From positions 7,427 to 71,426 of the forward strand of contig JACQHR010000011.1 in assembly GCA_016198905.1 (NCBI GenBank): a stretch of DNA of 64,000 nt, read 5' to 3'. The stretch comes from Candidatus Omnitrophota bacterium (lineage in GTDB: Bacteria > Omnitrophota > Gorgyraeia > Aquiviventales > Aquiviventaceae). The position numbers were made by a program, and so were the translations under genes. Numbering within the stretch: position 1 is the first letter of the stretch; each line of letters opens with the position of its first letter. The notes beneath the pieces were generated by a model, which saw only the letters and a list, made by a program, of their open reading frames with translations, did no database searches and was not told where the DNA came from. Below are positions 1 through 64,000 of this stretch, in pieces.

Positions 1-2056
1 AGTCGCTCGCCACGCGCATGACCTGCTCCTGGTACACGATGACGCCGTACGTCGTCTTGAGGATGGGCTCCAAGCGCGGATGCTCGTACTTGATCGCGAT
101 CTGTCCGTGCTTGCGCTTCATGAACTCATCGAGCATCCCGGAGCCGATGGGGCCGGGGCGGAAGAGCGCGATCACGGAGATGATGTCCTCGAACTCGGTC
201 GGCTTGATCTTCTTCAACAGGTCGCGCATCCCCGAACTTTCAAGCTGGAACACGCCCATGGTGTCGGCGCGCGCGAGCAACTGGAAGGTCTGCGCGTCAT
301 CCAGCGGCAGCGTCTCGAGATTGATCAGCGTGTTGCGCCGGCGTTCGGCGAGCTTGATCGCCTCATCGATGACGGTCAGCGTCCGCAGGCCGAGCATGTC
401 GATCTTGAGGATGCCGATGTGCTCGAGCGACGTCATGTCAAAGCCGGTGGTGATCTGGTCGTCATTGCTCTTAAAGAGCGGCGTGTAGTTGGTGAGCGGC
501 TTATCGGCGATGGTGATGCCGGCAGCGTGCGTCGAGGCGTGGCGGGTCAATCCCTCAAGGACGAGGGCCGTATCCATGAGCGACTTGACTTGCTCGTTCG
601 TGCGATACAGTTGTGTGAGCTCGGGGACTTCGGCGAGTGCGCGCGTCAGGGTGATATCGAGTTCGTTGGGGATGAGCTTGGCGAGGCGGTCCGCCTCGGC
701 GTAGGATATTTTCATGACGCGGGCGACATCGCGCACGACGGCTTTGGCCTGCATCGTGCCGAACGTGATGATCTGCGCGACGTTGGTCTTGCCGTATTTC
801 TGGATGACGTACTCGATGACTTCGTTGCGCCGCTCATAGCAGAAGTCGATGTCGATATCCGGCTGCGTGACGCGTTGCGGGTTCAAGAAGCGCTCAAAGA
901 GCAGATCATATTTGAGCGGATCGATGTCGGTGATGCCCAGACAATAGCTGACCATACTTCCTGCAGCCGACCCGCGTCCAGGTCCCACCGGAATGTCGCG
1001 CTCCTTCGCGAAGCGCACAAAGTCCCAGACGATCAAGAAGTAACTCGTGTAGCCGGCCTGCTGGATGACCCGCAACTCGTGCTCCAACCGCTCCACGAGC
1101 GGGGCGGCCACTTCCCCATACCGGCCGGCGAGTCCGTGATAGCAGAGCTCCTTGAGGTACTCCTGCTGAGTTTTGTTGGGCGGCGGCTCGTAGTACGGCA
1201 AGTGAATCTTGCCAAACTCGAGTTCAAGGTTGCACTTATCCGCGATTTCCAGCGTCGTCGCAATTGCCTCGGGGCAGTCGCTGAAGAGTCCCTTCATCTG
1301 CTCGGCGGACTTGAGATAAAACTCCGGCTGCTCGTAGCGCAGCCGGTGCGGATCGTCGATCGTCGTCTGCGTTTGGATCGCCATGAGCGCGTCGTGCGCC
1401 TGCGCGTGGGCTTGCTCGATGTAGTGCACGTCGTTGGTCGCGACGCACTTCACTCCCGCATCGCGCGCGAGTTGCTGCAGGATCGGGCGGACCTTGTGCT
1501 CCAGCGGCAGATTGTGATGCTGCAGTTCGACGTAGACGTTGTCCTTACCCATGATCTGAATGAAGTCGTCAAGCTCTTTGCGGGCGAGCTCCGTCTGCTC
1601 TTGCGTGAGATGGACATTCAAGATGCCTTTCAGGCAACTCGTCAGTACGATGAGGCCGTTCTTATGTTGAGCCAGTGTGTCCTTATCGATACGCGGCTTG
1701 TAGTAGAAGCCTTCGAGGTAGCCGATGGAGATGAGGCGCATGAGGTTGGTGTAGCCTTCCTCATCTTTCGCGAGCAGAACCAGATGCGCATTGGAGTCGC
1801 GGATACCGGTGCCGGATTTCTCGAAGCGGCTCTTGGGCGCGATGTAGGTTTCGCAGCCGATGATGGGTTTAATGCCCTGCTTCATGCAGGTTTCGTAAAA
1901 TTCGATCGCCCCAAAGAGATTGCCGTGGTCCGTGACCGCCATCGCGGGAAATTTCAGCTCGATCGCGCGCTTGATCAACGGCGAAATGCGGCAGGCGCCA
2001 TCCAAGAGGGAGTAATTCGTGTGGACGTGCAGGTGGACGAAATCAGCGTGCAACAT
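1..2056 (-). CDS. dnaE: DNA polymerase III alpha subunit, N-terminal part (3' end of gene lies beyond the left window edge)
   Basis: Absent from the ORF track because it is open at the edge. My minus-strand translation from ATG 2056-2054 reads MLHADFVHLHVHTNYSLLDGAC (PHP-domain start typical of DnaE) and stays open to position 1. The plus ORF 80..2062 is its antisense shadow. Confidence 0.9.
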   Translation of the reverse strand, partial: MLHADFVHLHVHTNYSLLDGACRISPLIKRAIELKFPAMAVTDHGNLFGAIEFYETCMKQGIKPIIGCETYIAPKSRFEKSGTGIRDSNAHLVLLAKDEEGYTNLMRLISIGYLEGFYYKPRIDKDTLAQHKNGLIVLTSCLKGILNVHLTQEQTELARKELDDFIQIMGKDNVYVELQHHNLPLEHKVRPILQQLARDAGVKCVATNDVHYIEQAHAQAHDALMAIQTQTTIDDPHRLRYEQPEFYLKSAEQMKGLFSDCPEAIATTLEIADKCNLELEFGKIHLPYYEPPPNKTQQEYLKELCYHGLAGRYGEVAAPLVERLEHELRVIQQAGYTSYFLIVWDFVRFAKERDIPVGPGRGSAAGSMVSYCLGITDIDPLKYDLLFERFLNPQRVTQPDIDIDFCYERRNEVIEYVIQKYGKTNVAQIITFGTMQAKAVVRDVARVMKISYAEADRLAKLIPNELDITLTRALAEVPELTQLYRTNEQVKSLMDTALVLEGLTRHASTHAAGITIADKPLTNYTPLFKSNDDQITTGFDMTSLEHIGILKIDMLGLRTLTVIDEAIKLAERRRNTLINLETLPLDDAQTFQLLARADTMGVFQLESSGMRDLLKKIKPTEFEDIISVIALFRPGPIGSGMLDEFMKRKHGQIAIKYEHPRLEPILKTTYGVIVYQEQVMRVASD

Positions 2057-2058
2057 CG

Positions 2059-3153
2059 TTAGGTTGCGCCTGTCCCGCGCCCCTTGCCCCGCGCCCCAGA
2101 CGGTTGCGTACCCATATCGTTGATGCGGTGAATGAGCCGGTTGAGCCGGCCGTAATTTTGGCGATTGAACGTCAAGATCAGCCGCGACAACCCTTGCAAG
2201 TTTGGCTCATCGCGTTCTTCCGCAAGGACTGGGCCCTGGCGGATCGTACCCGAGCCGAGCAGATCGCGAAACTCCTGCGTCAGGCGAGCGACCGCAGCTT
2301 CCGAGAGCGGATGCTGCAAGCGGATCGCCAGCGCGTCTCCGACGTAGCGCAGCGAGTGATACGTGGAATAAAAGTGCAAGATGTACTGCACCGCCTCTTC
2401 CGCGGAGCGCGTCACATGATAAATGGCACGATCATCCGGCGAGATCATGCCGCCGCGCTCAAGTTGTTCCGTGAAAAACTTCAGCAGCGGGGTCCAGAAG
2501 GAGCCTTTCGGCGTATCGACGAAGACGATCGGCCGCGGATCGGACTTGCCTGTTTGGACGAGGGTCAGCGATTCGAAGCCTTCATCGAGCGTGCCGAAGC
2601 CGCCGGGAAACAACACGGTGGCGTGAGACTCTTTGATGAAGAGCAGTTTCCTCGTGAAGAAATATTTACAGTTGATGAGCTTGGGGTCTTTGGCGATGAC
2701 GTCGTTGGCCTCTTGCTCAAACGGCAGGCGGATGTTCAACCCGAAACTCGCCTCGCGGCCGGCGCCTTTATGGCCGGCGCGCATAATGCCGCTGGCGGCT
2801 CCGGTGATGACCATCCAGCCGGCGCGCACCATCTGCTCGCCGAAGGCCGAGGCCATGGCGTACGCCGGATGATCCATGCCCAATCGTGCGGATCCAAACA
2901 TCGCGACTTTGCGGTTATGCCGATAGGGGCGAAAGATGTTGAACGCGTAGCGCAGCTCCTTGAGCGCCGCGTTGAGAATTTTCAGATCACCCGTCGAGGC
3001 GCGGTCTTCGCCGAGGCGATACGCCGACACGACCATCTCCGCGAGCAGCTTGCGATCAAACGCGTCAGTAAAGGGGGCGACGAGCTTGGCAATCTGCGCA
3101 TCGACCGCGGCGTTGCGCGTGGTGTAGGCCCGAGAGGATCGTTGCGGTTTCAT
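2059..3153 (-). CDS. LOG family protein (TIGR00730-like, long PpnN-like form)
   Basis: 364 aa with a PGGFGTLDEGFE (PGGxGTxxE) motif and a GAASGIM Rossmann segment. The C-terminal tail GARGKGRGTGAT is encoded by a G-rich heptamer array. Confidence 0.8.
   Translation of the reverse strand: MKPQRSSRAYTTRNAAVDAQIAKLVAPFTDAFDRKLLAEMVVSAYRLGEDRASTGDLKILNAALKELRYAFNIFRPYRHNRKVAMFGSARLGMDHPAYAMASAFGEQMVRAGWMVITGAASGIMRAGHKGAGREASFGLNIRLPFEQEANDVIAKDPKLINCKYFFTRKLLFIKESHATVLFPGGFGTLDEGFESLTLVQTGKSDPRPIVFVDTPKGSFWTPLLKFFTEQLERGGMISPDDRAIYHVTRSAEEAVQYILHFYSTYHSLRYVGDALAIRLQHPLSEAAVARLTQEFRDLLGSGTIRQGPVLAEERDEPNLQGLSRLILTFNRQNYGRLNRLIHRINDMGTQPSGARGKGRGTGAT
2066..2097. repeat. G/C heptamer array (GGGGCNN on the minus strand)
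   Basis: The minus strand reads GGGGCGC GGGGCAA GGGGCGC GGGACAG. It encodes the LOG C-terminal tail and ends about 10 nt from the dnaE start codon. Confidence 0.8.
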
Positions 3154-3202
3154 GATCGTGCTAGTCTAACGTGAACCGGAGGAAAAATCATCTAACTTCC
3201 GG

Positions 3203-3658
3203 TTACTGTCCAGAATGTTTGGTGGCGTGGACGCCGAATTCGTGGACAAGACGGCCGCCGAGACGCGCGCCGAGGCTGAGTGTCACCGCCATCGCGAGCA
3301 TCAGGATCAAGCTGACGGCTTGCAGCGACGGGGGGAGCTGGTCGCGCTTGACGAGCCGCAGCGCGCTGGCCAGGGTCGCGAAGATGAGTGTCGCGAACCC
3401 GAACCGCTGATGTTGCTCCATCACCTTCCAAATCTCAAAGGAGTGCTTCGCGACTTCCGCCGCCTCGCGTCCGGTGAGGACCGCCACGCCCGCGCCGACG
3501 GTGCCGAGACACAGATTCCAGAGTGCCACGCGATGCAGCGCAGGCCGCTTCAAGATGATCGCGAGTCCATCCAACAGGACAGCGGTCAGCAGCAACGCGA
3601 TCGGAAAGTGCACGATCAGCGGATGGATGTAATGAATCACCTCAAGATCAACCATCAT
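3203..3658 (-). CDS. DUF2231-type membrane protein
   Basis: 151 aa, several hydrophobic helices, N-terminal HPLIVHFPIALL signature. Paralog at 14708..15178 (HPLVIHFPLAFL). Confidence 0.7.
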   Translation of the reverse strand: MMVDLEVIHYIHPLIVHFPIALLLTAVLLDGLAIILKRPALHRVALWNLCLGTVGAGVAVLTGREAAEVAKHSFEIWKVMEQHQRFGFATLIFATLASALRLVKRDQLPPSLQAVSLILMLAMAVTLSLGARLGGRLVHEFGVHATKHSGQ

Positions 3659-3676
3659 CTCGTGCGCTCCATTTCA

Positions 3677-5980
3677 CTATAACGCCATCTTGCGTAAGCG
3701 CAAGGCGTTGGCAATCACCGACACAGAACTGAAACTCATCGTGGCTGCGGCCAGCATGGGACTCAGGAGAATTCCCAACCAGGGATAGAGGATGCCGGCC
3801 GCTACCGGCACCCCGAGCGCGTTATAGATGAAGGCGAAGAACAAGTTCTGACGGATGTTGCGCATCGTCGCTCGGCTTAACACACGGGCGCGAACGATGC
3901 TGCGCAGATCGCCTTTGACGAGGGTGACGTCTGCGCTCTCCATCGCCACGTCCGTTCCAGTGCCCATCGCGATGCCGACGTTCGCTTGCGCGAGTGCGGG
4001 CGCGTCATTGACGCCATCACCCGCCACCGCGACGACGTGGCCTTGCCGCTGGAGGGTACTGACGATCTCGCCCTTGCGTTCCGGCCGCACGCCGGCATGG
4101 ACGTCGTCGATGCCGAGCGTTGACGCGATGGCGCGGGCCGTGATCTCGTTATCGCCGGTCGCCATGACGATCCGGATGCCGTCCTGCCGCAGCCGCGCGA
4201 TCGCCTCCGGTGTTGAGGGCTTGATGGGATCGGCGACACCGAGCAGCCCGGCGAGCCGTCCGTCGACGCTGACGAACATGACGGTCTGCCCCTCGCGCCG
4301 TAGCGCGTCCGCGCGCGGCGCCATCTCATTGACGGTCACGCCGAGCTCCTGCATGAAGGCCTGGTTCCCGAGGGCCACGCGATGGCCGTCCACGCGTCCG
4401 ACCACCCCCTGGCCTGTGTTCGATTGGAACTCTGACGCCGGCGCGAGCGTTATCTTCCGTGCGTGAGCTTCCGCGACGATCGCCTGCGCGAGCGGATGCT
4501 CGCTGGCGCGCTCGAGGCTCGCGGCGATGCGCAGCAGCGTCGACTCATCGGTCGGCGCGTGCGGCGCGATGGTCACCAGTGCGGGTTTGCCCTCAGTCAG
4601 CGTGCCGGTTTTATCGATGATCAGCGTCTCGACGTGTTCGAAGGTTTCCAGCGCCTCGGCATTCTTGATCAACACGCCGGCCTGCGCGCCGCGGCCGATG
4701 CCGACCATGATCGACATCGGCGTCGCCAACCCCAGCGCGCACGGACACGCGATGATCAGGACGGCCACCGCGTTGACCAGCGCGTACGTCAGGCGCGGCT
4801 GCGGCCCGATGAGCGCCCAGACCACGAAGGTGACGATGGCGATGAGGACGACCGCCGGCACGAAATAACCGGAGATGAGATCAGCCAATCGTTGGATCGG
4901 CGCTTTGCTGCGCTGCGCGTCACAGACCAGGCGGACGATTTGACTCAACAGCGTGTCGGCGCCGACCCGTGTGGCTTCCATGATGAGACTGCCCGTGCCA
5001 TTGATCGTGCCGCCGGTGACGCCGGCACCCGGCGTTTTCTCGACGGGGATCGGCTCTCCGGTGACCATGGACTCATCGACGGCGCTCGTCCCTTCCCGGA
5101 TGACGCCATCAGTGGGCATGCGCTCGCCGGGCCGCACGCGCAGTCGATCACCGACTGTGATGGCCTCAAGCGACACCTCTTCATCGGTGCCGTCCGGTCG
5201 AATCCGTTTCGCGGTCTTCGGTGCCAAGTTCAGGAGTGTTTTGATCGCGTCACTGGTGCGACTGCGAGCGCGTAACTCCAGCACTTGGCCGAGCAGGACC
5301 AGCGTGGTGATGACGGCGGCCGCTTCAAAATACACCGGCACGCTGCCGAGGTGGCTATGAAGCGATGCGGGAAACGTCCCGTGGAAGACGAGCGCAGCGA
5401 CGCTATAGCTGTAGGCGGCTCCCATCCCCAGCGCGATCAGCGTAAACATATTCAGGCTGCGGTGGATAAGTGACGCCCACCCGCGTTTGAAGAACGGCCA
5501 TCCGCCCCACCACACCACGGGAGTCGCCAGCGCGCATTGCAGCCAGGCCAGCAGTCGTGGTGAGAGCGCGCGTTGAAGCGGTTGGCCTGGAAGCATCTCC
5601 GACATCGCAAGCAGGAACACCGGCACGGTCAATGCCAGGCTGCTCCAGAAGCGCCGGGTCATGTCTTGCAACTCACCGTGCGATTCCTTCTGGGCGCTCG
5701 GTGCGAGAAGCTCAAGCGTCATGCCGCAGATCGGGCACGTCCCCGGCCCGCGTTGATGGATTTCAGGATGCATCGGACAAGTGTAGAGCGTCTCGCGTGC
5801 AGGAGTCGCGGTCGGCGATGTCGGCGTGACAGGACGCGCCGGCTGCGCCTGAAACGCCTTCAGACAATGCGCGCTGCAAAAGCGATAGGTCGTTCCGTGT
5901 CGTTCGGCCACGAGTGTCGTGGCAGGATCAACCTCCATCCCACAGATAGGATCTCGAATGGAAAGCGGTGGGACGGTCAT
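3677..5980 (-). CDS. copA: Copper-translocating P1B-type ATPase with N-terminal YHS/TRASH and CPxH..CPICGM metal-binding modules
   Basis: 767 aa with [10 protein letters not shown] (CPC), DKTGTLT and GDGVNDAP motifs. The N-terminus has [15 protein letters not shown] (YHS/TRASH type) and [14 protein letters not shown] instead of a classical HMA fold. Confidence 0.9.
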
Positions 5981-5981
5981 C

Positions 5982-7664
5982 TTAGCGAGTGTAGGCGTTC
6001 ATCACATACTGTTGGAGCATCCGCTGCGTATTGAAGAATGCGCCATTGATGGCGATCGCGTGGCGCATCACATCGATGAACCGGTCTCGGTTGCGATAGA
6101 ACACGGGCGCCACGGTCCGTTCCAGCGCGTCGTACAAGAAGGCGGCATCCTGCGCAGCATCCCTTGGCGTTCCCTCGTTGCCGCCATCTTGGCCAATCGC
6201 CCAGCCTGTGATCCCTTCAATGTGTCCCTCAAGCCACCAGCCATCCAGGATGCTCAGACTCGGCACCCCGTTGAGCGCGGCCTTCATGCCGCTGGTCCCC
6301 GAGGCCTCGAGCGGTGGCTGAGGGGTGTTCAACCATACGTCCACTCCCGCCGTGATGAACTGGCCTAGCTCCATGTCATAGTTTTCCAGGTAAGCCACTT
6401 TGAGGTAGGATTGCAGCGCCTCCTTGGCCTTGATGATGCGTTGAATGAGCGTTTTCCCTTCCTGATCCTGGGGATGCGCCTTGCCGGCATAGATGACCTG
6501 GATCGGGCCGGTGTTCGCCACAATGCGCTTGAGCCGCTCCAGATCGTGAAACAACAAATCGGTTCGCTTGTACGTCGCCGCCCGTCGCGCAAACCCAAGC
6601 GTGAAATGATCGACGTCCATCCCCAGGTTCGTCTGGTCGTTTACGTATTCGAGGAGCCGCTTCTTGGCCTGCAGGTGGGTCGCCCACAACTCCTGCTTGG
6701 GAATGTTGAGCGCATAGCGAAGGCTGAAGTTATCCTGTCGCCAGCCAGGAATATAGCGATCAAACAGCTGCTGAAAGGGTGGTGAAGTCCATGTCACGGC
6801 GTGGACGCCATTGGTGATCGCATCAATCTTGTAGCGGGCGAACATCAACTGAGAGACTTCCCCATGACGCTTGGCGACCCCGTTGACGTAGTGGCTCAGG
6901 TTCAGCGCCAGATAGGTCATATTCAGCAGCCCTTCGCAGCAGAACACCTCGTGCATGTCATATACGTCGCGGCGCCCCAAGACCTGGATCACAAGGTCCA
7001 TTGGGAACTTGTCATGCCCGGCCGGTACCGGGGTGTGGGTGGTGAACACGCACTGCTTGCGGACGACGTCGACATCCTCATGCGTGATGGCGGTTCGTCC
7101 CGCCTGCGTGGCCGCTTCATCGAGCAATTCGAGGGTCAACAGGCTCGCGTGCCCTTCGTTCATGTGGAACCGCGTGAGCTGATCATAGCCCAACGCGCGC
7201 AGCATCCGTACCCCGCCGATTCCGAGGACGGCTTCCTGGCAGAGCCGATAGTGCTGATCCCCGCCGTAGAGGTAGTGGGTCAGCGTCCGATCGCCCTCGG
7301 CATTCTCCGGCAGGTCGGTATCGAGAAGAAAGACCGGCACGGTGAATCCCTCGGCCCCCTGCACGTCGTACTGCCAGGCACGGATGTGGACGGTGCGTCC
7401 CTCAATCATGACCGTGACGCGCTGGGAGCGTTCTCTCAGGTAGTCCTCGACCGCCCACTCCACCGGCTCTTCTCGCTGCCACCCAGTGGCATCCAGCCGC
7501 TGGTAGAAATACCCCTTCCGATGGAGCAACGTAACCGCGACCAGAGAAATGCTAAGATCCGCAGCCGAGCGAATCGTATCGCCCGCCAGCACGCCCAACC
7601 CACCGCTATACGTGGGGATCCCGTGCTCCAAGCAGATCTCCATGGAGAAGTAGGCGATGCTCAT
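5982..7664 (-). CDS. glgP: Alpha-glucan (glycogen/maltodextrin) phosphorylase, short type
   Basis: 560 aa starting [19 protein letters not shown], with the [14 protein letters not shown] pyridoxal-phosphate lysine motif. Confidence 0.85.
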
Positions 7665-8782
7665 GCTGTCACGTTCCTGATGAATCGTTGGGGAGCTGCC
7701 TCAAACTGTTGCCGGCACTTGAGAGAACAGAACCGGTAGAGCGTCCCTCGATCGGTCGCTGAGAAACCAGAGAGCGCAGGGTCCACGTCCATGCCGCAGA
7801 CGACATCGTGGACCCTGCGCGTTTGTGGGGGAGCCGGGGGTGCGGTCGTGACTTCCAAGGATTTGACGATGATTTGGCCCAGCAGCCGTTCGACATCTTC
7901 TCGACGGCAGAGCTGCGTGCCCTCGTGCATGACGGCCGCTGTGCCGGCGGCGGTGCCCAGTCTCATGGCGGATTCCAGCGGTTGACCTTGGGAGAGCGCA
8001 AACACGAACCCGGCCAGGAACGAATCGCCGGCCCCGACTTTGCTTTTGACCTCGACATCAGGACTGGTCACATGGAGCGCCGCATCCTGACTGACGATCA
8101 GCGCCCCCCTGCGTCCTAACGTGATCGCCACGACCTGGACGCCCTCCTGCACGAGTTGCCGGGCTGCGCCGACCATCGCCTGTTCATCGGGCAGCGACCG
8201 ACCCATGAGCCGGGCGAACTCGTGTTCGTTCGGTTTGATCAGGTAGGGCTTGGCTTGCAGGCCGAGCTTCAAGACCTCGTCATCAGCATCCAGCAGACAC
8301 TTCATGCCGCGCTGTTGGAGGGTCGTGATGAGCTTGGCGTAAAAGTCTTCCGGCACCCCTGGCGGGAGGCTCCCTCCGAGCACCCACCACGGGGGCGTCG
8401 GCTGATAGGTCACGATCTTCTGCATGAAGCCTTCAACATCCGCCAGCGTCATCCGGGGACCCGGCGCACTGATGCGCGTCTGGGTCCGATCAGAACGATC
8501 CGTCAGGATGACGTTGATGCGAGTTTCCTCCGGAACCTCGATCGCCTCAAACGGGATGCCATGCTCGGCCATCAGACTCTTGAGCATGTAGCCGGCACAG
8601 CCCCCGGAGACGCCGAAGGCCACCGTTTCGCCGCCAAGTTCTTTCACGACTCGTGAGACGTTGATGCCTTTGCCGCCAGGGTCACGGCGGATCTCGCGTG
8701 CCCGGATGGCATCGTCCTTCATCAGCTTGTCGATCAGGATATGCTGATCGATTGACGGATTGATCGTGACCGTTCCAATCAT
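7661..8782 (-). CDS. PfkB-family (1-phosphofructokinase-like) sugar kinase fused to a C-terminal YHS/TRASH domain
   Basis: 373 aa with DPGGKGINV and [11 protein letters not shown]fkB motifs. The C-terminal ~45 aa read [28 protein letters not shown]. Overlaps glgP by 4 nt. Confidence 0.8.
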
Positions 8783-8981
8783 GGCTTCGAGATCATTTTT
8801 TCCAAGAATTGTCTATGACGAATATCATTTCTGATTGTTAACCCCACCGTCATATCCCTGAAACAGGCGCAGCCTATCCTGCGCCTGTGACGATCGTCGA
8901 TACTGCAGGTTCTGGCGCAGCGCCGCCCAAGACTCTGCCGTTTGAGGCGAACGGCAGGCTGGGCAAACCGGGAGGAACACG

Positions 8982-9737
8982 ATGCGACAAGTTCGGTATC
9001 TGAGTATAGTCGTGATCATGGGGTTGTTGAGTTCGACGCTCGTGGAGCGTGGGTACGCCACCCCCTCCACCCACATCTGGGCGCCGTCCACGGATGTCCA
9101 GCCGTACAAGAAGGTTCACCTCACCTCCGACTTCTATGTCCCCACGGAGCAGAACGGTGATGGCTCGCGCGCCAATACCATCACGAACCTTGGTCTGACC
9201 CTGGGCGTCCTGCCCTGGAAATCCGTCAACGCGGAGCTCGGCTTCGACGTCAAGTCCGGAGGCGGCGGGCTGGACGACTGGCCCGTATACTTCAACGCGA
9301 AGATCGGCACGCCTGAGGACCTACTCGGACCTTGGTTTCCCGCGCTGGCCGTCGGCATCTACGATGTCGGAACGAAGCACAACCGCACCACCAACAATGT
9401 GATCTACGGCAAGGCGGCCAAGACCATCAAGGTCAAGGACCTCTCGTTGGGGCGCGTGTCCGTCGGGTATTTCACAGGCGATCCCAATCTCCTGATCAAC
9501 GGGACCAAGCGGGACAACGATGGGCTGCTGTTCGCCTGGGAACGGGTCATGACCGAACTCTCGGATAAACTCTGGGTGGCGGTCGATTACCAGGGCTCGC
9601 GCAGCGCCTATGGCGCCTTGAACCTGGGATTTTCCTGGAAGTTCTCGGAGAACGTCTCGACCATTTTCGCCTATGACCTCTACAACGATCGGGACTTGGC
9701 CGGGACCTACACGGTCCAGGTAGACATCGACTTCTGA
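8982..9737 (+). CDS. Putative outer-membrane beta-barrel protein
   Basis: 251 aa with a signal-like N-terminus, alternating beta-strand pattern and a C-terminal aromatic residue (..TVQVDIDF). This is the only plus-strand gene in the window. Confidence 0.5.
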   Translation: MRQVRYLSIVVIMGLLSSTLVERGYATPSTHIWAPSTDVQPYKKVHLTSDFYVPTEQNGDGSRANTITNLGLTLGVLPWKSVNAELGFDVKSGGGGLDDWPVYFNAKIGTPEDLLGPWFPALAVGIYDVGTKHNRTTNNVIYGKAAKTIKVKDLSLGRVSVGYFTGDPNLLINGTKRDNDGLLFAWERVMTELSDKLWVAVDYQGSRSAYGALNLGFSWKFSENVSTIFAYDLYNDRDLAGTYTVQVDIDF

Positions 9738-9803
9738 AGCGAGCGACAGGGACCTCATGCGACACACTGGATCAAGGAGCGGCCGGGCATCTGCTGTACC
9801 TGA

Positions 9804-10244
9804 TCAGGAGGCGGATGTTCTCACTGGGTCCGTCTCGACCGTGTCCAACCGATGGATCCATTCAGGAACCCTGAACTGCTTGATCGATTCTCGGTTCGTG
9901 TAGGGCTTGAGATCCAGGATCGGTGTGCCCTCCCACGCATCCAATCCTTCAACCTGCAGCGTGGACCCTCGGCGCTTGAGGAGCCTGACGACGGTCACTC
10001 CCAGCGGATTCGGCCGATGCGGAGTTCGGGTGGACAGGAATCCGAGCTTTGGCAGCGCCTTGATGCCCTTGGGATGAATCCTGAGCGCTGGCTTTCCTGC
10101 CTGATGCAGCCAGAAGAGAGCAAGGATGTGCGAGAAATCCTCAATCCCTTCAAGCCCCTTGGCCCAGCGTCGATGAATTCGAATCGCGCCACCTTCCACA
10201 CGGCCGATTGGCCGGAGAACAAGAGATCCTCTATGACGACTCAT
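9804..10244 (-). CDS. trmO: tRNA (N6-threonylcarbamoyladenosine37-N6)-methyltransferase TrmO (TsaA/YaeB family)
   Basis: 146 aa with RTPHRPNPLGVTVVRL and GTPILDLKPY motifs characteristic of the TsaA-like fold. Confidence 0.8.
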   Translation of the reverse strand: MSRHRGSLVLRPIGRVEGGAIRIHRRWAKGLEGIEDFSHILALFWLHQAGKPALRIHPKGIKALPKLGFLSTRTPHRPNPLGVTVVRLLKRRGSTLQVEGLDAWEGTPILDLKPYTNRESIKQFRVPEWIHRLDTVETDPVRTSAS

Positions 10245-10257
10245 GCGGGTCCTTCTC

Positions 10258-11733
10258 TTACAGGCTCTTCTTGCTTGACGCCAACCACCGGCTCACCCGT
10301 GATCGCTTCGGTGGCTCTTCGTCCGGTTCGATCGGTCCCGCGAGGTTTGACGCGGCCTCGCGCAACGCCTCCTCTCCAACAATCCCCTGTGTGACCAGCA
10401 ACGTGATACTGCTTTCCAGCGCGTGCATCCCTTCATGGACTCCGAGCTCGATGTAGCCGCGCAGCTCATGGAGCGCATTGCGGCGGATGACGTTGCGCAC
10501 TGCCAGCGTGGCTAGAAGCACCTCGGTCGCCGCGACCATCCCGGTTCCGTCCCGGCGCTTGAGGAGCCGTTGGGCGACGATCGCTTGAAGGGATTGAGTC
10601 AGTTGGATACGGATCTGTCCCTGGATCTCAGCCTCGAACACATCCAGGATGCGCGTGATCGCCTGGATCGTCGTTCCGCTGTGCAAAGTCCCCAGGACGA
10701 GATGGCCGGTTTCCGCCGCGGTGATGGCCAGCGCAATGCTTTCCCGATCCCGCAGTTCGCCAACCATGATGATGTCCGGGTGTTCGCGCAGCGCGCTGCG
10801 CAACCCATCGGCAAAGGATCGGGTATGGGCGTCCAGTTCCCGCTGGTGGATCAGCGAGCGCTTGTTGGGAATCACGTACTCAATGGGATCTTCAATGGTG
10901 ATGATGTGCCGCTCATCCCGCTGGTTGATGGCATCGATGAGGGCGGCCAGCGTGGTGGACTTGCCGCTTCCCGCTGGCCCGGTCACCAAAATCAGGCCTC
11001 GTGGGCAGCGGCTGAGTTGCTCGAAGATCGGTGGCAGACCCAATTCAGCCAGGGTTGGGATCCGATGGGGAAGAGGCCGGAACGCGATGGCCTGCCCGTC
11101 TTGTTCCCGGAAGACGTTCACCCGAAAGCGCGATAAGCCCTCGATCCCGATCCCCACGTCCACCTCGCGGCCTTCGAGGAATTGCGTCCGCTTGGCCTCC
11201 GGCAACAACGCTTCGATGATGCAGGAGAGGCGGTCTGCGGTCAGCGGAGCGTTGTTGAGCGGCTTGAACGAGCCGTACACCTTGAGGGTGGGCCGATCGG
11301 CGACGGCCAAGAAGAGGTCTGAGGCATTCTGCCGGACCGCCTGTTCCAACCACGGCAGCAGCCCACAGCGGCTCAGGCGTTCGACGAGATTCGCTGGCTG
11401 CTGGACCCCTGGCATAGGAGCCAGCGCCGGGCGTTCGCCGGATTGACTCAAAAACACCGAGGCGCACGTCGGGCAGCAGAATTGGTACGTGGATCCCCGG
11501 ATCGTGAGCGGTGCCGTCGATTCCCCCTGATGGATCGTCTTGCGGCACAGCTCACAATGTCCTGTGGGCGCCTGCGGCTGCTGCTGAGCGAGAAAGCGCT
11601 CCGGCTCCATGAGGAAGGCGCGCTGGCAGGACTCTGCGCAGAAGAAATGCCGCGTGCCAGCGTGGTCGTCATAGAGTCGCGCCTGCTCGGCCTGTTCGAC
11701 CAGCACCTCCATGCCACACACGGGGTCACGCAT
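10258..11733 (-). CDS. pilT: PilT-family type IV pilus retraction-type ATPase with two N-terminal YHS/TRASH-like zinc/copper modules
   Basis: Walker A GPAGSGKSTTLAA, IITIEDPIEY and MVGELRD motifs. The N-terminus has DPVCGMEV..HFFCAESCQRAF and CELCRKT..YQFCCPTCASVF. I chose the start at ATG 11733, which has AAGGAGG 6 nt upstream; the track start 11883 overlaps the previous gene. Confidence 0.85.
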   Translation of the reverse strand: MRDPVCGMEVLVEQAEQARLYDDHAGTRHFFCAESCQRAFLMEPERFLAQQQPQAPTGHCELCRKTIHQGESTAPLTIRGSTYQFCCPTCASVFLSQSGERPALAPMPGVQQPANLVERLSRCGLLPWLEQAVRQNASDLFLAVADRPTLKVYGSFKPLNNAPLTADRLSCIIEALLPEAKRTQFLEGREVDVGIGIEGLSRFRVNVFREQDGQAIAFRPLPHRIPTLAELGLPPIFEQLSRCPRGLILVTGPAGSGKSTTLAALIDAINQRDERHIITIEDPIEYVIPNKRSLIHQRELDAHTRSFADGLRSALREHPDIIMVGELRDRESIALAITAAETGHLVLGTLHSGTTIQAITRILDVFEAEIQGQIRIQLTQSLQAIVAQRLLKRRDGTGMVAATEVLLATLAVRNVIRRNALHELRGYIELGVHEGMHALESSITLLVTQGIVGEEALREAASNLAGPIEPDEEPPKRSRVSRWLASSKKSL

Positions 11734-11743
11734 TGGACCTCCT

Positions 11744-12382
11744 TCACTCATGCAGGGCATTGAGGAGGCCCTCAATCCCTTGGTCGTCGTACAGCTTCCG
11801 CAGACGTTTTCGCTCAGTGCGAATCGCATCGTCGGCCTCAGAGGCTGGAAGTTCTTGCGGTTCCGGAGGCCAGAGTGTCCCATCTTGGAAGCGCACCATC
11901 TTTACCGTCAGGAGGGCTTTCACTACCTCCTCAGTCTGTGAAACCCGTTGTTCCCAACGCCGCTGGCGCATCTCTCCGAGCGTGAGTGTTTGGTTATCGT
12001 TCACTTCAACTACCCAGCGCGTTTGATCGAACGCATCGAGCAGTTTCCACTGGAACCGGACGGCGCTCACACTCCGTTTGCTGCTGTTGCGATACCGAAG
12101 CTGGCCCTCCCAATGGTCGAACTGTGCGCTGTGGATATTAGCAGACTTCGTCCGAGTATGATGAGCAGCACCGACACGTGAAGGGACCGCCTGATACTCC
12201 AAGAGTTGTCCCGTGGCTTCGAGCACATCGATTGGTGCAGCAGGCACCTTCACCACCTCAACCGGAACCTCCTGATCGGCAAACGTACGTCCCATTATCG
12301 AGCCATACAACACGCTGGCGGCGAACACCCATCTGAGTGCCTGGGGCACGACGTGGCTGGAGGATCGCTCCTCACCGCGCAT
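11744..12382 (-). CDS. Hypothetical secreted protein
   Basis: 212 aa ORF with a hydrophobic signal-like N-terminus (VFAASVLYGSIMG) and a coding-like composition. I recognise no family. Confidence 0.5.
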   Translation of the reverse strand: MRGEERSSSHVVPQALRWVFAASVLYGSIMGRTFADQEVPVEVVKVPAAPIDVLEATGQLLEYQAVPSRVGAAHHTRTKSANIHSAQFDHWEGQLRYRNSSKRSVSAVRFQWKLLDAFDQTRWVVEVNDNQTLTLGEMRQRRWEQRVSQTEEVVKALLTVKMVRFQDGTLWPPEPQELPASEADDAIRTERKRLRKLYDDQGIEGLLNALHE

Positions 12383-12391
12383 CCTACCCTC

Positions 12392-12808
12392 TCACTGACC
12401 TTTCCGCAGCTCTCGGAGCCCTTCGAGCACTTCAACGTGCCCCTCGTGCTCCTCGGCCAATGCGTTGCTGGCTTCGGCTGCCTCTTGGTACTTCTTGACC
12501 AACGCCTCACAGTGAGCCAGCCATACATCCCGTTCCTGCGGTCCGCTCCATGACAGATTTTCGCGTACCTTTTCCGCCATGGTCTGGTGAAACGCCGCTC
12601 GCTTTCTCAACTGCGCCGCCTCTCTGCGGTAGGCGGCCGCCAACCGCTGATGCGCCCTGGGGTTCAACGAGTAGTCAGCCGTCTTTTGATACCACCACAA
12701 TGGTAAGGTGGTCGCACAGCCCTGGAGGAGCAGCGTGAATCCGACGACTCCGGCAATCAAAAATATCGCAGTCCTGACCTTCATCGTGTCCTTCGTCGGA
12801 TGTCTCAC
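12392..12808 (-). CDS. Hypothetical lipoprotein, helical
   Basis: Lipobox-like LLLQGCATT after a signal peptide. An alternative start at MKVRTAIF (12784) is likely. Confidence 0.5.
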   Translation of the reverse strand: MRHPTKDTMKVRTAIFLIAGVVGFTLLLQGCATTLPLWWYQKTADYSLNPRAHQRLAAAYRREAAQLRKRAAFHQTMAEKVRENLSWSGPQERDVWLAHCEALVKKYQEAAEASNALAEEHEGHVEVLEGLRELRKGQ

Positions 12809-13021
12809 CTAACCCTGGGACGAGCGGGTTTGCCTGATCAGGTGTTCGGCCTCCAACCAATTCTCCAGATCTTGCCCTTCGACTCGGCCGTTCTGCTCCC
12901 AAAGCTCATAGGCCTTTTGCGCGACTTGTTGCTGCAAGTCTTGCCCTTGGGCTGGAGCTTGGTTCGTCTGTTTGGTTGCCGCCTTGGGCCTTGCCATTGA
13001 GATTCTCCTTCTGTTGACCAC
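12809..13021 (-). CDS. DUF2934-like small protein
   Basis: The segment AYELWEQNGRVEGQDLENWLEAEHLI matches the DUF2934 signature (A..LWE..G.P.G....W..AE). The true start may be MARPKAA (12997). Confidence 0.6.
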   Translation of the reverse strand: MVNRRRISMARPKAATKQTNQAPAQGQDLQQQVAQKAYELWEQNGRVEGQDLENWLEAEHLIRQTRSSQG

Positions 13022-13027
13022 GGCCTA

Positions 13028-13417
13028 TCAAGTTCCTCTATGACCCATGGGACACCACCCGATCCGATGATGCAGGAGCGGGCAGGCGACGAACGTCCAC
13101 GCCACGGTGGCTACTGCAAAGATCACCACAACCCATGTCAACAGCCGCCGATACCGCCCATGCACCGCATTCAGGATATCCCGAAAGAACGACTGCTCCA
13201 CCAGCCGCAACTCACGGCTGCTTTCTTCTATACTTGAGGCTTTGCCGTCCTCAACCTGTTCCATCGCCTTCCTCCGCGCTAGTGACAGCCTCCTGACTTC
13301 TTCTGGGATCCATCTTTGTCTTCCTGTTTCCCCATCCCGCAACAACCACCTCGGCGCATCAACCACACCGCGACCCCAACCATAATCAGCACAAGCAACA
13401 GTTGTCCCATCGTTCAT
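13028..13417 (-). CDS. Hypothetical membrane-anchored protein with C-terminal Cys/His/Met motif
   Basis: 129 aa with one TM helix (LLTWVVVIFAVATVAWTFVA) followed by CPLLHHRIGWCPMGH. Confidence 0.45.
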   Translation of the reverse strand: MNDGTTVACADYGWGRGVVDAPRWLLRDGETGRQRWIPEEVRRLSLARRKAMEQVEDGKASSIEESSRELRLVEQSFFRDILNAVHGRYRRLLTWVVVIFAVATVAWTFVACPLLHHRIGWCPMGHRGT

Positions 13418-13458
13418 CCTCCTCTCTCAGTGTCCGCCTTATCGTGTTCGCCGTCGCA

Positions 13459-13794
13459 TTACTCGTGACATGTGCACTGGCCTGATGAACACCGGCACGG
13501 CTCTGGAGTATTGGCTCCCAGCTCGGCCTGTGTGTGTTCTGCGGCCGCCACAGCCTGTTTCAAGGTGCTCGCCAGCACCGACAGACCGATGATCTCACCA
13601 CTCAAACCCTGTCCTGCCGCGTCAATGCGCTCCAAGAGCGCGACCCGAGCGCAGGCATTGCACGGCGGCAGCATGCGTAAGGCCTGCTCGAATTGCTCCA
13701 TCAGGCCTCGGGTTCGTACCAGCGCCTGCCGCAGCTCATCGAGTCCCACACGCCGCCACAGATCTTCGCTATTCAATTCCGGTATCGTCGCCAT
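13459..13794 (-). CDS. Hypothetical Cys-rich small protein
   Basis: 111 aa, helical, with PPCNAC and a C-terminal CRCSSGQCTCHE cluster. Confidence 0.45.
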   Translation of the reverse strand: MATIPELNSEDLWRRVGLDELRQALVRTRGLMEQFEQALRMLPPCNACARVALLERIDAAGQGLSGEIIGLSVLASTLKQAVAAAEHTQAELGANTPEPCRCSSGQCTCHE

Positions 13795-13820
13795 TGTTAC
13801 GCCCCTCGGCGCTCCTTCGC

Positions 13821-14288
13821 TTAATGCCGATGCTGAACAGGCGCCTCATCCCCGGATGACGGCTGTGCCTGCTGCAGAAACTGTGCCGGCTCCTTGGCAA
13901 ACGCTCCGAGATGCGCTTCATTGGCAAAAAAGTAGGCGTGCCCATCATAGCTATAGATCAACGCTTGCGCCTTGTCGACCGGCTGGCCGCTGACAGGGTC
14001 CATGGTATGGCTAAACCGTTCTGGATCGCTGGCAAACCGTTTTAGACAACCGGCACAGCAGAGATAGTAGGTCTTACCTTGGTAGGCGTACTCTAGGCCG
14101 GGGGTCTTTTGGAGATTATCGTCGATCATACAGACAAGGCGGCGATCCTCTACGCGTCCCGTCGACATCGGGGCACCCGGTACGCTCTCTGCATTCGTTG
14201 CCGCTGCCAACAATCCAAGGAGTCCGATCGACAGCCATACCCTGTTCAGTCGTTTCATACGTCCTTCCCCCTGTTTTAAGATGGTCAC
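13821..14288 (-). CDS. Secreted YHS-domain protein (two YHS-like repeats)
   Basis: Signal peptide, then KTYYLCCAGCLKRFASDPERF and a second YDGHAYFFANEAHLGAFAKEPAQF repeat. Confidence 0.7.
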   Translation of the reverse strand: MTILKQGEGRMKRLNRVWLSIGLLGLLAAATNAESVPGAPMSTGRVEDRRLVCMIDDNLQKTPGLEYAYQGKTYYLCCAGCLKRFASDPERFSHTMDPVSGQPVDKAQALIYSYDGHAYFFANEAHLGAFAKEPAQFLQQAQPSSGDEAPVQHRH

Positions 14289-14695
14289 GGACGACCCTCC
14301 GGCGATGAGTTGCTGCGGCTGATCGGGCAGGTGGTGATCAACGGTAGCGACTCTTTCCTCCTCGGAACCCAGAAGGTGAAGAGCTCTCCGATGCCTGCTC
14401 CGGTGCGTGTCATCGTGGAACTGATCCCCTTTCCAAAGCCCGCCACCAAACTGCCTCCTGCTTTCACTTCGTCAACGGGTTGGATCAACATTTCCGTCCA
14501 GCCAAACGCGGTGTTTAACGCTCCCCGAACCAACGTTGCCCCAGCGTGTTGGGCGTACGGTGCGTTTGGATCGTTGGCGCTGCGGCAAATCGGACAAGTG
14601 ACCTGCCTCTCTTCGGCCCAAGCAGCCGGCGCTCCACCCAATGCGAATATAGTGCTGATCAGTAATCCGACGAACATTGGCGTGTTGATGCGCAT
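14285..14695 (-). CDS. TIGR04073-like (exosortase-system-associated family) periplasmic protein
   Basis: Signal peptide. RGALNTAFGWTEMLIQP and GAGIGELFTFWVP resemble the RG..N...GW.E / G..E..TF..P pattern of that family. Overlaps the next gene by 4 nt. Confidence 0.55.
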   Translation of the reverse strand: MRINTPMFVGLLISTIFALGGAPAAWAEERQVTCPICRSANDPNAPYAQHAGATLVRGALNTAFGWTEMLIQPVDEVKAGGSLVAGFGKGISSTMTRTGAGIGELFTFWVPRRKESLPLITTCPISRSNSSPEGRP

Positions 14696-14707
14696 GGCGA
14701 TTGCTCG

Positions 14708-15178
14708 TCAATGACTAAACTGAATCGGCTGGCGGCACGCCGAGCCACCGGCATTGTAGTCATACACCATCCGCCCGCCGAAGTCTGCTCCCCCCGTCAT
14801 TACGCCGATCATTACGAGTAACAGCAACAAGAACAACCGTCTCCCTTTCTTTGGAAATGGCCGAGCCAGACTTGCCCATGCGGTGAGCATCGCACATATC
14901 GCTACGGTCGCCAGCATCGCACTCTTATGCGGCCTGAGCAGATGTTCACGGACCGAGAGGGAAAGCATCACTCCCTGCTCGGCATAGAGGCCGGTTGCCA
15001 CGGCAACCATCAGGGAGAGCGTTCCCAGTACCAGCACCACAAACGCCGAGTGCGCGAACCGATCGCTCTTCAAGAGCCATGCCGCTATGTACAGGAGCGC
15101 AGCACCCATCAGAAACGCGAGGGGAAAGTGAATCACGAGTGGATGCAGATTCTGCAGGTGCTGCGCTCCGAGCAACAT
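14708..15178 (-). CDS. DUF2231-type membrane protein (paralog of 3203..3658)
   Basis: The internal ATG at 15178 gives MLLGAQHLQNLHPLVIHFPLAFL. The Arg-rich upstream part of the track ORF (to 15388) overlaps the preceding gene and looks non-coding. Confidence 0.7.
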   Translation of the reverse strand: MLLGAQHLQNLHPLVIHFPLAFLMGAALLYIAAWLLKSDRFAHSAFVVLVLGTLSLMVAVATGLYAEQGVMLSLSVREHLLRPHKSAMLATVAICAMLTAWASLARPFPKKGRRLFLLLLLVMIGVMTGGADFGGRMVYDYNAGGSACRQPIQFSH

Positions 15179-15183
15179 GACGA

Positions 15184-15576
15184 TTACTCCACCGATTCGA
15201 CGGTCACGTAGCGATTGCCCCCTTGTTCGTACAGATCGCCTGTCAGGGTCACTGTCTCCCCCATTCGAGCAATGACGCTCGCGGGATAGCCGGTCTTGTC
15301 TTCTTTGGGCAGCACGGTGTACAGCTTGCCCGTCCCGTCTTCCAGCATGCTGATGGGAATGCCCGCTTTCGCGCAGTCGATCGCGCACTGCTTATGCCCG
15401 GCGCCCTTCGCCGCCATGGCCACATAGCACAGCGAATCCACCAACTCCCCTTTAATCGTGATGGCTTGCACGCCCATACCGTGTGCGTGATCATGCTCAT
15501 GCTTCCCCTGGGCCCACGCCAACACCGGACTCAGGAGCAACATGGCGGCCGCTATCCCTCGCATCACATGCTTCAT
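15184..15576 (-). CDS. Periplasmic His-rich, three-Cys protein (paralog A) immediately downstream of cusA
   Basis: Start MKHVMRG at 15576 with TAAGGAGG upstream, a signal peptide, then GKHEHDHAHGMG, then GELVDSLCY..GHKQCAIDCAKAGIP. Paralog at 22001..22432. Confidence 0.6.
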   Translation of the reverse strand: MKHVMRGIAAAMLLLSPVLAWAQGKHEHDHAHGMGVQAITIKGELVDSLCYVAMAAKGAGHKQCAIDCAKAGIPISMLEDGTGKLYTVLPKEDKTGYPASVIARMGETVTLTGDLYEQGGNRYVTVESVE

Positions 15577-15647
15577 CTTCCCTTCCTCCTTAATTAGACC
15601 GTCGTGGTCTACGGCTGCAGTATCCCTTCGTGGTGCTCCTGCGTGAT

Positions 15648-18600
15648 TCAGGAATTCGAGCTGGCCAACGTCCCTGCGTGATGCTTGAGCACCCAATCAG
15701 CCTGGCCTTCTTTCATCTCGAACTTCCACTTCCAGATGGCATAGATGGTCGGATACACGAGCAGCTCCAGGATGAATGAGGAAAACAAGCCCCCCACCAT
15801 CGGCGCAGCGACTCGCTTCATCATGTCGGCCCCAGCCCCCGTCGACCACATGATCGGCAACAGTCCCATAAACGCGGCCATCACCGTCATCATCTTGGGC
15901 CGCACGCGCTTGACCGCGCCATGGACGATCGCTTCCTCCAGATCCTGCTCGGTGCGCATCCGGCCCTTCTCCACGGCGTCATGGTAGGACAGATCTAGAA
16001 ACAACAGCATGAAGACCCCGGTTTCCGCATCCAGTCCCATCAGGGCGATCATCCCCACCCACACCGCGATCGAGATGTTGTAGCCGAGCAACCACAGCAG
16101 CCAGACCGCCCCAATCAGCGAAAACGGCACGGCCAGCAAAACGATCGCCGTCTTCACCATGGACTTCGTGTTCATGTAGAGCAGGACACAGATGATAAAG
16201 ATGGTCAGCGGCAGCACGACCTTCATCCGCTCCTTTACCCGGATCATATTTTCGTACTGGCCGCTCCACGTCAGCGCGTAGCCTGGCGGGAGCTTGAGCT
16301 CCTTGGCCACGATCTGCTTGGCCTCTGTCACATAGCTGCCGATGTCTCGTCCGGCCATGTCGACGTAGACATAGCCGGCGAGCAGTCCATTCTCATTGCG
16401 GATCATGGCAGGTCCTGAGACCAGACGGATATCGGCCAGCTGCACCAAGGGGATGTGCTGACCCGCCGGGGTCGGCACGAGGACGCGCTTTAATTTCTCG
16501 ATGTCATCCCGAAACTCTCGGGAGTAGCGGACATTGACCGGATACCGCTCGCGACCCTCGATGGTCGTCGTGATGTTTTCGCCGCCAATCGCGGACATGA
16601 TGACCATCTGGACCTCAGCGACGGAGAGGCCGTAGCGTGCCAGCTCATCGCGGTTGAGGTCGAAATCCACGAAGTAGCCGCCGGCCACGCGCTCGGCGTA
16701 GATGCTGCGCGTGCCGGGCACGTTTTTGAGGATCATCTCCAGGTGCGTGCCGAGCTCTTCGATCTTCTTGAGATCGGCGCCGAAGATCTTGATGCCGATC
16801 GGCGTGCGCACGCCCGTCGTCAACATGTCGATGCGGTTTTTGATCGGCATCGTCCAGGCGTTGGTGACCCCGACGATCTTGAGTGAACGGTCCATCTCAT
16901 CGATGAGCTGTTCATACGAGATATGACAAGGCCAGAATGGGCGGAACGGCCCTTCAAGGAAGTCAGGCAGCCACGAGTACCACCGCTTGACTTGGCGCCA
17001 CTCCCGCTCCGGCTTCAGGAGAACCACCGTCTCCATCATGGAAAACGGGGCCGGGTCGGTGGAACTTTCCATTCGGCCAGATTTGCCGAACACTCGCTCC
17101 ACCTCTGGAAAACTCTTGAGCACCTGATCTTGCTTTTGCAGGAGTGCTTGGGCTTCTGTCACGGAAATACCAGGCAGGGTGGTAGGCATGTATAAGAGGC
17201 TGCCTTCCCGAAGCGGCGGCATGAACTCCGAACCCAGCCGCAAATAGATCGGCACGGTGGTGAGGACCAGCCCAAGGGCGGTCAACAGGGTTGCTTTGCG
17301 ATGCTTGAGGACGAACCGGCAGGCCGGCTCGTAGATGCGGAAGAGCACTTTACTGACGGGGTGCTTTTCTTCCGGATAGTAGGTGCCCACCGCGACGGTC
17401 GTCGCCGCTTTGGACGCCATCCCTCGGAGGCGCTCCGGGATCCAGCGGGCTTTCAGGGTGATCGGCTCCATGCGGGTGAAGAGCATCCGCATCGCGGGAT
17501 CGAGTGTGACCGCCAAGATCGCGGCGATCGCCATCGCCAGGTTCTTCGCCCAGGCGAGCGGCTTGAACAGGCGCCCCTCCTGATCGACCAGCGTAAAAAT
17601 CGGCATGAACGCGACGGCGATGACGAGCAGCGAGAAGAAGACCGATGGGCCGACTTCTTTCAGCGCCTTGAGTCGAATCGCATGGTAGTCGCCCTTGCGC
17701 CCGCCCTCGATCCACTGCTCGAGGCGCTTATAGGCGTTCTCTACCTCGACGATGGCGCCGTCCACCAGCACTCCGATGGAAATCGCCATGCCCGACAGCG
17801 ACATGATGTTGGAGGTCAGCCGCATCCCGTAGAGGGGAATGAACGAGAGGATTACGGAAATCGGAATCGTGACGATCGGGATGATCGCCGAGGGGAAGTG
17901 CCACAAGAAGATGAGGATCACGATGCTGACGATGATCATCTCTTCGATGAGCTTTTCCTTCAAGTTCTTGATGGCCTCGAGGATCAGTTCTGAGCGGTCG
18001 TAGGTGATTTCCACCTTCACCCCAGGTGGCAGCGATGGTTCGATGTCTTTCAGTTTCGCTTTGACCCGGTTGATGACGTTCAAAGCGTTTTCTCCAGACC
18101 GCATGATGACGGTGCCCCCGACGACATCCCCTTGGCCGTCGAAGTCGGCCAATCCTCGTCGCAGATCAGGGCCGAGTGCGACCGTGCCGATGTGCTTGAC
18201 TAAGATGGGCGTGCCCTTCTGGTCGGTCGCCACGACGATCTTTTCAATGTCCTCGACGGATTTGAGGTAGCCGCGGCCTCGGACCATGTACTCGGCCCCG
18301 GAGAACTCCAAGAGCCGGCCGCCCACCTCCTGGTTCCCCATCCGGATTGCGTCGACCACCTTCGTCAGCGGAATGTTGTAGGCGAGCAACCGGTTGGGGT
18401 CGATCGTGACTTGATACTGCTTGACGAATCCGCCGATCGAGGCGACTTCCGCCACTCCTGGAACGCTCTGGAGGTAATAGCGCAAATACCAATCCTGGTA
18501 GCTGCGCAACTCTTGAAGATTATGCTTGCCCGAGGTATCGACGAGGGCGTACTGAAACACCCAGCCCACCCCGGTCGCGTCTGGACCCAATTCAGTCCGG

Positions 18601-19064
18601 ACGCCCTCCGGCAAACGAGGGATGATCTTGCTCAGGTACTCCAGCGTCCGCGAGCGGGCCCAGTAGATGTCGGTCCCATCCTTGAAGATCACATAGACGT
18701 AGGAGAAGCCGAAGTCCGAGAAGCCCCGGATGGCCTTGACGCGCGGAGCCCCCAGCATCGCGGTGACGATTGGGTAGGTGACCTGGTCTTCGATGATGTC
18801 CGGGCTGCGATCCCAGCGAGAGTAGATAATGACCTGGGTATCCGACAAGTCGGGAATGGCATCCAAGGGAATGCTCTTGAGCGTCCAGATCGCGGCGATC
18901 ATCGCCACGACGACGAAGGTCAGCACGAGGAACTTGTTATGCGCGGAGAACTCAATGAGCTTTTCGATCACCCCACCCGTGCGCAAGGTCGGGGACTGGC
19001 CGCTCTCAGTCCCACCGACCTCGGGACGAACAGGTTCACTGGCCGCCATGTTGGTGCCCTCCAC
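15648..19064 (-). CDS. cusA: CusA/CzcA-family heavy-metal efflux RND permease
   Basis: 1138 aa with 12-TM RND architecture and typical HME-RND segments (AIPDLSDTQVII, GVGWVFQY, DGAIVEVEN). Confidence 0.95.
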   Translation of the reverse strand: MEGTNMAASEPVRPEVGGTESGQSPTLRTGGVIEKLIEFSAHNKFLVLTFVVVAMIAAIWTLKSIPLDAIPDLSDTQVIIYSRWDRSPDIIEDQVTYPIVTAMLGAPRVKAIRGFSDFGFSYVYVIFKDGTDIYWARSRTLEYLSKIIPRLPEGVRTELGPDATGVGWVFQYALVDTSGKHNLQELRSYQDWYLRYYLQSVPGVAEVASIGGFVKQYQVTIDPNRLLAYNIPLTKVVDAIRMGNQEVGGRLLEFSGAEYMVRGRGYLKSVEDIEKIVVATDQKGTPILVKHIGTVALGPDLRRGLADFDGQGDVVGGTVIMRSGENALNVINRVKAKLKDIEPSLPPGVKVEITYDRSELILEAIKNLKEKLIEEMIIVSIVILIFLWHFPSAIIPIVTIPISVILSFIPLYGMRLTSNIMSLSGMAISIGVLVDGAIVEVENAYKRLEQWIEGGRKGDYHAIRLKALKEVGPSVFFSLLVIAVAFMPIFTLVDQEGRLFKPLAWAKNLAMAIAAILAVTLDPAMRMLFTRMEPITLKARWIPERLRGMASKAATTVAVGTYYPEEKHPVSKVLFRIYEPACRFVLKHRKATLLTALGLVLTTVPIYLRLGSEFMPPLREGSLLYMPTTLPGISVTEAQALLQKQDQVLKSFPEVERVFGKSGRMESSTDPAPFSMMETVVLLKPEREWRQVKRWYSWLPDFLEGPFRPFWPCHISYEQLIDEMDRSLKIVGVTNAWTMPIKNRIDMLTTGVRTPIGIKIFGADLKKIEELGTHLEMILKNVPGTRSIYAERVAGGYFVDFDLNRDELARYGLSVAEVQMVIMSAIGGENITTTIEGRERYPVNVRYSREFRDDIEKLKRVLVPTPAGQHIPLVQLADIRLVSGPAMIRNENGLLAGYVYVDMAGRDIGSYVTEAKQIVAKELKLPPGYALTWSGQYENMIRVKERMKVVLPLTIFIICVLLYMNTKSMVKTAIVLLAVPFSLIGAVWLLWLLGYNISIAVWVGMIALMGLDAETGVFMLLFLDLSYHDAVEKGRMRTEQDLEEAIVHGAVKRVRPKMMTVMAAFMGLLPIMWSTGAGADMMKRVAAPMVGGLFSSFILELLVYPTIYAIWKWKFEMKEGQADWVLKHHAGTLASSNS

Positions 19065-20427
19065 CCGTCATCCCTTCTAAGGCGGCTTTGAGGCGGCTCT
19101 CGGAGTCGATCAGGAAGTTGCCGCTGGTGACGACGAGCTCCCCCTCGGACACGCCGCTCTTGATCTCATAGTAGCCCTCCGCCTTGACCCCAACGGTGAC
19201 ATCACGCGGCTCAAAAAGCCCCTGGCCTTTATCGACGAAGATGACCTGCTTTGTCCCCGTGTCGAACACGGCCTCTTCGGGAACTGCGAGCACCTCGCCC
19301 GCGGCGACGGCGATGGAGGCGTTCACGAACATCTCCGGCTTCAGGATATTCTCAGGATCGGTCAGGATAGCCCGCACGCGGGCTGATCGCGTCGCAGGAT
19401 CCAGCACCGGGTCGATCGAGCGGATCGTGCCTGCCAAGGTCTTGCCGGGAATGGCTTGGATTTCGATCGTGATGATCTGGCCGACGTTGACTAGCGGCAA
19501 TTCATACTCGTAGATCGGCGCATAGAGCCACACCCGACCATTCGGATCGGCCAGCAACAAGCTCTGGTCAGGCCCGGTCCAACCGGCCATCTCATCGATC
19601 AGCTCATTGCTTAACCCCAATCGACGCAGCCGAAAACGGCTGGAGTCAACCAGCCGCTGCGCCCGCTCAGTCACCTCCGGCATGGTGCCGGTCTTGGCTT
19701 GTTCCAACGCTTTCAGAGCCTGAAGGTATTCCTGCTCGGCCTGATACAGCTCCGGATCGTTCGCGATCTGTCCGACCGTTCGGATGATCTTGTTGATCGT
19801 CCGACGCTGCACTGGTGCTGTGGTGACACCGATGAACTGTCGCTTTTGGGACGTAACCAGGATTGGCGCGTACCCTTCAGGTGCAGTGGCTGAAACCTCA
19901 CCAGAGACTCCGTTTTCCTCGTAGACCGGAATCAGATCCATCCCCATCGGCGATTTGCCCGGCTTGTCCGACTTGTAGCCCGGAAGCATCGGATCGGTCC
20001 AGTAGAGGATTGTCTTCTCTTCCCCGGCGGGCGAGACGGAGGAGCTGACCGCAGCCTCCGCCACATGGGTTCCACAGATTGGGCAGACGACCTTTTCCCC
20101 CGCTTTGGCCATGACGAGCATGGGACATTTTTGTCCCGGCTTCATCATCGGGCAATTGTGCATGTAGCAAATATCTTTCGCCGTCTTTGCCGTGTGCTGT
20201 GTGCTTAGTGCCGTGTGCTGTGTGCTTTCTTTCTTGACCAACTTCATGTTGCAGATCGGACAGTCCCCGGGACGATCCGCGGTATAGGTGGGGTGCATCG
20301 GACAATAGTAGACGACCTGTTGGTGCGCGCCGGGACGGACCCGAGAGACGACTCCCACCACAGCCACGCCAAGGAGGCTGGCAATGATCAAGCCTCCAAT
20401 GAGTTGAGGGTTCTTGACGCGCATCAT
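19036..20427 (-). CDS. cusB: Efflux RND periplasmic adaptor (CusB-like) with N-terminal CPMHP..CPIC metal-binding modules
   Basis: 463 aa with YYCPMHPTY..CPICNMKL and CPMLV..CPICGTHV, plus a membrane-fusion-protein core. Contains an in-frame heptamer-repeat insertion (STQHTALSTQHTAKTAK). Confidence 0.9.
   Translation of the reverse strand: MMRVKNPQLIGGLIIASLLGVAVVGVVSRVRPGAHQQVVYYCPMHPTYTADRPGDCPICNMKLVKKESTQHTALSTQHTAKTAKDICYMHNCPMMKPGQKCPMLVMAKAGEKVVCPICGTHVAEAAVSSSVSPAGEEKTILYWTDPMLPGYKSDKPGKSPMGMDLIPVYEENGVSGEVSATAPEGYAPILVTSQKRQFIGVTTAPVQRRTINKIIRTVGQIANDPELYQAEQEYLQALKALEQAKTGTMPEVTERAQRLVDSSRFRLRRLGLSNELIDEMAGWTGPDQSLLLADPNGRVWLYAPIYEYELPLVNVGQIITIEIQAIPGKTLAGTIRSIDPVLDPATRSARVRAILTDPENILKPEMFVNASIAVAAGEVLAVPEEAVFDTGTKQVIFVDKGQGLFEPRDVTVGVKAEGYYEIKSGVSEGELVVTSGNFLIDSESRLKAALEGMTGGGHQHGGQ
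20189..20230. repeat. Two tandem 21-nt units built of GCTGTGT-type heptamers, inside cusB
   Basis: GCCGTGTGCTGTGTGCTTAGT followed by GCCGTGTGCTGTGTGCTTTCT. Confidence 0.9.
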
Positions 20428-21767
20428 CAGCTGCCTCCTGTAAGTTTCAAATCCGTTCCAACCGCCCGTTCGAGCGCTGCGAAACTTTTCAGCGCCTCGG
20501 CCAGCGCCTGATAGTAGGCGACTTGGGCGTTGAGGTAGACTCGTTCGCTATCGATGAGATTCAATACATCCATGCGGCCAGCCTCGTAGCCGGCCTGATC
20601 CGAGCGAAACGCCAGCTCCGCTTCAGGGATCAGGGCATTTTGGTAGACCTCCACCACCTGCTTGGCGGCGGTGAAGCGATAGTAGGCGTCCTTGACTTCA
20701 TACGCTGTGAAGTTCTCGGCCTGTTTGAGCTTGGCTTGGCTGGCGTTGAGATTTCGCTTCGCCTCCAGCACGCTGGGGATCAGGCGGTTTTGCCAGATGG
20801 GCAGGGTGATCTTCAACGGCACCATCCAGGCGTCGCGGCCATCATTGGGCTCGGTCGTCATGCCGGCGCCAATTTGGGTGTACTGGAATCCCACGGTAAG
20901 GTCCGGCACATACTCCAACTTGGCCAGGGTGTTGGCGTGCTGCTTCCGCTTCACCATCGCCGAGGCCTCGCCAAGTTCCGGGCGGCGCTTCTGAGCCGTC
21001 GCCAGGAGCTCTTCAAGCGTCGAGGACAGCGTAGACAACTCGGGTTGCTCCGCGTGTCCCACCGGCGTATGGGGATGACGGTCGAGCAGCGCGTTGAGCA
21101 GGGCGGCCGCCGTCTGACGCTGCTGGCGCAGCACCAACAACCGCTGCAGCACGTCCGAGACTTCAGCCTGGGCCTTGGCCACATCCCGCTGCGATCCGCC
21201 TTGCGCCGCGTACCGGGATTGGGCGATGCCTTCAAATCGTTTCAGCACTTCGTTGATCTCCTCCACGGCTTGCACCACGGCGTCGGTGGCATAAAGGTTA
21301 TAGTACGTGTCGGAAACCTTCAGGATGACGTCGCGCTCTGTGGCGTGGAGTTGGGCCTGAGCCGCTTGCGCCTCAGCCGCCGCCATGCGGTGCTTTTCCC
21401 AGAGCTTGCCGGGAAACGGCACCATCTGTTCGGCCTCATAGACGTTCATCTGGGGCCCGAGGCGGGTTTCCAAATCCGGTCCCATAATGGCGTAGCCAAC
21501 GCTCGGATCCGGAAGCGCCGAGGCTTGCGGGATGCGCAGCTTCGCGGCCCGCCACTGCTCCTTGGCCGCCTTGAGTTCCGGATTTCTCTCGAGCGCCTCG
21601 GTGATGACCTCTGCGAGACGAAGCTCCTCTGCCGGCTGCTCCTTCGCCGCTGCGTTAGGCGGCGACGCCATCTGGAGGACGAGCGCAGCCGTCAACAGAT
21701 CAATTCCTCGCATCCACGACCTCCTTGTTCCAAGACCTTCTCGGATCACGCGCTGACGCACGTGCAC
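20427..21767 (-). CDS. cusC: TolC-family outer-membrane efflux protein (CusC-like)
   Basis: 446 aa with a two-repeat OEP helical pattern. The stop overlaps the cusB start. The true start may be MRGIDLL (21713). Confidence 0.85.
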   Translation of the reverse strand: MHVRQRVIREGLGTRRSWMRGIDLLTAALVLQMASPPNAAAKEQPAEELRLAEVITEALERNPELKAAKEQWRAAKLRIPQASALPDPSVGYAIMGPDLETRLGPQMNVYEAEQMVPFPGKLWEKHRMAAAEAQAAQAQLHATERDVILKVSDTYYNLYATDAVVQAVEEINEVLKRFEGIAQSRYAAQGGSQRDVAKAQAEVSDVLQRLLVLRQQRQTAAALLNALLDRHPHTPVGHAEQPELSTLSSTLEELLATAQKRRPELGEASAMVKRKQHANTLAKLEYVPDLTVGFQYTQIGAGMTTEPNDGRDAWMVPLKITLPIWQNRLIPSVLEAKRNLNASQAKLKQAENFTAYEVKDAYYRFTAAKQVVEVYQNALIPEAELAFRSDQAGYEAGRMDVLNLIDSERVYLNAQVAYYQALAEALKSFAALERAVGTDLKLTGGS

Positions 21768-21819
21768 CTATCCTCGACATAGTGTATCAACATCCATGCG
21801 CCGAGGATAGCGACCGATA

Positions 21820-21872
21820 GATCAGTGTGGCAGGGCCTGCCGCTGCGCGTCACCCGCCACACTGACCATGCC
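21820..21872 (-). repeat. Dispersed repeat copy A, in the cusC leader
   Basis: The minus strand GGCATGGTCAGTGTGGCGGGTGACGCGCAGCGGCAGGCCCTGCCACACTGATC matches 47482-47512 plus 47598-47625 on the plus strand. Confidence 0.8.
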
Positions 21873-22000
21873 CCATCACTCAATTCCATCTGGACGGGAC
21901 ACGAGCCGCCCGCTGACAAATGCCACACCAACGCGTGGGCGGTGGGTCAGGGAGACAACCGCACACGAGACGGCTGCTCCCCAACCCTGCCGCTATCCGC

Positions 22001-22432
22001 TTACTGGGTTTTCTGCACGCTCGAGATCGCGATGAGGCGCTGCCCGTCGAGCTCCATCACTGTCCCGCGCACACTGACTATCTGCCCCGCGAACTCAGCT
22101 AGTTGCTGATTCGCCGGATTGTGGTCATTCATGGTCGCCAAGTAGAGTTGGTTGCCAACCTTGATGGCGACGGGTAAACCGCTCTTGATGCACTTCTTAG
22201 CGCAGCTTGCGTGCTTGGGCCCAATGCCCTCTGCCGGATGGCTGAGGTAGCAGAACACATCCGTGACTTCTCCAGTCAGTGTCTGCTCTTGCGGCGACCC
22301 TGTCATCGCCTGTTGCCCCGTGGCACCCATACCGTGATCATGGCCTCCATGCTCATGTTCGCTCTCGGCCAAGGCTGACGTTGCCCCAATCAACAACACC
22401 ATCCCGATAATTCCCTGCACTACGTGTTTCAT
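22001..22432 (-). CDS. Periplasmic His-rich, three-Cys protein (paralog B) upstream of cusC
   Basis: MKHVVQG start, signal peptide, SEHEHGGHDHGMG, then GEVTDVFCY..GPKHASCAKKCIKSGLP. Colinear with 15184..15576. Confidence 0.6.
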   Translation of the reverse strand: MKHVVQGIIGMVLLIGATSALAESEHEHGGHDHGMGATGQQAMTGSPQEQTLTGEVTDVFCYLSHPAEGIGPKHASCAKKCIKSGLPVAIKVGNQLYLATMNDHNPANQQLAEFAGQIVSVRGTVMELDGQRLIAISSVQKTQ

Positions 22433-22489
22433 TTCACTTCTCCTTATGAGTTGGGCCAGTGAGGCCCACGCGATACAGCAACACTAATG

Positions 22490-22501
22490 ATACCCCGGTA
22501 T
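22490..22501 (-). promoter_or_regulatory. Short CsoR-like palindrome ATACCCCGGTAT
   Basis: 5-bp arms ATACC/GGTAT, about 60 nt upstream of the paralog-B start (22432). Confidence 0.35.
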
Positions 22502-22537
22502 GGAGAAACACGCTGTCATCAAAACCTAAGGGTTTGA

Positions 22538-22954
22538 TTAGGAGAAACAATGAGGAGGCGCGTGGTTCGCGAACGTTGTCCGGTAGAACGGACGCGCTGG
22601 GATTGGTTCGTGTGCCGGAGGACTGAGGTTGTTGGGAATTGCGGAAAGGTCGATGAATCCCACGAGAGGGATTGCCTGCAGCGACATGGCCTGACGCAGC
22701 AGCGGCGACCCGCGAGCCAGGAGGAGCGTGAACTGTGGGATGACCACCGCATGCAGGGTGCTGCAGCAGGAATCGTTCGCTCGGGAGGGAGACTCGTCGT
22801 GATGATCTACGGGAGCATGCTGGTGAGTGTCGTTCACGTGCGCGTGGCCGCCACTGAAAGCCTCATAGGCGCAGTAGTTCGTCGCCATCAACAAGGCTCC
22901 GCCCACGATCCATGCGCTCAGGCGTATCGAGCATTCCATCAGGCGTTTTACCAT
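22538..22954 (-). CDS. Hypothetical His/Cys-containing membrane-anchored protein
   Basis: Start chosen at MVKRLMECS (22954) to avoid overlapping csoR. One TM helix, then GGHAHVNDTHQHAPVDHHDE and a CC pair. I recognise no family. Confidence 0.4.
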   Translation of the reverse strand: MVKRLMECSIRLSAWIVGGALLMATNYCAYEAFSGGHAHVNDTHQHAPVDHHDESPSRANDSCCSTLHAVVIPQFTLLLARGSPLLRQAMSLQAIPLVGFIDLSAIPNNLSPPAHEPIPARPFYRTTFANHAPPHCFS

Positions 22955-22979
22955 GACGCTCTTCCCTTTAGATGTCAGC

Positions 22980-23249
22980 CTATTTGACAAAGCGGTGGAT
23001 TGTTTGCATCAGTTCGGTGATCTTTGCTTTGCTCTCGCGTTTGCGGATCGCTTCGCTAACGCAGCCGTTGATGTGCCCATTCATGACTTTCAGCGAGACC
23101 TGGTCGAGCGCTTTGCGGGCCGCGGTGAGCTGCTGGATGATCTCGATGCAGTAGCGGCGCTGCTCGACCATGCGCGTGATGCCGCGCACCTGGCCTTCGA
23201 TGCGGCGCAGCCGTGGCAAGAGGTTATCGTGTTTCGGATATTCAGCCAT
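22980..23249 (-). CDS. csoR: CsoR-family copper-sensing transcriptional repressor
   Basis: An 89-aa product from ATG 23249 (MAEYPKHDNLLPRLRRIEGQVRGI..). C-H-C ligand pattern (RRYC ... GHINGC). The track start at 23339 (TTG) runs through a repeat hairpin. Confidence 0.85.
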   Translation of the reverse strand: MAEYPKHDNLLPRLRRIEGQVRGITRMVEQRRYCIEIIQQLTAARKALDQVSLKVMNGHINGCVSEAIRKRESKAKITELMQTIHRFVK

Positions 23250-23256
23250 AGGTTGG

Positions 23257-23290
23257 TACTCACCGGGAGTATACATACTCCCCCGTAGTA
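23257..23290 (-). promoter_or_regulatory. Two adjacent CsoR-type operator candidates
   Basis: TACTCACCGGGAGTA (23257-23271) and TACTCCCCCGTAGTA (23276-23290). Both have TAC..GTA arms around a G/C core and lie 8-41 nt upstream of the csoR start. Confidence 0.5.
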
Positions 23291-23305
23291 TGTCAAGTGC
23301 TATAA

Positions 23306-23397
23306 CAGCACAAAGCACTAAGCACACAGCACAAAGCAACTGCGTTCTGTGAAGATCCCACGACCCGCTTTATGCTTTGTGCTGTTTGCTGTGTGCT
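23306..23397. repeat. Heptamer-built inverted repeat (hairpin) between the DUF423 stop and the csoR promoter
   Basis: Left arm CAGCACAAAGCACTAAGCACACAGCACAAAGC, right arm TGCTTTGTGCTGTTTGCTGTGTGCT, loop of about 32 nt. Confidence 0.85.
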
Positions 23398-23399
23398 CA

Positions 23400-23762
23400 T
23401 CAGGGTTTTGCGGAGAGGGCGAGGAGGAGCCAGCCGATGAGCAACGCGAGGCCGCCGAAGGGGGTGATGATGCCGAGTTTCTTGATGCCGGTGACGGAGA
23501 GCAGATAGAGGCTGCCGGAAAAGAGGAGGATCCCGAGGACGAATGCGACGCCGGCGTTGCGAATCAACGGCTCCGAGGGCTTCAGTGTTGCCAGCCAGCC
23601 GACAGCCAGCAGCGCCAGGCCGTGAATGAGATGGTAGAAGACAGCCGTGTGGTAGATCTGCTTTCCTTCCGGCGTCAGCGTGTCCTTGAGCCCGTGCGCG
23701 CCAAAGGCGCCCAGGGCGACGCCCAGCAACATCACCAAACTACCGTAGCGTATCCAGATCAT
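23400..23762 (-). CDS. DUF423 membrane protein
   Basis: 120 aa, 4 TM helices, LGAFGAHGL and HGLALL motifs. Confidence 0.75.
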   Translation of the reverse strand: MIWIRYGSLVMLLGVALGAFGAHGLKDTLTPEGKQIYHTAVFYHLIHGLALLAVGWLATLKPSEPLIRNAGVAFVLGILLFSGSLYLLSVTGIKKLGIITPFGGLALLIGWLLLALSAKP

Positions 23763-23765
23763 CGG

Positions 23766-24812
23766 TTAACGCGTGCGGCGCACGCCGCGGAAGGGCGCGT
23801 GGCGCTCGGTGTACTCAATGATCGTGCGCATCATCCGGACGGTTTCCACGGGATACCGTCCGGCCGCGGTCTCTCCTGACAGCATGACGAAGTCCGAGCC
23901 ATCGATGACCGCATTGGCGACGTCGCTGACTTCGGCGCGCGTCGGCATCGGGTGGTCGATCATGTGTTCGAGCATTTGGGTAGCCGTGATGGCGGGCTTG
24001 TGCATGTGGTTGCACGCCGCGATGATCCATTTCTGCAGGATGGGAATCTCATAGATGGGCACCGAGATGCCCAAATCACCGCGCGCGACCATGATGCCGT
24101 TGGCGGCACGCAGGATGGCGGCGATGTTCGTGATCCCTTCGCGATTTTCGATCTTCGCAATAACCTGGCACGTCGGCAGCGCGTGCATGATGCGCTTCTT
24201 CACTTCGAGCACGTCGGCGGCGTTGCGCACGAATGACTGGGCGACATAATCGACGTGATTGCGCGTGGCGAAGACCAAATCGTGGATATCTTTTTGACTG
24301 ATGGAGGGAAAGTCGAGCGGCGTGCCCGGAATGTTCACGCCCTTGTGTTCGCCGAGCACGCCTTCCTGGATGACCTGCGTCACGAGGCGGTTCTCGGTTG
24401 CGCGAAGGACTTTGAGATGGATCTTCCCATCATCGATGTAGATCATCCGGTTCGGACGAATGCGGTTGAAGCGTCCGGGATAATCCAGCGAGACGCCCTC
24501 CTGATCCCCGGGGATTTGCTCGCGATAGAGCGTGAACCGCTGGCCGGCTTTAAGTGCCAGCAATTTTCCGCCTGCGATCTGGCCGGTTCGAATGCGATGG
24601 CCTTCGAGATCCTGGAGGATGCCCACCCGATGGCCGACCTTGCGTTGCACGTTGCGCACGCGCTCCAGCAGCCGCTCATGGTCGGTGAGCGTGCCATGTG
24701 AAAAATTGAATCGGAAGACGCCGACACCTTCGCGCACCATTTGCTCCAGCGTCTTGGGATGCGCGCAGGCCGGGCCGATCGTGGCAATGATGCGGGTTCT
24801 CGTGCGAAACAT
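23766..24812 (-). CDS. pyk: Pyruvate kinase, short form without C-terminal regulatory domain
   Basis: 348 aa with TRIIATIGPA, FRFNFSHG and MVARGDLG motifs. Confidence 0.85.
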   Translation of the reverse strand: MFRTRTRIIATIGPACAHPKTLEQMVREGVGVFRFNFSHGTLTDHERLLERVRNVQRKVGHRVGILQDLEGHRIRTGQIAGGKLLALKAGQRFTLYREQIPGDQEGVSLDYPGRFNRIRPNRMIYIDDGKIHLKVLRATENRLVTQVIQEGVLGEHKGVNIPGTPLDFPSISQKDIHDLVFATRNHVDYVAQSFVRNAADVLEVKKRIMHALPTCQVIAKIENREGITNIAAILRAANGIMVARGDLGISVPIYEIPILQKWIIAACNHMHKPAITATQMLEHMIDHPMPTRAEVSDVANAVIDGSDFVMLSGETAAGRYPVETVRMMRTIIEYTERHAPFRGVRRTR

Positions 24813-24818
24813 CGTCTC

Positions 24819-25421
24819 CTATTCGGCGATTTGGTCGAACAGCTCGCCATGCGTGGAACGAACAGGGGTCGCAGGACTCACCGGAAGCGTGACGCGCAGC
24901 TGGGCCGAACCGGGCAGACAAATCTGCTTGCACGCAAGCCACTTGACCGTGGCGGTAATGGGAATGCTGTCGGCGCTTGCCCGCGAGGCGATCTTCAGAG
25001 GGCTATACAGCACAAGCACCCCGGTGTAGCCGGACGTGTGAATGTCCCCTGCATCGACGAACTGCTCTGGTGTGGGCCACCACAGCGGGCCAAAGGTCAC
25101 GCCCGCAGGCCCGGACCATGCAATCATCGTCGGCAGCCCGGCGTCGCCGGGATCTTTGGCGTAGATGTGCCAGCCATCTTCAATGTCGAAATGCACACCC
25201 ACCCGAGTGTGTCCGCCTGGCTGAATCGAGGCATGTTCAGTGATCAGTTCCGCGGTGACCGGGTGCATCTTCGTAGGTGTTGATGTGGCTAACTCAGAAG
25301 ATGGAACGTCGGAGGCGCGGCACGCGGTATGAAACATAGCAAGAGATACCGCCAGGCATAGACTACATAGCAGCGGCAGGACCCGCTGCTGATCATCATC
25401 TCGCGAAGGAGCTATTCCCAT
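24819..25421 (-). CDS. DsbD N-terminal-domain-like periplasmic protein
   Basis: Signal peptide. [28 protein letters not shown] resembles the thiol:disulfide interchange DsbD/ScsB N-terminal domain pattern. Confidence 0.55.
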
Positions 25422-26962
25422 TCAATTGTTGCGGGCGGTTTTGAGGAGACATCGTAGACGACGCGGTTGATGCCCTTCACCTCATTAATGATGCGATTCG
25501 AAATCCGCTCCAGCACGTCCGGAGGCAGCTTGGCCCAATCGGCCGTCATCGCGTCCTGGCTGGTGACGGCCCGAATCGCGATCACGTGTTCATACGTGCG
25601 CTCATCGCCCATGACGCCGACGGTCTTCACCGGCAGCAGCACGGCAAATGCTTGCCACAAGTTGCGATACAGCCCGCTGCGCCGGATTTCTTTGACGACC
25701 CGCTCATCCGCTTCGCGCACCATCCGCAGCCGCTCGGTCGTGACCTCGCCGAGGATGCGCACGGCCAGTCCTGGCCCTGGAAACGGATGCCGCCACACGA
25801 GCTCATCGCGCAGGCCAAGCAGCTTGCCCAGCTCGCGGACTTCATCTTTAAATAAATCGCGCAGCGGCTCGACCAACTTCAGCCGCATGCGCTTGGGCAG
25901 TCCTCCGACGTTGTGATGCGTTTTGATCGTCGCGGAGGGCCCGCCCCATGCGGAGACGCTTTCAATGACGTCCGGATACAGTGTGCCCTGCGCAAGGAAC
26001 GCCACATTGGGAATTCGCTTCGCTTCCGCCTCGAAGACGCGCACGAACTCGCGCCCGATGATCTTGCGCTTCTGCTCAGGGTCGGTGATCCCCCGTAGGG
26101 CCTCCAGAAAACGCTTCGACGCATCCACGTAGCGGACGCGCAGATGAAAATGCCGGCCGAAGGTTTCTTGAATCTGGATGCGCTCGCTGCTGCGCAGCAG
26201 GCCGTTATCCACGAAGATGCAGATGAGCTGCGAGCCGAGCGCGCGATGCAACAACAGCGCGGCCACGGACGAATCCACACCACCGCTTAAGCCCAGCACA
26301 ACGCGGCTGCGACCCACCTGCTGCCGGATCCGCGCCGTGGTGTCCTTCACGAACGAGGCCATCGTCCATTCCCCGCGGCAGCCGCACACACGGAAGAGAA
26401 AATTCTTCAGGATGCGCAGCCCTTCTTCGGTGTGCACGACCTCGGGATGAAACTGCAGGCCGTAGAGTCGGCGCTGCGGATCGGCGATCGCAGCGGCGGC
26501 GGTGTTGTACGTCCGCGCGCTGATGGAAAATCCCGGCGGCACCTGCTTGACCGAATCGCCGTGGCTCATCCACGAGACGAACTCGCGCCGCGTGCCCTTA
26601 AAGAGGCCATCGGGTTGTCTGACCGTCAACATCGCCTTGCCGTATTCGCGCTTGCCGGCCCGGCGTACTTTGCCGCCGAGCCGATACGCCATCGCCTGCA
26701 TGCCGTAGCAGATGCCCAGCGTCGGAATGCCCTGCTCGAAGATGTTGCGCTGCGGCAAGGGGGCATTGGTTTGGTAGACGCTGTTCGGGCCGCCGGAAAG
26801 GATGAGGCCCTTGGGACGCTCACGCTGAAGCAGATCGCGCGTCAGCCGCTGCGGCGGGATGATGCGGCAGAACACGTGCTGCTCGCGGATGCGGCGCGCG
26901 ATCAGCTGCGTGTACTGCGAGCCGTAATCGACAATCAGGATGGATTCGTGAGAAGTGCTCAT
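25412..26962 (-). CDS. guaA: GMP synthase (glutamine-hydrolysing)
   Basis: Start [24 protein letters not shown] at 26962. GATase plus ATP-PPase (SGGVDSSV) and a C-terminal ..PPATIEWE. The track N-terminal extension runs through an octamer repeat. Confidence 0.95.
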
Positions 26963-26978
26963 CGACTCAATTGGATTG

Positions 26979-27050
26979 GTGGCCGTGTGGCCTCGTGGCA
27001 GCGTGGCCGTGTCGCGTCGTGGCCACTGGGCCACGTGGTCACCTGGCTGC
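26979..27050. repeat. Octamer array (GTGGCCNN) x9 filling the guaB-like/guaA spacer
   Basis: gtggccgt gtggcctc gtggcagc gtggccgt gtcgcgtc gtggccac tgggccac gtggtcac ctggctgc. Confidence 0.85.
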
Positions 27051-28274
27051 GCGAGTCGTCGGTGTTTTCGTGCGTCCTGCTGCGGGTCGGCCGTTGGGCT
27101 GCTCGGCCGAGCCCTTGCGGGCCATGCCGACGCGCTGGACTTGCTGGAAGATCTTCCCTTCCGTCTGGATCGACGGCGCGATGATGATCTCGGTCATCTG
27201 GAACGCTTTGATGTTCTGCGACCCCACTGTGCCCATGCAGGTCGTCAACGCGCCCATGAGATTCTGCGAGCCATCATCGGTCGCCGCAGGGCCGAACAGA
27301 ATCTGCTCAAGCGTGCCCGTCGTGCCCACGTAGATGCGCGTGCCGCGCGGCAGGCTCGCGTGCGGATACGCCATCCCCCAATGGTGGCCATGACCGGGCG
27401 CTTCCTTAGCCTTGGCGAAGGCCGAGCCCACCATCACCGCATCCGAGCCGCAGGCAAAAGCTTTGCAGATATCGCCGCCGTTGCGCATGCCGCCATCGGT
27501 AATGATCGGCACATACCGCCCGGATTTCTTGTGGTAAAAATCGCGCGCCGAGGCGCAGTCTACGGTGGCCGTGACCTGCGGAACACCGACGCCCAGAACA
27601 CCGCGCGTGGTGCACGCGGCTCCGGGTCCTACTCCGACGAGCAGCGCATCAGCGCCCACGTTCATCAGCTCGAGCGTTTGGTCGTACGTGACGACGTTGC
27701 CGATGATGACGGGAACTTTCATGCTCTTGAGGAACCGGCCGAAATCAAGCGCCTTGTACGATTTGGAAATATGGCGGGCGGTGGTGACGGTCGACTGCAC
27801 GACGAAAATGTCGCAGCCGGCTTCCTGGGCCACGGCGCCGAAGCGCTCGGCATTCTGCGGGATGGTGCTGACCGCGCACGGCACCTTGGCTTTCTTGATC
27901 TGCTCGACGCGCGCGGCGATGAGCTTTTCTTGGATGGGCGTCTTGTAGAGGCGCTGGACGATGCTGGTGGTTTCTTCGACGTCGCCTTGGATGATTTGGG
28001 TGATGGCCTCTTGCGGGTTTTTGTAGCGCGCCTGGACGCCATCGAGGTTGAGGACCGCCAAGCCGCCGAGCTTGCCCATGGCGATCGCGAAGTCCACATC
28101 CACGACGCCATCCATGGCCGAGGCCACGAAGGGCACGCGGAACTTGTGGTCGCGGATCGACCACGCGGTGTCGACTTCGAGCGGGTTCATGCTGACTGCC
28201 CCTGGCACTAACGCGATCTCATCAAAGCCGTAACAGCGCCGCGCGCGCCGCCCAATGCCGATCCACTCAGCCAT
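27039..28274 (-). CDS. IMP dehydrogenase-related protein without CBS pair (GuaB3-like)
   Basis: 411 aa with [11 protein letters not shown] at the N-terminus, a TIM-barrel IMPDH pattern ([11 protein letters not shown]) and no CBS insert. It has a basic C-terminal tail. Confidence 0.8.
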
Positions 28275-28357
28275 TGTGTGCTACTCCTCTCGTGAGAAGA
28301 AACGATGAATGAGCGAGTCCAGCGCTAAGCACAAAGCACAAAGTAAAAACTGGTCTT

Positions 28358-28391
28358 AAAAACACACAAACCACGCCCGCAGGCGTGGTTT
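28358..28391 (-). terminator. Rho-independent terminator
   Basis: The minus strand reads AAACCACGCC-TGCGG-GCGTGGTTT followed by GTGTGTTTTT. It lies about 85 nt upstream of the guaB-like start and about 265 nt downstream of the orphan gene stop. Confidence 0.6.
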
Positions 28392-28655
28392 CTCGGTGGA
28401 GAGAGTCAGGTTGCCTTGAATCACTCACGACCATACTCGATTTTAGCCATCGAACCCCCTCGTGTCAATATCGTAGGCGGGGCCTGTCAGGGGGCTTGGC
28501 TGCGCCGCACCGCTTGGTGCGCCCCGGCGCGGCGCATCCGCCCTGCGACCGAGCCCGGGTACCCAGCGAAGCTGGGTGGGCGACGGAAGTGCCGGAAGCC
28601 GCAGGCTACCGGCCCACCCGCCCAATTCGTCATGTGTCCCAGATTCCCGCTATTC

Positions 28656-29894
28656 TCAGTCTCGAGCCTTGCCGTCCCACGGGATTTCCTTCAGAAACGG
28701 ATAATGCTCCCTTACGAATGTAGTTTGCCGAGGAACACAGGTAATTACAACTTTAGTTATATCAATTTCACCAGAGATCCGATCATCCGCTCTGCTATAG
28801 AATGTGACTGTTTCGACCTCATCTTTGTGTTGTTTCCTCATAAGGGCCGAGAGTAGAGCATCGTTTTTCTTCGATTTCCAGATCTGACCTACCACGAATT
28901 CACCCTTTTTGAGAGTCTTTAGCGTCTTGATGGATGCGTCTGGACTAGTCGAGATCGATTGGCCTTCCGCAAGCCTTCCTAGAAACGAGAAACCTTCTCC
29001 GGCTCCTGAGGTAATTTTAACGTCATCCTCTAGTGCAGTTACCTTGAATTCATATAGTAGCCAAAAATTTATGGCCAACGGAGTCCAAGGAGCGCTCTGG
29101 ACTCGCACGGCTAACTCAACCAGGCTTTTCAAACAATAGGCAACTGTTTGCTCGGTCCAATTTCCCGGATGCCCATATGGGTCTTGTTGCCAATTGACCG
29201 ACAGTTGCCCGGAAGGCTCCTCGGTAATACGGGGTAGAAAATCTTGAAGGCATAGAAAACTATTTGCGTCAACACCGAATGGCATGAGTGCAGTAGCATC
29301 CGTCGCGCGCCCCACACCTACAGGAATGCCACGAATCGACGGGTTGTCAGAAGTCTTGATCAAATAGAACAGAGCACGCGCGAGCAGTTCAAGAGCTTCC
29401 TTATGTCTGCGATCACGATCTGCCTGCTTGGCCTCCGCTATTAGTGTCGCTATCTGTTCATCCTCCAAGAGAGCGGAGTCATCAATGTCGACTAGTGTTC
29501 GACCGAGATGCGCCTTGCATGCGTTCGAGATATGATCGAAGGTATCTCGTCCAACAGTTGCCCACTCATCAACGTTGGGTAATTGGCCCTGATGTTTGAT
29601 CGCAACACGTTGAAGATTGAGCCGCTGAATAAAGGCCGAAGGAGGTAGATCTACTTTAGCTTCGTTATGAAGCGTACCAGAATAATCAATGATGCCGAAA
29701 TTATGGGGCGGCTTCTTAGGCATATTAGGCGTATAACCAAGATGATCGACTATGGCAGATAGGGCCAATTCCGCCGCAGTATGCGCCACAAGGACGTGCC
29801 TGGCTACTTCGTGAGCGTTCTTCGTTTGCACGAAACGGATCTCACCTAAAAACGATTTACAAATAAGGAGCCGCTGAACAACATCTGGTCGCAT
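28656..29894 (-). CDS. Orphan hypothetical protein in an AT-richer island
   Basis: 412-aa ORF with ordinary, coding-like amino-acid composition. 60-nt lines I counted inside it are about 37-45% GC, against clearly GC-rich flanks. I recognise no domain. Confidence 0.6.
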   Translation of the reverse strand: MRPDVVQRLLICKSFLGEIRFVQTKNAHEVARHVLVAHTAAELALSAIVDHLGYTPNMPKKPPHNFGIIDYSGTLHNEAKVDLPPSAFIQRLNLQRVAIKHQGQLPNVDEWATVGRDTFDHISNACKAHLGRTLVDIDDSALLEDEQIATLIAEAKQADRDRRHKEALELLARALFYLIKTSDNPSIRGIPVGVGRATDATALMPFGVDANSFLCLQDFLPRITEEPSGQLSVNWQQDPYGHPGNWTEQTVAYCLKSLVELAVRVQSAPWTPLAINFWLLYEFKVTALEDDVKITSGAGEGFSFLGRLAEGQSISTSPDASIKTLKTLKKGEFVVGQIWKSKKNDALLSALMRKQHKDEVETVTFYSRADDRISGEIDITKVVITCVPRQTTFVREHYPFLKEIPWDGKARD

Positions 29895-29941
29895 GTAAAG
29901 TAATTCTCTAGGCTTGTGAGTTGCGCCACAGAAGCAAATCA

Positions 29942-30043
29942 GTGCCGCTCTAAATAGTGTCGTCTAAGGGCTGGGTCAGCACATGTTAGTCGGGTCTATT
30001 TAGGAAGATCGGTGCCGTCCTAAATAGTGTCGTCTAAGAGCTG
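29942..30043. repeat. Two 32-bp direct repeats (29/32 identical), 70-bp period, upstream of the orphan gene
   Basis: GTGCCGCTCTAAATAGTGTCGTCTAAGGGCTG (29942-29973) and GTGCCGTCCTAAATAGTGTCGTCTAAGAGCTG (30012-30043). The spacer holds CTATTTAGGA, the inverse of TCCTAAATAG. Confidence 0.8.
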
Positions 30044-30236
30044 CATCATCAAGTGGCGGGTGGCAGGGCGGCCACCGAGCCGGACGTCTCGGAGGGCGAG
30101 CGGCCACGGTTCACGCCATCACCATTCCCTAGCGGGAGAGCGAGCCCGAGAGCCGAGCGCCGGCGGCCACGGTGGGGCCGACGAGCGCGTGCCGGCGAGG
30201 GGACGCCCTGACAACACCCACCGCTCTGAAATGCAG

Positions 30237-30291
30237 AACCCCGCCCGGTCATTCGACCGAGCGGGGTTTGCGATCGCGACCGAACGGTCGC
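30237..30291 (-). terminator. Two hairpins downstream of groES2 (terminator candidate)
   Basis: GCGACCGAACGGTCGC (30276-30291) and AACCCCGCCC..GAGCGGGGTT (30237-30268). The U-tract is weak. Confidence 0.4.
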
Positions 30292-30295
30292 AAAC

Positions 30296-30613
30296 TTAGG
30301 TGACGATGGCCAGAATATCGTCCTCGTTAAGGAAGACGTATTCCTTATCGTCGACCTTGATCTCGTTGCCTGAGTACTTGCCGAAGATGATCTTGTCGCC
30401 GGCCTTCACCGCCAACGGGACCACCTTGCCGTTCTTCAAGAGACGGCCGGAGCCCACCGCAATTACTTTGCCTTCTTGCGGCTTCTCCTGCGCGGAATCG
30501 GGAAGGTAGAGCCCGCCTCTGCTCTTTTCAGCGGATCCCAACCGTTGGGCGATCACCCGATCACCGATCGGCTTGAGTTTCAACGAACTCGCTGTTGCTG
30601 TTGCAGTCGCCAT
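30296..30613 (-). CDS. groES: Co-chaperonin GroES, second copy located downstream of groEL
   Basis: 105 aa: [69 protein letters not shown]. Confidence 0.85.
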   Translation of the reverse strand: MATATATASSLKLKPIGDRVIAQRLGSAEKSRGGLYLPDSAQEKPQEGKVIAVGSGRLLKNGKVVPLAVKAGDKIIFGKYSGNEIKVDDKEYVFLNEDDILAIVT

Positions 30614-30651
30614 TTGCGATCTCCTTCAACTCGGAACCCGGAACCGGTTTC

Positions 30652-32310
<1,659 letters not shown>

Positions 32311-32601
32311 TTACGATTGCACAACGGCGAGGATGTCGTCTTCTTTGAGGATGAGATAGTCCTCGCCCTCGACCGACACCTCGGTTCCCGAATACTTCCC
32401 GTATAACACGCGGTCGCCGTTCTTGATCTCGAGGGACTTCACCGTCCCATCATCAAGAAGGCGACCCGTTCCGATCGCAAGCACCTTTCCCTCTTGCGGC
32501 TTTTCCTTCGCGGAATCTGGCAAGACCAGTCCGCTCTTCGTTTTTCCCTGCGCATCGAGGGGTCTGACCACGATGCGATCTGCCAATGGTTTCAGCGCCA
32601 T
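32311..32601 (-). CDS. groES: Co-chaperonin GroES, first copy
   Basis: ATG at 32601 with AGGAGG upstream gives [29 protein letters not shown]. The track start (TTG 32679) runs through the CIRCE element. Confidence 0.95.
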
Positions 32602-32615
32602 GCGCCATCCTCCTG

Positions 32616-32642
32616 TTAGCAATCCACATTTCTGAGTGCTAA
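32616..32642 (-). promoter_or_regulatory. CIRCE operator (HrcA binding site)
   Basis: TTAGCAATC-N9-GAGTGCTAA against the consensus TTAGCACTC-N9-GAGTGCTAA. It lies 15 nt upstream of the groES start. Confidence 0.85.
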
Positions 32643-32751
32643 TTTGAGTTGATTGTAACAGCTCCGAAAGGCATTTCAAGGGTGAAAAACGAGATATTTA
32701 TTGATCTTGTGGCCTGATTATATCAGATAGATGAGTAAGACGCACTATATC

Positions 32752-33648
32752 TTATGATTTAAATGATTTCTTGCTCTGAGGCGGTTTTGGAAGAAGGCTC
32801 AGATGGTAGAGGCCTTCAAGGACAAGGTGGGGTTTGAGCACATCGATGGTCTTGGAATGCTTGACAATCAGCGGGCTGGCTCCGCCGGTGGCAACGACCT
32901 TGGCGTTTGGGGCATATTGCCTCTTCAGTTGGGTCACCAATCCATCGCAGAGCGCCACACAACCAAAGAGCACGCCGGAGCGGATGCTGTTGGCGGTGTC
33001 GCGGCCCAGCAGCTCGGGCGGCTCGCGCAGCTCAACTTTCGGCAAGAGCGCGGTGCGGCTGGCGAGCGCTTCGAGCGAGATATCCAGGCCGGGCGCGATG
33101 ACGCCGCCGAGGTATTCTCCACCCCGCCCCTTGCTCCCGGTTTGGCGGGGGCCAGCTTTCACGATATCAATGGTGATGGCAGTGCCAAAATCGGCGACGA
33201 TGCAATCCTGCCCGCGCCCCCTGCCCCCTGCCCCCTGCCCCTGAGGAGCGCCGAATTCCTTCCATGCAGCGTAAGCTCCAACCAGGCGGTCTTGCCCCAC
33301 CTGCTCCGGATATGCGTAGCGGTTCTTGAGCGGGACGAACACATCTTGGCCGACAATGCGAATGGGAACGGCCTTCAATGAATGTAGAGCCTCGGTCAGC
33401 ACCGAGGCCATGCGCGGCACGACGCTGCAGAGGACGATCTGCTTGGCTTTCGTGAGATGCAGCCGTCGGCTCGTGGCCAGCGCTTTCAGTTGAAGGGTGA
33501 CTTCATCCGGCGTGCGCCAGGGTTGTGTCGCGATGGAAAACTGCGATCTTAGCCGCGCGCCCTCCCCGGCCCGTCCATCACGAGAGCCGGGGCGGGCAAA
33601 GACGCCAAAGCTCGTCGTCGTGTTCCCGATATCAATCGCGATCATCAT
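32752..33648 (-). CDS. coaX: Type III pantothenate kinase
   Basis: MMIAIDIGNTTTSFGVF start and VADFGTAITID. Carries a repeat-encoded insertion PQGQGAGGRGRGQD. Confidence 0.9.
   Translation of the reverse strand: MMIAIDIGNTTTSFGVFARPGSRDGRAGEGARLRSQFSIATQPWRTPDEVTLQLKALATSRRLHLTKAKQIVLCSVVPRMASVLTEALHSLKAVPIRIVGQDVFVPLKNRYAYPEQVGQDRLVGAYAAWKEFGAPQGQGAGGRGRGQDCIVADFGTAITIDIVKAGPRQTGSKGRGGEYLGGVIAPGLDISLEALASRTALLPKVELREPPELLGRDTANSIRSGVLFGCVALCDGLVTQLKRQYAPNAKVVATGGASPLIVKHSKTIDVLKPHLVLEGLYHLSLLPKPPQSKKSFKS
33209..33243. repeat. (GCCCCCT)n heptamer array inside coaX
   Basis: TGCCCGCGCCCCCTGCCCCCTGCCCCCTGCCCCTG. The coding strand is G-rich. Confidence 0.9.
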
Positions 33649-33692
33649 CTGTTGATCTCTTCACCCCCACACCAAAGATTTGGTGTGGGGGT

Positions 33693-34523
33693 TCACCGCA
33701 ACAAGGTCACTTCGCCCATGTCGAAGGCGCGCTGGACGCCGGAGTCAAGACGGACGACGAGCCGGCCTTGCTCATCGAGATCGCTGGCGGTGCCTTCGAA
33801 GCGGCTGGAGCCGGCGGCGATGTGCACGACCTGGCCGAAGAGCCCCATGAACGGTCGCAGCGCTTCACGGATCGGGGCGAATCCTTGCGATGACCAGACA
33901 TCGTACCACGTCTGAAACTGGCGGCACAACGCCGCCGTCAGCTCATACGAGTCTGCGTGCATGGCTCCCGCGGCTTTGAGCGATGTCGCGTGCTCAGGCA
34001 AATCGAGCGGATCGGTGGTGACGTTGAGGCCGACGCCGATGATGACGTAGCTCTGTGTGCTGTGTGCTTGGTGCTGTGTGCTAAAGGGTATTGCGGCTTC
34101 CACCAAAATCCCGCATACCTTTTTACCATCGATGAGGACGTCATTCGGCCAGCGGATCGTGGCAAACAACCCCGCAGATTGTTGAATCGTCTGCACCGCC
34201 GCGAGCCCGGCCACGAGCGACAGCTGCGGGATTTCGGTAGCGGTATGCAGGGGCCAGAGAATCAGCGAGAAGTACGCACCGCCTGCGGGCGACTCCCACA
34301 CGCGGCCAAGCCGGCCACGTCCCTGCTCCTGGCGCTGGGCCCACACGAGTGTCCCGTGCGGCGCGCGTTGTTGGGCCAGCTCATGCGCGACTTCCATCGT
34401 CGAGCCGACGGACGAAAACGCGTACAGCGAGCGGCCCATGGCGGTGCCCTCGAGGTGCTGGCGCAGCCGGGCTTCAAGCGCGCAATCGCGTGCGACTGGG
34501 GCGGCGGCGCTGGGTTGGCTCAT
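33693..34523 (-). CDS. birA: Biotin--[acetyl-CoA-carboxylase] ligase
   Basis: GRGRLGRVWESPAGG (GRGRxGRxW) motif. The start may be internal, since the track start overlaps uvrB by 50 nt. Contains an in-frame heptamer segment STQHQAHSTQS. Confidence 0.85.
   Translation of the reverse strand: MSQPSAAAPVARDCALEARLRQHLEGTAMGRSLYAFSSVGSTMEVAHELAQQRAPHGTLVWAQRQEQGRGRLGRVWESPAGGAYFSLILWPLHTATEIPQLSLVAGLAAVQTIQQSAGLFATIRWPNDVLIDGKKVCGILVEAAIPFSTQHQAHSTQSYVIIGVGLNVTTDPLDLPEHATSLKAAGAMHADSYELTAALCRQFQTWYDVWSSQGFAPIREALRPFMGLFGQVVHIAAGSSRFEGTASDLDEQGRLVVRLDSGVQRAFDMGEVTLLR
34053..34082. repeat. GCTGTGT-type heptamer array inside birA
   Basis: CTGTGTGCTGTGTGCTTGGTGCTGTGTGCT. Confidence 0.9.
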
Positions 34524-36498
34524 CGCTGAGGTGATAGGTGTCTTTCAAGGAACGAATCTGGTCGCGCAGCACGGCGGCGCGCTCAAACTGCAGCCCTTTG
34601 GCGCACAGGAGCATCTCCTCCTCGAGCTCGGAGAGCGTCTGCATGACCTCATGCTGCTCGATCGAAAGGCCGGACTGCTCGACGGTAAACGCTTCGGCCT
34701 GCCGGACCGCTTCGATGCTTTCCCGGATCGCTTTGATGATCGTGGTCGGCGTGATGGCGTTGCGCTGATTGTAGTCGAGCTGCTTCGCGCGCCGGCGGTT
34801 CGTCGTTTCCATCAGTGCTCGCATCGCGCCGGTGAGATGATCGCCATAGAGGATCACTTCGCCGTTGACGTTGCGCGCGGCCCGGCCGGCCACCTGGATG
34901 AGCGATGTCGCTGAACGGAGGAACCCTTCCTTATCCGCATCGAGGACCGCGACGAGCGAGACCTCGGGTAAGTCCAACCCTTCGCGCAGCAGGTTGATCC
35001 CGACGAGGCAGTCGAAATCACCTTTGCGCAGGTCGCGCAGGATTTCCACGCGCTCGATGGCATCGATATCCGAGTGCAGATACTTCACGCGCAAACCCGC
35101 CTCGGTGAGATAGCGCGTGAGATCTTCGGACATGCGTTTCGTCAGCGTCGTCACCAGCACGCGCTCTTTCTTCTCTGCGCGGACCTTGACCTGCTGAATC
35201 AGGTCATCAACTTGACCGGTGGTCGGTTTGACCGTGATGGCTGGGTCGATGAGCCCTGTCGGACGAATGACTTGCTGCACGACCTTGCCTTCGCAGCGCT
35301 CAAGCTCATACGGCCCCGGCGTGGCCGAGACAAAGATCGTTTGGTTGAGTAAGTCTTCGAATTCTTGAAACGTCTGCGGCCGATTCTCGAGCGCCGAGGG
35401 CAGCCGGAAGCCGTACTCGACGAGGACTTCTTTGCGCGCGCGGTCGCCTTCGTACATGCCGCGCACCTGCGGGACGGTGACGTGCGACTCATCGATGATG
35501 AGGAGGTAGTCTTTAGGAAAATAGTCGATGAGGCAATTGGGCCGCGAGCCTGGAGCTCGTCCGGCCAAGTGCCGCGAGTAGTTTTCCATGCCGTGGCAGT
35601 AGCCGAGCTCTTTCAACATTTCGAGGTCGTACTTGGTGCGCGACTCCAATCGCTGCGCTTCGAGGAGCTTGTTCTGCGTTTGGAGATTGCGCACGCACTC
35701 GAGCATCTCGGCGCGAATAGTCTCAAGCCCGACAGCGAGTTTGTCTTTATTGGTGAGGAAGTGCTTGGCCGGATAGATGGCGATCTTCGGCAACTCGCTT
35801 AAGGAGTCGGAGGTCACCGGATCGATCTCGCGAATGCGGCCGATCTGTTCTCCTGAGAGCTCGACGCGGTACGCGGTCTGGCGATACGCCGGGAAGATAT
35901 CGATGATGTCGCCGCGCACGCGGAACGTCCCGCGATGAAAATCGACGTCGTTGCGCGCGTATTGGATGCCCACCAGCCACGAGAGGATCTCATCGCGCCG
36001 CGCGGTCGTGCCGACGGTGAGCCACACCATCTGCTGGCTGTACTCATCAGGGTCGCCGAGATTATAGATGCACGAGACGCTGGCCACGATGATCGTATCG
36101 CGCCGGCTGAGCAGCGAGCTCGTGGCAGAGAGACGCAGCCGATCCAGGTCGTCGTTGATCGCCGCGTCCTTGTCGATGTAGGTGTCGGTCTGCGGGACGT
36201 AGGCTTCGGGCTGGTAGTAGTCGTAGTAGCTCACGAAATATTCGACCGCGTTGTGCGGAAACAGGTTCTTGAATTCACTGTAGAGCTGCGCCGCGAGCGT
36301 CTTGTTGTGCGAGATGACCAGCGTGGGTTTGTTGATGTTAGCGATGACGTGACTGACGCTGAAGGTCTTTCCGCTGCCCGTGACGCCCAGCAGCGTCTGA
36401 AACTTCTTCCCAGTCTGCACCCCTTCGGTGAGCGCCTTGATGGCCTCAGGTTGATCACCTTTAGGCGTGAGGTCTGTGACGAGCTCAAATCGATCCAT
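34474..36498 (-). CDS. uvrB: Excinuclease ABC subunit B
   Basis: 674 aa with GVTGSGKT, helicase motifs and a C-terminal UVR domain (FERAAVLRDQI). Confidence 0.97.
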   Translation of the reverse strand: MDRFELVTDLTPKGDQPEAIKALTEGVQTGKKFQTLLGVTGSGKTFSVSHVIANINKPTLVISHNKTLAAQLYSEFKNLFPHNAVEYFVSYYDYYQPEAYVPQTDTYIDKDAAINDDLDRLRLSATSSLLSRRDTIIVASVSCIYNLGDPDEYSQQMVWLTVGTTARRDEILSWLVGIQYARNDVDFHRGTFRVRGDIIDIFPAYRQTAYRVELSGEQIGRIREIDPVTSDSLSELPKIAIYPAKHFLTNKDKLAVGLETIRAEMLECVRNLQTQNKLLEAQRLESRTKYDLEMLKELGYCHGMENYSRHLAGRAPGSRPNCLIDYFPKDYLLIIDESHVTVPQVRGMYEGDRARKEVLVEYGFRLPSALENRPQTFQEFEDLLNQTIFVSATPGPYELERCEGKVVQQVIRPTGLIDPAITVKPTTGQVDDLIQQVKVRAEKKERVLVTTLTKRMSEDLTRYLTEAGLRVKYLHSDIDAIERVEILRDLRKGDFDCLVGINLLREGLDLPEVSLVAVLDADKEGFLRSATSLIQVAGRAARNVNGEVILYGDHLTGAMRALMETTNRRRAKQLDYNQRNAITPTTIIKAIRESIEAVRQAEAFTVEQSGLSIEQHEVMQTLSELEEEMLLCAKGLQFERAAVLRDQIRSLKDTYHLSDEPTQRRRPSRTRLRA

Positions 36499-36546
36499 AC
36501 GTCCGGCTCTGCAAGCTGCCCGGCCACCCGCGCCGCATCAAATGGC

Positions 36547-37431
36547 TCATTGGATCACTCGCAGCGACATATCCAACGAGGTCGCAGAGTGGGTGAGGCG
36601 GCCGATGGAGATGCGATCGACGCCGGTCTTGGCGATGGCGCGGACGTTGGCCAGCGTCACGCCGCCGGAAACTTCCAGCAAGACAGACCGGAGACCGGAG
36701 ACCGGAGACCGGACCGCCGCCCGAATTTCTTTAAGTGACATGTTGTCTAAGAGAATCGCGTCAGGTCGTGCATGGAGTGCCACTTGGAACTCACGGAGGT
36801 TTGTCACTTCGATTTCCACAGACCGCCTTGGTCTGACACGTTTGGCTGTTGCGACGAGCAGGGGGACGAGGCTTTCACTGTGTGCTGTGTGCTGTGTGCT
36901 GTGTGCTCTCAGGTGGTTCGTCTTGATCAAGATCGCCTCGGCCAGATCGCTGCGATGACTGGAGCCCCCGCCGGCGCGGACCGCGCACTTTTCTAGCGCA
37001 CGCAATCCGGGGGTCGTTTTCCTGGTGTCGAAAATTTTCGCGCGCGTGCCACGGACTCGCTGCACATAGGCCTGTGTCAGTGTGGCGATGCCGGAAAGAT
37101 GTCCAAGGAAATTGAGTGCGACCCGTTCGGCAGCGAAGATCGAGCGCGCTCGTCCCTCGATGGTGAGAATGGGCGTGCCAGGAGAAATCTTGGCACCGGA
37201 ACGCACGTGCAGCCGGCAGCGCAATGATGGATCCAGGGTCTTGAACGTCAGCATCGCCATCTTCACGCCGGCGGCGATACCGGACGACTTCGCGATGATG
37301 CGAGCCGTAATGCGCTGATTTGCCGGGATGATGGCGCGCGAGGTGACGTCGTGGCGGGCGCGATCCTCTGCGAGGGCGTGGCGAATGATCGGCAGCACTG
37401 CGCGGGCGGTCACGTCAGCCATTGCGCTCAC
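36547..37431 (-). CDS. nadC: Nicotinate-nucleotide diphosphorylase (carboxylating)
   Basis: 294 aa with ILIKTNH and LLEVSGGVTL..ISIGRLTHS. Carries two repeat-encoded segments (AHSTQHTAHS; VRSPVSGLRS). Confidence 0.9.
   Translation of the reverse strand: MSAMADVTARAVLPIIRHALAEDRARHDVTSRAIIPANQRITARIIAKSSGIAAGVKMAMLTFKTLDPSLRCRLHVRSGAKISPGTPILTIEGRARSIFAAERVALNFLGHLSGIATLTQAYVQRVRGTRAKIFDTRKTTPGLRALEKCAVRAGGGSSHRSDLAEAILIKTNHLRAHSTQHTAHSESLVPLLVATAKRVRPRRSVEIEVTNLREFQVALHARPDAILLDNMSLKEIRAAVRSPVSGLRSVLLEVSGGVTLANVRAIAKTGVDRISIGRLTHSATSLDMSLRVIQ
36685..36712. repeat. (AGACCGG)x4 heptamer array inside nadC
   Basis: Four perfect tandem AGACCGG units. Confidence 0.95.
36878..36907. repeat. (CTGTGTG)x4 heptamer array inside nadC
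   Basis: CTGTGTGCTGTGTGCTGTGTGCTGTGTGCT. Confidence 0.95.
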
Positions 37432-40307
37432 ATGGCTTGCAGAACAGCGAGGTGCTCGGCGGTTTTCTTGAGCGTCTCTTCGAGCTGAGTCTTGCGATCG
37501 CGGGCTCCCTGAACGACCTCTGCCGGAGCCTTCTCGGTGAAGTGGCGATCCTTGAGGCGCGCTTCAGCCTGCTGCAAATGCTTCGTGAGCTCCTCCACCT
37601 GCTGTTGCTTGCGCGCGCGTTCTTTGTCAACATCGATCAGGCCGGCCAGCGGCAGGATGACTTCGATGCCATCGACGACCGCTGAAGCGGCGTCCTTGGG
37701 CTTCTGCGCCTTCGCGGCTACATGCACCTCACCCACGCCCGCCAGCGTCTTGAGCAGCGACTGCTGCGACTCGAAAAAGCTGCGCAGCGCGGCGTGCTGC
37801 GTGATCAGATGCACCGGCGGTTTGCGATCAGGCGGGACGTTCAATTCCGCGCGCGTCGTACGGATCGCTCCCACCACCGCGGTGAAACGTTCAAACTGCG
37901 ATTCCGCTTCATCATCAATGAGTTTTTTGTCTGGTTTTGGCCAAGCCGCCTTCATGATCGACACGGCTTTGTCAGTGTGCTGTGTGCTGTGTGCTGTGTG
38001 CTGGAGCTGTTGCCAGAGCTCTTCGGTGACAAACGGCATCACCGGATGCAGCAATCGTAGGCCCGTCTCCAACACATGGACAAGAATAGCTTTGGTGGTT
38101 TCTTGTTGCTTGGTGCTTGGTGCTTGGTGCTGAAGTTGGACTTTTGCGATCTCCAGATACCAGTCGCAGAAATCGTGCCAGAGAAAATCGTACAACGCGG
38201 TGGCCGCCTCATTAAAGAGGCACGCATCCAGCGACTTCGTCACGGCCATCACGGTATGCTGCAGCCGCGAGAGAATCCATCGATCGGGTACAGTGATGGC
38301 AGCGGGTCCTGCCGCCTGCGAGACCCCGCCGTCCGTCCTCGCCCGGCGACTATCGCGCCGGCTCTCCGGGCGGGCGGCAGGGGCCTCCCCTCCGGCGTCA
38401 CCCGCTGCAAGCACGAAGCGCGTCGCGTTCCAGAGTTTGTTGGCGAAGTTGCGGCCGGCGGTAAAACGCTCTTCCGAAAGAAAGATATCCTGCCCGATCG
38501 CCGTGGAGGTGATCAGCGTATAGCGCAACGCATCCGTACCGTACTGCTTGATAATGTCCAGCGGATCAATGATATTGCCGAGCGACTTGGACATCTTCTT
38601 GCCGGTGATGTCGCGCACGGTGCCATGGATGTAGACGTTGGAAAACGGCAAGTCCTTCATGCAGAAGTAGCCGGCCATGACCATGCGCGCGACCCAGAAG
38701 AAGATGATCTCTTGCGCGGTCACCAGCGTATCCGTTGGATAGAAATAGTCGAGGTCTTTGGTCTTATTCGGCCATCCCAGCGTCGAGAATGGCCATAACC
38801 ACGAGGAGAACCACGTATCCAGCACATCTTCATCTTGCTTGAGGTCAACGTTTCCACATTGAGGACACGTTGCGGGTTTCGATTTCGAAACGATTACACC
38901 GAGCTCTGGGGCGTGGGGCGCGGGGCGTGGGGCATGGGTTGGGATCTTCCCCTGCCCCCTGTCTCCCGCCCCTTGCCCCTGACTACAGTTATTGCAGTAC
39001 CAGACCGGCAAACGATGGCCCCACCAGATTTGGCGGCTGATGCACCAGTCCTCGATGTTCTCCATCCAATTCAAGTACACCTTGGTCCAACGCTCGGGCG
39101 AAAACTTCAACTTCCCTTTCTTCACCGCTTCGATGGCCGGCTTGGCCAACGGCTTCATCTTCACGAACCATTGCGGACTCAAGCGCGGTTCAACGACGGT
39201 ATGACATCGATAGCAATGACCGACGTTGTGCTGATGCTCATCGATCGCCCCAAGAAATCCTTGCTGCTCCAAGTCGACGATCAACTTGCTGCGGCAGTCG
39301 AGCCGATCCAAGCCCTCATACGCCTTCGGCACGTTGGTCATGTGCGCGTCATCGGTCATCACGTTGATAAACTCCAACCCGTGTTTCTTTCCGAGTTGGA
39401 AGTCGACCGGATCGTGCGCCGGCGTCACTTTGACCGCTCCGGTGCCGAATGCTTTATCGACTTGCTCATCGGCAATGATGGAAATCTTCCGATTCACGAG
39501 CGGCAGGATCGCGTGCTTGCCGATCAACGCCTTATAGCGCTTGTCTTTCGGATGGACGGCAATCGCGGTGTCGCCGAGCATCGTCTCGGGCCTCGTCGTG
39601 GCAACTTCAATAAAGTCAGGGGCGTGGGGCGTGAGGCGTGGGGCGTGGGACTTCTTTTTCCCCTGCCCCCCGTCCCCTGCCCCCTGCCCCTCAATCGGAT
39701 AGCGAATATGATACAGCTTGCCTTGCGTGTCCTTGCGCGGCGCTTCTTCATCGGCGAGTGCGGTTTGACAGCGCGGGCACCAGTTGATGATGTAGTTGCC
39801 GCGATAAATGAGCCCGTCGTTGTAGAGTCGGATAAAGACGTCGAGCACCGCTTCGGAAAGCCCTTCATCCATCGTGAAGCGCGTCCGGCGCCAGTCACAC
39901 GAGGAGCCAAGCCGCTTGAGCTGATACAAAATCGTATTGCCGTACTGCTCCTTCCATTGCCACACGCGCTGGATGAACGCGTCGCGCCCTAAGTCCTGGC
40001 GCGTCTTCCCTTCCTTGGCCAGGGCGCGCTCGACGACGTTTTGCGTGGCGATGCCGGCGTGGTCAGTTCCGGGAACCCACAACGCATTGAAGCCCTGCAT
40101 GCGCTTCCAGCGAATCAGGATGTCCTGAATCGTATTGTTGAGCGCATGGCCCATGTGCAGGATGCCCGTGATATTGGGCGGCGGGATCACGATCGTGTAG
40201 GGCTTGCGTGTGGGATCGACGTCGGCCTGGAACAGGCCCTGAGCCTCCCACCATTGATAGCGGGATTCTTCGACAGTCTGTGGATTGTACTGCGAAGGCA
40301 ACTCCAT
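37428..40307 (-). CDS. valS: Valine--tRNA ligase
   Basis: 959 aa with HMGHALN (HIGH), KMSKSLGN (KMSKS), ATTRPETMLGDTA and a C-terminal coiled coil. Four repeat-derived in-frame insertions. Confidence 0.97.
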   Translation of the reverse strand: MELPSQYNPQTVEESRYQWWEAQGLFQADVDPTRKPYTIVIPPPNITGILHMGHALNNTIQDILIRWKRMQGFNALWVPGTDHAGIATQNVVERALAKEGKTRQDLGRDAFIQRVWQWKEQYGNTILYQLKRLGSSCDWRRTRFTMDEGLSEAVLDVFIRLYNDGLIYRGNYIINWCPRCQTALADEEAPRKDTQGKLYHIRYPIEGQGAGDGGQGKKKSHAPRLTPHAPDFIEVATTRPETMLGDTAIAVHPKDKRYKALIGKHAILPLVNRKISIIADEQVDKAFGTGAVKVTPAHDPVDFQLGKKHGLEFINVMTDDAHMTNVPKAYEGLDRLDCRSKLIVDLEQQGFLGAIDEHQHNVGHCYRCHTVVEPRLSPQWFVKMKPLAKPAIEAVKKGKLKFSPERWTKVYLNWMENIEDWCISRQIWWGHRLPVWYCNNCSQGQGAGDRGQGKIPTHAPRPAPHAPELGVIVSKSKPATCPQCGNVDLKQDEDVLDTWFSSWLWPFSTLGWPNKTKDLDYFYPTDTLVTAQEIIFFWVARMVMAGYFCMKDLPFSNVYIHGTVRDITGKKMSKSLGNIIDPLDIIKQYGTDALRYTLITSTAIGQDIFLSEERFTAGRNFANKLWNATRFVLAAGDAGGEAPAARPESRRDSRRARTDGGVSQAAGPAAITVPDRWILSRLQHTVMAVTKSLDACLFNEAATALYDFLWHDFCDWYLEIAKVQLQHQAPSTKQQETTKAILVHVLETGLRLLHPVMPFVTEELWQQLQHTAHSTQHTDKAVSIMKAAWPKPDKKLIDDEAESQFERFTAVVGAIRTTRAELNVPPDRKPPVHLITQHAALRSFFESQQSLLKTLAGVGEVHVAAKAQKPKDAASAVVDGIEVILPLAGLIDVDKERARKQQQVEELTKHLQQAEARLKDRHFTEKAPAEVVQGARDRKTQLEETLKKTAEHLAVLQAM
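37975..38002. repeat. (GTGTGCT)x4 heptamer array inside valS
   Basis: GTGTGCTGTGTGCTGTGTGCTGTGTGCT. Confidence 0.95.
38103..38132. repeat. (TGGTGCT)-type heptamer array inside valS
   Basis: TTGTTGCTTGGTGCTTGGTGCTTGGTGCTG. Confidence 0.9.
38907..38978. repeat. 72-nt G-arm/C-arm heptamer hairpin module 1 inside valS
   Basis: GGGGCGT GGGGCGC GGGGCGT GGGGCAT .. loop .. CCCCTGCCCCCTGTCTCCCGCCCCTTGCCC. Encodes GQGAGDRGQGKIPTHAPRPAPHAP. Confidence 0.9.
39618..39689. repeat. 72-nt G-arm/C-arm heptamer hairpin module 2 inside valS
   Basis: AGGGGCGTGGGGCGTGAGGCGTGGGGCGTGGGA .. CTTCTTTTT .. CCCCTGCCCCCCGTCCCCTGCCCCCTGCCC. Encodes GQGAGDGGQGKKKSHAPRLTPHAP. Confidence 0.9.
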
Positions 40308-40314
40308 GGCGGAT

Positions 40315-40404
40315 TAGCACAAAGCAGAAAGCACAAAGCACAATGAACGGGTCATGCTGGTTGTTTGCGTTTTCTGTGTGCTGTGTGCTGTGTGCTGTGT
40401 GCTT
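40315..40404. repeat. Heptamer-built inverted repeat spanning the cimA stop codon, 8 nt upstream of the valS start
   Basis: Left arm TAGCACAAAGCAGAAAGCACAAAGCACA, right arm TCTGTGTGCTGTGTGCTGTGTGCTGTGTGCTT. The cimA stop at 40352-40354 lies in the loop. Confidence 0.9.
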
Positions 40405-41956
40405 GATCTTTGAGCAGTTTATACTCGATAGAATCGACGAGCGCTTGCCAGCTCGCCTCGATCACGTTTTCCGAGACGCCGATGGTATCCCATGAGTCCT
40501 GCTCATCCTGCGATTGGATGAGCACGCGCACCTTGGCCGCGGTGCCGGCTTTTTCATCCAGCACGCGCACCTTGAAGTCGCGCAGGTGCATGTGCGCCAG
40601 CGTCGGATAAAACTGGCGCAGCGCTTTGCGGATGGCGTTATCCAGCGCGTTGACCGGCCCATCGCCTTCGGCCGCGGTTTGCTCGGTCACCTGACCGACC
40701 TTGATTTTAATCGTGGCCTCGGAGGTGAGTTTGTGGTCGCGCTTCTCCATGATGACGCGGAAGCCTTCGAGCTTGAAGAATGGTTTTAGGTGTTCGATCT
40801 CGCGCTTGAGCAGCAACTCCAGTGAACCTTGCGCCGCTTCGAAGTGATAGCCCTGATGCTCGAGTTTCTGTAAGAGCTTGAGCAGCTTCTTCGCCTCCGG
40901 CGTTTCCTTCGAAAGGTCCAGCGCCAATCCCTGCGCTTTCAAGACAAGCGCGGAGCGGCCCGAGAGTTCGGAGACCAGGATCTTGCGCTGGTTGCCGACG
41001 ACGGCCGGATCGATGTGCTCGTAGGTGCGCGGATTCTTCATGACCGCGTTGACATGCACGCCGCCTTTGTGCGCAAAAGCCGATGAGCCGACAAACGGTT
41101 GGTTCGCCACCTGGGCGAGGTTGCTCACCTCAGCGACGAAACGCGACGTCTCGGTGAGTTCTTTGAGTCGTCCGGCAGGCAGCACGTCAAGACCCATCTT
41201 GGTCGAAAAGATGCCGGCCAGCGAGACGAGATTGGCGTTGCCGCAGCGCTCCCCGTAGCCATTCATCACGCCCTGCACCTGCTGACAGCCGGCGTGCACC
41301 GCCGCCAGCGCATTGGCGACGGCCAGCTCGCTGTCGTTGTGTGAGTGGATCCCCAACTGCACCGAGAGCGTGCCTTTCAGCTTGCTGATGATGTCGTATA
41401 CCTCATGCGGCAGGCTGCCGCCGTTGGTGTCGCAAAAGATGATGGCATCAGCACCTCCGGCGAGCGAGGCCTCCAGCGCTTTCACCGCGTAGGCCGAGTT
41501 GTCCTTGTAGCCGTCGAAGAAATGCTCGGCATCATACATGACCATCCGTCCGCGGCGCTTGAGGTACGCCACAGACTCTTCGATCATCTTGAGGTTCTCT
41601 TCGGGGGTGACGCGCAGCACTTCGCGGACATGCAGGTCCCAAGTCTTGCCGAAGATCGTGATGACCGGGGTTTCCGCGCGTAGGAGCGCATTGAGATTGG
41701 CGTCTTTGGCGGCACTGCCCGCGTGGCGCGTGCTGCCGAACGCTACGAGCTTGGCGTTCGTCAGACGCAGCGTCTTCGCGCGACGAAAATACTCCGCATC
41801 TTTGGGGTTGGAACCGGGCCAGCCGCCTTCAATATAGGGCAGCCCGAGGGCGTCGAGCTTCTCGGTGATGCGCAGCTTGTCCGGCACCGAGTAGGAGATG
41901 CCCTCGGCCTGGGCGCCGTCGCGCAACGTGGTGTCGTACAGTTCAACGTGAGACAT
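40352..41956 (-). CDS. cimA: (R)-citramalate synthase / 2-isopropylmalate synthase family
   Basis: Start MSHVELYDTTLRDGAQ at 41956. HMGL-like barrel plus a LeuA-dimer-type C-terminus. The last ~17 codons (..AHSTQHTAHRKRKQPA) are heptamer repeat. Confidence 0.85.
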   Translation of the reverse strand: MSHVELYDTTLRDGAQAEGISYSVPDKLRITEKLDALGLPYIEGGWPGSNPKDAEYFRRAKTLRLTNAKLVAFGSTRHAGSAAKDANLNALLRAETPVITIFGKTWDLHVREVLRVTPEENLKMIEESVAYLKRRGRMVMYDAEHFFDGYKDNSAYAVKALEASLAGGADAIIFCDTNGGSLPHEVYDIISKLKGTLSVQLGIHSHNDSELAVANALAAVHAGCQQVQGVMNGYGERCGNANLVSLAGIFSTKMGLDVLPAGRLKELTETSRFVAEVSNLAQVANQPFVGSSAFAHKGGVHVNAVMKNPRTYEHIDPAVVGNQRKILVSELSGRSALVLKAQGLALDLSKETPEAKKLLKLLQKLEHQGYHFEAAQGSLELLLKREIEHLKPFFKLEGFRVIMEKRDHKLTSEATIKIKVGQVTEQTAAEGDGPVNALDNAIRKALRQFYPTLAHMHLRDFKVRVLDEKAGTAAKVRVLIQSQDEQDSWDTIGVSENVIEASWQALVDSIEYKLLKDQAHSTQHTAHRKRKQPA

Positions 41957-42003
41957 GGTTTGTGAGTGTTGTGTTTGGAGATCCGACCACACAATGGTCG
42001 AAA

Positions 42004-43269
42004 TCAGGCGTGGGCGGCGACGGCAGCTCGCTTCTTGCCGGACATGGCCGCGCGGTTCAATCCAAATGCGCGATGGACCGCCTGAACGGCTCGCTCGGCA
42101 TGCGCTTTGCGGATGACGCACGAAATCTTGATTTCTGACGTGGAAATCATCTCGATGTTGATGCGCTCGCGAGCCATGGCCTCGAACATTTTCGCCGCAA
42201 TCCCCGAATGGCTGCGCATGCCGATGCCGACGATCGAGAGCTTCGCGACCCCTTCATCGGTTGTCACTTCTCCGGCGCCAATGCGATGCGAGACGCTGCG
42301 CGCAACTCGTAGGGTCGCCGGTAAATCGGCCTTCACGACGGTAAACGAGAGGTCGGTGGAGCCTTCGCGGCTGACGTTCTGCACGATCATATCGACGTTG
42401 ATGCCCTTAGCCGCCAGCTCGCGGAAAATCTCGGCGGCCATGCCCGGCTTGTCCGGCACGTCGCGGATCGTCACCTTCGCTTCGTCGCGCTGCAACGACA
42501 CGCCGCTGACCACGATGTCTTCCATCGCTTTGCCGGTCTTTTGAATCATCGTGCCCTCCCGTAGTGAAAAGCTGGATCGGACATGGATCGGAATGTCGAA
42601 TCGTTTGGCGACGAAGATCGACCGCGCCTGCATGACTTGCGCGCCGAGCGAGGCCATCTCGAGCATTTCATCATAGCTGATGACGCTGAGCTTTCTGGCT
42701 TGCGGCACGATGCGCGGATCGGCGGTATAGACGCCTTCGACGTCGGTGAAAATTTCGCAGACATCCGCGCCCAAGGCCTTCGCCATGGCGACGGCGGTCA
42801 GATCCGATCCTCCGCGCCCCAGCGTCGTGATGTCCTGATTCAAGTTGACGCCTTGAAACCCGGCGACGATGACGATGCGCCGCTTCGCGAGCTCCTTTTC
42901 AATACGCTGCGTGTTGATGTCGACGATGCGCGCCTTCGTGTGCGTGCCGTCGGTGAGGATGCCCACTTGCGCCCCGGTAAAGGAGACGGCGTCTTCCCCC
43001 AGTTGATGGATGGCCATCGCGAGGAGCGCGACAGAAACCTGCTCGCCGGTCGCCATGAGCATGTCCAACTCGCGCTCGGCGGGGTCCTGCGTGATTTGCG
43101 AGGCCAGCTGCAGCAGCTCATCCGTGGTATCGCCAAGCGCAGAAACCACCACGACGACATTGGCACCGGTGCGTTTGGCATCCACCACGCGCTGGGCGAC
43201 CCGCTTGATGCGCTCGGGATTCGCCACGGAGCTGCCGCCGAATTTTTGGACGATCAAGCGGTGGGCCAT
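42004..43269 (-). CDS. lysC: Aspartate kinase
   Basis: MAHRLIVQKFGGSSV start at 43269, two ACT domains. The track alternative start is 43290. Confidence 0.92.
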   Translation of the reverse strand: MAHRLIVQKFGGSSVANPERIKRVAQRVVDAKRTGANVVVVVSALGDTTDELLQLASQITQDPAERELDMLMATGEQVSVALLAMAIHQLGEDAVSFTGAQVGILTDGTHTKARIVDINTQRIEKELAKRRIVIVAGFQGVNLNQDITTLGRGGSDLTAVAMAKALGADVCEIFTDVEGVYTADPRIVPQARKLSVISYDEMLEMASLGAQVMQARSIFVAKRFDIPIHVRSSFSLREGTMIQKTGKAMEDIVVSGVSLQRDEAKVTIRDVPDKPGMAAEIFRELAAKGINVDMIVQNVSREGSTDLSFTVVKADLPATLRVARSVSHRIGAGEVTTDEGVAKLSIVGIGMRSHSGIAAKMFEAMARERINIEMISTSEIKISCVIRKAHAERAVQAVHRAFGLNRAAMSGKKRAAVAAHA

Positions 43270-44423
43270 GACGAGCCTTGTCGAAACCACACCGCCAACG
43301 CGGCCGCATCCGGGAAGGTCAGCGAGCTCTCAGCTAATTGCGATCCGGCCAGAGAGACGGCGGGGTGCTGGGGTAATCCTGTGCCGATGGCCACGAACGG
43401 AATCGCGTCACTGCCGTGATCGTCGATCGCCACGAGCAAACGCCATGGGTCTCGGCGAGGCAACTCTTGTGTGAGCGGCTTCAGGATCAGCTGATCCAAC
43501 CGTTCCATGGCGCACTGCCGCTCCACGGGATCGGCCGTGTCGACGCGCAGATGAACATAGATCGTCTGGTGGTGCTCGAGCCCTGCGGTGATGGCCTTCC
43601 ACAAGGCGTGCATGGCGCGTTCATCCAACAACGCGGCCGGGCCCTCTTTCCAGTCGAATCCGCGCACGCGCGCCAGCCCGCGCATCGGAAAATACCGCGA
43701 GATGAGCAGGCCTTCGAGTTGCGCTCGTCGCTGATGCGCTGCGGGCACCTCGCCGCTGATCGGCCCCCACAGCCACAGGAAGTTGGCGGGATTTTCTCCT
43801 AAGTCCACGCGGACGCGATTGATCGGATGGTCATCGAGGAGCTTACCGGCCTCATCGATGAGCAGCCGCAGCGCATCTCCGGTTGACGCGCCAGGCAAAT
43901 GTTCATCCCATCGAAGGTTCAGCAATTGTTCGGGGGATGGAATAGCCGGCGGCCGCTCACCGCTCAAGCTTGGATCACGGACGATGAGCACATGGTGCGA
44001 CCCCTCCCCCGCCTCCCACCGGCGCGTGTCGGACCCCAACTGCTCATCAAGCGCATGGAGCAGCACTTCGCTTTCCTTCGTCGTGATGCATCCGGCCATG
44101 GGATCGATGATCTTACCGTCGCGCTGGGTGACGAAATCGCAGCACCAGGCTGTTTCCCCCTCGCCGAGCGCCAGATTCACGCTGGCCGCATACCAGGATC
44201 CGGCGGCGGTCTCGCGCGGCGCCATACCTAGCAGTTCGTGGTGCACGCGCAACCGATCGATGCCAAGACCCCGACGCTGCTGCCGGATGACTCCGGCGGC
44301 ACCCGCCTGCGCCAGCTGCTGCAGTTGAGCCGTCTTCGCCCCTTCCAATAAGGGCGTGACCGGCTGGCCAAGCATGACACCATCTTCACAGCGAATGATC
44401 ACTTCATGCATCGGAAGAACCAT
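43254..44423 (-). CDS. ApgM/alkaline-phosphatase-superfamily-like protein in the position of the 'proposed homoserine kinase' (TIGR02535-type), divergent
   Basis: 389 aa between thrC and lysC. TPLLEGAKTAQLQQLAQAGAAG resembles the TPL..A.TP..D.LA..G..G segment of ApgM-type proteins. I could not see the usual metal-ligand motifs. Confidence 0.5.
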   Translation of the reverse strand: MVLPMHEVIIRCEDGVMLGQPVTPLLEGAKTAQLQQLAQAGAAGVIRQQRRGLGIDRLRVHHELLGMAPRETAAGSWYAASVNLALGEGETAWCCDFVTQRDGKIIDPMAGCITTKESEVLLHALDEQLGSDTRRWEAGEGSHHVLIVRDPSLSGERPPAIPSPEQLLNLRWDEHLPGASTGDALRLLIDEAGKLLDDHPINRVRVDLGENPANFLWLWGPISGEVPAAHQRRAQLEGLLISRYFPMRGLARVRGFDWKEGPAALLDERAMHALWKAITAGLEHHQTIYVHLRVDTADPVERQCAMERLDQLILKPLTQELPRRDPWRLLVAIDDHGSDAIPFVAIGTGLPQHPAVSLAGSQLAESSLTFPDAAALAVWFRQGSSWPTA

Positions 44424-44479
44424 TATACGCTGTCAGGGCACGCAGAGTCTAGGCAGGTGAGGCACGAGGCCCGCGGGTG

Positions 44480-45604
44480 TTAGTGCAGACCGACAGCCTT
44501 GCTGATCGCGGACAGCGAGGGCGGCAGCGGCTTGGGCACCCGAATGCTTTTGATGGCCCGTTCAGGATCCTTCAACCCATGGCCGGTGACGATGCACACG
44601 ATCACCAGACGGCTTCGCCGACGCGCCGCGGCCGACTTGAAGTAGCCGGCGTGCGCCAGCTTCAATAATCCCGCCACGGAGGCGGCGGAGGCGGGCTCGA
44701 CGAACACGCCGTCTTCCGCGGCAAGCAGCCGGTAGGCGTCCAGGATCTCCCGATCGCTGACCGCGCGGATAAAGCCGTGCGACTCCTCGCTGGCGCTGAT
44801 CGCCCCCTGCCAACTGGCGGGATTGCCGATCTTGATCGCCGTCGCAATGGTCTTGGGATTGGCAATGATCTTTCCCTTCACCAGCGGGGCCGCACCTTCC
44901 GCCTGAAAACCCAGCATCGTCGGTAGCGTTCGAGTCTTGCCGTTCGCGCGGTATTCGCGGTAGCCCCTCCACTGCGCGGTGATGTTGCCCGCATTGCCGA
45001 CCGGCGTGATGTGGATGTCCGGCGCGCGGCCCAACGCGTCGCAGATTTCAAACGCGCAGGTCTTTTGCCCCTCGATCCGATACGGGTTGATGGAATTCAC
45101 GATCGTGATCGGATGCATCTGCGCGAGTGATTTGACCAGCGCCAGACACGCGTCGAAATTCGCTTCGACGGAGGCGATGCGCGCCCCATGGATCAAGGCT
45201 TGCGAGAGCTTGCCCAACGCGATGGCCCCGCTGGGAATGAGGACGATCGAGCGCAGCCCTGCGCGCGCCGCATACGCGCTGGCGGAGGCCGACGTGTTTC
45301 CGGTTGAGGCGCACAACACCGCAGCCGATTTCTCCTCGACCGCTTTGGAAATGGCCAGCGTCATGCCACGATCCTTGAACGAGCCGGTCGGATTCATCCC
45401 CTCGTACTTCAGATAGACCTCGGCCGAGGCTCCGACGCGTCGGCTCAGGACACGGCTGCGAATGAGCGGGGTGTTGCCTTCTAAGAGGGTGACGATCGGT
45501 GTTTTCGCAGAGACCGGCAAATACGACCGGTAGGCCTCGATGACGCCGGGCCATGGATACGGATGGCGTGCAGCGGAACGCGCCATGGAGGACTTATTTC
45601 GCAC
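44480..45604 (-). CDS. thrC: Threonine synthase
   Basis: 374 aa with the PLP lysine motif NPTGSFKDRG and GNAGN. Confidence 0.9.
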   Translation of the reverse strand: MRNKSSMARSAARHPYPWPGVIEAYRSYLPVSAKTPIVTLLEGNTPLIRSRVLSRRVGASAEVYLKYEGMNPTGSFKDRGMTLAISKAVEEKSAAVLCASTGNTSASASAYAARAGLRSIVLIPSGAIALGKLSQALIHGARIASVEANFDACLALVKSLAQMHPITIVNSINPYRIEGQKTCAFEICDALGRAPDIHITPVGNAGNITAQWRGYREYRANGKTRTLPTMLGFQAEGAAPLVKGKIIANPKTIATAIKIGNPASWQGAISASEESHGFIRAVSDREILDAYRLLAAEDGVFVEPASAASVAGLLKLAHAGYFKSAAARRRSRLVIVCIVTGHGLKDPERAIKSIRVPKPLPPSLSAISKAVGLH

Positions 45605-46904
45605 GGGGCGCTTCCGTTCGCAGGGCGACGGTTGGATGCTTCACAAATCCCGACCGGTCGATGATCTGCAGAGCCGCGTGCACATGAGACTCCTTCGCCT
45701 CATGTGTCATGATGACGACCGGCACGATGCGGGCGGCCGCACGCTCTTTTTGGTGCACGCTGGCAATCGAGATGTGGTGGCGCCCGAGCACGCCGGCCAG
45801 CCGTGCCAGGACGCCGGGCTTGTCCGTGACCATGAAGCGCAGGTAATAGCGCGTCTCGACATTGCCCATCCGGCGTAACCGTCGCACGCCGTGACTGGCG
45901 TGCCGATCGAGCGGAATGCGCTGGCTCACACCCGCGGCGATGTTGCGGGCCACGTCAGCAATGTCCGACACCACCGAACTGGCCGCCGGATTCTGCCCCG
46001 CCCCCCGGCCGTAGAACAGCTGTGAGCCGACCATGTCTCCGTGCACGTAGATCGCGTTATACACGCCATTGACGTTGGCGAGGAGATGGGTCTTGGCCAA
46101 GAGAGCCGGGTGCACCCGCACCTCGAGTTCGCCGTCCTCTTCCTTGGCGATCGCCAGCGGCTTGATGCAGTAGCCCAACTCATCCGCGTATTGAATATCC
46201 GCTTGCGAAATATTGCTGATGCCTTCCATGTGAATATCCTCGAGGCGGACCTGGACGCCGAATCCTAAGAGCGTGAGGATCGCCAGTTTATGCGCGGCGT
46301 CATTGCCGTTGATGTCGAGCGACGGGTTACGCTCCGCGTAGCCATGATGTTTCGCCTCAAGGAGCGCTTCATGAAAGCTGAGCCGGTGCTCGCGCATTTG
46401 GGTGAGCACGTAGTTGGAGGTCCCGTTGATGATGCCCAGGATGGTGTCGAGCCGGTTGGCGATCAGCCCTTCCCGCAGCGCTTTAATGATCGGAATGCCG
46501 CCTCCGACCGACGCTTCGAAATATAAGTCAGTCTTGGCGCGGGTGCTGGCGCGAAACAGCTCGCTGCCTGCGTGCGCGAGCAGCGCCTTGTTCGCCGTGA
46601 CGACATGTTTGCCGCGCCGCAGCGCCTCAAGAATGAAGGTCTTAGCCGGTTCCAATCCCCCGATGAGCTCGACGACGATATCGATGTCCGGGTCCTGGAG
46701 AATCTTGGAGGGGTCGGTCGTGATCATTCCTGCCGGCAGGCGCACGTCATGCCGGCGGCGGAAGTCCCGATCACAGACGCGCCGCAGCACCACGCGCGCG
46801 CCGATGCGCGCTTCCAGCAGCCGGCCTTTCTCCAGCAGCGCTTTCGCGACACCGGAACCCACGGTGCCGAATCCAATAATCCCGACGTGAATTTTCTCAC
46901 TCAT
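45594..46904 (-). CDS. hom: Homoserine dehydrogenase
   Basis: 436 aa with GIIGFGTVGSG at the N-terminus, a catalytic domain and a C-terminal ACT domain. Confidence 0.92.
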   Translation of the reverse strand: MSEKIHVGIIGFGTVGSGVAKALLEKGRLLEARIGARVVLRRVCDRDFRRRHDVRLPAGMITTDPSKILQDPDIDIVVELIGGLEPAKTFILEALRRGKHVVTANKALLAHAGSELFRASTRAKTDLYFEASVGGGIPIIKALREGLIANRLDTILGIINGTSNYVLTQMREHRLSFHEALLEAKHHGYAERNPSLDINGNDAAHKLAILTLLGFGVQVRLEDIHMEGISNISQADIQYADELGYCIKPLAIAKEEDGELEVRVHPALLAKTHLLANVNGVYNAIYVHGDMVGSQLFYGRGAGQNPAASSVVSDIADVARNIAAGVSQRIPLDRHASHGVRRLRRMGNVETRYYLRFMVTDKPGVLARLAGVLGRHHISIASVHQKERAAARIVPVVIMTHEAKESHVHAALQIIDRSGFVKHPTVALRTEAPRAK

Positions 46905-46947
46905 GACTTGCCTTCCTTCTGTCCCCCTGTGCGTCCATCAAAAAATA

Positions 46948-47021
46948 TCGGGGCGCTGGGATTTGAACCCAGGATCTCGTGAACCCCATTCACGCGCGAT
47001 ACCAAGCTTCGCTACGCCCCG
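46948..47021 (-). tRNA. tRNA-Pro (anticodon GGG)
   Basis: Hand-folded cloverleaf: CGGGGCG acceptor, GCGA/TCGC D-stem, CGTGA-ATGGGGT-TCACG anticodon arm, CTGGG-TTCAAAT-CCCAG T-arm. Confidence 0.9.
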
Positions 47022-47357
47022 ATGATAGGCTCGGCCAGGCCACCCCATTTGCCTCGTTTCGCTTGACATTCCTTCGCTTTCCCCAAAAACACAACCCGAA
47101 CGCTCACAATACGCTCGGAAACATTCGGTGACATGCCGTCAGGGGAGTTCCAGCCTAGCAGGGCGCGTCATACCTGTCAACCGACAGCCTGCATCGATCG
47201 CACGAAGGATCATTCCTTGTGGCGGGCCCTGTCAAGGGATGCCCTCCGCGGACCGCTCGGCGCGTCCCGCCGAGCCGCGCCTTCGTCCCTCGACTCCGCT
47301 CGGGACGAAGCCCTACGCGAACATTGCAGGGCTTCGCTCGGCCTCCGGGGCTCCCTC

Positions 47358-47404
47358 CCCAGCACTAATTTTCTGCCATTAGCTGCTGGAAAATTAGTGC
47401 TGGG
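47358..47404. repeat. Perfect 16-bp-arm AT-rich palindrome
   Basis: CCCAGCACTAATTTTC - 15 nt - GAAAATTAGTGCTGGG. The loop (TGCCATTAGCTGCTG) carries a third, imperfect copy of the arm. Confidence 0.9.
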
Positions 47405-47481
47405 TCCGTGGCCGGTCACCCCTCCGGACGTCCGCTCCGGGTATCCCTTGCCACCCGCCAAGTCGACGACTACGACGCGCT

Positions 47482-47625
47482 GGCATGGTCGGTTTGGCGG
47501 GTGACGCGCAGCCAGGTCCCCTGCGTCCACCCGGAGTTGCCGGTCGCCGCAGGCGGCGGCGGTACAGCCGCCCGGCGACGAGGACGGACGCATGGTGGCG
47601 CAGCGGCAGGCCCCGCCAACTTGAT
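47482..47625 (+). repeat. Dispersed repeat copy B, split by an ~85-nt insert flanked by GCGCAGC
   Basis: GGCATGGTCGGTTTGGCGGGTGACGCGCAGC (47482-47512) and GCGCAGCGGCAGGCCCCGCCAACTTGATC (47598-47625) match the cusC-leader copy in inverse orientation. Confidence 0.8.
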
Positions 47626-47628
47626 CCA

Positions 47629-48657
47629 TCACATCGATACTGACGGAACACTAGAACCGGTTTCCGATTTTCCGGCTCGACGCATGAGCGCCCGGAGCGC
47701 ATGTCTCGGTACGCGACGGTGGAATAAGATCGCGTGAACCTGTTCGATAATCGGCAGCTCGACGCGGTGGCGCCGGCCAAGCACCACAGCCGCTTTGGCG
47801 GTTTCCACCCCTTCGATGACCATGGGCGTTGAACGCAACACGTAAGCCAGCGAACGCCCTCGTCCGAGCTGTTCGCCGAGCCAATGATTCCGTCCGGAAA
47901 GACAGGTCGTGACAAGATCGCCCAGCCCGCTCAGTCCCCAGAACGTGTCTTCCTTCGCTCCCATGGCGACGCCCAGCCGCGCCATTTCCACGATCCCGCG
48001 GGTGACCAGGGCTGCCTTTGCGTTCGATCCGAATCCCAAACCATCCGCAATGCCCGCGGCGATGGCGATGGGATTTTTCAGCGCACCGCCGAGTTGCACA
48101 CCGAGGAGGTCTCGCGAGGTATAGAGCCGAAAGGTCTCGCTCATCAGCGCGCGCTGCACCTCGTGCGCCACGTGGAGGTCTCGCGCGGCGACGACGGAAC
48201 TGGCCGGTTGTCCCTTGGCGATCTCGGAGGAAATATTCGGGCCGGAGAGGATGGCGAGCTTCACCGCGCCGAGCTCTTCGGTGATGACGGTGGACATGAG
48301 TTTGAGGCTGCCCCGCTCGATGCCCTTGGCGACGCTGACGATTCGCGAGGTGCTCCGGGGCAGTCGCGCGACGCGGCGCACCACGGCACGTAAATACTGA
48401 GATGGAACCGCAAGGATTGCGAGATCCGCCCCTGCCCATGCCTCGGCAAGATCAGCCGTGATCCGAATGCGTGCGGGGATGCGGATGCCCGGAAGGAAGC
48501 GAGGATTTTGACGTCGATGATCCAGCACGCGGACGTAATCGGCAAACGCGCCCCAGAGCGTGACGCGATGTCCCAGACGATAGCTGTGAATGGCGAGCGT
48601 CGTGCCCCATCCACCGTCGCCGAGTACGACGATGTGTCGATGCGTCGATGCTCTCAT
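47629..48657 (-). CDS. gpsA: NAD(P)H-dependent glycerol-3-phosphate dehydrogenase
   Basis: Start MRASTHRHIVVLGDGGWGTTLA at 48657. GALKNPIAIAAG motif. Confidence 0.9.
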   Translation of the reverse strand: MRASTHRHIVVLGDGGWGTTLAIHSYRLGHRVTLWGAFADYVRVLDHRRQNPRFLPGIRIPARIRITADLAEAWAGADLAILAVPSQYLRAVVRRVARLPRSTSRIVSVAKGIERGSLKLMSTVITEELGAVKLAILSGPNISSEIAKGQPASSVVAARDLHVAHEVQRALMSETFRLYTSRDLLGVQLGGALKNPIAIAAGIADGLGFGSNAKAALVTRGIVEMARLGVAMGAKEDTFWGLSGLGDLVTTCLSGRNHWLGEQLGRGRSLAYVLRSTPMVIEGVETAKAAVVLGRRHRVELPIIEQVHAILFHRRVPRHALRALMRRAGKSETGSSVPSVSM

Positions 48658-48723
48658 GGCGCCAACTTTAACACAGCGATGGGAGGGCGTCAACGAACCA
48701 TCGGAAGGACGAGCGTGCGTGGG

Positions 48724-49326
48724 TTATTCCGAGGCGGCGTCGTGCTCGTGTTGCTGCAGCACTTGCAGCAACCGTTCCCGCTCGACCGGGTCGGTGAGAC
48801 CGGCGATGTCGGAAACGATCTGATCGCGCGCGCGCAAGTCTTCGACTGTGGCGGCCGACCCGAGATTCAACATCTCAATGCGGCTCTGCAGATCGCCGTT
48901 GGAGCTCTCCGGTTCCGGCGCCAGAGTCATCGACGTACGCGATGGAAGCGGGGCTCCTCCAAGCTGAGCCAGGCGCTCATTCAGCACCTGCTCGAGATGG
49001 GCTTGCTCCTCCTCATCATCGAGCTCCTGGATGGCGAAGGTAATGTCGTTGACCTTGCCTGTCTCGATGGGAACGTGCAACTGCTGAATCAAGCGTTCGA
49101 TGTTCGCGGTAGAAAGCTCCGGGTTATCAGGCATGGCGTCATCCGGCGACGCCATTTGGGGTTCTGCGGGGATGGGAAAGGCTTCCTCCGTCGCTGCGGC
49201 GACTGCGCGATGCCCAACCATAGCGCCGAAGATTAGCGCGACTAACGTCAATCGCTTGAGTGCGTTCATGGCAGTTACGATCATCTGAGGAAGTATGACC
49301 GGCAGCTCCAGCGCTGTCAAGATCAT
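48724..49326 (-). CDS. Hypothetical secreted acidic protein
   Basis: 200 aa with a signal-like LTLVALIFGAMVG and an acidic helical remainder. Confidence 0.45.
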   Translation of the reverse strand: MILTALELPVILPQMIVTAMNALKRLTLVALIFGAMVGHRAVAAATEEAFPIPAEPQMASPDDAMPDNPELSTANIERLIQQLHVPIETGKVNDITFAIQELDDEEEQAHLEQVLNERLAQLGGAPLPSRTSMTLAPEPESSNGDLQSRIEMLNLGSAATVEDLRARDQIVSDIAGLTDPVERERLLQVLQQHEHDAASE

Positions 49327-49330
49327 GCCA

Positions 49331-49789
49331 CTAATGTGCGACGACCTGATACTGATCCGCGCAGTTTGGTGTCACATCATTGGTTATGCGAATGCGCCAG
49401 ACGCCTTTTGGCAACAACTCAGATCTCAAGGAGAACGTGTAGCTTGTGTCTCGGCCGGCTTCAACCCGTGCAGACCACCCACTCTCTGTGGGTGGGATGT
49501 ACTCGGCGACGTGCCAGAAGCACTGTGCTTTCCCTGTTCGATCGCCAACCGCAAGCGCCAGCTGATGCGTGTCCATGTTCACCGTGAAACAGTACGTGTG
49601 GACTTGTCCGTCGCCAATTGGCACGTGGTCACGGCCCCACCAGTCTTCGAAGCCTGCTCGAGCTAGATGCGGCAGCTCCCCCTGTGGACAGGAGCTCGGA
49701 GCGCTCTCAGCGGACGCACGTAACTCCGAGGCGATGAGCCAGTAGAGGAAGGCCATCGCCATGAGCGTGATCCATCGTCTGCCCGACAT
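49331..49789 (-). CDS. Hypothetical secreted beta-rich protein
   Basis: Start MSGRRWITLMAMAFLYWLIA at 49789. The track N-terminal extension (to 49885) is the translated heptamer hairpin. Confidence 0.5.
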   Translation of the reverse strand: MSGRRWITLMAMAFLYWLIASELRASAESAPSSCPQGELPHLARAGFEDWWGRDHVPIGDGQVHTYCFTVNMDTHQLALAVGDRTGKAQCFWHVAEYIPPTESGWSARVEAGRDTSYTFSLRSELLPKGVWRIRITNDVTPNCADQYQVVAH

Positions 49790-49808
49790 GATCGCCCCGC
49801 TATTGTCT

Positions 49809-49876
49809 GGTTCTGGGTTCCGGGTTGTGCGCTCTGGGCGGTCTGGCCCGCAGCCCCGAACCCTGAACCCCGAGCC
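49809..49876. repeat. (GGTTCNG)x3 / (CCNGAAC)x3 heptamer hairpin between two secreted-protein genes
   Basis: GGTTCTGGGTTCCGGGTTGTG .. 24 nt .. CCCCGAACCCTGAACCCCGAGCC. Confidence 0.85.
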
Positions 49877-49884
49877 AACTCTCA

Positions 49885-52017
49885 TTATGGAGCTGTGCCG
49901 AGGTCGTGCATCCAGATCTCAGAGCGCTTGGTGTTCGAATTGTACTCGAACCACACGATCCGTTCGCCGGAGATTTGCCCTGTATAATATTCAGCCATGT
50001 TGGGACGCGTCAGCACTTGCTGTGTCTGTCCGGTGCTGATCCGATACAGGAAGATGCCTGAGCCAGCCGCCCAGATAACTCGATCGCCTGAGATGTCTGC
50101 CCATTTTGCACCACGACTCAAGGGGAGCGGTAAGGCAGGGCGGTTCGGGTTCGAAAAGTCATAGAGCGATACGCTGTTCCCAGCCAGCCAGACCGCGCGG
50201 TTACCGTCAAAGGAAGGCTGCCACGCATTGTTACTGGTCGTCAATGGGATCGGGCTGCATTGGCCCGATCCAGGAATCAGACAGGTAAAGATATTCTTAT
50301 TTGTCGTGCCGCCAATCCTATACGGGAACACTAGGCGGGAGCCCTCCACCTCGACCTCATCGTTGATCGGAAAGCCATCTCTGAAATCCGTCAGTCGTTG
50401 CTCCGGACATTGGTTTGTCCTCGGATCATAGGCGCAGGTGTAGATGTCTTCGGCGGTGTCTTTGTAGCCGTGATCGTTGATGAAAAATGAGTTGCCTAGA
50501 TAAACGATACGGTTCCCCGACATCGTTGGGACGTCCGGGGAACTCCGCGGAGCCGGCAGGATGAGCTGCGGTGGGCAGGTCCCCGCCTCGCGGTTGTAAG
50601 TACAGATATAGAGAGCCTCTACCCCTGTGGGGGCGTTATTGACCCAGACGATGCGGTTGTTGTCGCTGACAAACGGCCGTTCGCCGAAGGCGATTTGGGA
50701 AATCCACATCACGCGTGGCTCGACGGGTCGCTCCGCATCATAGAGGTAGATATCCCCTGGAGTTGCGGGCTGCGAATAGGGTACAAGGTGGCGCGTATCC
50801 CCCCATGCGACGAGTGGGCCATCAATCGACAGGGCTTGCGGGTCGGCACCATCATCGCTGATGCGCTTGGTGCTCGGCGGTCGCGCGACTTGGGGTTGGA
50901 CGGTGACTGTGACGATACGCTGAGCTTTCAGCGCTCCATCGTTGGCCACGATGCGAATCTTATAGAGTCCCGGCGTCGCTGGAAACGTCACCACGGTGTC
51001 ATGGATTCCGGACACGGGAGTGCTCGTGAAGGTTTTCCGTTTGTTCGAAAACGTGACACCCGTGACACCAGCGCACGCAGGACCGCTCTTGCACTTCCAG
51101 ACGCTCACGAGACTAGACTTCGGGTGACCATCATCGGTGATGTTCGCGCTCAGATTGACCGTATTCGTGGGTAACGTGATTGTCTGCTGCCGATATTTTG
51201 GGTTGATCGTCACTGTCGGTGCCGTATTCGGAGGCGTGACGGTGACTTGCACATCATCCTCGGCGTAGAGGCTTCCGTTCGAGGCGCGGATGCGGAACAC
51301 GTAAGTCCCAAGGTCCGTGAAGGTCAGCTGAAGATCCTTTGAAGTTGTGTCTCCTAACTGCACGGAGTTTGGCCCGCTCACCTTGCTCCAGGCGAAAGTG
51401 GTCGCGTTCTGTGCCGTGGCATGCAGGGTGGTGCCGACGGATTGCCCAACTGGCCGTTCCAAGGTCTGGTCCTTCCCCGCGTTCACGGTGGGGGGAGTGG
51501 GAGTCCCGGTGACTGTCACGCTAACGGTCGCAGTCGTTTGCAGCTCTCCATCATTGGCGGTCAGCGCCAAGATATAGGGCTGCGTCCCGGCGGTGGAGAA
51601 TTGAATAGCGTGCGCCCCCCTGGAGTTGGAGAGGGTCTCGAAACACTTGCTGGGATCGTTGGGATAATTGGGATCACAGAAGCGCATAGTCCCCGGCCCA
51701 CTCTGCTTGCTCCAGGTCAAGGTGAAGTTTGCTCCAGGGGGTTTGTCATCACTGACACTGCCATTCAGGTTCACAAATGCGCTTTGCCCGAACGGGATCG
51801 TGGTTTGCTCCACATTCCCGCTGTCCGTTTCGATCCACGCCTTGACGGTGGGAGGCAGGTTTACCGGAACGGGATCATACTGCAGCTCGGCCAGGCCTTG
51901 TCCGTTAAGATCGTCGGCTGCTTGAACAAGAGTGGATCCAGCGGAGAGGCCGATGACGGCGAGACTGATACGAAGAGCGCGAAGAACGTGCGAAGAGTGA
52001 CACGGTCTGCGTCGCAT
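49885..52017 (-). CDS. Secreted protein with PKD/Ig-like repeats and a C-terminal beta-propeller-like repeat region
   Basis: 710 aa with a signal peptide. Repeated W(S)K.SGP..(V/M) Ig/PKD-type units, then recurring G(N/D/E)R(I/V/A)VW blades. Confidence 0.6.
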   Translation of the reverse strand: MRRRPCHSSHVLRALRISLAVIGLSAGSTLVQAADDLNGQGLAELQYDPVPVNLPPTVKAWIETDSGNVEQTTIPFGQSAFVNLNGSVSDDKPPGANFTLTWSKQSGPGTMRFCDPNYPNDPSKCFETLSNSRGAHAIQFSTAGTQPYILALTANDGELQTTATVSVTVTGTPTPPTVNAGKDQTLERPVGQSVGTTLHATAQNATTFAWSKVSGPNSVQLGDTTSKDLQLTFTDLGTYVFRIRASNGSLYAEDDVQVTVTPPNTAPTVTINPKYRQQTITLPTNTVNLSANITDDGHPKSSLVSVWKCKSGPACAGVTGVTFSNKRKTFTSTPVSGIHDTVVTFPATPGLYKIRIVANDGALKAQRIVTVTVQPQVARPPSTKRISDDGADPQALSIDGPLVAWGDTRHLVPYSQPATPGDIYLYDAERPVEPRVMWISQIAFGERPFVSDNNRIVWVNNAPTGVEALYICTYNREAGTCPPQLILPAPRSSPDVPTMSGNRIVYLGNSFFINDHGYKDTAEDIYTCAYDPRTNQCPEQRLTDFRDGFPINDEVEVEGSRLVFPYRIGGTTNKNIFTCLIPGSGQCSPIPLTTSNNAWQPSFDGNRAVWLAGNSVSLYDFSNPNRPALPLPLSRGAKWADISGDRVIWAAGSGIFLYRISTGQTQQVLTRPNMAEYYTGQISGERIVWFEYNSNTKRSEIWMHDLGTAP

Positions 52018-52173
52018 CTATGTGCTTCTCCTCTGATGAATAAAAATGCCGGATTGCTTTTCGGCAACCCGGCGATCCTCAAGGGACCCGTGGCTTTGCG
52101 GCCCTACCTTGCGGTAGGTGTGCCTCCAACCGTTGAAGCGGCTGGGTCCATCGTCGTGCGATGGATTTCTCGT

Positions 52174-52548
52174 CTACCACTGCGTGTCAGAGAGCGCGGC
52201 CTGCCCATCAATATCCATCGAGAGGATATGACGGTAGCCGACGCAAAAGATCGTGCGTTCCCACACGACATAGAAATGTCCGAGCACTTTGTACACGACG
52301 CGTTCCCCTCCGGTATCCGGATTGAGGTCTTTGGTGACGAAGACTTGCCGAGGGGACACGGGGTCGAGGTTCTTGGCCCACGCGATCGAATCGCACATGG
52401 AAGGCAGGACGGTCTGCGATTTCACACGGTAGGTGCAGCGGCGCAGGACCCGGGTGGTGTACTCGCCTTGCTGCACGTGCTCGCTGACGACGCAGTCTCG
52501 TTTGAGCCAATCCGAGGACGTCAAGTTGCGGACGACGATATCTCTCAT
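52174..52548 (-). CDS. Hypothetical protein, second gene of an ATGA-coupled pair
   Basis: 124 aa from ATG 52548 (MRDIVVRNLTSSDW..). The upstream part of the 249-aa track ORF is Arg/Ala-rich and looks like a wrong-frame read-through. Confidence 0.5.
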   Translation of the reverse strand: MRDIVVRNLTSSDWLKRDCVVSEHVQQGEYTTRVLRRCTYRVKSQTVLPSMCDSIAWAKNLDPVSPRQVFVTKDLNPDTGGERVVYKVLGHFYVVWERTIFCVGYRHILSMDIDGQAALSDTQW

Positions 52549-52865
52549 GGGCTCTGATCCTGAAAGGAGAGGTCGCACTGAAAGTCTTCGTTCAACCGGT
52601 GCAGCTCGAAGGCGAGCATCACGAGCCGCAGCTTCAGCGTGGAGGTGTGTGTCTTCTTCCAAGAGGAATAGACATCGAGGAACGCATCCAACGTGCGTTC
52701 GAAGCCCAGCTTTCGTTCGTACACTTCGAGCTCTTTCAAGAAGCGTTTGAACCGCGCTTCGGACACTTCGTACGCGCTGGGTGTGGCTTTGATATGCATC
52801 GGTCGCTGAAACATCGCTGTTGGCTCCACGCTCCACCTCATATGGAAGCGAAATGGCCGAACCAC
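52545..52865 (-). CDS. Hypothetical helical protein, first gene of the ATGA-coupled pair
   Basis: 106 aa from GTG 52865. An alternative ATG at 52814 (MFQRPMHIK) has GGAG upstream. K/E/F-rich coding-like composition. The stop overlaps the next start (ATGA at 52545-52548). Confidence 0.45.
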   Translation of the reverse strand: MVRPFRFHMRWSVEPTAMFQRPMHIKATPSAYEVSEARFKRFLKELEVYERKLGFERTLDAFLDVYSSWKKTHTSTLKLRLVMLAFELHRLNEDFQCDLSFQDQSP

Positions 52866-53025
52866 CTAATATGGCAGCCCGGCCTGCGTTCGTTGCACTA
52901 TCGGGCTGAGGGACCCGCATCAACTATTATCAACTAATATCTTTATATTACGTTTTAAAAGTATCATATATAGTAAGCAGAATACAAGGGTGCCAGAATT
53001 ATTTCCTCAAGGGAAGCTCAACGAC

Positions 53026-55965
53026 TTAGCGGGTCTGGAAGGCGAATGGGCAGATGGTCTGGAACGCGCACCAGTGGCAGGCAAATTCCTGTGGTGTGGC
53101 TTCGAAGGCACGAGCACGAATCCCCTGCCCGGCCTCTTGGAGCACCTGTTTGGCCCGATCAAGATCATCTTCGTCGAACACGGCTCGTCCCGTCACCCCT
53201 GTTTCCAAAAAGCGAAGTTCGACGCGAGCGGGGAGCTCTCCATGAAGCGTGCGCCACGCCAGCGCATAGATGAGCAGCTGAAGGGACTCTTTCGCGCGCC
53301 GATCGGCGGCAGCTTGATCGCGCACCTCTGAGGATTTGTAGTCAATGATCACCACATCGTTGCCTTCGCGGTCGACGCGGTCCCAGCGGCCGACAACCAG
53401 GAGATCGTCGAGCAAGAACCTGAACTTTTCTTCGATGAGCAGCGGCGTTTCAGGAGCCTCCTGCTGTTGCGCATAAAACCGCTCGAGCGTGGCCCGTCCT
53501 TGCGCGCGCCGCAGCGTTTCATGTTCGCGCGTGAGAAATCCCTCCGCGTTCCACGACTGATCGAACACGGCCAGAAGCTCCTCCTTCGTCATCGGCTGGG
53601 CGTGGAGCCGGCGCCGGAAAAACAGCTCGACGGCTTTGTGCAGCGCGGCTCCATACGCGACCAGATGGTGCCGCATCACGGGAATGCGCAGCACATGACT
53701 GTACCGGTACTTGAGGGGACAGGTGCGGTAGTCGTCGATTCCATGCGCGTCGACCCGCAAGACTCTCTTGGACGTGGGCGTCTCTCTGACAGGCAGTGGC
53801 GCCTGGAGCGCCGAGCGGTTGATCAATTCGCGCGCGGTCGCCTTCTTCGCGGGAGGACTTGGCGCGGCAAGATCCAGCGCTTCGAGGACGAATTGGCTGA
53901 CCTTTCGCATGCTCTTGCCGCCATGATCATAGGCGCAGGTCAGGTGCAGCTCGTCTTTTGCGCGCGTCATGCCGACATAAAAGAGGCGGCGCTCTTCTTG
54001 CAAATGGTAGTCGCCCATCGGGAGAATGTCTTTGATGAGCGGTTCGGGCAATTCGATGAGCTCTCGACGCTGCGGGGTGGGAAACCGTCCCTGCACCAAG
54101 CCGACCAGAAAGACCACCGGGAACTCCAAGCCTTTCGCCTTATGGAGGGTCAGCACGCTCACCCGGTCAGCCCAGACGTCATCGTCCTCGAACGGCTCAT
54201 TCCCCAGCGCCTGAAACAGCTCCAGATGCCGGACCACCTCCGGCAGCGAAGAACCCGCAAGCTCTTCGAGCCGCCGCAGATGGTGAAAAAACCTCGCAAT
54301 GGTTTGAAGCCGCGCGCCGTCCCCCAGCTCATCGGCCCGGCTCAGCGCGGCCAGCAGCCCTCGATCCGTCAGCCAACGGTACAGGAGCTGCCCGCTGGAA
54401 TGCGTCCGGGCCAGCTCGAGCAACCGGCCGACGTCGCCCAGGAGGGCCAGCAGGCTCTCCCGACCGGCCGGTGAAAGCGTGTCGAGGAACGCCGGGTCTG
54501 TGGCGAGCTGCTCCAATACCGCGCGCAGACTCTGATGGGTCTTGGCGGCATGGGCCAGCACGCCTGTCAGGTCCTGCATGGGGCACGTGTACAGCGGGGA
54601 GCTGGCCACGTGGTACCAGCTGAGACTGTCATCAGGATCGGCGAGCGTTTTGATGCAGGACAGCAACAGCTTGCTCTCCTCGCGGGCAAACAGGCCGCTC
54701 GCTCCGCTGAACTGCCACGGCACGCCGGCGACGTTGAGCGCGCGCAGGAACAGATCCGCCTCGCGATTGGACCGCACAAGAATGGCATGATCACCCGCTC
54801 GCCGGGCACCGGCTTCAATGGCCTGCCGAATGGTCCGCGCCACCCAATCGGCCTCGCTGGACGCCGTGTCAAACACGTGAAATTGCGGCGGATCCTGCCG
54901 CGCGCTCGCGCGGGCGACGAGGCGCTTATCGATGCCCTGGCGGCACTCCAGGCGGTCAGGATCGTTGAACCGGATGAGCCGGTACGCGCAGTCCAAGAGA
55001 GGCTGCGGCGAGCGGAAGTTTTCCGTCAAGACCACCGTCTGCACCTGCGCGTAGTGCTCGAGGAATTTGACGACGTTGCTGATCGCCGCTCCTCGCCATT
55101 TATAGATGCTTTGATCGTCGTCCGCGACCACGGTCACGTTATCAGTGGGGGCGGCCAACAGTTGCAGCAGGCGAAACTGCGCGTAATTGGTATCCTGGAA
55201 CTCATCCACGAGGACATAGCGGATCTGCGACTTGACGGCGGCAAGAATGTCGGGGTGGCGCTCAAGCAACTGGATGGCCAGCAGCACTTGATCGCCGAAA
55301 TCGACGAGGTCGTGCTGTGCGAGCAGCTCCTCATAGGCCGCATACACCTGAGCCAGCTCCCGTATGCGACTGGCCTGTGTGCGTGTGGCCTCACCGGGTG
55401 CTCCGGCGGCGTCAGCGCGCGCAAGACGCTGCGCGTACGCAAGAAACTCGTCGGGTCCCACCGCCTCATCCTTCGCGCGGGAGAAGACGCTGGTGATGAC
55501 TTCGAGAAAGCGTGTGGGGTCGGTCAGTGGCCGCAACTCCTGCAGGGGCAGCTCGAAGAGATGTTGGCGCAGGAAGACCAGCTGCTCGGCCTTTGAGAGG
55601 ACGCGAAACTGCGAGGAGCGCCCGCTCTTCAACGCATACTCACGCAGCAGCCCATCCCCGAAGGCATGAAACGTCTTGAGGGCCACGTCGACGTAGCCGT
55701 ACGGCAAGAGCAGATCGACGCGCTCCTCCATCTCCGCCGCGGCTTTTTCGGTGAAGGTTAGGGCGAGGATGTCATCCGGGCGGGCGCGCTGTGTCGCAAT
55801 GAGCCATGCGATGCGGCGCGTGATGACGGTGGTTTTCCCCGTTCCCGCCCCCGCGATGATGAGGAGCGGGCCCTGCTCATGCAGGATGGCGTCACGCTGG
55901 GTTGGGGTGAGCTCGTCGAGCAGCAGCTCGCCGGGAGGGACGAGGGTATCAGAACGAGTCGTCAG
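53026..55965 (-). CDS. UvrD/PcrA-type helicase fused to a C-terminal Cas4/AddB-like PD-(D/E)XK nuclease with a Cys cluster
   Basis: The track starts at 55731 (MEERV). The same frame stays open upstream and encodes LDELTPTQRDAILHEQGPLLIIAGAGTGKT (Walker A). No ATG/GTG/TTG is available, so the start is probably CTG 55965, overlapping the upstream stop. The C-terminus has CPLKYRY, IDYK and CHWCAFQTICP. Confidence 0.8.
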   Translation of the reverse strand: MTTRSDTLVPPGELLLDELTPTQRDAILHEQGPLLIIAGAGTGKTTVITRRIAWLIATQRARPDDILALTFTEKAAAEMEERVDLLLPYGYVDVALKTFHAFGDGLLREYALKSGRSSQFRVLSKAEQLVFLRQHLFELPLQELRPLTDPTRFLEVITSVFSRAKDEAVGPDEFLAYAQRLARADAAGAPGEATRTQASRIRELAQVYAAYEELLAQHDLVDFGDQVLLAIQLLERHPDILAAVKSQIRYVLVDEFQDTNYAQFRLLQLLAAPTDNVTVVADDDQSIYKWRGAAISNVVKFLEHYAQVQTVVLTENFRSPQPLLDCAYRLIRFNDPDRLECRQGIDKRLVARASARQDPPQFHVFDTASSEADWVARTIRQAIEAGARRAGDHAILVRSNREADLFLRALNVAGVPWQFSGASGLFAREESKLLLSCIKTLADPDDSLSWYHVASSPLYTCPMQDLTGVLAHAAKTHQSLRAVLEQLATDPAFLDTLSPAGRESLLALLGDVGRLLELARTHSSGQLLYRWLTDRGLLAALSRADELGDGARLQTIARFFHHLRRLEELAGSSLPEVVRHLELFQALGNEPFEDDDVWADRVSVLTLHKAKGLEFPVVFLVGLVQGRFPTPQRRELIELPEPLIKDILPMGDYHLQEERRLFYVGMTRAKDELHLTCAYDHGGKSMRKVSQFVLEALDLAAPSPPAKKATARELINRSALQAPLPVRETPTSKRVLRVDAHGIDDYRTCPLKYRYSHVLRIPVMRHHLVAYGAALHKAVELFFRRRLHAQPMTKEELLAVFDQSWNAEGFLTREHETLRRAQGRATLERFYAQQQEAPETPLLIEEKFRFLLDDLLVVGRWDRVDREGNDVVIIDYKSSEVRDQAAADRRAKESLQLLIYALAWRTLHGELPARVELRFLETGVTGRAVFDEDDLDRAKQVLQEAGQGIRARAFEATPQEFACHWCAFQTICPFAFQTR

Positions 55966-56711
55966 TGAGCCTCAGCGTTGGTGACGTGAAGAGGAAAGAC
56001 AAACTCCAGGTTCTTCTGCGGGAGCTCGTTGGCATCAAACGCCGTTTTCAGGTTGGCGACGTGCAAGCGCATGGACGTCGCCTGCTGATCCGGGCTCCAG
56101 AACGCCACGAGCCCATCATGGATCACGCCGGGATAGAGGTAGCCGGTCTGCAGTGAACATTGTTTGATGAGCGCGAAGCGGCCCTGCGGTTTCTGGGCGA
56201 ACATCCGGCCAATCGGCACGCTCACGCCAAAGTACCCTGGCCGAGCCTCCTCTAAGAGACCTCTCGTGATGGTCTGCGCGGGCCGGCGGGTATCCGCCAA
56301 GGCATCCACGTAATCGACATCGAGCGGGCTGTACTGGTTGCCGCGGTCATCGACGAGCACAAAATCCCATGGGCTGACCCGGACGCGTTGGTCGCTGGTA
56401 TTGGCGACTTTGATGTAGAACACCAAATTCTCAGGAAAATACGGATTTTGCCCTGCGTACTCGCCGAAGAGTTCGCGCTTGCGGAAGAAATCAGTCAGGT
56501 ACTCTTTCGTCGCCACCGTGACGGTGACCGAGATTTTCTCCTTGTCCTGTGTTTGGGTGACAGGCTCCAGCCCCCAGTCGGTTCGCTTGGCAAGCGTGAG
56601 CATCTCGGCCAGCGGGCCGCGGGCTTTGCGTTCCAGGAGCAATGAGGGTTTGCGTGTGGCGCACCCTGCAACGACCACCATTCCCAGCAGACAGATCGCA
56701 ACCCGGCGCAT
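55962..56711 (-). CDS. Hypothetical lipoprotein
   Basis: Start MRRVAICLLGMVVVAGCATRK at 56711 (lipobox). Beta-rich remainder. Confidence 0.5.
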   Translation of the reverse strand: MRRVAICLLGMVVVAGCATRKPSLLLERKARGPLAEMLTLAKRTDWGLEPVTQTQDKEKISVTVTVATKEYLTDFFRKRELFGEYAGQNPYFPENLVFYIKVANTSDQRVRVSPWDFVLVDDRGNQYSPLDVDYVDALADTRRPAQTITRGLLEEARPGYFGVSVPIGRMFAQKPQGRFALIKQCSLQTGYLYPGVIHDGLVAFWSPDQQATSMRLHVANLKTAFDANELPQKNLEFVFPLHVTNAEAH

Positions 56712-56748
56712 CGTTCCTCCGTCGTCGTGGTTCGGCATCGCCAATCCC

Positions 56749-57939
56749 TCAGACCCGTTCAAAGGGATCGAACAGTTTCTTGTACTCTTCCAGGCAGTAC
56801 CGGTCGGTCATCCCCGCGATGTAGTCGCAGACCACGCGATACGGATCGTCCCCTCGCGTAATCCGCGACCGTGTGGTATTGGGCAATTGCTCCGGCTTCT
56901 TCAGGTAAAGGTGGAAGAGCTCGCTGATGAAACGCTTGGCTTTATCGGCCATGCGGGCCACGCGGTAGTGGTGGTAAAACTGCGTCCACAGGAGGCCTTT
57001 CAACGGTGTGCGCAACTGCTGCGTCTGGGCACTGAACGCGACGAGTCGCTCGGTGCAATGCCGCACATCTTCCACAGATCCGATGCGCAGTCGCTTGAGC
57101 CGTTCGATCGTCGCCTCAACCAAATCGGTAACCTCTCGATTAATCAGCATGCGGATGATCTGGTAGCGGCGGATATCCGGATCAAGATGGATCCCGCCCG
57201 CTTCAACAGCCTCGCACGCTTGCTGCCAGAGCGCGATGCCGCCCAGCTCATCCTCCTTCAGGATACCCGATGCGAGTCCATCGTCAAGATCATGATTGTC
57301 GTACGCGATTTCATCCGCGACATCCGCGATCTGGCTCTCCAACAGCGGAGCGACGGTAGGATCCAGGGCCGCCTGGACATCAGGCTGGTTGTACGGCGTG
57401 CGGTGCTTGTTGATGCTCTCGCGGACTTCCCACGTCAGGTTGAGTCCTGGGAATCCGGGGTAGCGCGCCTCGATCAGGTCCACGATGCGCAAGCCTTGAA
57501 TGTTATGGTCAAACCCGCCGTGCCCTTCCATGAGCTCGCGCAACGCGTCCTCCCCGGCATGTCCAAAGGGCGGATGGCCGATGTCGTGCGCCAGCGACAC
57601 CACCTCGACCAAATCCTCATTCAGGCGCAGGATGCGGGCGATCGACACGGCGATTTGGGCGACTTCCAGCGTGTGCGTCAAGCGCGTGCGGTAATGATCG
57701 CCCTCATGATTGACGAACACCTGGGTCTTGTACTCGAGACGGCGAAAGGCCGTGGTGTGGATGATGCGATCGCGGTCCCGGCGATACGCGGTGCGAAACG
57801 CATCCTCCGATTCCGGGTGTTGCCGGCCCTTGCTCTCGCGACTCTTCATCGCGTAGGGCGCTAGCCACTGCGCCTCGCGCGCTTCGAGCTCTTGGCGTGA
57901 CGCCAGGATAGGAGTCGGATCAGCCGCCAGCGCGGTCAT
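56749..57939 (-). CDS. dGTP triphosphohydrolase-like HD-domain protein
   Basis: 396 aa with RLTHTLEVAQIA and HDIGHPPFGH HD motifs. Confidence 0.85.
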   Translation of the reverse strand: MTALAADPTPILASRQELEAREAQWLAPYAMKSRESKGRQHPESEDAFRTAYRRDRDRIIHTTAFRRLEYKTQVFVNHEGDHYRTRLTHTLEVAQIAVSIARILRLNEDLVEVVSLAHDIGHPPFGHAGEDALRELMEGHGGFDHNIQGLRIVDLIEARYPGFPGLNLTWEVRESINKHRTPYNQPDVQAALDPTVAPLLESQIADVADEIAYDNHDLDDGLASGILKEDELGGIALWQQACEAVEAGGIHLDPDIRRYQIIRMLINREVTDLVEATIERLKRLRIGSVEDVRHCTERLVAFSAQTQQLRTPLKGLLWTQFYHHYRVARMADKAKRFISELFHLYLKKPEQLPNTTRSRITRGDDPYRVVCDYIAGMTDRYCLEEYKKLFDPFERV

Positions 57940-58436
57940 CGTCGACGCCGTGACGTCGCAAGCATCGTATAGAGCTCATCCAGCGACTGTGAGATCACTT
58001 TGGTGTGGGCGATGATGGGCATCACGTTCGTGTCTCCCTGCCAGCGCGGCACCACATGCAGGTGCAGATGTCCGGGAATCCCCGCGCCGGCAACGCGGCC
58101 GAGATTCATTCCCACATTGAACCCCTGGGCATGCAGTAGACGGGTGAGTCGCGTCATGATGCGTTGGCTCATCTGCAGCATCTCGCTCCATTCTGCGGGG
58201 GCGAGCGTCGTCAGTGTCCCCACATGGCGGTAGGGGGCGATCATGACGTGCCCGTTGTTGTAGGGGTAGAGATTAAGGAGGGTGAAGACGTGCCGACCTC
58301 GAGCCACGACGTAATGTGCGCGATCCGCCCGGGAGCGTTTCGCCGCACAAAAGATGCAGCGACGCGGCTGCGGATGCGCGATGAAGCAGTTGCGCCAGGG
58401 CGCCCACAATCGCTGGAGGTGCGCCATCGTCGTCAC
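57936..58436 (-). CDS. HIT-family nucleotide hydrolase/transferase
   Basis: PGHLHLHVVPRW histidine triad and NLYPYNNGHVMI. Confidence 0.85.
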   Translation of the reverse strand: MTTMAHLQRLWAPWRNCFIAHPQPRRCIFCAAKRSRADRAHYVVARGRHVFTLLNLYPYNNGHVMIAPYRHVGTLTTLAPAEWSEMLQMSQRIMTRLTRLLHAQGFNVGMNLGRVAGAGIPGHLHLHVVPRWQGDTNVMPIIAHTKVISQSLDELYTMLATSRRRR

Positions 58437-60031
58437 GCGCGTCCGTAGAGTTCAAGCAACAGGCTCAAGTCGTCCGGTCCCCACACCCACATGTTCGCGG
58501 TCTTCGCGAGCAAGCGCGCATTCGCATCCATAGGCGTCTTCGTGATGACGACTTTTCGGGAGGGCTTAGGCGCCTGCGCGCGGCAAAACGCGTCGAACCG
58601 CGCAATCGCCTGCTCATCGACGCCGGTTTCCTGGACCGTCACGCACCAGCGCTTGCCCTCGGCGTCAGCCACGAGGTACGGCTCCATGCTCCGGTCTTCA
58701 ACAGGCTTCGCGCGGTGGATGGTCTGAAAGCGCGGCAGCCGCCCGGTTTTCAGGTCAAGCGACACGGTGTCATCCGAGAACTTTGCGAACAAGCCGGCGA
58801 TCTGCTCGGAAAACGACAGTTGATGCGCGCGAACCCACTCGTTCCAGAGCCCGCGCAGAGCCTGATTGAACCGCTGCCTGGTCGCGGGAGCGTCGGTGCG
58901 CGCATCGCACCACTGCGAGGCCAGCACGGTGGAGAGCCAACAACGCAGTAAGGGGTCGGTCACGATCCAGCACATCCCGTTGCGTTGCGCCAAATCCTGC
59001 TCGACCAACAGTTGCAGCGCGTCGGTGAGGCCGCTGCGGCCGATGCGTTTGCCGATCTCGGTGGCGGTTCGCGCGCCATTGGCCACCTGCAAAAGCGCTT
59101 CCAACGCTCTTGATCCCCCGCGCCCTCGCGTCGCGAGGTGACCGGTCCGCGCAAGACAGGTCTGATGGAGCGCGCCTTCAGCGCTGCCCACCACATCCCA
59201 GGCGGCCTGGAGAAAAAGCGCTTCGTGCAATTCGACGCTGTTGCTCAGGGTCGCCCGCTCTTTGAGCCGATTGACGAAGACGGTGAGATACCACGGATAG
59301 GCGCCAAGCCAGTCCATGAGGAAGTTCGTCATGCCCTTGGGCCGCCTAATCCCGCGCAGCTCCTGCTGCATCCAGGCCATCACGGTCGGCGCATCCAGCG
59401 CCTCGAGCGTCAGCAGCTCGAACTGGCCGAAGAGCAGCTGCAGTCGTTCGCGCAAAATCATCCTGGCCCGGTACAGCGACGAGCTCGACAGGATGAAGAG
59501 CGTGGTCGGCCACGTCATGACGCGCTTGCCCAGCTCATGAAAGGCGTGCGTGAGTCCTAACTCTTCCAAGAGAAGAAACTCGTCCAAGATGAGCACGCAG
59601 GACATGCCCCGCTCCTGGCTGACGATCGGGATGAGATCCAACGTCCGCGTGAACGCCTCCCCATACTGCCGCCTGGTCAGCAGCCCCTCGATCGATCGGA
59701 TCGCCATGGCAAGACGCGGCGATGAGCCCTCGATCTGTTGCGCGAGCGGTTCGAGTGAACGCAAGGCCCCACCTCTGACCGGCGCTGCATCAGGGAGCAT
59801 CGCCTGGAGAATGGCGCACACGAATCGCTGTAGGAAGCTGCCGCACGACTCACGGTACAGCGGACACGAGATGATGAGCACCCCTGAGGGAGGATGCGTA
59901 AGCAGGTGTTGCAGCTGGTACGTCTTGCCGCTGCCTTGGGGACCTAGGAGGGCGAGATTGTGGCGAAACCCTTCTGTGAAGGCTTGGAGGTGCTGCTGCA
60001 GCCGCTGACTCAACTCCGGTCGAAGATTCAT
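58433..60031 (-). CDS. AAA-type ATPase with a C-terminal restriction-endonuclease-like (Mrr/DUF234-like) region
   Basis: 532 aa with Walker A GPQGSGKT and Walker B VLILDEF. The C-terminal ..KVVITKTPMDANARLLAKTANMWVWGPDDLSLLL resembles the tail of Mrr-type nuclease domains (inference). Confidence 0.6.
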   Translation of the reverse strand: MNLRPELSQRLQQHLQAFTEGFRHNLALLGPQGSGKTYQLQHLLTHPPSGVLIISCPLYRESCGSFLQRFVCAILQAMLPDAAPVRGGALRSLEPLAQQIEGSSPRLAMAIRSIEGLLTRRQYGEAFTRTLDLIPIVSQERGMSCVLILDEFLLLEELGLTHAFHELGKRVMTWPTTLFILSSSSLYRARMILRERLQLLFGQFELLTLEALDAPTVMAWMQQELRGIRRPKGMTNFLMDWLGAYPWYLTVFVNRLKERATLSNSVELHEALFLQAAWDVVGSAEGALHQTCLARTGHLATRGRGGSRALEALLQVANGARTATEIGKRIGRSGLTDALQLLVEQDLAQRNGMCWIVTDPLLRCWLSTVLASQWCDARTDAPATRQRFNQALRGLWNEWVRAHQLSFSEQIAGLFAKFSDDTVSLDLKTGRLPRFQTIHRAKPVEDRSMEPYLVADAEGKRWCVTVQETGVDEQAIARFDAFCRAQAPKPSRKVVITKTPMDANARLLAKTANMWVWGPDDLSLLLELYGRA

Positions 60032-60669
60032 TCCACGGGAAGGAGGCTTACGGTGTGACGAGGTTTGCTGCCATACCGGACCTCGAAGTAGATCGGCTGC
60101 ACCCCGACGCTTCCCAAGGGAACGCCCTGGCGCAGCGTCGATCCTGGGGCCACGAGCAGTTGCTCAAGCCTGGCGTAGACGCTCAGGGAGCCATCCCAGT
60201 GATCGACAATCACCGTTTTGCCCCACCCTGAGAGGTCTCGGGCAGCCACTGCGACGCGTCCGCTGCGCGAGGCTCGCACCAACGTGCCGGGGGGTGCTGC
60301 GATTTCAATCCCGTACGGGGCCCCAGCGTTCTTGACGCGGCCCCGCACCGGCCACAAGAACTGCCTGGACTCTTGCGGCAATGGAATGAACAGGCGCTGG
60401 CCAACGGCGAGTGGTATCGCGTGAGACAGTCGGTTGGCTGAGAGAAGCGCTTCGGGGCTTATGCCGTAGGAGCGAGCAATGCGCCACACGGTTTCCCCTC
60501 TGCTGACGATGTGATAGGAACCGGCGAGGCTTGGCAGAGAGGCTCGGGACTGCACGGCAGGAGGTGCGGTCATCGGAGTCATGGAAGAAGCGGCGCAACC
60601 GGCGATGGCAAGACACGCCAGCGAGACGACTCCTCTTTCAGATATCGTTCGCATGAACCTGAACCTCAA
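60028..60669 (-). CDS. LysM-domain M23 peptidase (NlpD-like)
   Basis: Lipoprotein-like signal (LAIAGCAAS), LysM (YHIVSRGETVWRIARSYGISPEALLSANRL) and an M23 core (GIEIAAPPGTLVRASRSGRV). Confidence 0.85.
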   Translation of the reverse strand: MRFRFMRTISERGVVSLACLAIAGCAASSMTPMTAPPAVQSRASLPSLAGSYHIVSRGETVWRIARSYGISPEALLSANRLSHAIPLAVGQRLFIPLPQESRQFLWPVRGRVKNAGAPYGIEIAAPPGTLVRASRSGRVAVAARDLSGWGKTVIVDHWDGSLSVYARLEQLLVAPGSTLRQGVPLGSVGVQPIYFEVRYGSKPRHTVSLLPVE

Positions 60670-60710
60670 AGACGGGGTCAGACCCTATTCGCATCGCTCG
60701 TTCTTGAATC

Positions 60711-60899
60711 GAGAAGTAACGAGCGGGTAGCGGGAATCGGTGCCTCCGCTCGCCTCTGGCTCGCTCCGGTCACCGCCCGCGCCTCCCGTGGTGGTCGCCA
60801 CTCGCTATTCGCTCGCGGCTCCGCTTGATGACCAAAGTCGGCGCTCCCTTCGATTCCCGCTACTACTATTGAGAAGTAATCAGCGGGTAGCGGGAATCG
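60711..60899. repeat. 29-bp direct duplication of the tRNA-Gly 3' end plus flank, bracketing a ~130-bp GC-rich insert
   Basis: GAGAAGTAACGAGCGGGTAGCGGGAATCG (60711-60739) versus GAGAAGTAATCAGCGGGTAGCGGGAATCG (60871-60899). The inverse copy CGATTCCCGCTAC lies at 60851-60863. Confidence 0.85.
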
Positions 60900-60952
60900 A
60901 ACCCGCGTAACTAGCTTGGGAAGCTAGCGCACTACCACTGTGCTATACCCGC
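60882..60952 (-). tRNA. tRNA-Gly (anticodon CCC)
   Basis: Hand-folded cloverleaf: GCGGGTA acceptor, GCAC/GTGC D-stem, CTAGC-TTCCCAA-GCTAG anticodon arm, GCGGG-TTCGATT-CCCGC T-arm. Confidence 0.9.
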
Positions 60953-61038
60953 GGTCTCCTTTTCCTGTGCGCAAGACGCCAAACTGCGTACGGGCTAGTC
61001 TGCGACTGGGATGAACAACACGAAGAAGAACGTTCCTA

Positions 61039-61707
61039 TTATAGGGAGCGCGCGAGGGTCGCGCGATGAAAATGTTCGATCCGCATTTTCAGTTCACGCG
61101 TCGCCACCTCAGGATCATCCGCGCAACAGACGGCGCGGACAACCGCCACACAGGCTCCTCCTGCCCCGAGCACCGGATCCAGATGGTCGCGGTCGATGCC
61201 GCCGATGCACACCCCAGGCACGCGCACGTGAGCCGTCACCTGCCTGACGAGGTCAAGACCCACGCTCGGATACTCGGGCTTCGTCGGTGTGGAAAAAATG
61301 GGGCCGATGCCGATGTAGTCAACGCCTTCGGCTGCAGCGGCAAGCGCCTGATCAAGAGTATGGGTGGATGCGCCGATGATCCGATCAGAACCCAGGAGGG
61401 CTCGAGCGTCGGCGAGCGGAAGGTCGTCTTGTCCGAGATGCACCCCATCGGCGCCGACGGCGCGCGCCACATCGGCGCGATCGTTGATGATCAGCGGGAT
61501 GCCTGCCGGCCGCGTCACGGCCAAGAGACGCTTCGCTTCCTCCATTAATGAGCGCGCTGAAGCCGTCTTATCCCGTAATTGCAGGACATCGGCTCCCCCA
61601 CGAATCGCCGCGGCAGCGAGCTCGGGTAACGCCCGTCCCTGAGCCGCAGCCCGGTCAAGAATGACGTAGAGTCGCCACGCTAAGCAAGAGGTCACGTTCG
61701 ATCTCAT
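61039..61707 (-). CDS. thiE: Thiamine-phosphate synthase
   Basis: 222 aa with LYVILDR, LQLRDK and a C-terminal GA..VAVV pattern. No SD is visible before ATG 61707. Overlaps the upstream ORF by 53 nt. Confidence 0.85.
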   Translation of the reverse strand: MRSNVTSCLAWRLYVILDRAAAQGRALPELAAAAIRGGADVLQLRDKTASARSLMEEAKRLLAVTRPAGIPLIINDRADVARAVGADGVHLGQDDLPLADARALLGSDRIIGASTHTLDQALAAAAEGVDYIGIGPIFSTPTKPEYPSVGLDLVRQVTAHVRVPGVCIGGIDRDHLDPVLGAGGACVAVVRAVCCADDPEVATRELKMRIEHFHRATLARSL

Positions 61708-62101
61708 AGGTCGTAAAGCGCAATCGCTGCAACTGCGACGTATGACGCGGTGCCGTCACGCGCGCGCACTCTTCCAGCACCCGCAGGGCCTCCTTCGTTC
61801 GTTGGAGGTTGATGACAAGCGTTTGCTCAAGCGAGGCGACGCGAGACGCCCGCGCCTGCCGCCCCACATCGAATCGGCTCTCCCGCGCGCGCAAAAGATC
61901 CTCTCGATCGATCGGAAGCTCCCGAATGGCCGCCGCGATCGCATGCCGCAGCCGCCGCAGCCGCCGAAACAGAGGTGCGGCCTCCAGATGGAAGCGCACG
62001 ATCTCTTCGCAGACGCGAAGGCCTTCAAGCGCACGGTTGGCATTGGCATCGATGAGGCGAAGTGTTGACCGCCGAGTGGCGAAACGCCGGAGAGCCGCCA
62101 T
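61655..62101 (-). CDS. Helical protein resembling the N-terminal extension seen on some long ThiE proteins
   Basis: 148 aa: LIDANANRALEGLRVCEEIVRF..TKEALRVLEE. The frame differs by one nt from thiE. Confidence 0.45.
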   Translation of the reverse strand: MAALRRFATRRSTLRLIDANANRALEGLRVCEEIVRFHLEAAPLFRRLRRLRHAIAAAIRELPIDREDLLRARESRFDVGRQARASRVASLEQTLVINLQRTKEALRVLEECARVTAPRHTSQLQRLRFTTYEIERDLLLSVATLRHS

Positions 62102-62610
62102 TACGATCCGCGAATGCGCTCAATGATCCGCGAGGTGGAGGAGCCTTTCAGCAGCGGGACGCGCACGACCCGGCCGCCGTAGCGTTCGACGGTGTCGCGG
62201 CCCACAATCTTTCCGGCTCCCCAATCCGCGCCTTTGACCAGAAGGTTGGGACGCAGCCGCTCGATCACGCGCTGCGGCGTCCGCTCGCTGAAGATCGTCA
62301 CATAGTCCACGCACGCCAACGCGGCAAGCAAGAGCGCGCGATCCTGTTGATTCAAGATCGGCCGCCCCTTACCCTTCAACGCTCGCACCGAACGGTCGCT
62401 GTTCACGCCGACGACGAGCACATCGCCGTAACGTTTGGCGCGTTCGAGCACTGTCACATGGCCGGCATGCACGAGATCGAAGCAGCCGTTCGTGAAGACG
62501 ACGCGTCGGCCTTGGGATTGAAGGCGGCGAACCCGCCGGATGAGGGCTGGCAGCGAAAGAATCTTACGCGCGGCGCGCGGAGAAAGCCGGCTGGAGCGCA
62601 TCTTCAACAA
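62101..62610 (-). CDS. hldC: D-glycero-beta-D-manno-heptose 1-phosphate adenylyltransferase (RfaE domain II type)
   Basis: VVFTNGCFDLVHAGHV cytidylyltransferase motif, about 160 aa. Confidence 0.85.
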   Translation of the reverse strand: MLKMRSSRLSPRAARKILSLPALIRRVRRLQSQGRRVVFTNGCFDLVHAGHVTVLERAKRYGDVLVVGVNSDRSVRALKGKGRPILNQQDRALLLAALACVDYVTIFSERTPQRVIERLRPNLLVKGADWGAGKIVGRDTVERYGGRVVRVPLLKGSSTSRIIERIRGS

Positions 62611-63169
62611 GCCCGCAGAGGATGTGCCCGATGGTGAGATGGACTTCTTGAATCCGCGCCGTCACGGGCGAGGGCACGCAGATGCAGACGTCGCAGAGCC
62701 CGGCCATCGTGCCGCCGGTGCCGCCGGTCAATCCAATGGTCGCCAGCGTGAGCTCCTTGGCCCGCCGCAATCCCTTGAGGACGTTCGGCGAGTTGCCGGA
62801 CGTCGAGAGTCCCACGAGAACGTCTCCGGTCTGTGCGAGTCCTTCAACCTGTCGGGAGAAAATGTCTTCATAGCCGTAATCGTTGCCGATGGCGGTGACA
62901 CTGGCCATGTTCTCGGTCAAGGAAATGGACGGGAGTGAGCGGCGCTCCTGCTGGAATCGCCCGACGAACTCGCCGGCCATATGCTGGCTTTGCGTGGCCG
63001 AGCCGCCGTTGCCGCACCAGATGATCTTGTGTCCCCCGCGGATCGCCTGCGTCATCAGCTGGGCGGCCTTCACCATCAACACGATCTGCGCTTCAGGCAA
63101 TTGCGCGTGAAGGCGCGAGGTCTCTTGCAGCGTCGCGGCAATAGCGTGTGTCAGTGCTGGGGGATTCAT
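62564..63169 (-). CDS. gmhA: D-sedoheptulose 7-phosphate isomerase
   Basis: SIS domain with CGNGGSATQSQH and LVGLSTSGNSPNV. Confidence 0.88.
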   Translation of the reverse strand: MNPPALTHAIAATLQETSRLHAQLPEAQIVLMVKAAQLMTQAIRGGHKIIWCGNGGSATQSQHMAGEFVGRFQQERRSLPSISLTENMASVTAIGNDYGYEDIFSRQVEGLAQTGDVLVGLSTSGNSPNVLKGLRRAKELTLATIGLTGGTGGTMAGLCDVCICVPSPVTARIQEVHLTIGHILCGLVEDALQPAFSARRA

Positions 63170-64000
63170 CCGAAGAAGATTTTCGCCAACTGGTAGAAGT
63201 CTTTATCGACGGTCTTCAAGACGCCGGTCGCTTGCTCGATCGGGACGCCAATCACCTTGTTGCCCTGGAGGCTGGTCATGTAGCCGAATTTCCCTTCGAG
63301 CACCAATTCAACGGCTTTCACGCCAAAGCGCGTGCCCAAGACGCGGTCGAAGGCCGTCGGACTGCCGCCGCGCTGGATGTGGCCGAGCACCGTCACGCGA
63401 GTTTCGTACCCAGTGCGCTCCTCAATGAGCTTGCCGAGCGTGTCCCCGATGCCGCCCAGCCGGACATGGCCGAACTCATCGAGCTTCTCGGTGGTTTTCA
63501 CGAGGTTCTTGTTGGCGAATTGCGCGCCCTCCGCCACGACGACGATGCTGAAATCTTTGCCTCGCGCATGGCGTGTCTTGATGATGCCGCACACCTCGTC
63601 GAGATCGATGGGCTCTTCCGGAATCAGGATGACGTCCGCCCCGCCGGCGATCCCCGCGTACGTCGCAATCCACCCCGCGTGGCGCCCCATCACTTCGGCG
63701 ACCATGATGCGATGGTGGCTCTCCGCGGTCGTGTGCAGCCGATCGATCGCCTCCATCGCAATGTTGACCGCCGTATCGAAGCCAAATGTGACGTCGGTGG
63801 CCGAGAGGTCGTTGTCGATCGTCTTGGGCACACCGACCACGCGGACTCCCTCTTTCACCAGTTTGGTCGCGACACCCAACGTATCTTCGCCGCCAATGGC
63901 GATCAGCGCGTCCAGCTGGAGCTTCTTGATGTTCTCTTTGACGCTCGCGAGGTCTTCGGGTTTCTTGTACGGGTTCGTGCGCGACGTCCCTAGGATGGTG
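63166..64000 (-). CDS. pfkA: 6-phosphofructokinase, C-terminal part (5' end beyond the right window edge)
   Basis: The frame stays open to position 64000. My translation upstream of the track start reads ..LQLDALIAIGGEDTLGVATKL, followed by PKTIDNDL and MGRHAGW. Confidence 0.88.
   Translation of the reverse strand, partial: TILGTSRTNPYKKPEDLASVKENIKKLQLDALIAIGGEDTLGVATKLVKEGVRVVGVPKTIDNDLSATDVTFGFDTAVNIAMEAIDRLHTTAESHHRIMVAEVMGRHAGWIATYAGIAGGADVILIPEEPIDLDEVCGIIKTRHARGKDFSIVVVAEGAQFANKNLVKTTEKLDEFGHVRLGGIGDTLGKLIEERTGYETRVTVLGHIQRGGSPTAFDRVLGTRFGVKAVELVLEGKFGYMTSLQGNKVIGVPIEQATGVLKTVDKDFYQLAKIFFG

What the first reader, a model, noticed from the sequence alone, without database searches (positions are those of the whole stretch)
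5982..8782. Glucan phosphorylase and a YHS-tagged PfkB kinase translationally coupled to copA
The PfkB-YHS gene (7661-8782), glgP (5982-7664) and copA (3677-5980) run with a 4-nt overlap and then a 1-nt gap, which indicates one transcript. The sugar kinase carries a C-terminal YHS/TRASH motif ([20 protein letters not shown]), the same type found at the CopA N-terminus. Carbohydrate-mobilising enzymes wired by both operon and domain to a copper exporter are unexpected. They hint at metal-controlled glycogen/fructose-phosphate flux, for example energy or reductant supply during copper stress.
Basis: partly seen in the sequence, partly recalled or inferred. Interest (0 to 1): 0.55.

Follow-up and report, generated by a model that had tools for sequence, protein, structure and literature searches.

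The report
Copper-tagged sugar kinase beside copper pump
An uncultured Omnitrophota bacterium keeps a glycogen-breakdown enzyme and a sugar-phosphate kinase carrying a probable copper-binding tag in the same gene string as its copper pump, and related genomes repeat this pairing, which suggests that copper stress is tied to mobilising stored sugar.

Summary
On the minus strand, a PfkB-family kinase with a C-terminal YHS domain (7661-8782) overlaps an alpha-glucan phosphorylase (5982-7664) by 4 nt (ATGA). The phosphorylase ends 1 nt before a Cu(I)-type P1B ATPase (3677-5980).

The fusion is not an artefact:
- About 70 protein clusters at 47-100% identity keep it, mostly from Omnitrophota MAGs.
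- One Asp and three Cys are invariant. These are the residues proposed as ligands in the copper-activated YHS adenylyl cyclase of Mycobacterium phlei.
- The YHS segment is as constrained as the kinase domain, and the linker evolves freely.

The three genes lie in a roughly 23 kb metal-efflux island with cusCBA, periplasmic YHS proteins, DUF2231 and a YHS/TRASH-PilT ATPase.

Across 14 distinct fused loci, 9 have a P1B ATPase or heavy-metal RND pump within 10 kb, in shuffled gene orders, and 7 have the phosphorylase. Among 114 unfused PfkB loci the figures are 1 and 0. In related islands the phosphorylase and a thioredoxin-reductase-like flavoprotein also carry YHS.

Unfused orthologues overlap pyruvate kinase genes, which points to a glycolytic phosphofructokinase.

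Metal control of the kinase is plausible and has a precedent, but it is untested. I rate this a new variant of a known kind.

The parts
7661..8782 (-). PfkB-family phosphofructokinase-like kinase (residues 1-308), a Pro-rich flexible linker (309-323) and a C-terminal YHS domain (324-368)
   Evidence: Family scores are. The AF2 model has pLDDT 91 with a low-confidence linker. Foldseek gives TM 0.93-0.95 to FruK 2abq and Pfk-2 3n1c. D326, C329, C352 and C356 are invariant in 31 orthologues. Against L005, dN is 0.105 for the kinase, 0.736 for the linker and 0.056 for YHS.
5982..7664 (-). Short-form alpha-glucan (glycogen/maltodextrin) phosphorylase whose start overlaps the kinase stop (ATGA)
   Evidence: TIGR02094 scores 567 bits. 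The [12 protein letters not shown]-lysine motif is visible. It is 96% identical in L005 and 70-75% identical across many phyla.
3677..5980 (-). Cu(I)-type P1B-1 ATPase (CopA) with N-terminal YHS and HMBD; its start lies 1 nt after the phosphorylase stop
   Evidence: Family scores are. DKTGT, CPC, NX6YNX4P and MX2SS can be read. The junction is shown.
3203..3658 (-). DUF2231 membrane protein, 18 nt downstream of copA, with a GGAG upstream of its start
   Evidence: A second DUF2231 gene lies at 14708-15388.
2059..3153 (-). LOG/TIGR00730-family protein, possibly the last gene of the unit
   Evidence: It is conserved downstream in L005 and lies next to an unfused PfkB in L012.
8783..8981 (.). Divergent intergenic region upstream of the kinase, containing a perfect 10-bp palindrome at 8863-8888. 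It is a possible operator or hairpin with no assigned function.
   Evidence: unique in the window. The region is not conserved with L005.
10258..11883 (-). PilT/PilU-family ATPase with N-terminal YHS and TRASH domains. In L005 and L169 it lies directly upstream of PfkB-YHS.
13821..14288 (-). Secreted protein with two YHS repeats. The second repeat lacks the cysteines.
15648..21767 (-). cusCBA-type heavy-metal RND efflux system: outer membrane factor 20427-21767, HMBD-bearing adaptor 19036-20427 and RND pump 15648-19064
   Evidence: TIGR00914, 1090 bits.
23766..24812 (-). Truncated pyruvate kinase (barrel domain only, 348 aa) at the upstream edge of the island
   Evidence: A 49%-identical short pyruvate kinase sits in the L169 island.

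Best explanation
Shown:
- pfkB-YHS, glgP and copA form a tightly packed gene string at the downstream end of a ~23 kb metal-efflux island in an Omnitrophota genome. DUF2231 follows copA closely and a LOG gene may complete the unit.
- The kinase is a conserved, specialised paralogue of a PfkB-type sugar-phosphate kinase. A flexible linker tethers a YHS domain to it, and that domain keeps one Asp and three Cys invariant. The Met of the CGM motif is usually present as well.

Inferred:
- The kinase is a glycolytic phosphofructokinase. Together with the phosphorylase it channels stored glycogen into glycolysis. A truncated pyruvate kinase at the upstream edge of the island may contribute.
- The unit is expressed with the copper pump. 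Substrate-level ATP is then available when copper poisons Fe-S-dependent energy metabolism and the ATP-driven CopA has to run.
- The YHS domain binds copper and switches or tunes the kinase, as the C-terminal YHS domain does in the Mycobacterium phlei adenylyl cyclase.

YHS tags on the phosphorylase, on a thioredoxin-reductase-like flavoprotein and on a PilT ATPase in sister islands suggest one common post-translational copper signal acting on several cytoplasmic enzymes.
For: - Fusion conservation: 72 of the top 120 clusters have PfkB plus a PF04945 hit. D326, C329, C352 and C356 are invariant. These are the residue types proposed as Cu ligands in the YHS adenylyl cyclase, which 1-10 uM Cu2+ switches on and other metals do not (PMC4626032).
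- Selection: the YHS dN of 0.056 is at or below the kinase dN of 0.105, and the linker dN is 0.736.
- Context: a P1B ATPase or HME-RND pump lies within 10 kb in 9 of 14 fused loci against 1 of 114 unfused loci. GlgP is present in 7 of 14 against 0 of 114. Any P-type ATPase is present in 10 of 14 against 1 of 114.
- Gene order differs between loci. The window and L005 have pfkB-glgP-copA, L010 has glgP-pfkB-copA, L168 has csoR - YHS-flavoprotein - pfkB-YHS - cusCBA, and L169, L170 and L173 differ again.
- YHS-GlgP fusions lie next to P1B ATPases in L169 and L171.
- The closest YHS domains elsewhere sit on CusB-type adaptors, P1B ATPases and ArsP permeases.
- Glycolytic role: pyruvate kinase genes lie directly upstream of the unfused orthologues in about 24 loci. 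The one junction read in detail (L021) overlaps by 4 nt.
- Paralogue status: one MAG holds both a fused and an unfused copy (P0032; L013).
Against: - There is no biochemical or expression data.
- YHS in this protein scores below Pfam's gathering threshold (27.2 vs 30.3 bits).
- Three fused loci show no efflux genes: L003, L167 and L172. The CGT sub-clade sits by type-II ATPases, not copper genes.
- Substrate specificity is unresolved. FruK, Pfk-2 and LacC structures are about equally close, and NCBIfam's 1-phosphofructokinase equivalog is passed.
- A phosphofructokinase consumes ATP, so the 'energy supply' logic is indirect.
- In Synechocystis, glgP is repressed, not induced, by copper (PMC4182526).
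- The enrichment test compares mostly different phyla and ignores shared ancestry among the fused loci.
- No copper regulator or recognisable operator was found upstream in this window.
Confidence: 0.5

Rival explanations
1. Copper buffering or hand-off. The YHS tags on abundant cytoplasmic enzymes act as Cu(I) sinks or chaperones, or as docking modules that bring the enzymes to the pump. They take the place of a CopZ-type chaperone. Catalysis by the kinase is not regulated by the metal.
For: - No small HMA chaperone was detected in the window island.
- CopA here carries a 49%-identical YHS at its N-terminus.
- Several unrelated enzymes carry the same tag.
- The long flexible linker would suit a tethered hand-off.
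Against: - In L010 and L169 the neighbouring CopA has an HMA domain and no YHS, so like-with-like docking is not general.
- In L168 no P-type ATPase lies in the 15.6 kb available.
- It does not explain why this particular set of enzymes recurs.
- The only tested YHS-enzyme fusion is regulatory.
Confidence: 0.15
2. Hitch-hiking plus a structural zinc ribbon. A glycogen/glycolysis gene pair happened to lie where a metal island was assembled. The kinase picked up a YHS/TRASH-like treble-clef module from a neighbouring gene, and that module now only stabilises the protein or mediates oligomerisation. On this view there is no metal control of carbon flux.
For: - TRASH/YHS relatives can be purely structural metal sites, such as ribosomal protein L24e, and the toluene-4-hydroxylase YHS has no known role (PMC4626032).
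- Fused loci without efflux genes exist.
- Short GlgP sits in general stress or energy clusters in other phyla.
Against: - The association recurs in shuffled gene orders down to 47% kinase identity and is essentially absent from unfused loci.
- The ligand set is invariant and the domain is under purifying selection.
- The nearest YHS sequences belong to metal-trafficking proteins.
- The phosphorylase acquired a YHS independently, at its N-terminus, beside P1B ATPases.
Confidence: 0.2
3. The kinase is not a glycolytic phosphofructokinase. It phosphorylates another ketose phosphate or sugar to make a protective or signalling metabolite needed under metal stress. The phosphorylase supplies the precursor.
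For: - The NCBIfam 1-phosphofructokinase equivalog is passed, and FruK is the best PDB match.
- TreT-like glycosyltransferases lie close to the kinase in L168 and L170, and HD-type phosphohydrolases lie close to it in L169 and L173.
Against: - Pyruvate kinase-pfkB pairs occur in unfused orthologues.
- Pyruvate kinase, GAPDH, PEPCK and PPDK genes occur in the islands.
- No fructose PTS gene was seen in any locus examined.
Confidence: 0.12

Closest known systems
YHS-domain adenylyl cyclase of Mycobacterium phlei (Linder 2015, PMC4626032)
   Same: Both have a cytoplasmic enzyme with a single C-terminal YHS domain on a short linker and the same conserved Asp plus three Cys. In the cyclase, micromolar copper specifically switches the enzyme on, which makes YHS a sensor module.
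   Different: The catalytic domain there is a class III cyclase that produces a signal, not a metabolic kinase. The linker is 8 residues there and about 15-20 Pro-rich residues here. No genomic link to efflux genes was reported. Nothing has been measured for the kinase.
PfkB-type phosphofructokinases: E. coli Pfk-2, and M. tuberculosis PfkB (Rv2029c) as a stress-regulon isozyme (the latter from my own knowledge)
   Same: They share the ribokinase-like fold, the GXGD and NXXE motifs and a length of about 310 aa. Both are a second, condition-specific kinase alongside a housekeeping copy.
   Different: None of the characterised enzymes has a metal-binding domain. Their regulation is by MgATP or by transcription, not by metals. 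The substrate of the present enzyme is unknown.
P1B-1 copper ATPases with N-terminal YHS (for example the Rhizobium leguminosarum Cu-ATPase listed in PMC4626032) and cus/cop efflux islands
   Same: CopA, CusCBA, HMBD and YHS periplasmic proteins form an ordinary copper/silver resistance island.
   Different: Known islands are not reported to embed glycogen phosphorylase, phosphofructokinase or pyruvate kinase genes. They are also not reported to tag such enzymes with the pump's own metal-binding domain. No such paper was found.
pfk-pyk glycolytic operons
   Same: Unfused orthologues of this kinase overlap a pyruvate kinase gene. That is the classic pairing of the two irreversible glycolytic kinases.
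   Different: Here the pair is split and spread through a metal island. The pyruvate kinase is truncated and the kinase is fused to YHS.

Membership tests
PfkB/ribokinase family, 1-PFK-type hexose-phosphate kinase subfamily (TIGR03168) | Profile score above the curated cut-off | tested here: met
   TIGR03168 scores 337 bits against 216, and Pfam PfkB scores 177 bits.
PfkB/ribokinase family, 1-PFK-type hexose-phosphate kinase subfamily (TIGR03168) | Ribokinase-like fold | tested here: met
   The AF2 model has pLDDT 91. Foldseek gives TM 0.93-0.95 and rmsd 1.8 to 2abq and 3n1c.
PfkB/ribokinase family, 1-PFK-type hexose-phosphate kinase subfamily (TIGR03168) | Catalytic GXGD motif and NXXE motif | tested here: met
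   G250-A251-G252-D253, N185 and E188 are invariant in 31 orthologues.
PfkB/ribokinase family, 1-PFK-type hexose-phosphate kinase subfamily (TIGR03168) | Substrate identity (F6P, F1P or tagatose-6-P) | tested here: inconclusive
   The FruK equivalog is passed (322 vs 292 bits), but Pfk-2 and LacC structures are nearly as close. Pyruvate kinase adjacency in unfused orthologues favours F6P. An enzyme assay is needed.
YHS domain (PF04945), metal-sensor type | Profile score above Pfam's gathering score | tested here: not met
   The score is 27.2 bits against 30.3, with E = 3.8e-6. Most orthologues do have a precomputed PF04945 hit.
YHS domain (PF04945), metal-sensor type | Conserved Asp plus three Cys, the proposed ligands | tested here: met
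   D326, C329, C352 and C356 are invariant. The ligand proposal is in PMC4626032.
YHS domain (PF04945), metal-sensor type | Binds copper and changes the activity of the fused enzyme | not testable with these tools
   This needs purified protein. Only the M. phlei precedent exists.
Alpha-glucan phosphorylase (GT35, TIGR02094 short form) | Profile score above the cut-off and the PLP-lysine motif | tested here: met
   TIGR02094 scores 567 bits against 191.7. EASGTSGMK is present.
P1B-1 Cu(I)-exporting ATPase (CopA) | DKTGT, the TM4 CPC motif, NX6YNX4P and MX2SS (signature motifs recalled from the literature on P1B subgroups) | tested here: met
   All four can be read in the translation. TIGR01511 scores 614 bits against 397. 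The E. coli CopA equivalog cut-off is not reached (661 vs 1316 bits), because the N-terminus has YHS+HMBD and no HMA.
Single operon with translational coupling | Same strand, with overlapping or abutting stop and start codons | tested here: met
   There is an ATGA overlap and TAAgATG. No convincing terminator lies between the genes.
Single operon with translational coupling | One transcript, copper-inducible | not testable with these tools
   No expression data are available. No known operator was recognised.

The most novel reading that the evidence does not exclude
YHS tags form a post-translational 'copper regulon' in Omnitrophota and their relatives. Cytoplasmic Cu(I) would bind the tags on a phosphofructokinase, a glycogen phosphorylase, a thioredoxin-reductase-like flavoprotein and a PilT motor ATPase. 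That binding would directly switch on glycogen-fuelled glycolysis, thiol repair and pilus retraction alongside efflux. It would be the first case of direct allosteric control of bacterial central carbon metabolism by a toxic metal through a portable sensor domain.
Probability: 0.25. Interest if true: 0.8.

Novelty: new variant of a known kind. Interest (0 to 1): 0.6.

Why it matters
Metal resistance is usually described as sensing by transcription factors plus export. Here a sugar-phosphate kinase and a glycogen phosphorylase repeatedly travel with copper pumps, and they carry the pump's own metal-binding module. If that module senses copper, cells would re-route stored carbon within seconds of metal entry, without new transcription.

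This would extend the single biochemical precedent for YHS as a sensor (an adenylyl cyclase) to metabolic enzymes. It would assign a function to a widespread but poorly understood domain. It would also give a testable physiological trait for Omnitrophota, a phylum with no cultured members. The proteins are small and soluble, so the test is a simple enzyme assay.

Tried and rejected
Those loci served only as controls.
- The YHS-only search of the representative library was dominated by multi-repeat YHS proteins. It gave a family census but no list of other YHS-tagged enzymes.
- The upstream regions of the window and L005 do not align. The 10-bp palindrome at 8863-8888 occurs only once in the window. 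Promoter and terminator scans were at chance level. No regulon could be inferred.
- Structure and sequence comparison with PDB could not separate F1P, F6P and tagatose-6-P kinases.
- The neighbour-joining tree of fused and unfused kinases interleaves the two and is too weak to say whether the fusion arose once.
- Frameshift or assembly artefact was rejected on the conservation evidence. One locus (L008) does have the YHS in a separate frame.
- The idea that the copper link is universal was rejected. L003, L167 and L172 and the CGT sub-clade lack copper genes.
- A literature search for a copper-glycogen link found only the opposite trend in Synechocystis.
Full report
**Observation**

- The kinase (7661-8782, 373 aa) passes NCBIfam TIGR03168 (337 bits against a cut-off of 216) and TIGR03828 (322 against 292). 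It also matches Pfam PfkB at E = 7.5e-52.
- Its last 50 residues read [44 protein letters not shown]. They match Pfam YHS at E = 3.8e-6 and 27.2 bits, slightly below the gathering score of 30.3.
- The next gene (5982-7664, 560 aa) is a short-form alpha-glucan phosphorylase (TIGR02094, 567 bits) with the PLP-lysine motif EASGTSGMK.
- The third gene (3677-5980, 767 aa) is a P1B ATPase (TIGR01511, 614 bits) with an N-terminal YHS (residues 9-49) and an HMBD (66-90).
- Its translation shows DKTGT, CPC, NX6YNX4P and MX2SS. From my knowledge of P1B subgroups, this is the Cu(I)/Ag(I) P1B-1 signature.
- The junctions are a 4-nt ATGA overlap and TAAgATG.
- A DUF2231 membrane protein follows after 18 nt, and a LOG-family gene after a further 49 nt.

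**The fusion is real and selected**

- The exact protein exists in a public 'Candidatus Omnitrophica bacterium' MAG on a 106 kb contig.
- 72 of the 120 best 90%-identity clusters carry both PfkB and a precomputed YHS hit, down to 47% identity.
- In an alignment of 31 of them, D326, C329, F351, C352, S353, C356 and F360 are invariant. The linker varies in both length and sequence.
- Against the 81%-identical orthologue in L005, dN is 0.105 for the kinase domain, 0.736 for the linker and 0.056 for the YHS segment.
- AlphaFold2 models both domains confidently, with a low-confidence tether at 311-323.
- One MAG (RIFCSPHIGHO2_02_FULL_51_18) has both a fused copy (P0032) and an unfused copy that ends straight after the kinase domain (L013). 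The fused gene is therefore a specialised paralogue.
The architecture is rare and largely confined to Omnitrophota-type MAGs.

**Surroundings in the window**

On the minus strand, roughly 25.4 kb down to 2 kb reads as a metal-efflux island:
- a DsbD_N protein;
- a truncated pyruvate kinase (23766-24812);
- two small ORFs, one of them a His-rich secreted protein;
- cusC, an HMBD-bearing cusB, and a CusA/CzcA-family pump (TIGR00914, 1090 bits);
- a second His-rich paralogue and a DUF2231 protein;
- a secreted two-YHS protein;
- four ORFs with no family match;
- a PilT-family ATPase with N-terminal YHS and TRASH (10258-11883);
- a TrmO-like gene;
- a plus-strand porin-like gene;
- then pfkB-YHS, glgP, copA, DUF2231 and LOG.

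The rest of the window holds housekeeping genes.

**Is the link to metal efflux more than an accident of this genome?**

I collected 14 distinct fused loci, counting the window.
- **L005** (81% identity) repeats the whole island.
- **L001** (62%) has a CusCBA-like system and a type-II P-type ATPase upstream. It then has pfkB-YHS overlapping glgP, followed by PEPCK and a GH57 branching enzyme.
- **L010** (47%) has the order glgP, pfkB-YHS, HMA-type copA, ArsP permease.
- **L168** (50%) has csoR, a YHS-tagged pyridine-nucleotide-disulfide oxidoreductase, pfkB-YHS and cusCBA.
- **L169** (48%) has a YHS-phosphorylase fusion, a short pyruvate kinase, YHS/TRASH-PilT, pfkB-YHS, an HD protein, the YHS-flavoprotein and HMA-copA.
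- **L170** (49%) has cusCBA, NosL, small YHS and HMA proteins, pfkB-YHS, GAPDH, a P1B ATPase and a CDF.
- **L173** (51%) has a P1B ATPase, czcBA, an HMBD protein, an HD protein and pfkB-YHS.
- **L008** has a CusA homologue upstream and a CopA fragment at the contig end.
- **L172** has MgtC, pfkB-YHS, glgP and hemerythrin, with no efflux genes.
- **L003** and **L167** have no efflux genes.
- **L007** and **L024** have type-II P-type ATPases nearby. L007 also has a phosphorylase and a hydrogenase, and L024 has PFOR. Their YHS reads CGT in place of CGM, as it does in L003.

Scored by tblastn with the window's proteins:

| Neighbour within 10 kb | Fused loci (14) | Unfused PfkB loci of at least 8 kb (114) | Fisher p |
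|---|---|---|---|
| P1B ATPase or heavy-metal RND pump | 9 | 1 | 1e-9 |
| The phosphorylase | 7 | 0 | 4e-8 |
| Any P-type ATPase | 10 | 1 | 5e-11 |

The p-values overstate the case. The fused loci are related to one another, and the controls come mostly from other phyla. Still, the shuffled gene orders argue against simple inheritance of one arrangement.

**The tag is not restricted to the kinase**

- The phosphorylase is extremely conserved, at 70-75% identity across KSB1, Thermodesulfobacteriota, Acidobacteria and others.
- Two of the top 120 clusters have an N-terminal YHS. One of them (L171) sits directly after a YHS-bearing P1B ATPase.
- YHS-tagged flavoproteins and PilT ATPases recur in these islands.
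- A search of 1.84 billion representatives with the kinase's YHS alone found 2250 hits. The longer top hits are CusB-type adaptors, P1B ATPases and ArsP permeases. The tag therefore belongs to the metal-trafficking branch of the domain family.
- It is 21/43 identical to the YHS of the CopA two genes downstream.

**What the kinase probably does**

- By sequence and by fold it is about equally close to B. halodurans FruK, E. coli Pfk-2 and LacC, so specificity cannot be read from homology.
- In about 24 loci with unfused orthologues (43-50% identity, mainly Chloroflexota/Dehalococcoidia), a pyruvate kinase gene lies directly upstream. In L021, the junction read in detail, it overlaps the kinase start by 4 nt.
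- The islands also hold pyruvate kinase, GAPDH, PEPCK or PPDK genes.
- No fructose PTS gene was seen in any locus.
- I therefore favour a glycolytic 6-phosphofructokinase that commits phosphorylase-derived hexose phosphate to glycolysis. This is an inference.

**Mechanism**

The only tested YHS-enzyme fusion is the M. phlei adenylyl cyclase.
- 1-10 uM Cu2+ switches it from off to on with Mg2+, and no other metal does.
- The effect needs the C-terminal YHS domain.
- One Asp and three Cys were proposed as ligands (PMC4626032).

The kinase keeps exactly that set on a flexible tether. The best-supported reading has three parts:
- The island-encoded kinase is a copper-responsive isozyme.
- It is co-expressed with glgP and copA.
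- Glycogen-fuelled substrate-level phosphorylation then supports ATP-driven efflux when copper damages Fe-S-dependent energy metabolism in these anaerobes.

That copper targets Fe-S enzymes comes from my own knowledge, not from anything tested here.

Three rivals remain:
- The tags act as copper buffers or docking modules.
- The tag is a structural zinc ribbon in genes that merely hitch-hiked with the island.
- The kinase has a non-glycolytic substrate.

The docking idea is weakened because the neighbouring CopA has an HMA domain and no YHS in L010 and L169.

Points against the main reading are the fused loci without copper genes and the unresolved substrate. There is no recognisable regulator or operator upstream. 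glgP is repressed under copper in Synechocystis (PMC4182526).

**Wider pattern**

In other phyla the same short phosphorylase sits in other energy-linked contexts:
- with phosphoketolase, acetate kinase and a type-II cation ATPase (L175);
- with a small YHS protein and MgtC (L174).

MgtC also flanks pfkB-YHS in L003 and L172. The general theme may be glycogen mobilisation paired with ATP-driven cation pumps, with the Omnitrophota copper islands as one elaboration of it.

**Novelty and verdict**

- Full-text searches found no paper linking YHS with PfkB, phosphofructokinase or Omnitrophota metabolism.
- The large Omnitrophota survey does not mention copper or glycogen.
- Each component is a known family, and YHS as a sensor has one precedent. 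YHS-tagged glycolytic and glycogen enzymes embedded in copper islands appear to be undescribed.
- I class this as a new variant of a known kind, with moderate-to-high interest.

Noticed in passing
window 10258-11883 (-); also L005 8217-9677 and L169 5609-7081: A PilT/PilU-family ATPase (TIGR01420, 411 bits) has an N-terminal extension of about 175 aa that carries a YHS and a TRASH domain. In L005 and L169 it lies directly upstream of pfkB-YHS. This hints at metal-responsive pilus retraction or some other hexameric-ATPase function.
   Followed up: partly
L169 156-1988; L171 3280-5118; proteins P0166, P0189: These are glucan phosphorylases with an N-terminal YHS domain (610-612 aa). In L171 the gene follows a YHS-bearing P1B ATPase, and in L169 it lies in the same island as pfkB-YHS.
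   Followed up: partly
L168 8708-9763; L169 9161-10207: A thioredoxin-reductase-like flavoprotein (Pyr_redox_2, about 350 aa) with an N-terminal YHS domain lies next to pfkB-YHS. In L168 it is preceded by a CsoR-type repressor gene.
   Followed up: no
window 23766-24812 (-); L169 3304-4269: A pyruvate kinase lacks the C-terminal regulatory domain (348 and 321 aa; TIGR01064, 441 bits over model positions 2-337 of 476). It sits at the edge of the metal island. The two copies are 49% identical.
   Followed up: partly
window 13821-14288 (-): A secreted protein has two YHS repeats. The second repeat has lost all the cysteines (DPVSGQPVD...YFFANEAHL), so it cannot bind metal in the same way.
   Followed up: no
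window 15184-15696 (-) and 22001-22432 (-); L170 18233-18502: Paralogous His-rich secreted proteins (HEHDHAHG / HEHGGHDHG near the N-terminus) have no Pfam or NCBIfam match. They flank cusCBA on both sides, and a homologue sits in the L170 island.
   Followed up: no
window 13459-13794 (-); L005 6144-6476; L008 2204-2530: A 111-aa protein with no family match and a Cys-rich tail (CRCSSGQCTCHE) is conserved in the same cus islands, directly downstream of CusA in L008. It may be a metal-binding or regulatory protein.
   Followed up: no
window 8863-8888: A perfect 10-bp inverted repeat, ACAGGCGCAG-N6-CTGCGCCTGT, lies in the divergent region between the porin-like gene and pfkB-YHS. It is unique in the window and is not conserved in L005.
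   Followed up: partly
window 8982-10244: A plus-strand porin-like ORF (251 aa, no family) and a TrmO-like gene separate PilT-YHS from pfkB-YHS here. L005 has only a 51-aa Cys-rich ORF (L005 9805-9960, ...CCPDCAQGKTCDCQ) at that position. This looks like a local insertion or replacement.
   Followed up: no
L174 and L175: In KSB1 and Thermodesulfobacteriota the same short phosphorylase (71-73% identical) sits beside MgtC and a small YHS protein (L174), or in an acetate kinase - phosphoketolase - GlgP - HAD - GHMP kinase cluster next to a type-II P-type ATPase (L175). This may reflect a general pairing of glycogen mobilisation with cation pumps.
   Followed up: partly
L008 3789-4897: In this Omnitrophota MAG the YHS segment lies in a different reading frame from the kinase domain, and the called protein P0059 is 323 aa without YHS. 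This is either a sequencing frameshift or a natural split of the fusion.
   Followed up: no
L021 8562-10933, and about 24 other unfused loci: In L021 a full-length pyruvate kinase gene overlaps the start of the unfused PfkB orthologue by 4 nt. In the other Dehalococcoidia/Chloroflexota loci a pyruvate kinase match lies at the same position upstream of the kinase. The pyk-pfkB pair appears to be conserved.
   Followed up: partly

Follow-up and report, generated by a model that had tools for sequence, protein, structure and literature searches.

The gene described here, which encodes a PilT-type ATPase, lies in a copper-efflux island within the 64,000-nucleotide stretch of DNA that we analysed as a whole, hereafter called the window. 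A CsoR-family repressor gene heads the island, and it is followed in a tight co-directional run by cusCBA, genes for small secreted proteins, a DUF2934 gene and then the PilT gene, with a second operon that includes copA adjacent to the run. The genes and sites are as follows.

23268..23296, minus strand: promoter-like TTGACA-17 nt-TATACT, 11/12 positions matched in a consensus scan
23275-23291, minus strand: palindrome ATACTACGGGGGAGTAT, a CsoR-operator-like box inside the promoter-like site, a single copy in the window, where chance predicts 0.04
22980..23339, minus strand: CsoR-family repressor gene at the island head (PF02583, 99.8 bits); its true start is probably ATG 23247
20427-21767, minus strand: cusC (OEP by Pfam)
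19036-20427, minus strand: cusB (HMBD and HlyD_D23 by Pfam)
15648-19064, minus strand: cusA, by 92% identity to a gene of locus L001 annotated ACR_tran
11744..15696, minus strand: small-gene run from cusA to the PilT gene (ORF list, Pfam and NCBIfam scans)
13821-14288, minus strand: secreted double-YHS gene, in the small-gene run
12809-13021, minus strand: DUF2934 gene, in the small-gene run
12392-12808, minus strand: lipoprotein gene, in the small-gene run
11744-12382, minus strand: gene for a secreted 212-aa protein, directly 5' of the PilT gene
10258..11733, minus strand: YHS-TRASH-PilT ATPase, whole gene (ORF; Pfam and NCBIfam matches; like-built homologues at 50-92% identity)
9804..10244, minus strand: TrmO/TsaA-like gene (PF01980, 96 bits; TIGR00104, 99.3 bits against 93.25), 13 nt 3' of the PilT stop
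3677..8782, minus strand: adjacent operon, PfkB-YHS/phosphorylase/CopA (Pfam and identity to L001 genes)
7661-8782, minus strand: PfkB kinase with C-terminal YHS (Pfam)
5982-7664, minus strand: alpha-glucan phosphorylase, by 96% identity to an L001 gene annotated Phosphorylase
3677-5980, minus strand: CopA-type P1B ATPase with N-terminal YHS-like and HMBD-like motifs, 65% identical to an L001 gene annotated HMBD+E1-E2_ATPase

Besides the genes listed singly, the small-gene run holds a secreted His/Met-rich protein, a DUF2231-like membrane protein, a TIGR04073-like protein and two small Cys-containing proteins. An earlier note on this DNA had described the neighbours as cus genes and uncharacterised secreted or Cys-rich proteins, and cusCBA with its small secreted, lipoprotein or Cys/His-rich companions bears this out; the link to metals is in fact stronger than it had supposed, since the gene sits inside a csoR-headed copper-efflux island and this setting recurs elsewhere. 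Gaps of 233 and 105 nt occur between csoR and cusC. From cusA to the double-YHS gene the ORF calls overlap, probably through over-long start calls; from there to the PilT gene the spacing is at most 12 nt or the genes overlap, save for one 26-nt and one 41-nt gap, and the PilT gene itself is flanked by gaps of 10 nt and 13 nt. The consensus scan showed no minus-strand terminator-like site between csoR and the PilT gene. The palindrome at the island head presumably resembles the B. subtilis CsoR operator, and no other copy of the box pattern was found in the window or in the related loci. Taking the layout together with the consensus scan, we infer that the PilT gene would be co-transcribed with csoR and cusCBA under CsoR control. 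An explanation by non-coding or mobile elements was set aside, since the GC content of the island is that of the window and neither a tRNA nor an integrase was found at its borders.

The open reading frame spans 10258..11883 on the minus strand, and the credible gene is 10258..11733, encoding 491 aa. ATG 11733 is credible as the start because an AGGAGG lies 4 nt upstream, the gene 5' of it stops at 11744, and homologues open at the same M(R/K)DPVCGM, about 25 homologue clusters backing this start. The longer ORF from 11883 was ruled out: it overlaps the upstream gene, lacks a ribosome-binding site, and begins before the Met at which the homologues start. A database look-up of the exact sequence of the protein returned no record. 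The domain order is YHS, TRASH, a disordered linker and a full PilT/PilU-family ATPase, with all three domains above curated cut-offs.

11738..11743, minus strand: Shine-Dalgarno-like AGGAGG, 4 nt 5' of ATG 11733, read from the sequence
11584..11730, minus strand: YHS (PF04945), residues 2-50, 43.9 bits against a cut-off of 30.3
11449..11556, minus strand: TRASH_HVO_1752_C (PF24273), residues 60-95, 31.5 bits against a cut-off of 27
11362..11448, minus strand: variable disordered linker, residues ~96-124 (pLDDT < 50 at 101-113; low conservation in alignment A1)
10351..11355, minus strand: PilT/PilU-family core (TIGR01420) with N-terminal and ATPase domains, residues 127-461, 411.3 bits against a cut-off of 319.1
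residues 199-393, minus strand: T2SSE (PF00437), 165 bits, E 2e-48, cut-off 24.9
10954..10980, minus strand: Walker A GPAGSGKST, residues 252-260, from the sequence

The earlier note had read a complete PilT-type hexameric ATPase core joined to YHS and TRASH motifs from the letters and had suggested HMMER as a check. The profile searches for T2SSE/PilT, YHS and TRASH agree with that reading, each domain scoring above its Pfam or NCBIfam cut-off, and the motifs it quoted (GPAGSGKST, IITIEDPIEY, GELRD, AAETGHLVLGTLH, DPVCGM..FFCAESC and CELC..FCCPTC) are all present. The TIGR01420 alignment covers model positions 4-339 of 343. Walker A GPAGSGKS(T), the Asp box IITIEDPIEY, Walker B DIIMVGELRD and the His box AAETGHLVLGTLH are intact, and their key residues are invariant across 25 family members, including G252, P253, G255, G257 and K258 of Walker A. 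In PilT the C-terminal AIRNLIRE motif, absent from PilU, tells the two apart; AVRNVIRR of the 491-aa protein aligns with AIRNLIRE of P. aeruginosa PilT at 5/8 identical and 2 conservative positions, with R413 invariant and A411 and I416 conserved in at least 90%. The sequence match of the core to P. aeruginosa PilT 3jvu has an E-value of 5e-87. The AlphaFold2 model of the protein (mean pLDDT 75) finds PilT4, PilU and PilT as its best Foldseek matches (target TM-score up to 0.83, E ~1e-35), with 42-43% identity to PilT 3jvu/3jvv and 39-41% to PilT4, the best chains of both reaching target TM-scores of 0.82-0.83. The core is therefore a real, constrained PilT with the PilT two-domain fold. It shares this fold, the catalytic boxes and an AIRNLIRE-like motif with the solved structures from P. 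aeruginosa (3jvu/3jvv), Geobacter (PilT4, 6ojx) and Aquifex (2ewv), at 39-43% identity over the full PilT length, but it adds a 125-residue YHS+TRASH N-terminus that those PilTs lack. The Pfam scan found no MshEN domain in the protein.

The putative ligands of the YHS domain follow the pattern D3-x2-C6 ... C32-x3-C36, with D3 and C6 kept in at least 90% of members and C32 and C36 invariant in alignment A2, and the AlphaFold2 pLDDT of the region is 84-96. This D/C/C/C set is that of Cu-ATPase YHS domains, not four Cys, and the same pattern forms the proposed Cu site of a M. phlei adenylyl cyclase (PMC4626032). The TRASH signature, read from the sequence, is C60-x2-C63-x22-C86(C87)-x3-C90; all five Cys are invariant in alignment A2, and the region also gives a weak zf-FCS match besides PF24273. 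The spacing rule for TRASH, reportedly set out by Ettema et al. in 2003, is C-x2-C-x19-22-C-x3-C. A fold search with the N-terminal model gave ribosomal L24e and the MYM-type TRASH 2das as the best PDB matches (rmsd 1.3-2.2 Å over ~40 residues, probability 0.98-1.0); owing to the shortness of the domain the E-values are weak, at 0.05-0.2. Across 50-92% identity the metal ligands of both modules are conserved, invariant or nearly so, whereas the linker to the core drifts, a pattern that points to selection on the modules and is consistent with their binding metal.

Whether the architecture recurs, and with which neighbours, was also raised in the earlier note. The YHS-TRASH-PilT fusion is found again at 50-92% identity in MAGs labelled Omnitrophota in NCBI records; scans for additional loci gave 5 from genomes and 7 from metagenomes. 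Of the 11 fused loci having usable flanks, 9 have CopA and/or Cus genes no more than 10 kb away (the window, L001, L002, L003, L004, L010, L012, L013 and L018); the fused members L005 and L020 lie outside copper islands. Among the nine copper-island loci there are at least five different arrangements, and the position of the PilT gene within the islands varies. When the islands were searched for a partner or platform, DUF2934 was the only gene recurring near the PilT gene (6 loci): it encodes a small cytoplasmic protein, closely precedes the PilT gene and in one case is fused to YHS. No PilC/GspF/TadB-like polytopic platform protein or other conserved, specific partner was found in those islands, and the secreted proteins just 5' of the PilT gene are conserved in the closest relatives only. 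YHS occurs on other cytoplasmic enzymes of such islands as well, namely PfkB, phosphorylase, PEP-utilising enzyme, Pyr_redox and DUF2934 proteins.

The unfixed gene order could mean that placement in copper islands reflects chance packing in small, streamlined genomes, the protein being an ordinary extra PilT whose N-terminal domains are of little consequence; the presence of relatives in very different operons (Fic/PAP2, transporters, ECF sigma factor, pentose-phosphate) would fit this too. We nevertheless consider it very improbable. The 9/11 fused loci compare with ~2% expected by chance, a rough estimate that assumes a 2-Mb genome with one 20-kb island and ignores relatedness, and conservation of the metal ligands while the linker drifts is also against it.

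The fused family is rare, its arrangement turning up again solely within a single rare group of uncultured bacteria. In an exhaustive HMMER search with the full-length profile, the entire fused family fell into one 50%-identity representative, P0019, and the best 150 contained no independent YHS-PilT fusion. A word-indexed search with the N-terminal 110 aa returned a single match, a result that index limits make silent on other architectures. In the literature, of which our coverage is incomplete, we found no paper tying YHS or TRASH to PilT, or PilT to cus/cop islands.

The fusion is one branch of a larger, distinct PilT subfamily, as judged from the sequences: members are 55-68% identical among themselves and 43-47% identical to canonical PilT. 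They carry a receiver domain, YHS+TRASH, YHS only, TRASH only or no input domain at the N-terminus. Receiver-PilT fusions are represented by P0130, P0316, P0323, P0328 and P0329, and the three compared (P0130, P0316 and P0323) have 58-62% core identity within the subfamily. At L008, a metal island, a separate receiver gene lies directly upstream of an unfused member. One 81-kb contig carries a fused member together with an unfused paralogue, the latter in a second, Czc-type island with the order OEP, His-rich MFP, RND, P-II, receiver, PilT, Zn/Cd-type P-ATPase, CDF, ArsR, these labels being taken from ORF translations except for RND, which is 35% identical to CusA, and the P-type ATPase, which is 33% identical to CopA. 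The Fic/PAP2, transporter, ECF-sigma and pentose-phosphate operons mentioned above also hold subfamily members, and those in the last two are unfused.

The earlier note had called the gene an orphan PilT. No ORF scanned across the 64-kb window matched the T2SSF, pilin, PilMNOP or secretin families, and a six-frame search of the window gave no prepilin leader motif, so a window without pilus genes holds good. The label itself carries little weight, because pilT often lies apart from the genes for pilus assembly, as in the P. aeruginosa pilTU locus. Nor did any of the 16 subfamily loci examined have a pilus gene within 10 kb. Nearly all Omnitrophota genomes encode type IVa pilus genes, with counts of 135/141 in Velamenicoccia, 19/23 in Omnitrophia and 38/40 in Gorgyraia (PMC10066038). 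A type IVa pilus is plausibly available, then, as the substrate of the fused motor.

The same loci can be read differently, with the subfamily being no pilus motor at all but a recruited ATP-driven part of an undescribed metal-stress process in or near efflux islands. Such a process might be the assembly, remodelling or extraction of envelope or efflux components, or the handling of metal-damaged proteins, and YHS/TRASH would either supply the metal signal or let CopA- or CopZ-like partners dock. The 0/16 loci with a nearby pilus gene set beside copper islands at 9/11 fused loci, the unfused paralogue that shares an 81-kb contig with a fused member and lies in a Czc-type island, the distance of the subfamily from canonical PilT and the recurrent, once YHS-fused DUF2934 protein all favour this idea, and DotB and TraJ are established cases of PilT-like ATPases serving non-pilus machines. 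However, the islands lack a platform or other conserved, specific partner, the place of the gene inside them varies, PilT-specific features including the AIRNLIRE-like motif are retained, the common unlinking of pilT means that absent neighbours tell little, and other members stand in unrelated operons. We regard this process as unlikely. In a broader form, which we rate lower still, the whole subfamily would be a signal-gated (receiver/YHS/TRASH) hexameric ATPase for an undescribed stress response, the YHS-TRASH branch being a copper-switched component of Cus/CopA islands and the unfused paralogue serving Czc. A motor of this non-pilus kind would be a new accessory motor of heavy-metal resistance.

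Our preferred reading, held tentatively and at a little under an even chance, is a PilT motor that copper both induces and gates and whose most likely task is the retraction of type IVa pili encoded elsewhere. The gene layout suggests the first step: as part of one transcript with csoR-cusCBA and the small genes that follow, the PilT gene would be expressed when Cu(I) frees CsoR from the operator-like box. For the second step, the conserved ligands and one biochemical precedent suggest that the tethered YHS (D-x2-C...C-x3-C) and TRASH (C-x2-C-x22-C-x3-C) modules bind Cu(I) and, through the flexible linker, may alter how the ATPase ring assembles or cycles between conformations, which would make the protein a sensor and motor in one component. 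Its copper-island context and predicted metal-binding head together suggest that the motor is switched by copper. From family membership and lineage biology, the third step, the output, would most likely be type IVa pilus retraction, with copper stress leading to pilus loss, detachment or movement. The receiver, TRASH-only and YHS-only versions in the subfamily may feed other signals into the same motor. Counting against this reading are the lack of nearby pilus genes at the 16 loci and the position of L005 and L020 outside copper islands. The placement of unfused members in ECF-sigma and pentose-phosphate operons is not predicted by a pilus role.

The precedent is a YHS domain with the same D/C/C/C pattern, which turns on the fused M. 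phlei adenylyl cyclase copper-specifically (PMC4626032). As in our protein, a short linker connects a D-x2-C...C-x3-C YHS with an oligomeric enzyme that uses nucleotides (PMC4626032). In the cyclase, however, the YHS is single and C-terminal on a dimeric enzyme, and copper switching was measured (PMC4626032), whereas our protein, known from sequence, has it at the N-terminus of a hexameric motor, next to a four-Cys TRASH. The Cys modules might instead be structural zinc ribbons, interaction adaptors or Cu(I) buffers, with copper dependence purely transcriptional. TRASH and zf-FCS folds are classic Zn/Cd ribbons, in keeping with the L24e and MYM TRASH fold matches; YHS on many unrelated island enzymes fits a generic copper-sequestering or targeting tag; and unfused members occur in metal islands too (L008), so that island association needs no YHS/TRASH domains. 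Set against these points are the copper-specific switching of the M. phlei enzyme, YHS ligands of the Cu-ATPase type, not four Cys, and the role of the N-terminus as an established regulatory site in the ATPase superfamily, as seen with MshEN and with the receiver fusions of this same subfamily. We hold a purely structural, adaptor or buffering role to be unlikely.

Returning to the copper-gated motor, its design has parallels in MshE, PilB and GspE, where a sensory or adaptor N-terminus likewise sits on a hexameric ATPase of the secretion superfamily (MshEN binds c-di-GMP; GspE N1 binds GspL). Most of those ATPases work in extension or secretion and sense c-di-GMP or bind partners, while the 491-aa protein combines a predicted metal-binding ribbon with a PilT-type core. 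The receiver-PilT fusions have a signal-input domain at the same N-terminal position, but the input there is phosphorylation, not metal. Unlike canonical PilT, our protein belongs to a separate subfamily, and its gene lies in a copper-efflux island, not alone or with pil genes. The neighbouring CopA begins with a motif very similar to the YHS of the 491-aa protein (its translation has DPICGM..FCSAHC and CPMHP..CPICGM), and YHS is annotated on related CopAs. A module common to CopA and the PilT fusion suggests a shared ligand or shared partners. CopA-type P1B ATPases carry YHS/HMBD/HMA on a metal-moving transporter, whereas the PilT fusion has its modules on a soluble motor without a transport domain.

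PilT is usually viewed as regulated indirectly, via second messengers or partner proteins, and a PilT with built-in metal-binding domains would directly couple metal stress to a mechanical motor in one protein. To our knowledge, the function of YHS and TRASH is largely unproven even in copper ATPases, and the fusion offers a tractable system for probing it. Should pili be what the motor acts on, retraction set off by copper would add a new, behavioural side to metal resistance in the Omnitrophota, a phylum for which life attached to host cells has been proposed; should it act on something else, heavy-metal islands would hold an unrecognised ATP-driven component. The swappable receiver, YHS and TRASH inputs may also be used as natural chimeras for studying N-terminal control of secretion-superfamily ATPase rings. 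MshEN-, GAF- and receiver-fused PilT-like cores were seen as well, with MshEN on the representative P0152.

We tentatively propose that the gene at 10258-11733 (minus strand; the PilT gene) encodes a copper-induced, copper-gated PilT motor that would act on type IVa pili encoded elsewhere. The longest reading frame of the minus-strand ORF that ends at 10258 runs from 11883; this start was set aside for ATG 11733, which has AGGAGG 4 nt upstream and is equivalent to the Met at which homologues begin. The earlier note had placed the start here as well, and this choice holds up, as about 25 homologue clusters open with M(R/K)DPVCGM. The stop codon of the gene upstream lies at 11744-11746. The PilT core and YHS/TRASH modules described in that note were also recovered: all the motifs it quoted were found, and in a profile scan every domain exceeds its curated cut-off:

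Residues 2-50, YHS (PF04945), 43.9 bits, cut-off 30.3
Residues 60-95, TRASH (PF24273), 31.5 bits, cut-off 27
Residues 199-393, T2SSE (PF00437), 165 bits, cut-off 24.9
Residues 127-461, PilT/PilU family (TIGR01420), 411 bits, cut-off 319

By all the sequence and fold criteria tested, the product is a PilT/PilU family member, with a putative pilus function; the 491-aa protein did not fall among MshEN-type ATPases. In an AlphaFold2 model based on the family alignment, YHS and TRASH form two small, confidently folded ribbon domains (pLDDT 84-96 and about 80, respectively), followed by a disordered linker (pLDDT <50 at residues 101-113) and a standard two-domain PilT body. Foldseek matched the full model to Geobacter PilT4, P. 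aeruginosa PilT and PilU with E ~1e-35 and a target TM-score of at most 0.83, at 39-43% identity to the solved PilTs. The sequence match to P. aeruginosa PilT (E 5e-87) covers PilT from end to end, with AVRNVIRR aligned to AIRNLIRE, a PilT-specific motif. Among 25 family members (52-92% identity), Walker A, Asp box, Walker B and His box are invariant, and the proposed ligands of YHS (D3-x2-C6...C32-x3-C36) and TRASH (C60-x2-C63-x22-C86(C87)-x3-C90) are invariant or nearly so, while the linker between the metal modules and the core drifts freely. Strong purifying selection acts on the ATPase core, which is PilT in each respect that could be tested. The YHS of the window has the same one-Asp, three-Cys ligand set as that described for adenylyl cyclases and Cu-ATPases (PMC4626032). 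For a separate model of the N-terminus, the best solved-structure matches were ribosomal L24e and a MYM-type TRASH domain, with E-values that are weak because the domain is very short.

The fusion is genuine, though rare. Among 5.8 billion proteins, a word-indexed search gave about 25 clusters (50-92% identity) that combine PilT with YHS and/or TRASH and whose named carriers are MAGs with the NCBI label Candidatus Omnitrophica or Omnitrophota; HMMER over 1.84 billion 50%-identity representatives gave 1 representative matching through the N-terminus among the best 150 matches. In 9 of the 11 related loci with usable flanks (the window, its syntenic relative L001, and L002, L003, L004, L010, L012, L013 and L018), CopA and/or Cus genes lie within 10 kb of the fusion, usually together with CsoR, a P-II protein, a multicopper oxidase or CDF; the other two fused loci, L005 and L020, lie outside copper islands. 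Since these nine loci show at least 5 gene orders, the association is not one inherited block. Phylogenetically, the loci are not independent of one another. Incidental gene packing as the cause of this placement is very unlikely in our view: it fits poorly both with the 9/11 count and with the ligand conservation.

In the window, the PilT gene is part of a co-directional island on the minus strand. The earlier note had pointed to cus genes and secreted or Cys-rich proteins as its neighbours and to the lack of pilus genes, and both points are borne out: csoR, cusCBA and nine small genes share the same-strand run, and no pilus assembly family was matched across the 64 kb. Neither was a prepilin leader motif found in any frame of the window, nor pilus genes near the fusion at any of the 11 loci with usable flanks. 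In transcription order, the run reads:

22980-23339, minus strand, csoR-family repressor, first gene of the island (start probably 23247, not the annotated 23339)
Between csoR and cusC, minus strand, two small genes
15648-21767, minus strand, cusC, cusB and cusA
From cusA to the PilT gene, minus strand, nine small genes: secreted His/Met-rich, DUF2231-like, TIGR04073-like, secreted double-YHS, Cys-containing, DUF2934, lipoprotein, secreted 212-aa protein
Directly after the PilT gene, minus strand, TrmO-like gene, last in the run

Here cusA and, in the adjacent operon, CopA and the phosphorylase were assigned by 92%, 65% and 96% identity, respectively, to Pfam-annotated L001 genes. The PilT gene is separated by 10 and 13 nt from its two neighbours; from it back to the double-YHS gene, genes overlap or lie within 12 nt, except for one 26-nt and one 41-nt gap, and from there to cusA the ORF calls overlap. 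No terminator-like site was found on the minus strand within the csoR-to-PilT run. Upstream of csoR lies a near-consensus sigma-70-like promoter, TTGACA-17-TATACT (23268-23296, minus strand), whose spacer contains the palindrome ATACTACGGGGGAGTAT (1 copy in the window vs 0.04 expected). This palindrome seems to resemble the B. subtilis CsoR operator, a comparison that serves as a lead, and is a probable CsoR operator. From gene layout and consensus scans, we infer co-transcription from csoR to PilT under CsoR control.

Two further features of the island were noted. Flanking cusCBA are two secreted paralogues, 31% identical to each other (E 4e-21), which share HEHxHxHGMG motifs and conserved Cys pairs, match no family and are candidate periplasmic copper-binding proteins; the double-YHS protein has kept C..CC..C in its first YHS and lost the cysteines of its second (DPVSGQ...YFFANEAH):

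15184-15576, minus strand, HEHxHxHGMG protein
22001-22432, minus strand, HEHxHxHGMG protein
13821-14288, minus strand, secreted double-YHS protein

The proposed mechanism would begin with induction of the PilT gene by copper, as the gene layout suggests. The tethered YHS/TRASH modules would then let copper gate the motor; besides the ligands, this draws on the M. phlei adenylyl cyclase, whose fused YHS has the same ligand pattern and which copper, alone among the metals tested, switches on at 1-10 uM (PMC4626032). The motor would finally work on type IVa pili whose genes are elsewhere. We suggest this target because pilT genes are often unlinked to pilus genes. The second reason is that type IVa pilus genes are reported for nearly all Omnitrophota genomes (PMC10066038).

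We searched the wider subfamily with an unfused member, i.e., one without YHS or TRASH. In a rough neighbour-joining tree (quick distance) of the core region, a large clade is 55-68% identical to the window core vs 43-47% for canonical PilTs. Its N-terminus is a swappable slot that holds a receiver (P0130, P0316, P0323, P0328, P0329), YHS+TRASH, YHS only, TRASH only or no recognisable domain; the TRASH-only form comprises 8 clusters opening with GYCDLCSK...FxFCCxSCE, a motif overlooked by precomputed Pfam labels. In the receiver-fused sisters, the same logic could operate with phosphorylation as input. Outside the clade, PilT-family cores fused to MshEN, GAF and DUF4388 are also present. Placing an input domain at the N-terminus is therefore an established design in this ATPase superfamily, and the new part is the predicted metal-binding version. 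Beyond the subfamily, MAGs labelled Lentisphaeria, Victivallaceae and Polyangia supply the nearest relatives, which form the C-terminal half of tandem PilT-PilT proteins of 720-740 aa (P0025-P0120, P0122-P0127; 590-650 bits, where single canonical PilTs reach ~400).

An unfused member (L008, 9944-11111) shares the 81-kb contig of L003 and lies within a Zn/Cd/Co efflux island of Czc type, together with an outer-membrane factor, His-rich adaptor, RND pump (35% to CusA), P-II, Zn/Cd-type P-ATPase (33% to CopA), CDF and ArsR, the other labels being read from ORF translations. A receiver-domain gene is directly upstream; this PilT is frameshifted in the assembly (178 + 209 aa), and P0109 is its intact orthologue. 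A non-pilus motor serving an undescribed metal-stress process would suit such a paralogue, as well as loci with no pilus neighbour at all, DUF2934 as a recurring partner and a subfamily that stands apart from canonical PilT; we nevertheless consider it unlikely, and it lacks any candidate platform protein. Two other unfused members, both on long contigs, are found downstream of an ECF sigma/anti-sigma pair and, oddly, amid the genes of a pentose-phosphate operon (PGI, transketolase/transaldolase, glucokinase, 6PGD, G6PD, PGL, RpiB).

A second operon, one kb beyond the island, codes for three proteins: a PfkB sugar kinase carrying a YHS domain at its C-terminus, an alpha-glucan phosphorylase, and a CopA-type ATPase whose N-terminus (DPICGMEV...YRFCSAHC) closely resembles the YHS of the PilT fusion. 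Within copper islands, YHS is also appended to unrelated cytoplasmic enzymes (PfkB, alpha-glucan phosphorylase, PEP-utilising enzyme, pyridine-nucleotide disulfide oxidoreductase and others) and a small DUF2934 protein:

Window 7661-8782, minus strand, PfkB kinase with C-terminal YHS (profile scan)
L002 156-1988 and 9161-10207, YHS-tagged genes
L003 13425-15341 and 9548-9925, YHS-tagged genes

This pattern suggests that YHS may be a portable copper tag or switch used lineage-wide. The many YHS-tagged enzymes, together with the L24e-like fold and the caution in PMC4626032 that binding of copper by YHS/TRASH has yet to be proven for Cu-ATPases, would also suit modules that play no part in gating and serve as structural zinc fingers, adaptors or copper buffers; we judge this improbable.

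A conserved PilT inside efflux islands would surprise specialists of pili or metal homeostasis, and the hypothesis of a copper-gated PilT is directly testable. In our incomplete coverage of the literature, we found neither YHS or TRASH tied to PilT nor PilT inside cus/cop islands. PilT (K02669) and a P-type Cu+ transporter are among ORFs >95% identical between Patescibacteria and Omnitrophota UBA12090 groundwater MAGs (PMC8672522); that paper makes no comment on the pairing, which fits a mobile or mis-binned copper island bearing PilT.

Carbohydrate catabolism genes (phosphorylase, PfkB, pyruvate kinase, PEPCK, amylase, GH65, HPr) recur near the subfamily:

Window 5982-8782 and 23766-24812
L012, L013, L015, L021 and the P0308 locus

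In L001, CopA and a LOG-family gene are separated by a CDF (Cation_efflux) gene; this gene is seemingly missing or degraded in the window, because the equivalent stretch, 3154-3676, is only ~520 bp and holds just an implausible plus-strand ORF. The remainder of the window consists of housekeeping genes. A 412-aa ORF (28656-29894, minus strand; low GC3, 0.45) without a Pfam or NCBIfam match lies at the window's only GC dip (0.526, 28-30 kb) and may be foreign DNA. Three ORFs directly follow a c-di-GMP-I riboswitch (RF01051; 52060-52134, minus strand; 58.9 bits vs a gathering score of 35), an arrangement that resembles a surface or adhesion operon under c-di-GMP control:

49885-52017, minus strand, 710-aa protein with K319L-like PKD domain
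49331-49885, minus strand, ORF with no family match
48724-49326, minus strand, ORF with no family match

Follow-up and report, generated by a model that had tools for sequence, protein, structure and literature searches.

Heptanucleotide repeat arrays of about four units within and between housekeeping genes of a Candidatus Omnitrophota bacterium

How can a repeat unit of seven nucleotides, which is not a multiple of three, nevertheless be domesticated as protein sequence in essential enzymes? This question is raised by a stretch of 64,000 nucleotides from a Candidatus Omnitrophota bacterium (GCA_016198905.1, JACQHR010000011.1:7427-71426; hereafter the window), in which arrays of heptamers lie both inside and between housekeeping genes. 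Heptamer over-representation and a preference for four units have been known in bacteria since 2007-2015 without an accepted cause. The lineage offers a clean comparative system for this problem, as the same loops of valyl-tRNA synthetase (ValRS) carry four-unit arrays of differing units in dozens of Omnitrophota genomes, and close relatives with and without arrays are on hand. The subject is also relevant to the annotation of low-complexity inserts in uncultured bacteria and to the origin of disordered loops in essential enzymes.

The excess of period 7 in the window is large. When two mismatches at most are allowed, GCTGTGTGCTGTGT is found 20 times where 0.5 occurrences would be expected, and none of 100 shuffles had more than 2. 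Under a strict threshold there are 14 arrays at period 7 and 0-3 at each of the other periods between 4 and 12, while a looser threshold gives 17 period-7 arrays against 0.55 in shuffles; both TRF and autocorrelation find period 7 to be the dominant class among the short tandem repeats of the window. Head-to-tail copies of a 7-nt unit beyond chance length, the hallmark of the long heptanucleotide simple sequence repeats (SSRs) of bacteria, are therefore present. The excess over neighbouring periods recurs in five of the six clade relatives fetched and across 80 ValRS loci, mostly from Omnitrophota. Copy number is narrowly distributed (median 4.1, maximum 5.1, with 25 of 61 arrays at 4.0-4.5) and the modal array length is 30-31 nt. 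At the loci examined, a sample of the window and its relatives biased towards valS, 42 of 49 heptamer arrays are coding; the broad copy-number range and mainly intergenic placement of STRR-type repeats are thus not seen here. The arrays are also clustered, since a single 20-kb segment holds all 12 array loci of the 64 kb (P=2.5e-5). One unit family, AGCACAC (family A), is present at eight loci. Counting arrays of any family, valS carries six and nadC two. The host gene identities were confirmed by Pfam. A preliminary description of this DNA had listed six family A arrays, two hairpins and a short remnant, all of which were recovered at the positions given and with the same peptides. The entries of that list were correct and the list itself was incomplete, as seven further arrays had been missed, among them two in-frame hairpin elements in valS, the second nadC array and one array in coaX.

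Outside valS, one family A array consists of six AGCACAC-type units on the minus strand of a cusB-like membrane-fusion gene (19036-20427; array 20189-20230). It encodes the peptide STQHTALSTQHTAK, which belongs to the linker that follows the first heavy-metal-binding motif. TRF reports in this array a perfect duplication of 21 nt, or three units (20188-20227, 100% match), which is a frame-keeping expansion step. Four family A units lie in frame on the minus strand of birA (33693-34523; array 34053-34082, peptide STQHQAHSTQ), and four perfect ones on the minus strand of nadC (36547-37431; array 36878-36907, peptide RAHSTQHTAH). The second nadC array, (CCGGTCT)4 (36685-36713, minus strand), is likewise in frame and encodes SPVSGLRS; its unit reads AGACCGG on the plus strand. 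The gene coaX, coding for type III pantothenate kinase (32752-33648), contains about five in-frame GGGGCAG units (33207-33241, minus strand) translated as PQGQGAGGRGRGQ. Between genes, two family A arrays of about four units each, separated by a 34-nt loop, form a predicted bulged hairpin on the minus strand (23307-23397) between the stop of a DUF423 gene (23400) and a csoR-like gene; the RNA fold amounts to -43.8 kcal/mol (z -4.6), and none of 200 shuffles was equally stable. An intergenic remnant of 2.4 AAGCACA units is found on the plus strand (28327-28343).

The valS gene (37428-40307) contains both single and paired arrays, all on the minus strand. At site 5 (37975-38003, amino acids 769-778) four perfect family A units encode QHTAHSTQHT; this array is missing in the relatives L207 and L081, corresponds to a gap in the solved structure 1GAX (T. 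thermophilus ValRS), and has pLDDT below 50 at residues 774-778. At site 4 (38102-38131, amino acids 726-735) four units of the family A variant AGCACCA encode QHQAPSTKQQ, and the insert begins in coil between model helices 698-726 and 732-753. Sites 2 and 1 are occupied by a composite element of a second family (family B), (GGGGCAG)~4-loop-(CCCACGC)~4. The site 2 copy (38907-38979, amino acids ~444-468, GQGAGDRGQGKIPTHAPRPAPHAP) folds at -46.9 kcal/mol (z -4.2) with pLDDT below 50 at 444-465, and the site 1 copy (39619-39690, amino acids ~208-231, peptide GQGAGDGGQGKKKSHAPRLTPHAP) at -51.6 kcal/mol (z -5.1) with pLDDT below 50 at 209-228, where 1GAX has a 22-residue gap. The two arms of the family B element differ from each other consistently, and in the same way at both valS sites and at both sites of L207. 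In general, the ValRS inserts coincide with gaps of 1GAX and lie in coil segments of the AlphaFold model, with pLDDT below 50 in four of five, so that they occupy predicted disordered loops; the surface-loop expectation of the preliminary description was borne out in this enzyme. Its view of the arrays as extra segments in intact housekeeping genes also stands, given that the orthologues lack them. No decayed periodicity was found in the insert at ValRS site 3 or in the other CoaX inserts, and for this reason these were not counted as arrays.

Immediately upstream of valS, paired family A arrays span the leuA/cimA-valS junction (40316-40403, minus strand; fold -32 kcal/mol, z -4.5). The LeuA protein ends in QAHSTQHTAH, a tail encoded by the first arm (40374-40403); the loop holds the leuA stop codon, and the second arm (40316-40343) directly precedes the valS start codon. 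This element is orthologous in L207, where the first arm is identical at 29 of 30 positions while the flanking coding DNA is ~80% identical and the loop has diverged. Such conservation above the flanking DNA could point to a function rather than to a neutral or selfish element. In this sense, the arrays might be functional cis-elements of the mRNA or DNA (acting on stability, on translation rate, through G-quadruplexes or through a protein that binds them heptad by heptad), or might provide beneficial disordered loops, in each case maintained by selection. This explanation is unlikely, although several observations speak in its favour: besides the conserved arm, a junction array is present in every relative examined but L081, and the paired arrays fold far beyond their shuffles (z -4.2 to -5.3). 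Against it, concerted evolution inside an array can also yield high conservation, L081 does without arrays, and single arrays lack structure (z about 0 to +1.4). A search with Rfam 15 gave no match at the arrays that reached the gathering threshold of a family, its only hits in the window being two tRNAs and one c-di-GMP-I riboswitch.

In the window, none of the 13 intragenic arrays shifts the frame or contains a stop. For the family A arrays listed first, the open frames had been regarded as special, together with the fact that these arrays give the same peptide, which was read as a sign of selection on insert length. The second argument fails on arithmetic: because 7 and 3 have no common factor, triplet reading of a 7-nt unit cycles through all frames every 21 nt, and (AGCACAC)n therefore yields one cyclic heptapeptide, STQHTAH, in any phase. 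Six family A arrays indeed use all three phases (0, 0, 2, 1, 1, 2). As for the first, purifying selection on essential genes leaves just such open frames, which are a matter of survivorship and need no special mechanism. The suggestion that selection acts on the strand that is read fared better, since for 31 of 42 intragenic arrays the peptide that is read exceeds its antisense counterpart in hydrophilicity (Wilcoxon p=0.004, in a test that takes every array as independent despite the kinship between hairpin arms and between copies of a family). For family A, for instance, the hydropathy is -1.5 for the sense STQHTAH and +3.1 for the antisense VCCVLCA. In one array of the relative L082, a T-to-C change is found precisely where an in-frame TGA would fall.

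The open frames bear also on whether the arrays are real and translated. An assembly or sequencing error, or a segment that the ribosome skips or that is excised from the mRNA, as with the yeast mitochondrial 'byp' elements, might be considered, as the source is a metagenome-assembled genome, and the split valS and frameshifted leuA of L207 may be assembly errors near repeats. Nevertheless, arrays of ~30 nt are shorter than a sequencing read, comparable arrays occur in eight assemblies that were made independently and come from NCBI, JGI and ENA, three elements are orthologous between two assemblies, and skipped segments would need to be neither open nor in frame. An artefact or an untranslated segment is consequently extremely improbable. 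Programmed frameshifting and translational bypass were rejected on the same ground, the intragenic arrays being all open and in frame.

The relatives, ~190 kb from eight related genomes chosen through valS, reveal a rapid turnover. The closest of them, L207 (82% ValRS identity), has three elements in common with the window, which are shared by descent: the junction element, an orthologous copy at valS site 2, and the same element at valS site 1, where five further relatives have hairpins of other units. L207 lacks the family A arrays of nadC, birA and valS sites 4 and 5, and L081 (76% ValRS identity) has no arrays in 16 kb. In L082 and L203-L206 other units occupy the same sites, and other genomes likewise reuse their own units at multiple loci. 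The birA array is missing from L081, L203, L204 and L206, while L207 and L205 carry unrelated inserts at the same position; at the coaX site nothing is found in L081 and L206, and L082 and L205 have other inserts. NadC arrays add no net length with respect to the relatives: the loop at 36685-36713 is of about equal length in these, and at 36878-36907, where L203 has a different array (GCAGGGT), the net length is about equal to that of L207 and L205. More distant Omnitrophota present arrays of 4.3-4.7 copies at ValRS residues ~205, ~440-515, ~663 and ~748. Array turnover in this lineage is probably fast and takes place in a few kinds of tolerant location, namely same-strand gene junctions, protein surface loops, linkers and C-terminal tails. 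The different units at identical protein sites could result from the overwriting of old inserts instead of repeated new insertion. That one site may hold completely different units in related genomes is a further point against the functional explanation.

Similar elements have been described in other bacteria, and the claim of the preliminary description that the phenomenon was undescribed is too strong, given the four-heptamer elements, heptamer over-representation and four-unit preference already published. The closest case is Geobacter metallireducens, with 49 four-heptamer elements (Gmet_H401-H449), ~20 of them inside intact metabolic genes (Aklujkar et al., 2009; PMC2700814, Table S4). 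The hosts include cobS, cbiD, cobQ, lpdA, sucB and the Ddl-FtsQ linker, sometimes with two or three elements per gene (PMC2700814). The resemblance consists in elements of four consecutive 7-nt units, a single unit family spread across many loci (PMC2700814), and a location within and between genes with strong local clustering (PMC2700814, Fig. S2, Table S4). All these features (about four heptamers, one family at many loci, several arrays per gene, clustering) are also found in the window. The consensus GGACCGG of G. metallireducens is identical at six of seven positions to the AGACCGG of the nadC array, seven nucleotides being too few for homology, and the units of the other window arrays are unrelated to it. 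Geobacter belongs to another phylum and has one dominant family, whereas several families per genome, differing between relatives, occur here. Aklujkar et al. (2009) did not analyse reading frame, peptides, structural position or same-site turnover between species (PMC2700814). They interpreted the elements as regulatory RNAs and annotated them as predicted ones (PMC2700814), which favours a functional reading.

In Xanthomonas and Nostoc, Rehm et al. (2015) found the G-rich heptamers GGGNATC and GGGGA(C/T)T, with inverted pairs and a preference for four units that was ascribed to G-quadruplex formation (PMC4692102). These repeats are transcribed and lie near ORF ends (PMC4692102), which again agrees with a function. 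The Xanthomonas/Nostoc repeats and the STRR share with the window the period of 7 and some inverted pairs able to form stem-loops, and they often lie, like the leuA-valS junction element, between same-strand genes and near or overlapping stop codons. The proposed cause is, however, inapplicable to AGCACAC, ACTCCGA, GTCGTTA and most other units here. Four tracts of at least three G are present only in the family B and coaX arrays, where they give a predicted G-quadruplex motif that is consistent with function for family B; G-tracts are lacking from families A and C, as from most units in the relatives. G-quadruplexes were therefore rejected as the general reason for four units, and the published explanation is weakened by the fact that most units here are incapable of forming them.

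The comparison with cyanobacterial STRR and Rickettsia RPE was apt as an analogy. The RPE are said to have been described by Ogata and co-workers in 2000 as selfish palindromic DNA lying in frame in protein genes. They are hairpin repeats of ~100 nt in housekeeping genes, translated and tolerated through their surface location. The likeness to the arrays is one of anatomy alone (an in-frame, translated, loop-located palindrome), for RPE are longer and have defined consensus sequences without tandem heptamers. Intragenic repeats of Borgs are not known to have units other than multiples of 3 nt. For these archaeal extrachromosomal elements, tandem repeats are reported to evolve rapidly inside ORFs and to create intrinsically disordered protein regions (PMC9879509); to that extent both systems add disordered segments through fast-evolving intragenic repeats, with a unit of 7 nt in the window. 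The arrays analysed here are a striking new example of the known class of over-represented bacterial heptamer repeats and not a new phenomenon.

Concerning their origin, the arrays are probably dispersed heptanucleotide-repeat blocks that spread by copying to neighbouring loci and are then sieved by selection. A block measures 28-31 nt, or about four heptamers in tandem, and is either single or part of an inverted pair around a short loop; the pair gives a hairpin of 80-100 nt in which every unit contributes a bulge at regular spacing. In a first step, whole blocks would be copied from locus to locus, mostly over short range, as the shared units, the shared composite elements and the clustering suggest. 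Subsequently, slipped-strand mispairing may keep the units of a block alike, and length changes within genes would be limited to 21-nt steps, of which one is seen directly in the cusB-like array. Finally, selection would spare those blocks that add a net length divisible by three, that are stop-free and that fall in a tolerant loop. The hydrophilic, disordered orientation of the peptide is the one that survives, presumably through this same filter, and in this way housekeeping enzymes may acquire short low-complexity loops. The sharp preference for four units goes beyond what slippage and selection account for in this reading, because intergenic arrays are of equal size.

Slippage alone, acting at each locus on a chance local duplication and without transfer between loci, is another conceivable origin. 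The survey of Mrazek, Guo and Shah (2007), as summarised in PMC4679880 and PMC4692102, reports that heptamers are over-represented and that in most genomes they outnumber every other class of long SSR, with polymerase slippage as the proposed source (PMC4679880). This observation, the variation of units between genomes and the 21-nt slippage product in the cusB-like array would all suit such an origin. That survey finds units that are multiples of three the likeliest to be coding, in contrast to the mostly coding heptamers of the valS-biased sample described above (PMC4679880). In-place origin is already disfavoured and very unlikely. One unit is found at eight loci and an identical composite at two sites, the canonical heptamers would match by chance about once in 1000, and copies are limited to ~5 without the broad spread typical of slippage. 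Moreover, gradual growth in valS, nadC, birA and coaX is barred, because a single 7-nt step shifts the frame, which makes stepwise growth in place impossible in essential genes.

If whole blocks are copied, a mobile element could be the vehicle. REP sequences are extragenic and are not known to be built from heptamer units, which counts against the relation that follows. Inverted REP doublets (REPINs) are described as behaving like mobile DNA (PMC3116915), and the arrays could by analogy be non-autonomous MITE- or REPIN-like elements mobilised by a transposase encoded elsewhere, the pair being the mobile unit and the singles half-elements. Genome-specific unit families, inverted doublets that form hairpins and one composite element at several sites are in agreement with this, and still it is improbable. 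No target-site duplications, terminal inverted repeats or conserved flanks beyond the arrays themselves were found in the window, and no transposase, reverse transcriptase or other mobilising enzyme among the genes annotated at 19-42 kb; the flanks and these genes show neither the terminal inverted repeats and target-site duplications of MITEs nor a REP hairpin with a RAYT. Singles are as frequent as pairs, and the clustering is strong and local, whereas copies moved by a transposase should be more widely spread.

It is conceivable, though unlikely, that a dedicated mechanism, independent of the unit sequence, writes four-heptamer blocks of ~30 nt, or inverted doublets, at gaps or breaks. The writer could then be, for example, a polymerase, primase-polymerase or reverse transcriptase iterating a 7-nt template. 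Such an activity would be common to Omnitrophota, Geobacter, Xanthomonas and cyanobacteria and would account for both the period of 7 and the four units, for which G-quadruplexes offer no explanation here, and L081 would be a natural loss-of-function genome.

Wider scans were of little information. A metagenome scan for (AGCACAC)3 gave 120 loci, and neither blastn nor tblastx showed a relationship of any of these with the window; the sequence is a generic microsatellite of many organisms, and the scan therefore yielded no conspecific copies. Searches of protein databases with (STQHTAH)6 and (VCCVLCA)6, meant to count host proteins and to probe strand bias, returned only hypothetical ORFs of 40-72 amino acids over long microsatellites, and missed the ValRS of the window. 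Beyond the range covered by the preliminary description, one more paired array lies between two same-strand genes at 49809-49876, with three GGTTCNG units, a loop and three CNGAACC units, and a predicted hairpin of -43.2 kcal/mol (z -4.9).

Heptanucleotide arrays are a real feature of this DNA, and a broader one than the preliminary description reported; they are best placed in a class of bacterial repeats that is already known but poorly understood. Six intragenic arrays of the AGCACAC-type unit, as read on the coding strand (family A), two paired arrays and a short remnant had been described, and all of them were confirmed in position and in encoded peptide. The GCTGTGTGCTGTGT pattern, with up to two mismatches, occurs 20 times in the window, against a mean of 0.5 and a maximum of 2 in 100 shuffled trials. 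A strict autocorrelation scan yields 14 arrays of period 7 and 0–3 of any other period from 4 to 12, and a looser scan yields 17 period-7 arrays, compared with 0.55 in shuffled sequence. According to Pfam, the host genes encode a CusB/HlyD-type adaptor with heavy-metal-binding motifs, BirA, NadC, ValRS, a LeuA/CimA-type synthase, and CoaX. The last of these hosts, as well as the arrays built from other units, had been missed in the original list. Family B, a composite of the form (GGGGCAG)4–loop–(CCCACGC)4, is found twice in valS, at 39619-39690 and 38907-38979, in frame in both cases and encoding the peptides GQGAGDGGQGKKKSHAPRLTPHAP and GQGAGDRGQGKIPTHAPRPAPHAP, respectively; coaX contains a (GGGGCAG)~5 array (33207-33241) and nadC a (CCGGTCT)4 array (36685-36713), and a further paired array is situated between two same-strand genes (49809-49876). 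The number of arrays in valS reaches six. The arrays are locally clustered: all 12 array loci of the 20-41 kb region are packed into 20.2 kb, out of 64 kb in the window as a whole (simulation, P=2.5e-5). Among 61 arrays, copy number is strongly peaked (median 4.1, 25 arrays at 4.0–4.5, maximum 5.1) and the commonest length is 30–31 nt.

Any phase of (AGCACAC)n encodes the same cyclic peptide, S-T-Q-H-T-A-H, because 7 and 3 have no common factor and 21 nt cover all three frames. The six intragenic family A arrays do use all three phases (0, 0, 2, 1, 1, and 2); the common peptide, from which selection on the frame had been deduced, is therefore a matter of arithmetic and no evidence for the selection of a particular frame. 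Nor do the open ORFs, previously regarded as a sign of selection on insert length, need any special mechanism, as purifying selection on essential genes leaves the same picture. Unit-by-unit growth inside valS, nadC, birA, or coaX is impossible because one 7-nt unit shifts the frame, and an intragenic array must come or change by multiples of 3 nt; the perfect 21-nt duplication in the cusB-like array gives a direct view of such a step. Polymerase slippage was proposed as the cause of heptanucleotide repeats by Mrazek et al. (2007), as summarised in PMC4679880; as the independent origin of each array in place it is very improbable here, where families are common to several loci. The suggestion of selection on which strand is read did gain support: in 31 of the 42 intragenic arrays of six genomes, the peptide from the read strand is the more hydrophilic one (Wilcoxon p=0.004, a value that is only indicative because the arrays are not fully independent), with a mean hydropathy of -0.88 versus +0.22 for the other strand. 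In family A, the opposite-strand peptide would be VCCVLCA. One array of L082, a locus from a related genome with the same gene order, has a T-to-C change precisely at a would-be in-frame TGA.

In ValRS, the arrays lie in loops, as had been expected. Relative to distant orthologues and to the solved Thermus thermophilus structure (1GAX), the window protein has five extra segments, at aa ~208-231, ~444-468, 638-668, 726-735, and 769-778 (sites 1 to 5), four of which are heptamer arrays. All inserts are in coil in the AlphaFold model (mean pLDDT 78.5), with pLDDT <50 at aa 209-228, 444-465, 638-668, and 774-778; the remaining, fifth insert starts in the coil separating helices 698-726 and 732-753. 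At site 3 (valS ~38300-38395, aa 638-668), the insert GDAGGEAPAARPESRRDSRRARTDGGVSQAAG is 31 aa long, GC-rich, and of low complexity; its pLDDT is <50, it shows no detectable 7-nt periodicity, and it may be a fully decayed array. A different long insert is found at this position in L081, another of the related loci.

The nearest species-representative genomes by ValRS belong to Omnitrophota, with an identity of only ~55%, and a large protein database holds ~70 clade members with identities of 58–82%. The ValRS proteins of the clade are 880–996 aa long and differ from one another in the low-complexity segments found at equivalent positions of the alignment. The comparison covered seven syntenic loci in which the genes are ordered leuA-valS-nadC-uvrB-birA (L081, L082, and L203-L207), and the arrays proved to turn over rapidly between relatives. 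L082 and L203-L206 contain 6–10 arrays each, made of genome-specific units and located mainly in valS, at the leuA-valS junction, and in nadC. ValRS site 1 (aa ~205) is occupied by a paired-array hairpin whose unit differs among the window, L082, L203, L204, and L205, and more distant Omnitrophota (43–57% GC) have ValRS arrays of 4.3–4.7 copies at aa ~205, ~440-515, ~663, and ~748. The closest locus, L207 (82% identity), has three elements in common with the window, namely the family A hairpin at the leuA-valS junction (40316-40403) and family B at sites 1 and 2, which are inherited, since they are present at the same sites in both; the window's family A arrays in nadC, in birA, and at valS sites 4 and 5 are absent from this locus. 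The NadC arrays occupy loops of about equal length in relatives, and in this protein an array has taken the place of existing sequence and not simply added length. An artefact, or a set of untranslated segments, is an extremely improbable explanation of the arrays as a whole.

L081 (ValRS identity 76%, 63% GC) has zero period-7 arrays across its 16-kb locus, though relatives both above and below it on the identity scale have them, and it can serve as a natural control genome in the search for the array generator. In L207 (GCA_016180605.1; 5681-8243, 4054-5635), valS is divided into two ORFs, the invariant NKLWNATRF region being missing exactly at ValRS insert site 3, and leuA contains a frameshift; the two genes are either pseudogenes or products of mis-assembly at repeats.

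The paired arrays fold into extended hairpins in which every unit contributes a small bulge, with energies between -32 and -52 kcal/mol and z scores between -4.2 and -5.3, a fold stability matched by 0 of 200 shuffles. Single arrays show no structure in the folding test, and Rfam has no match at the arrays; a functional role at the RNA, DNA, or protein level is rather unlikely. In family B, the same departure from perfect complementarity between the arms recurs in each unit of every one of the four copies (sites 1 and 2 of both the window and L207); because of this common mismatch, these are copies of one composite element and not separately arisen hairpins. Arm 1 of the junction hairpin (40374-40403), which encodes the LeuA tail, matches its L207 counterpart at 29 of 30 positions, compared with an identity of ~80% for the flanking coding DNA and a loop that is barely alignable. 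Mobilization by a transposase, in the manner of MITEs or REPINs, would also disperse a composite element; no target-site duplications were found at the arrays, and no transposase or reverse transcriptase is present among the annotated genes at 19-42 kb of the window, and this explanation is considered improbable. The best-supported account is that of a dispersed repeat, with blocks of ~30 nt copied among loci, slippage, and a selective filter. Whole blocks would be copied from locus to locus, chiefly over short distances; the units inside each block would be held uniform through slippage; and intragenic selection would let pass only the frame-preserving, stop-free blocks that encode hydrophilic peptides in tolerant loops.

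Three published lines already cover the general pattern, and the claim of novelty in the preliminary description was overstated, given that heptamer repeats have been published even within intact genes. The survey by Mrazek et al. (2007), according to its summary in PMC4679880, ranked heptanucleotide repeats first in abundance among long SSRs in most bacterial genomes and noted that coding regions favour units of multiple-of-three length. Rehm et al. (PMC4692102) gave G-quadruplex formation as the reason for a four-unit preference; the present data argue against this as a general cause, since G-tracts are missing from most of the units. The elements of Geobacter metallireducens described by Aklujkar et al. 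(PMC2700814, Table S4) are the same kind of object as the window arrays: they form tight local clusters, ~20 of 49 lie in intact genes (e.g., cobS, cbiD, cobQ, lpdA, sucB, and the Ddl-FtsQ linker), and their unit nearly matches the second nadC array of the window. By analogy, the in-frame paired-array hairpins may work like the RPEs of Rickettsia. In the literature searched, no description was found of heptamer arrays in Omnitrophota, of their phylum-wide recurrence at fixed ValRS loops with unit turnover, of in-frame paired-array hairpins, or of the orientation bias. What the arrays offer is not a new element category but a tractable way to address a long-standing open question by comparison.

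Several other features of the window were noticed. CoaX (32752-33648) has 298 aa, compared with 254-273 aa in relatives, and contains beyond its array two unique inserts, ARPGSRDGRAG at ~aa 20-30 and KAGPRQTGSKGRG at ~aa 166-178, without detectable periodicity. The 5′ end of guaA (26979-27032) carries 2.2 copies of a repeat with periods of 8 and 24 nt, GGCCGTGTCGCCTCGTGGCAACGG, the ORF having 540 aa versus 516 aa in L205. A 412-aa ORF on the minus strand (28656-29894), with no Pfam match, adjoins the family A remnant at 28327-28343; it lies where the GC content of the window is lowest (52.6% at 28-30 kb versus ~60% overall) and may be foreign DNA. Two Cpn10 (GroES) genes, at 30296-30613 and 32311-32679, flank groEL, an arrangement kept in L081, L082, L205, and L206. 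A c-di-GMP-I riboswitch aptamer on the minus strand (52060-52134; 58.9 bits versus a gathering score of 35) begins ~40 nt upstream of the start codon of a 710-aa ORF (49885-52017). Finally, the 589-aa ORF at 40352-42121 is over-extended, and alignment with relatives places the LeuA/CimA start at M56 (41956).
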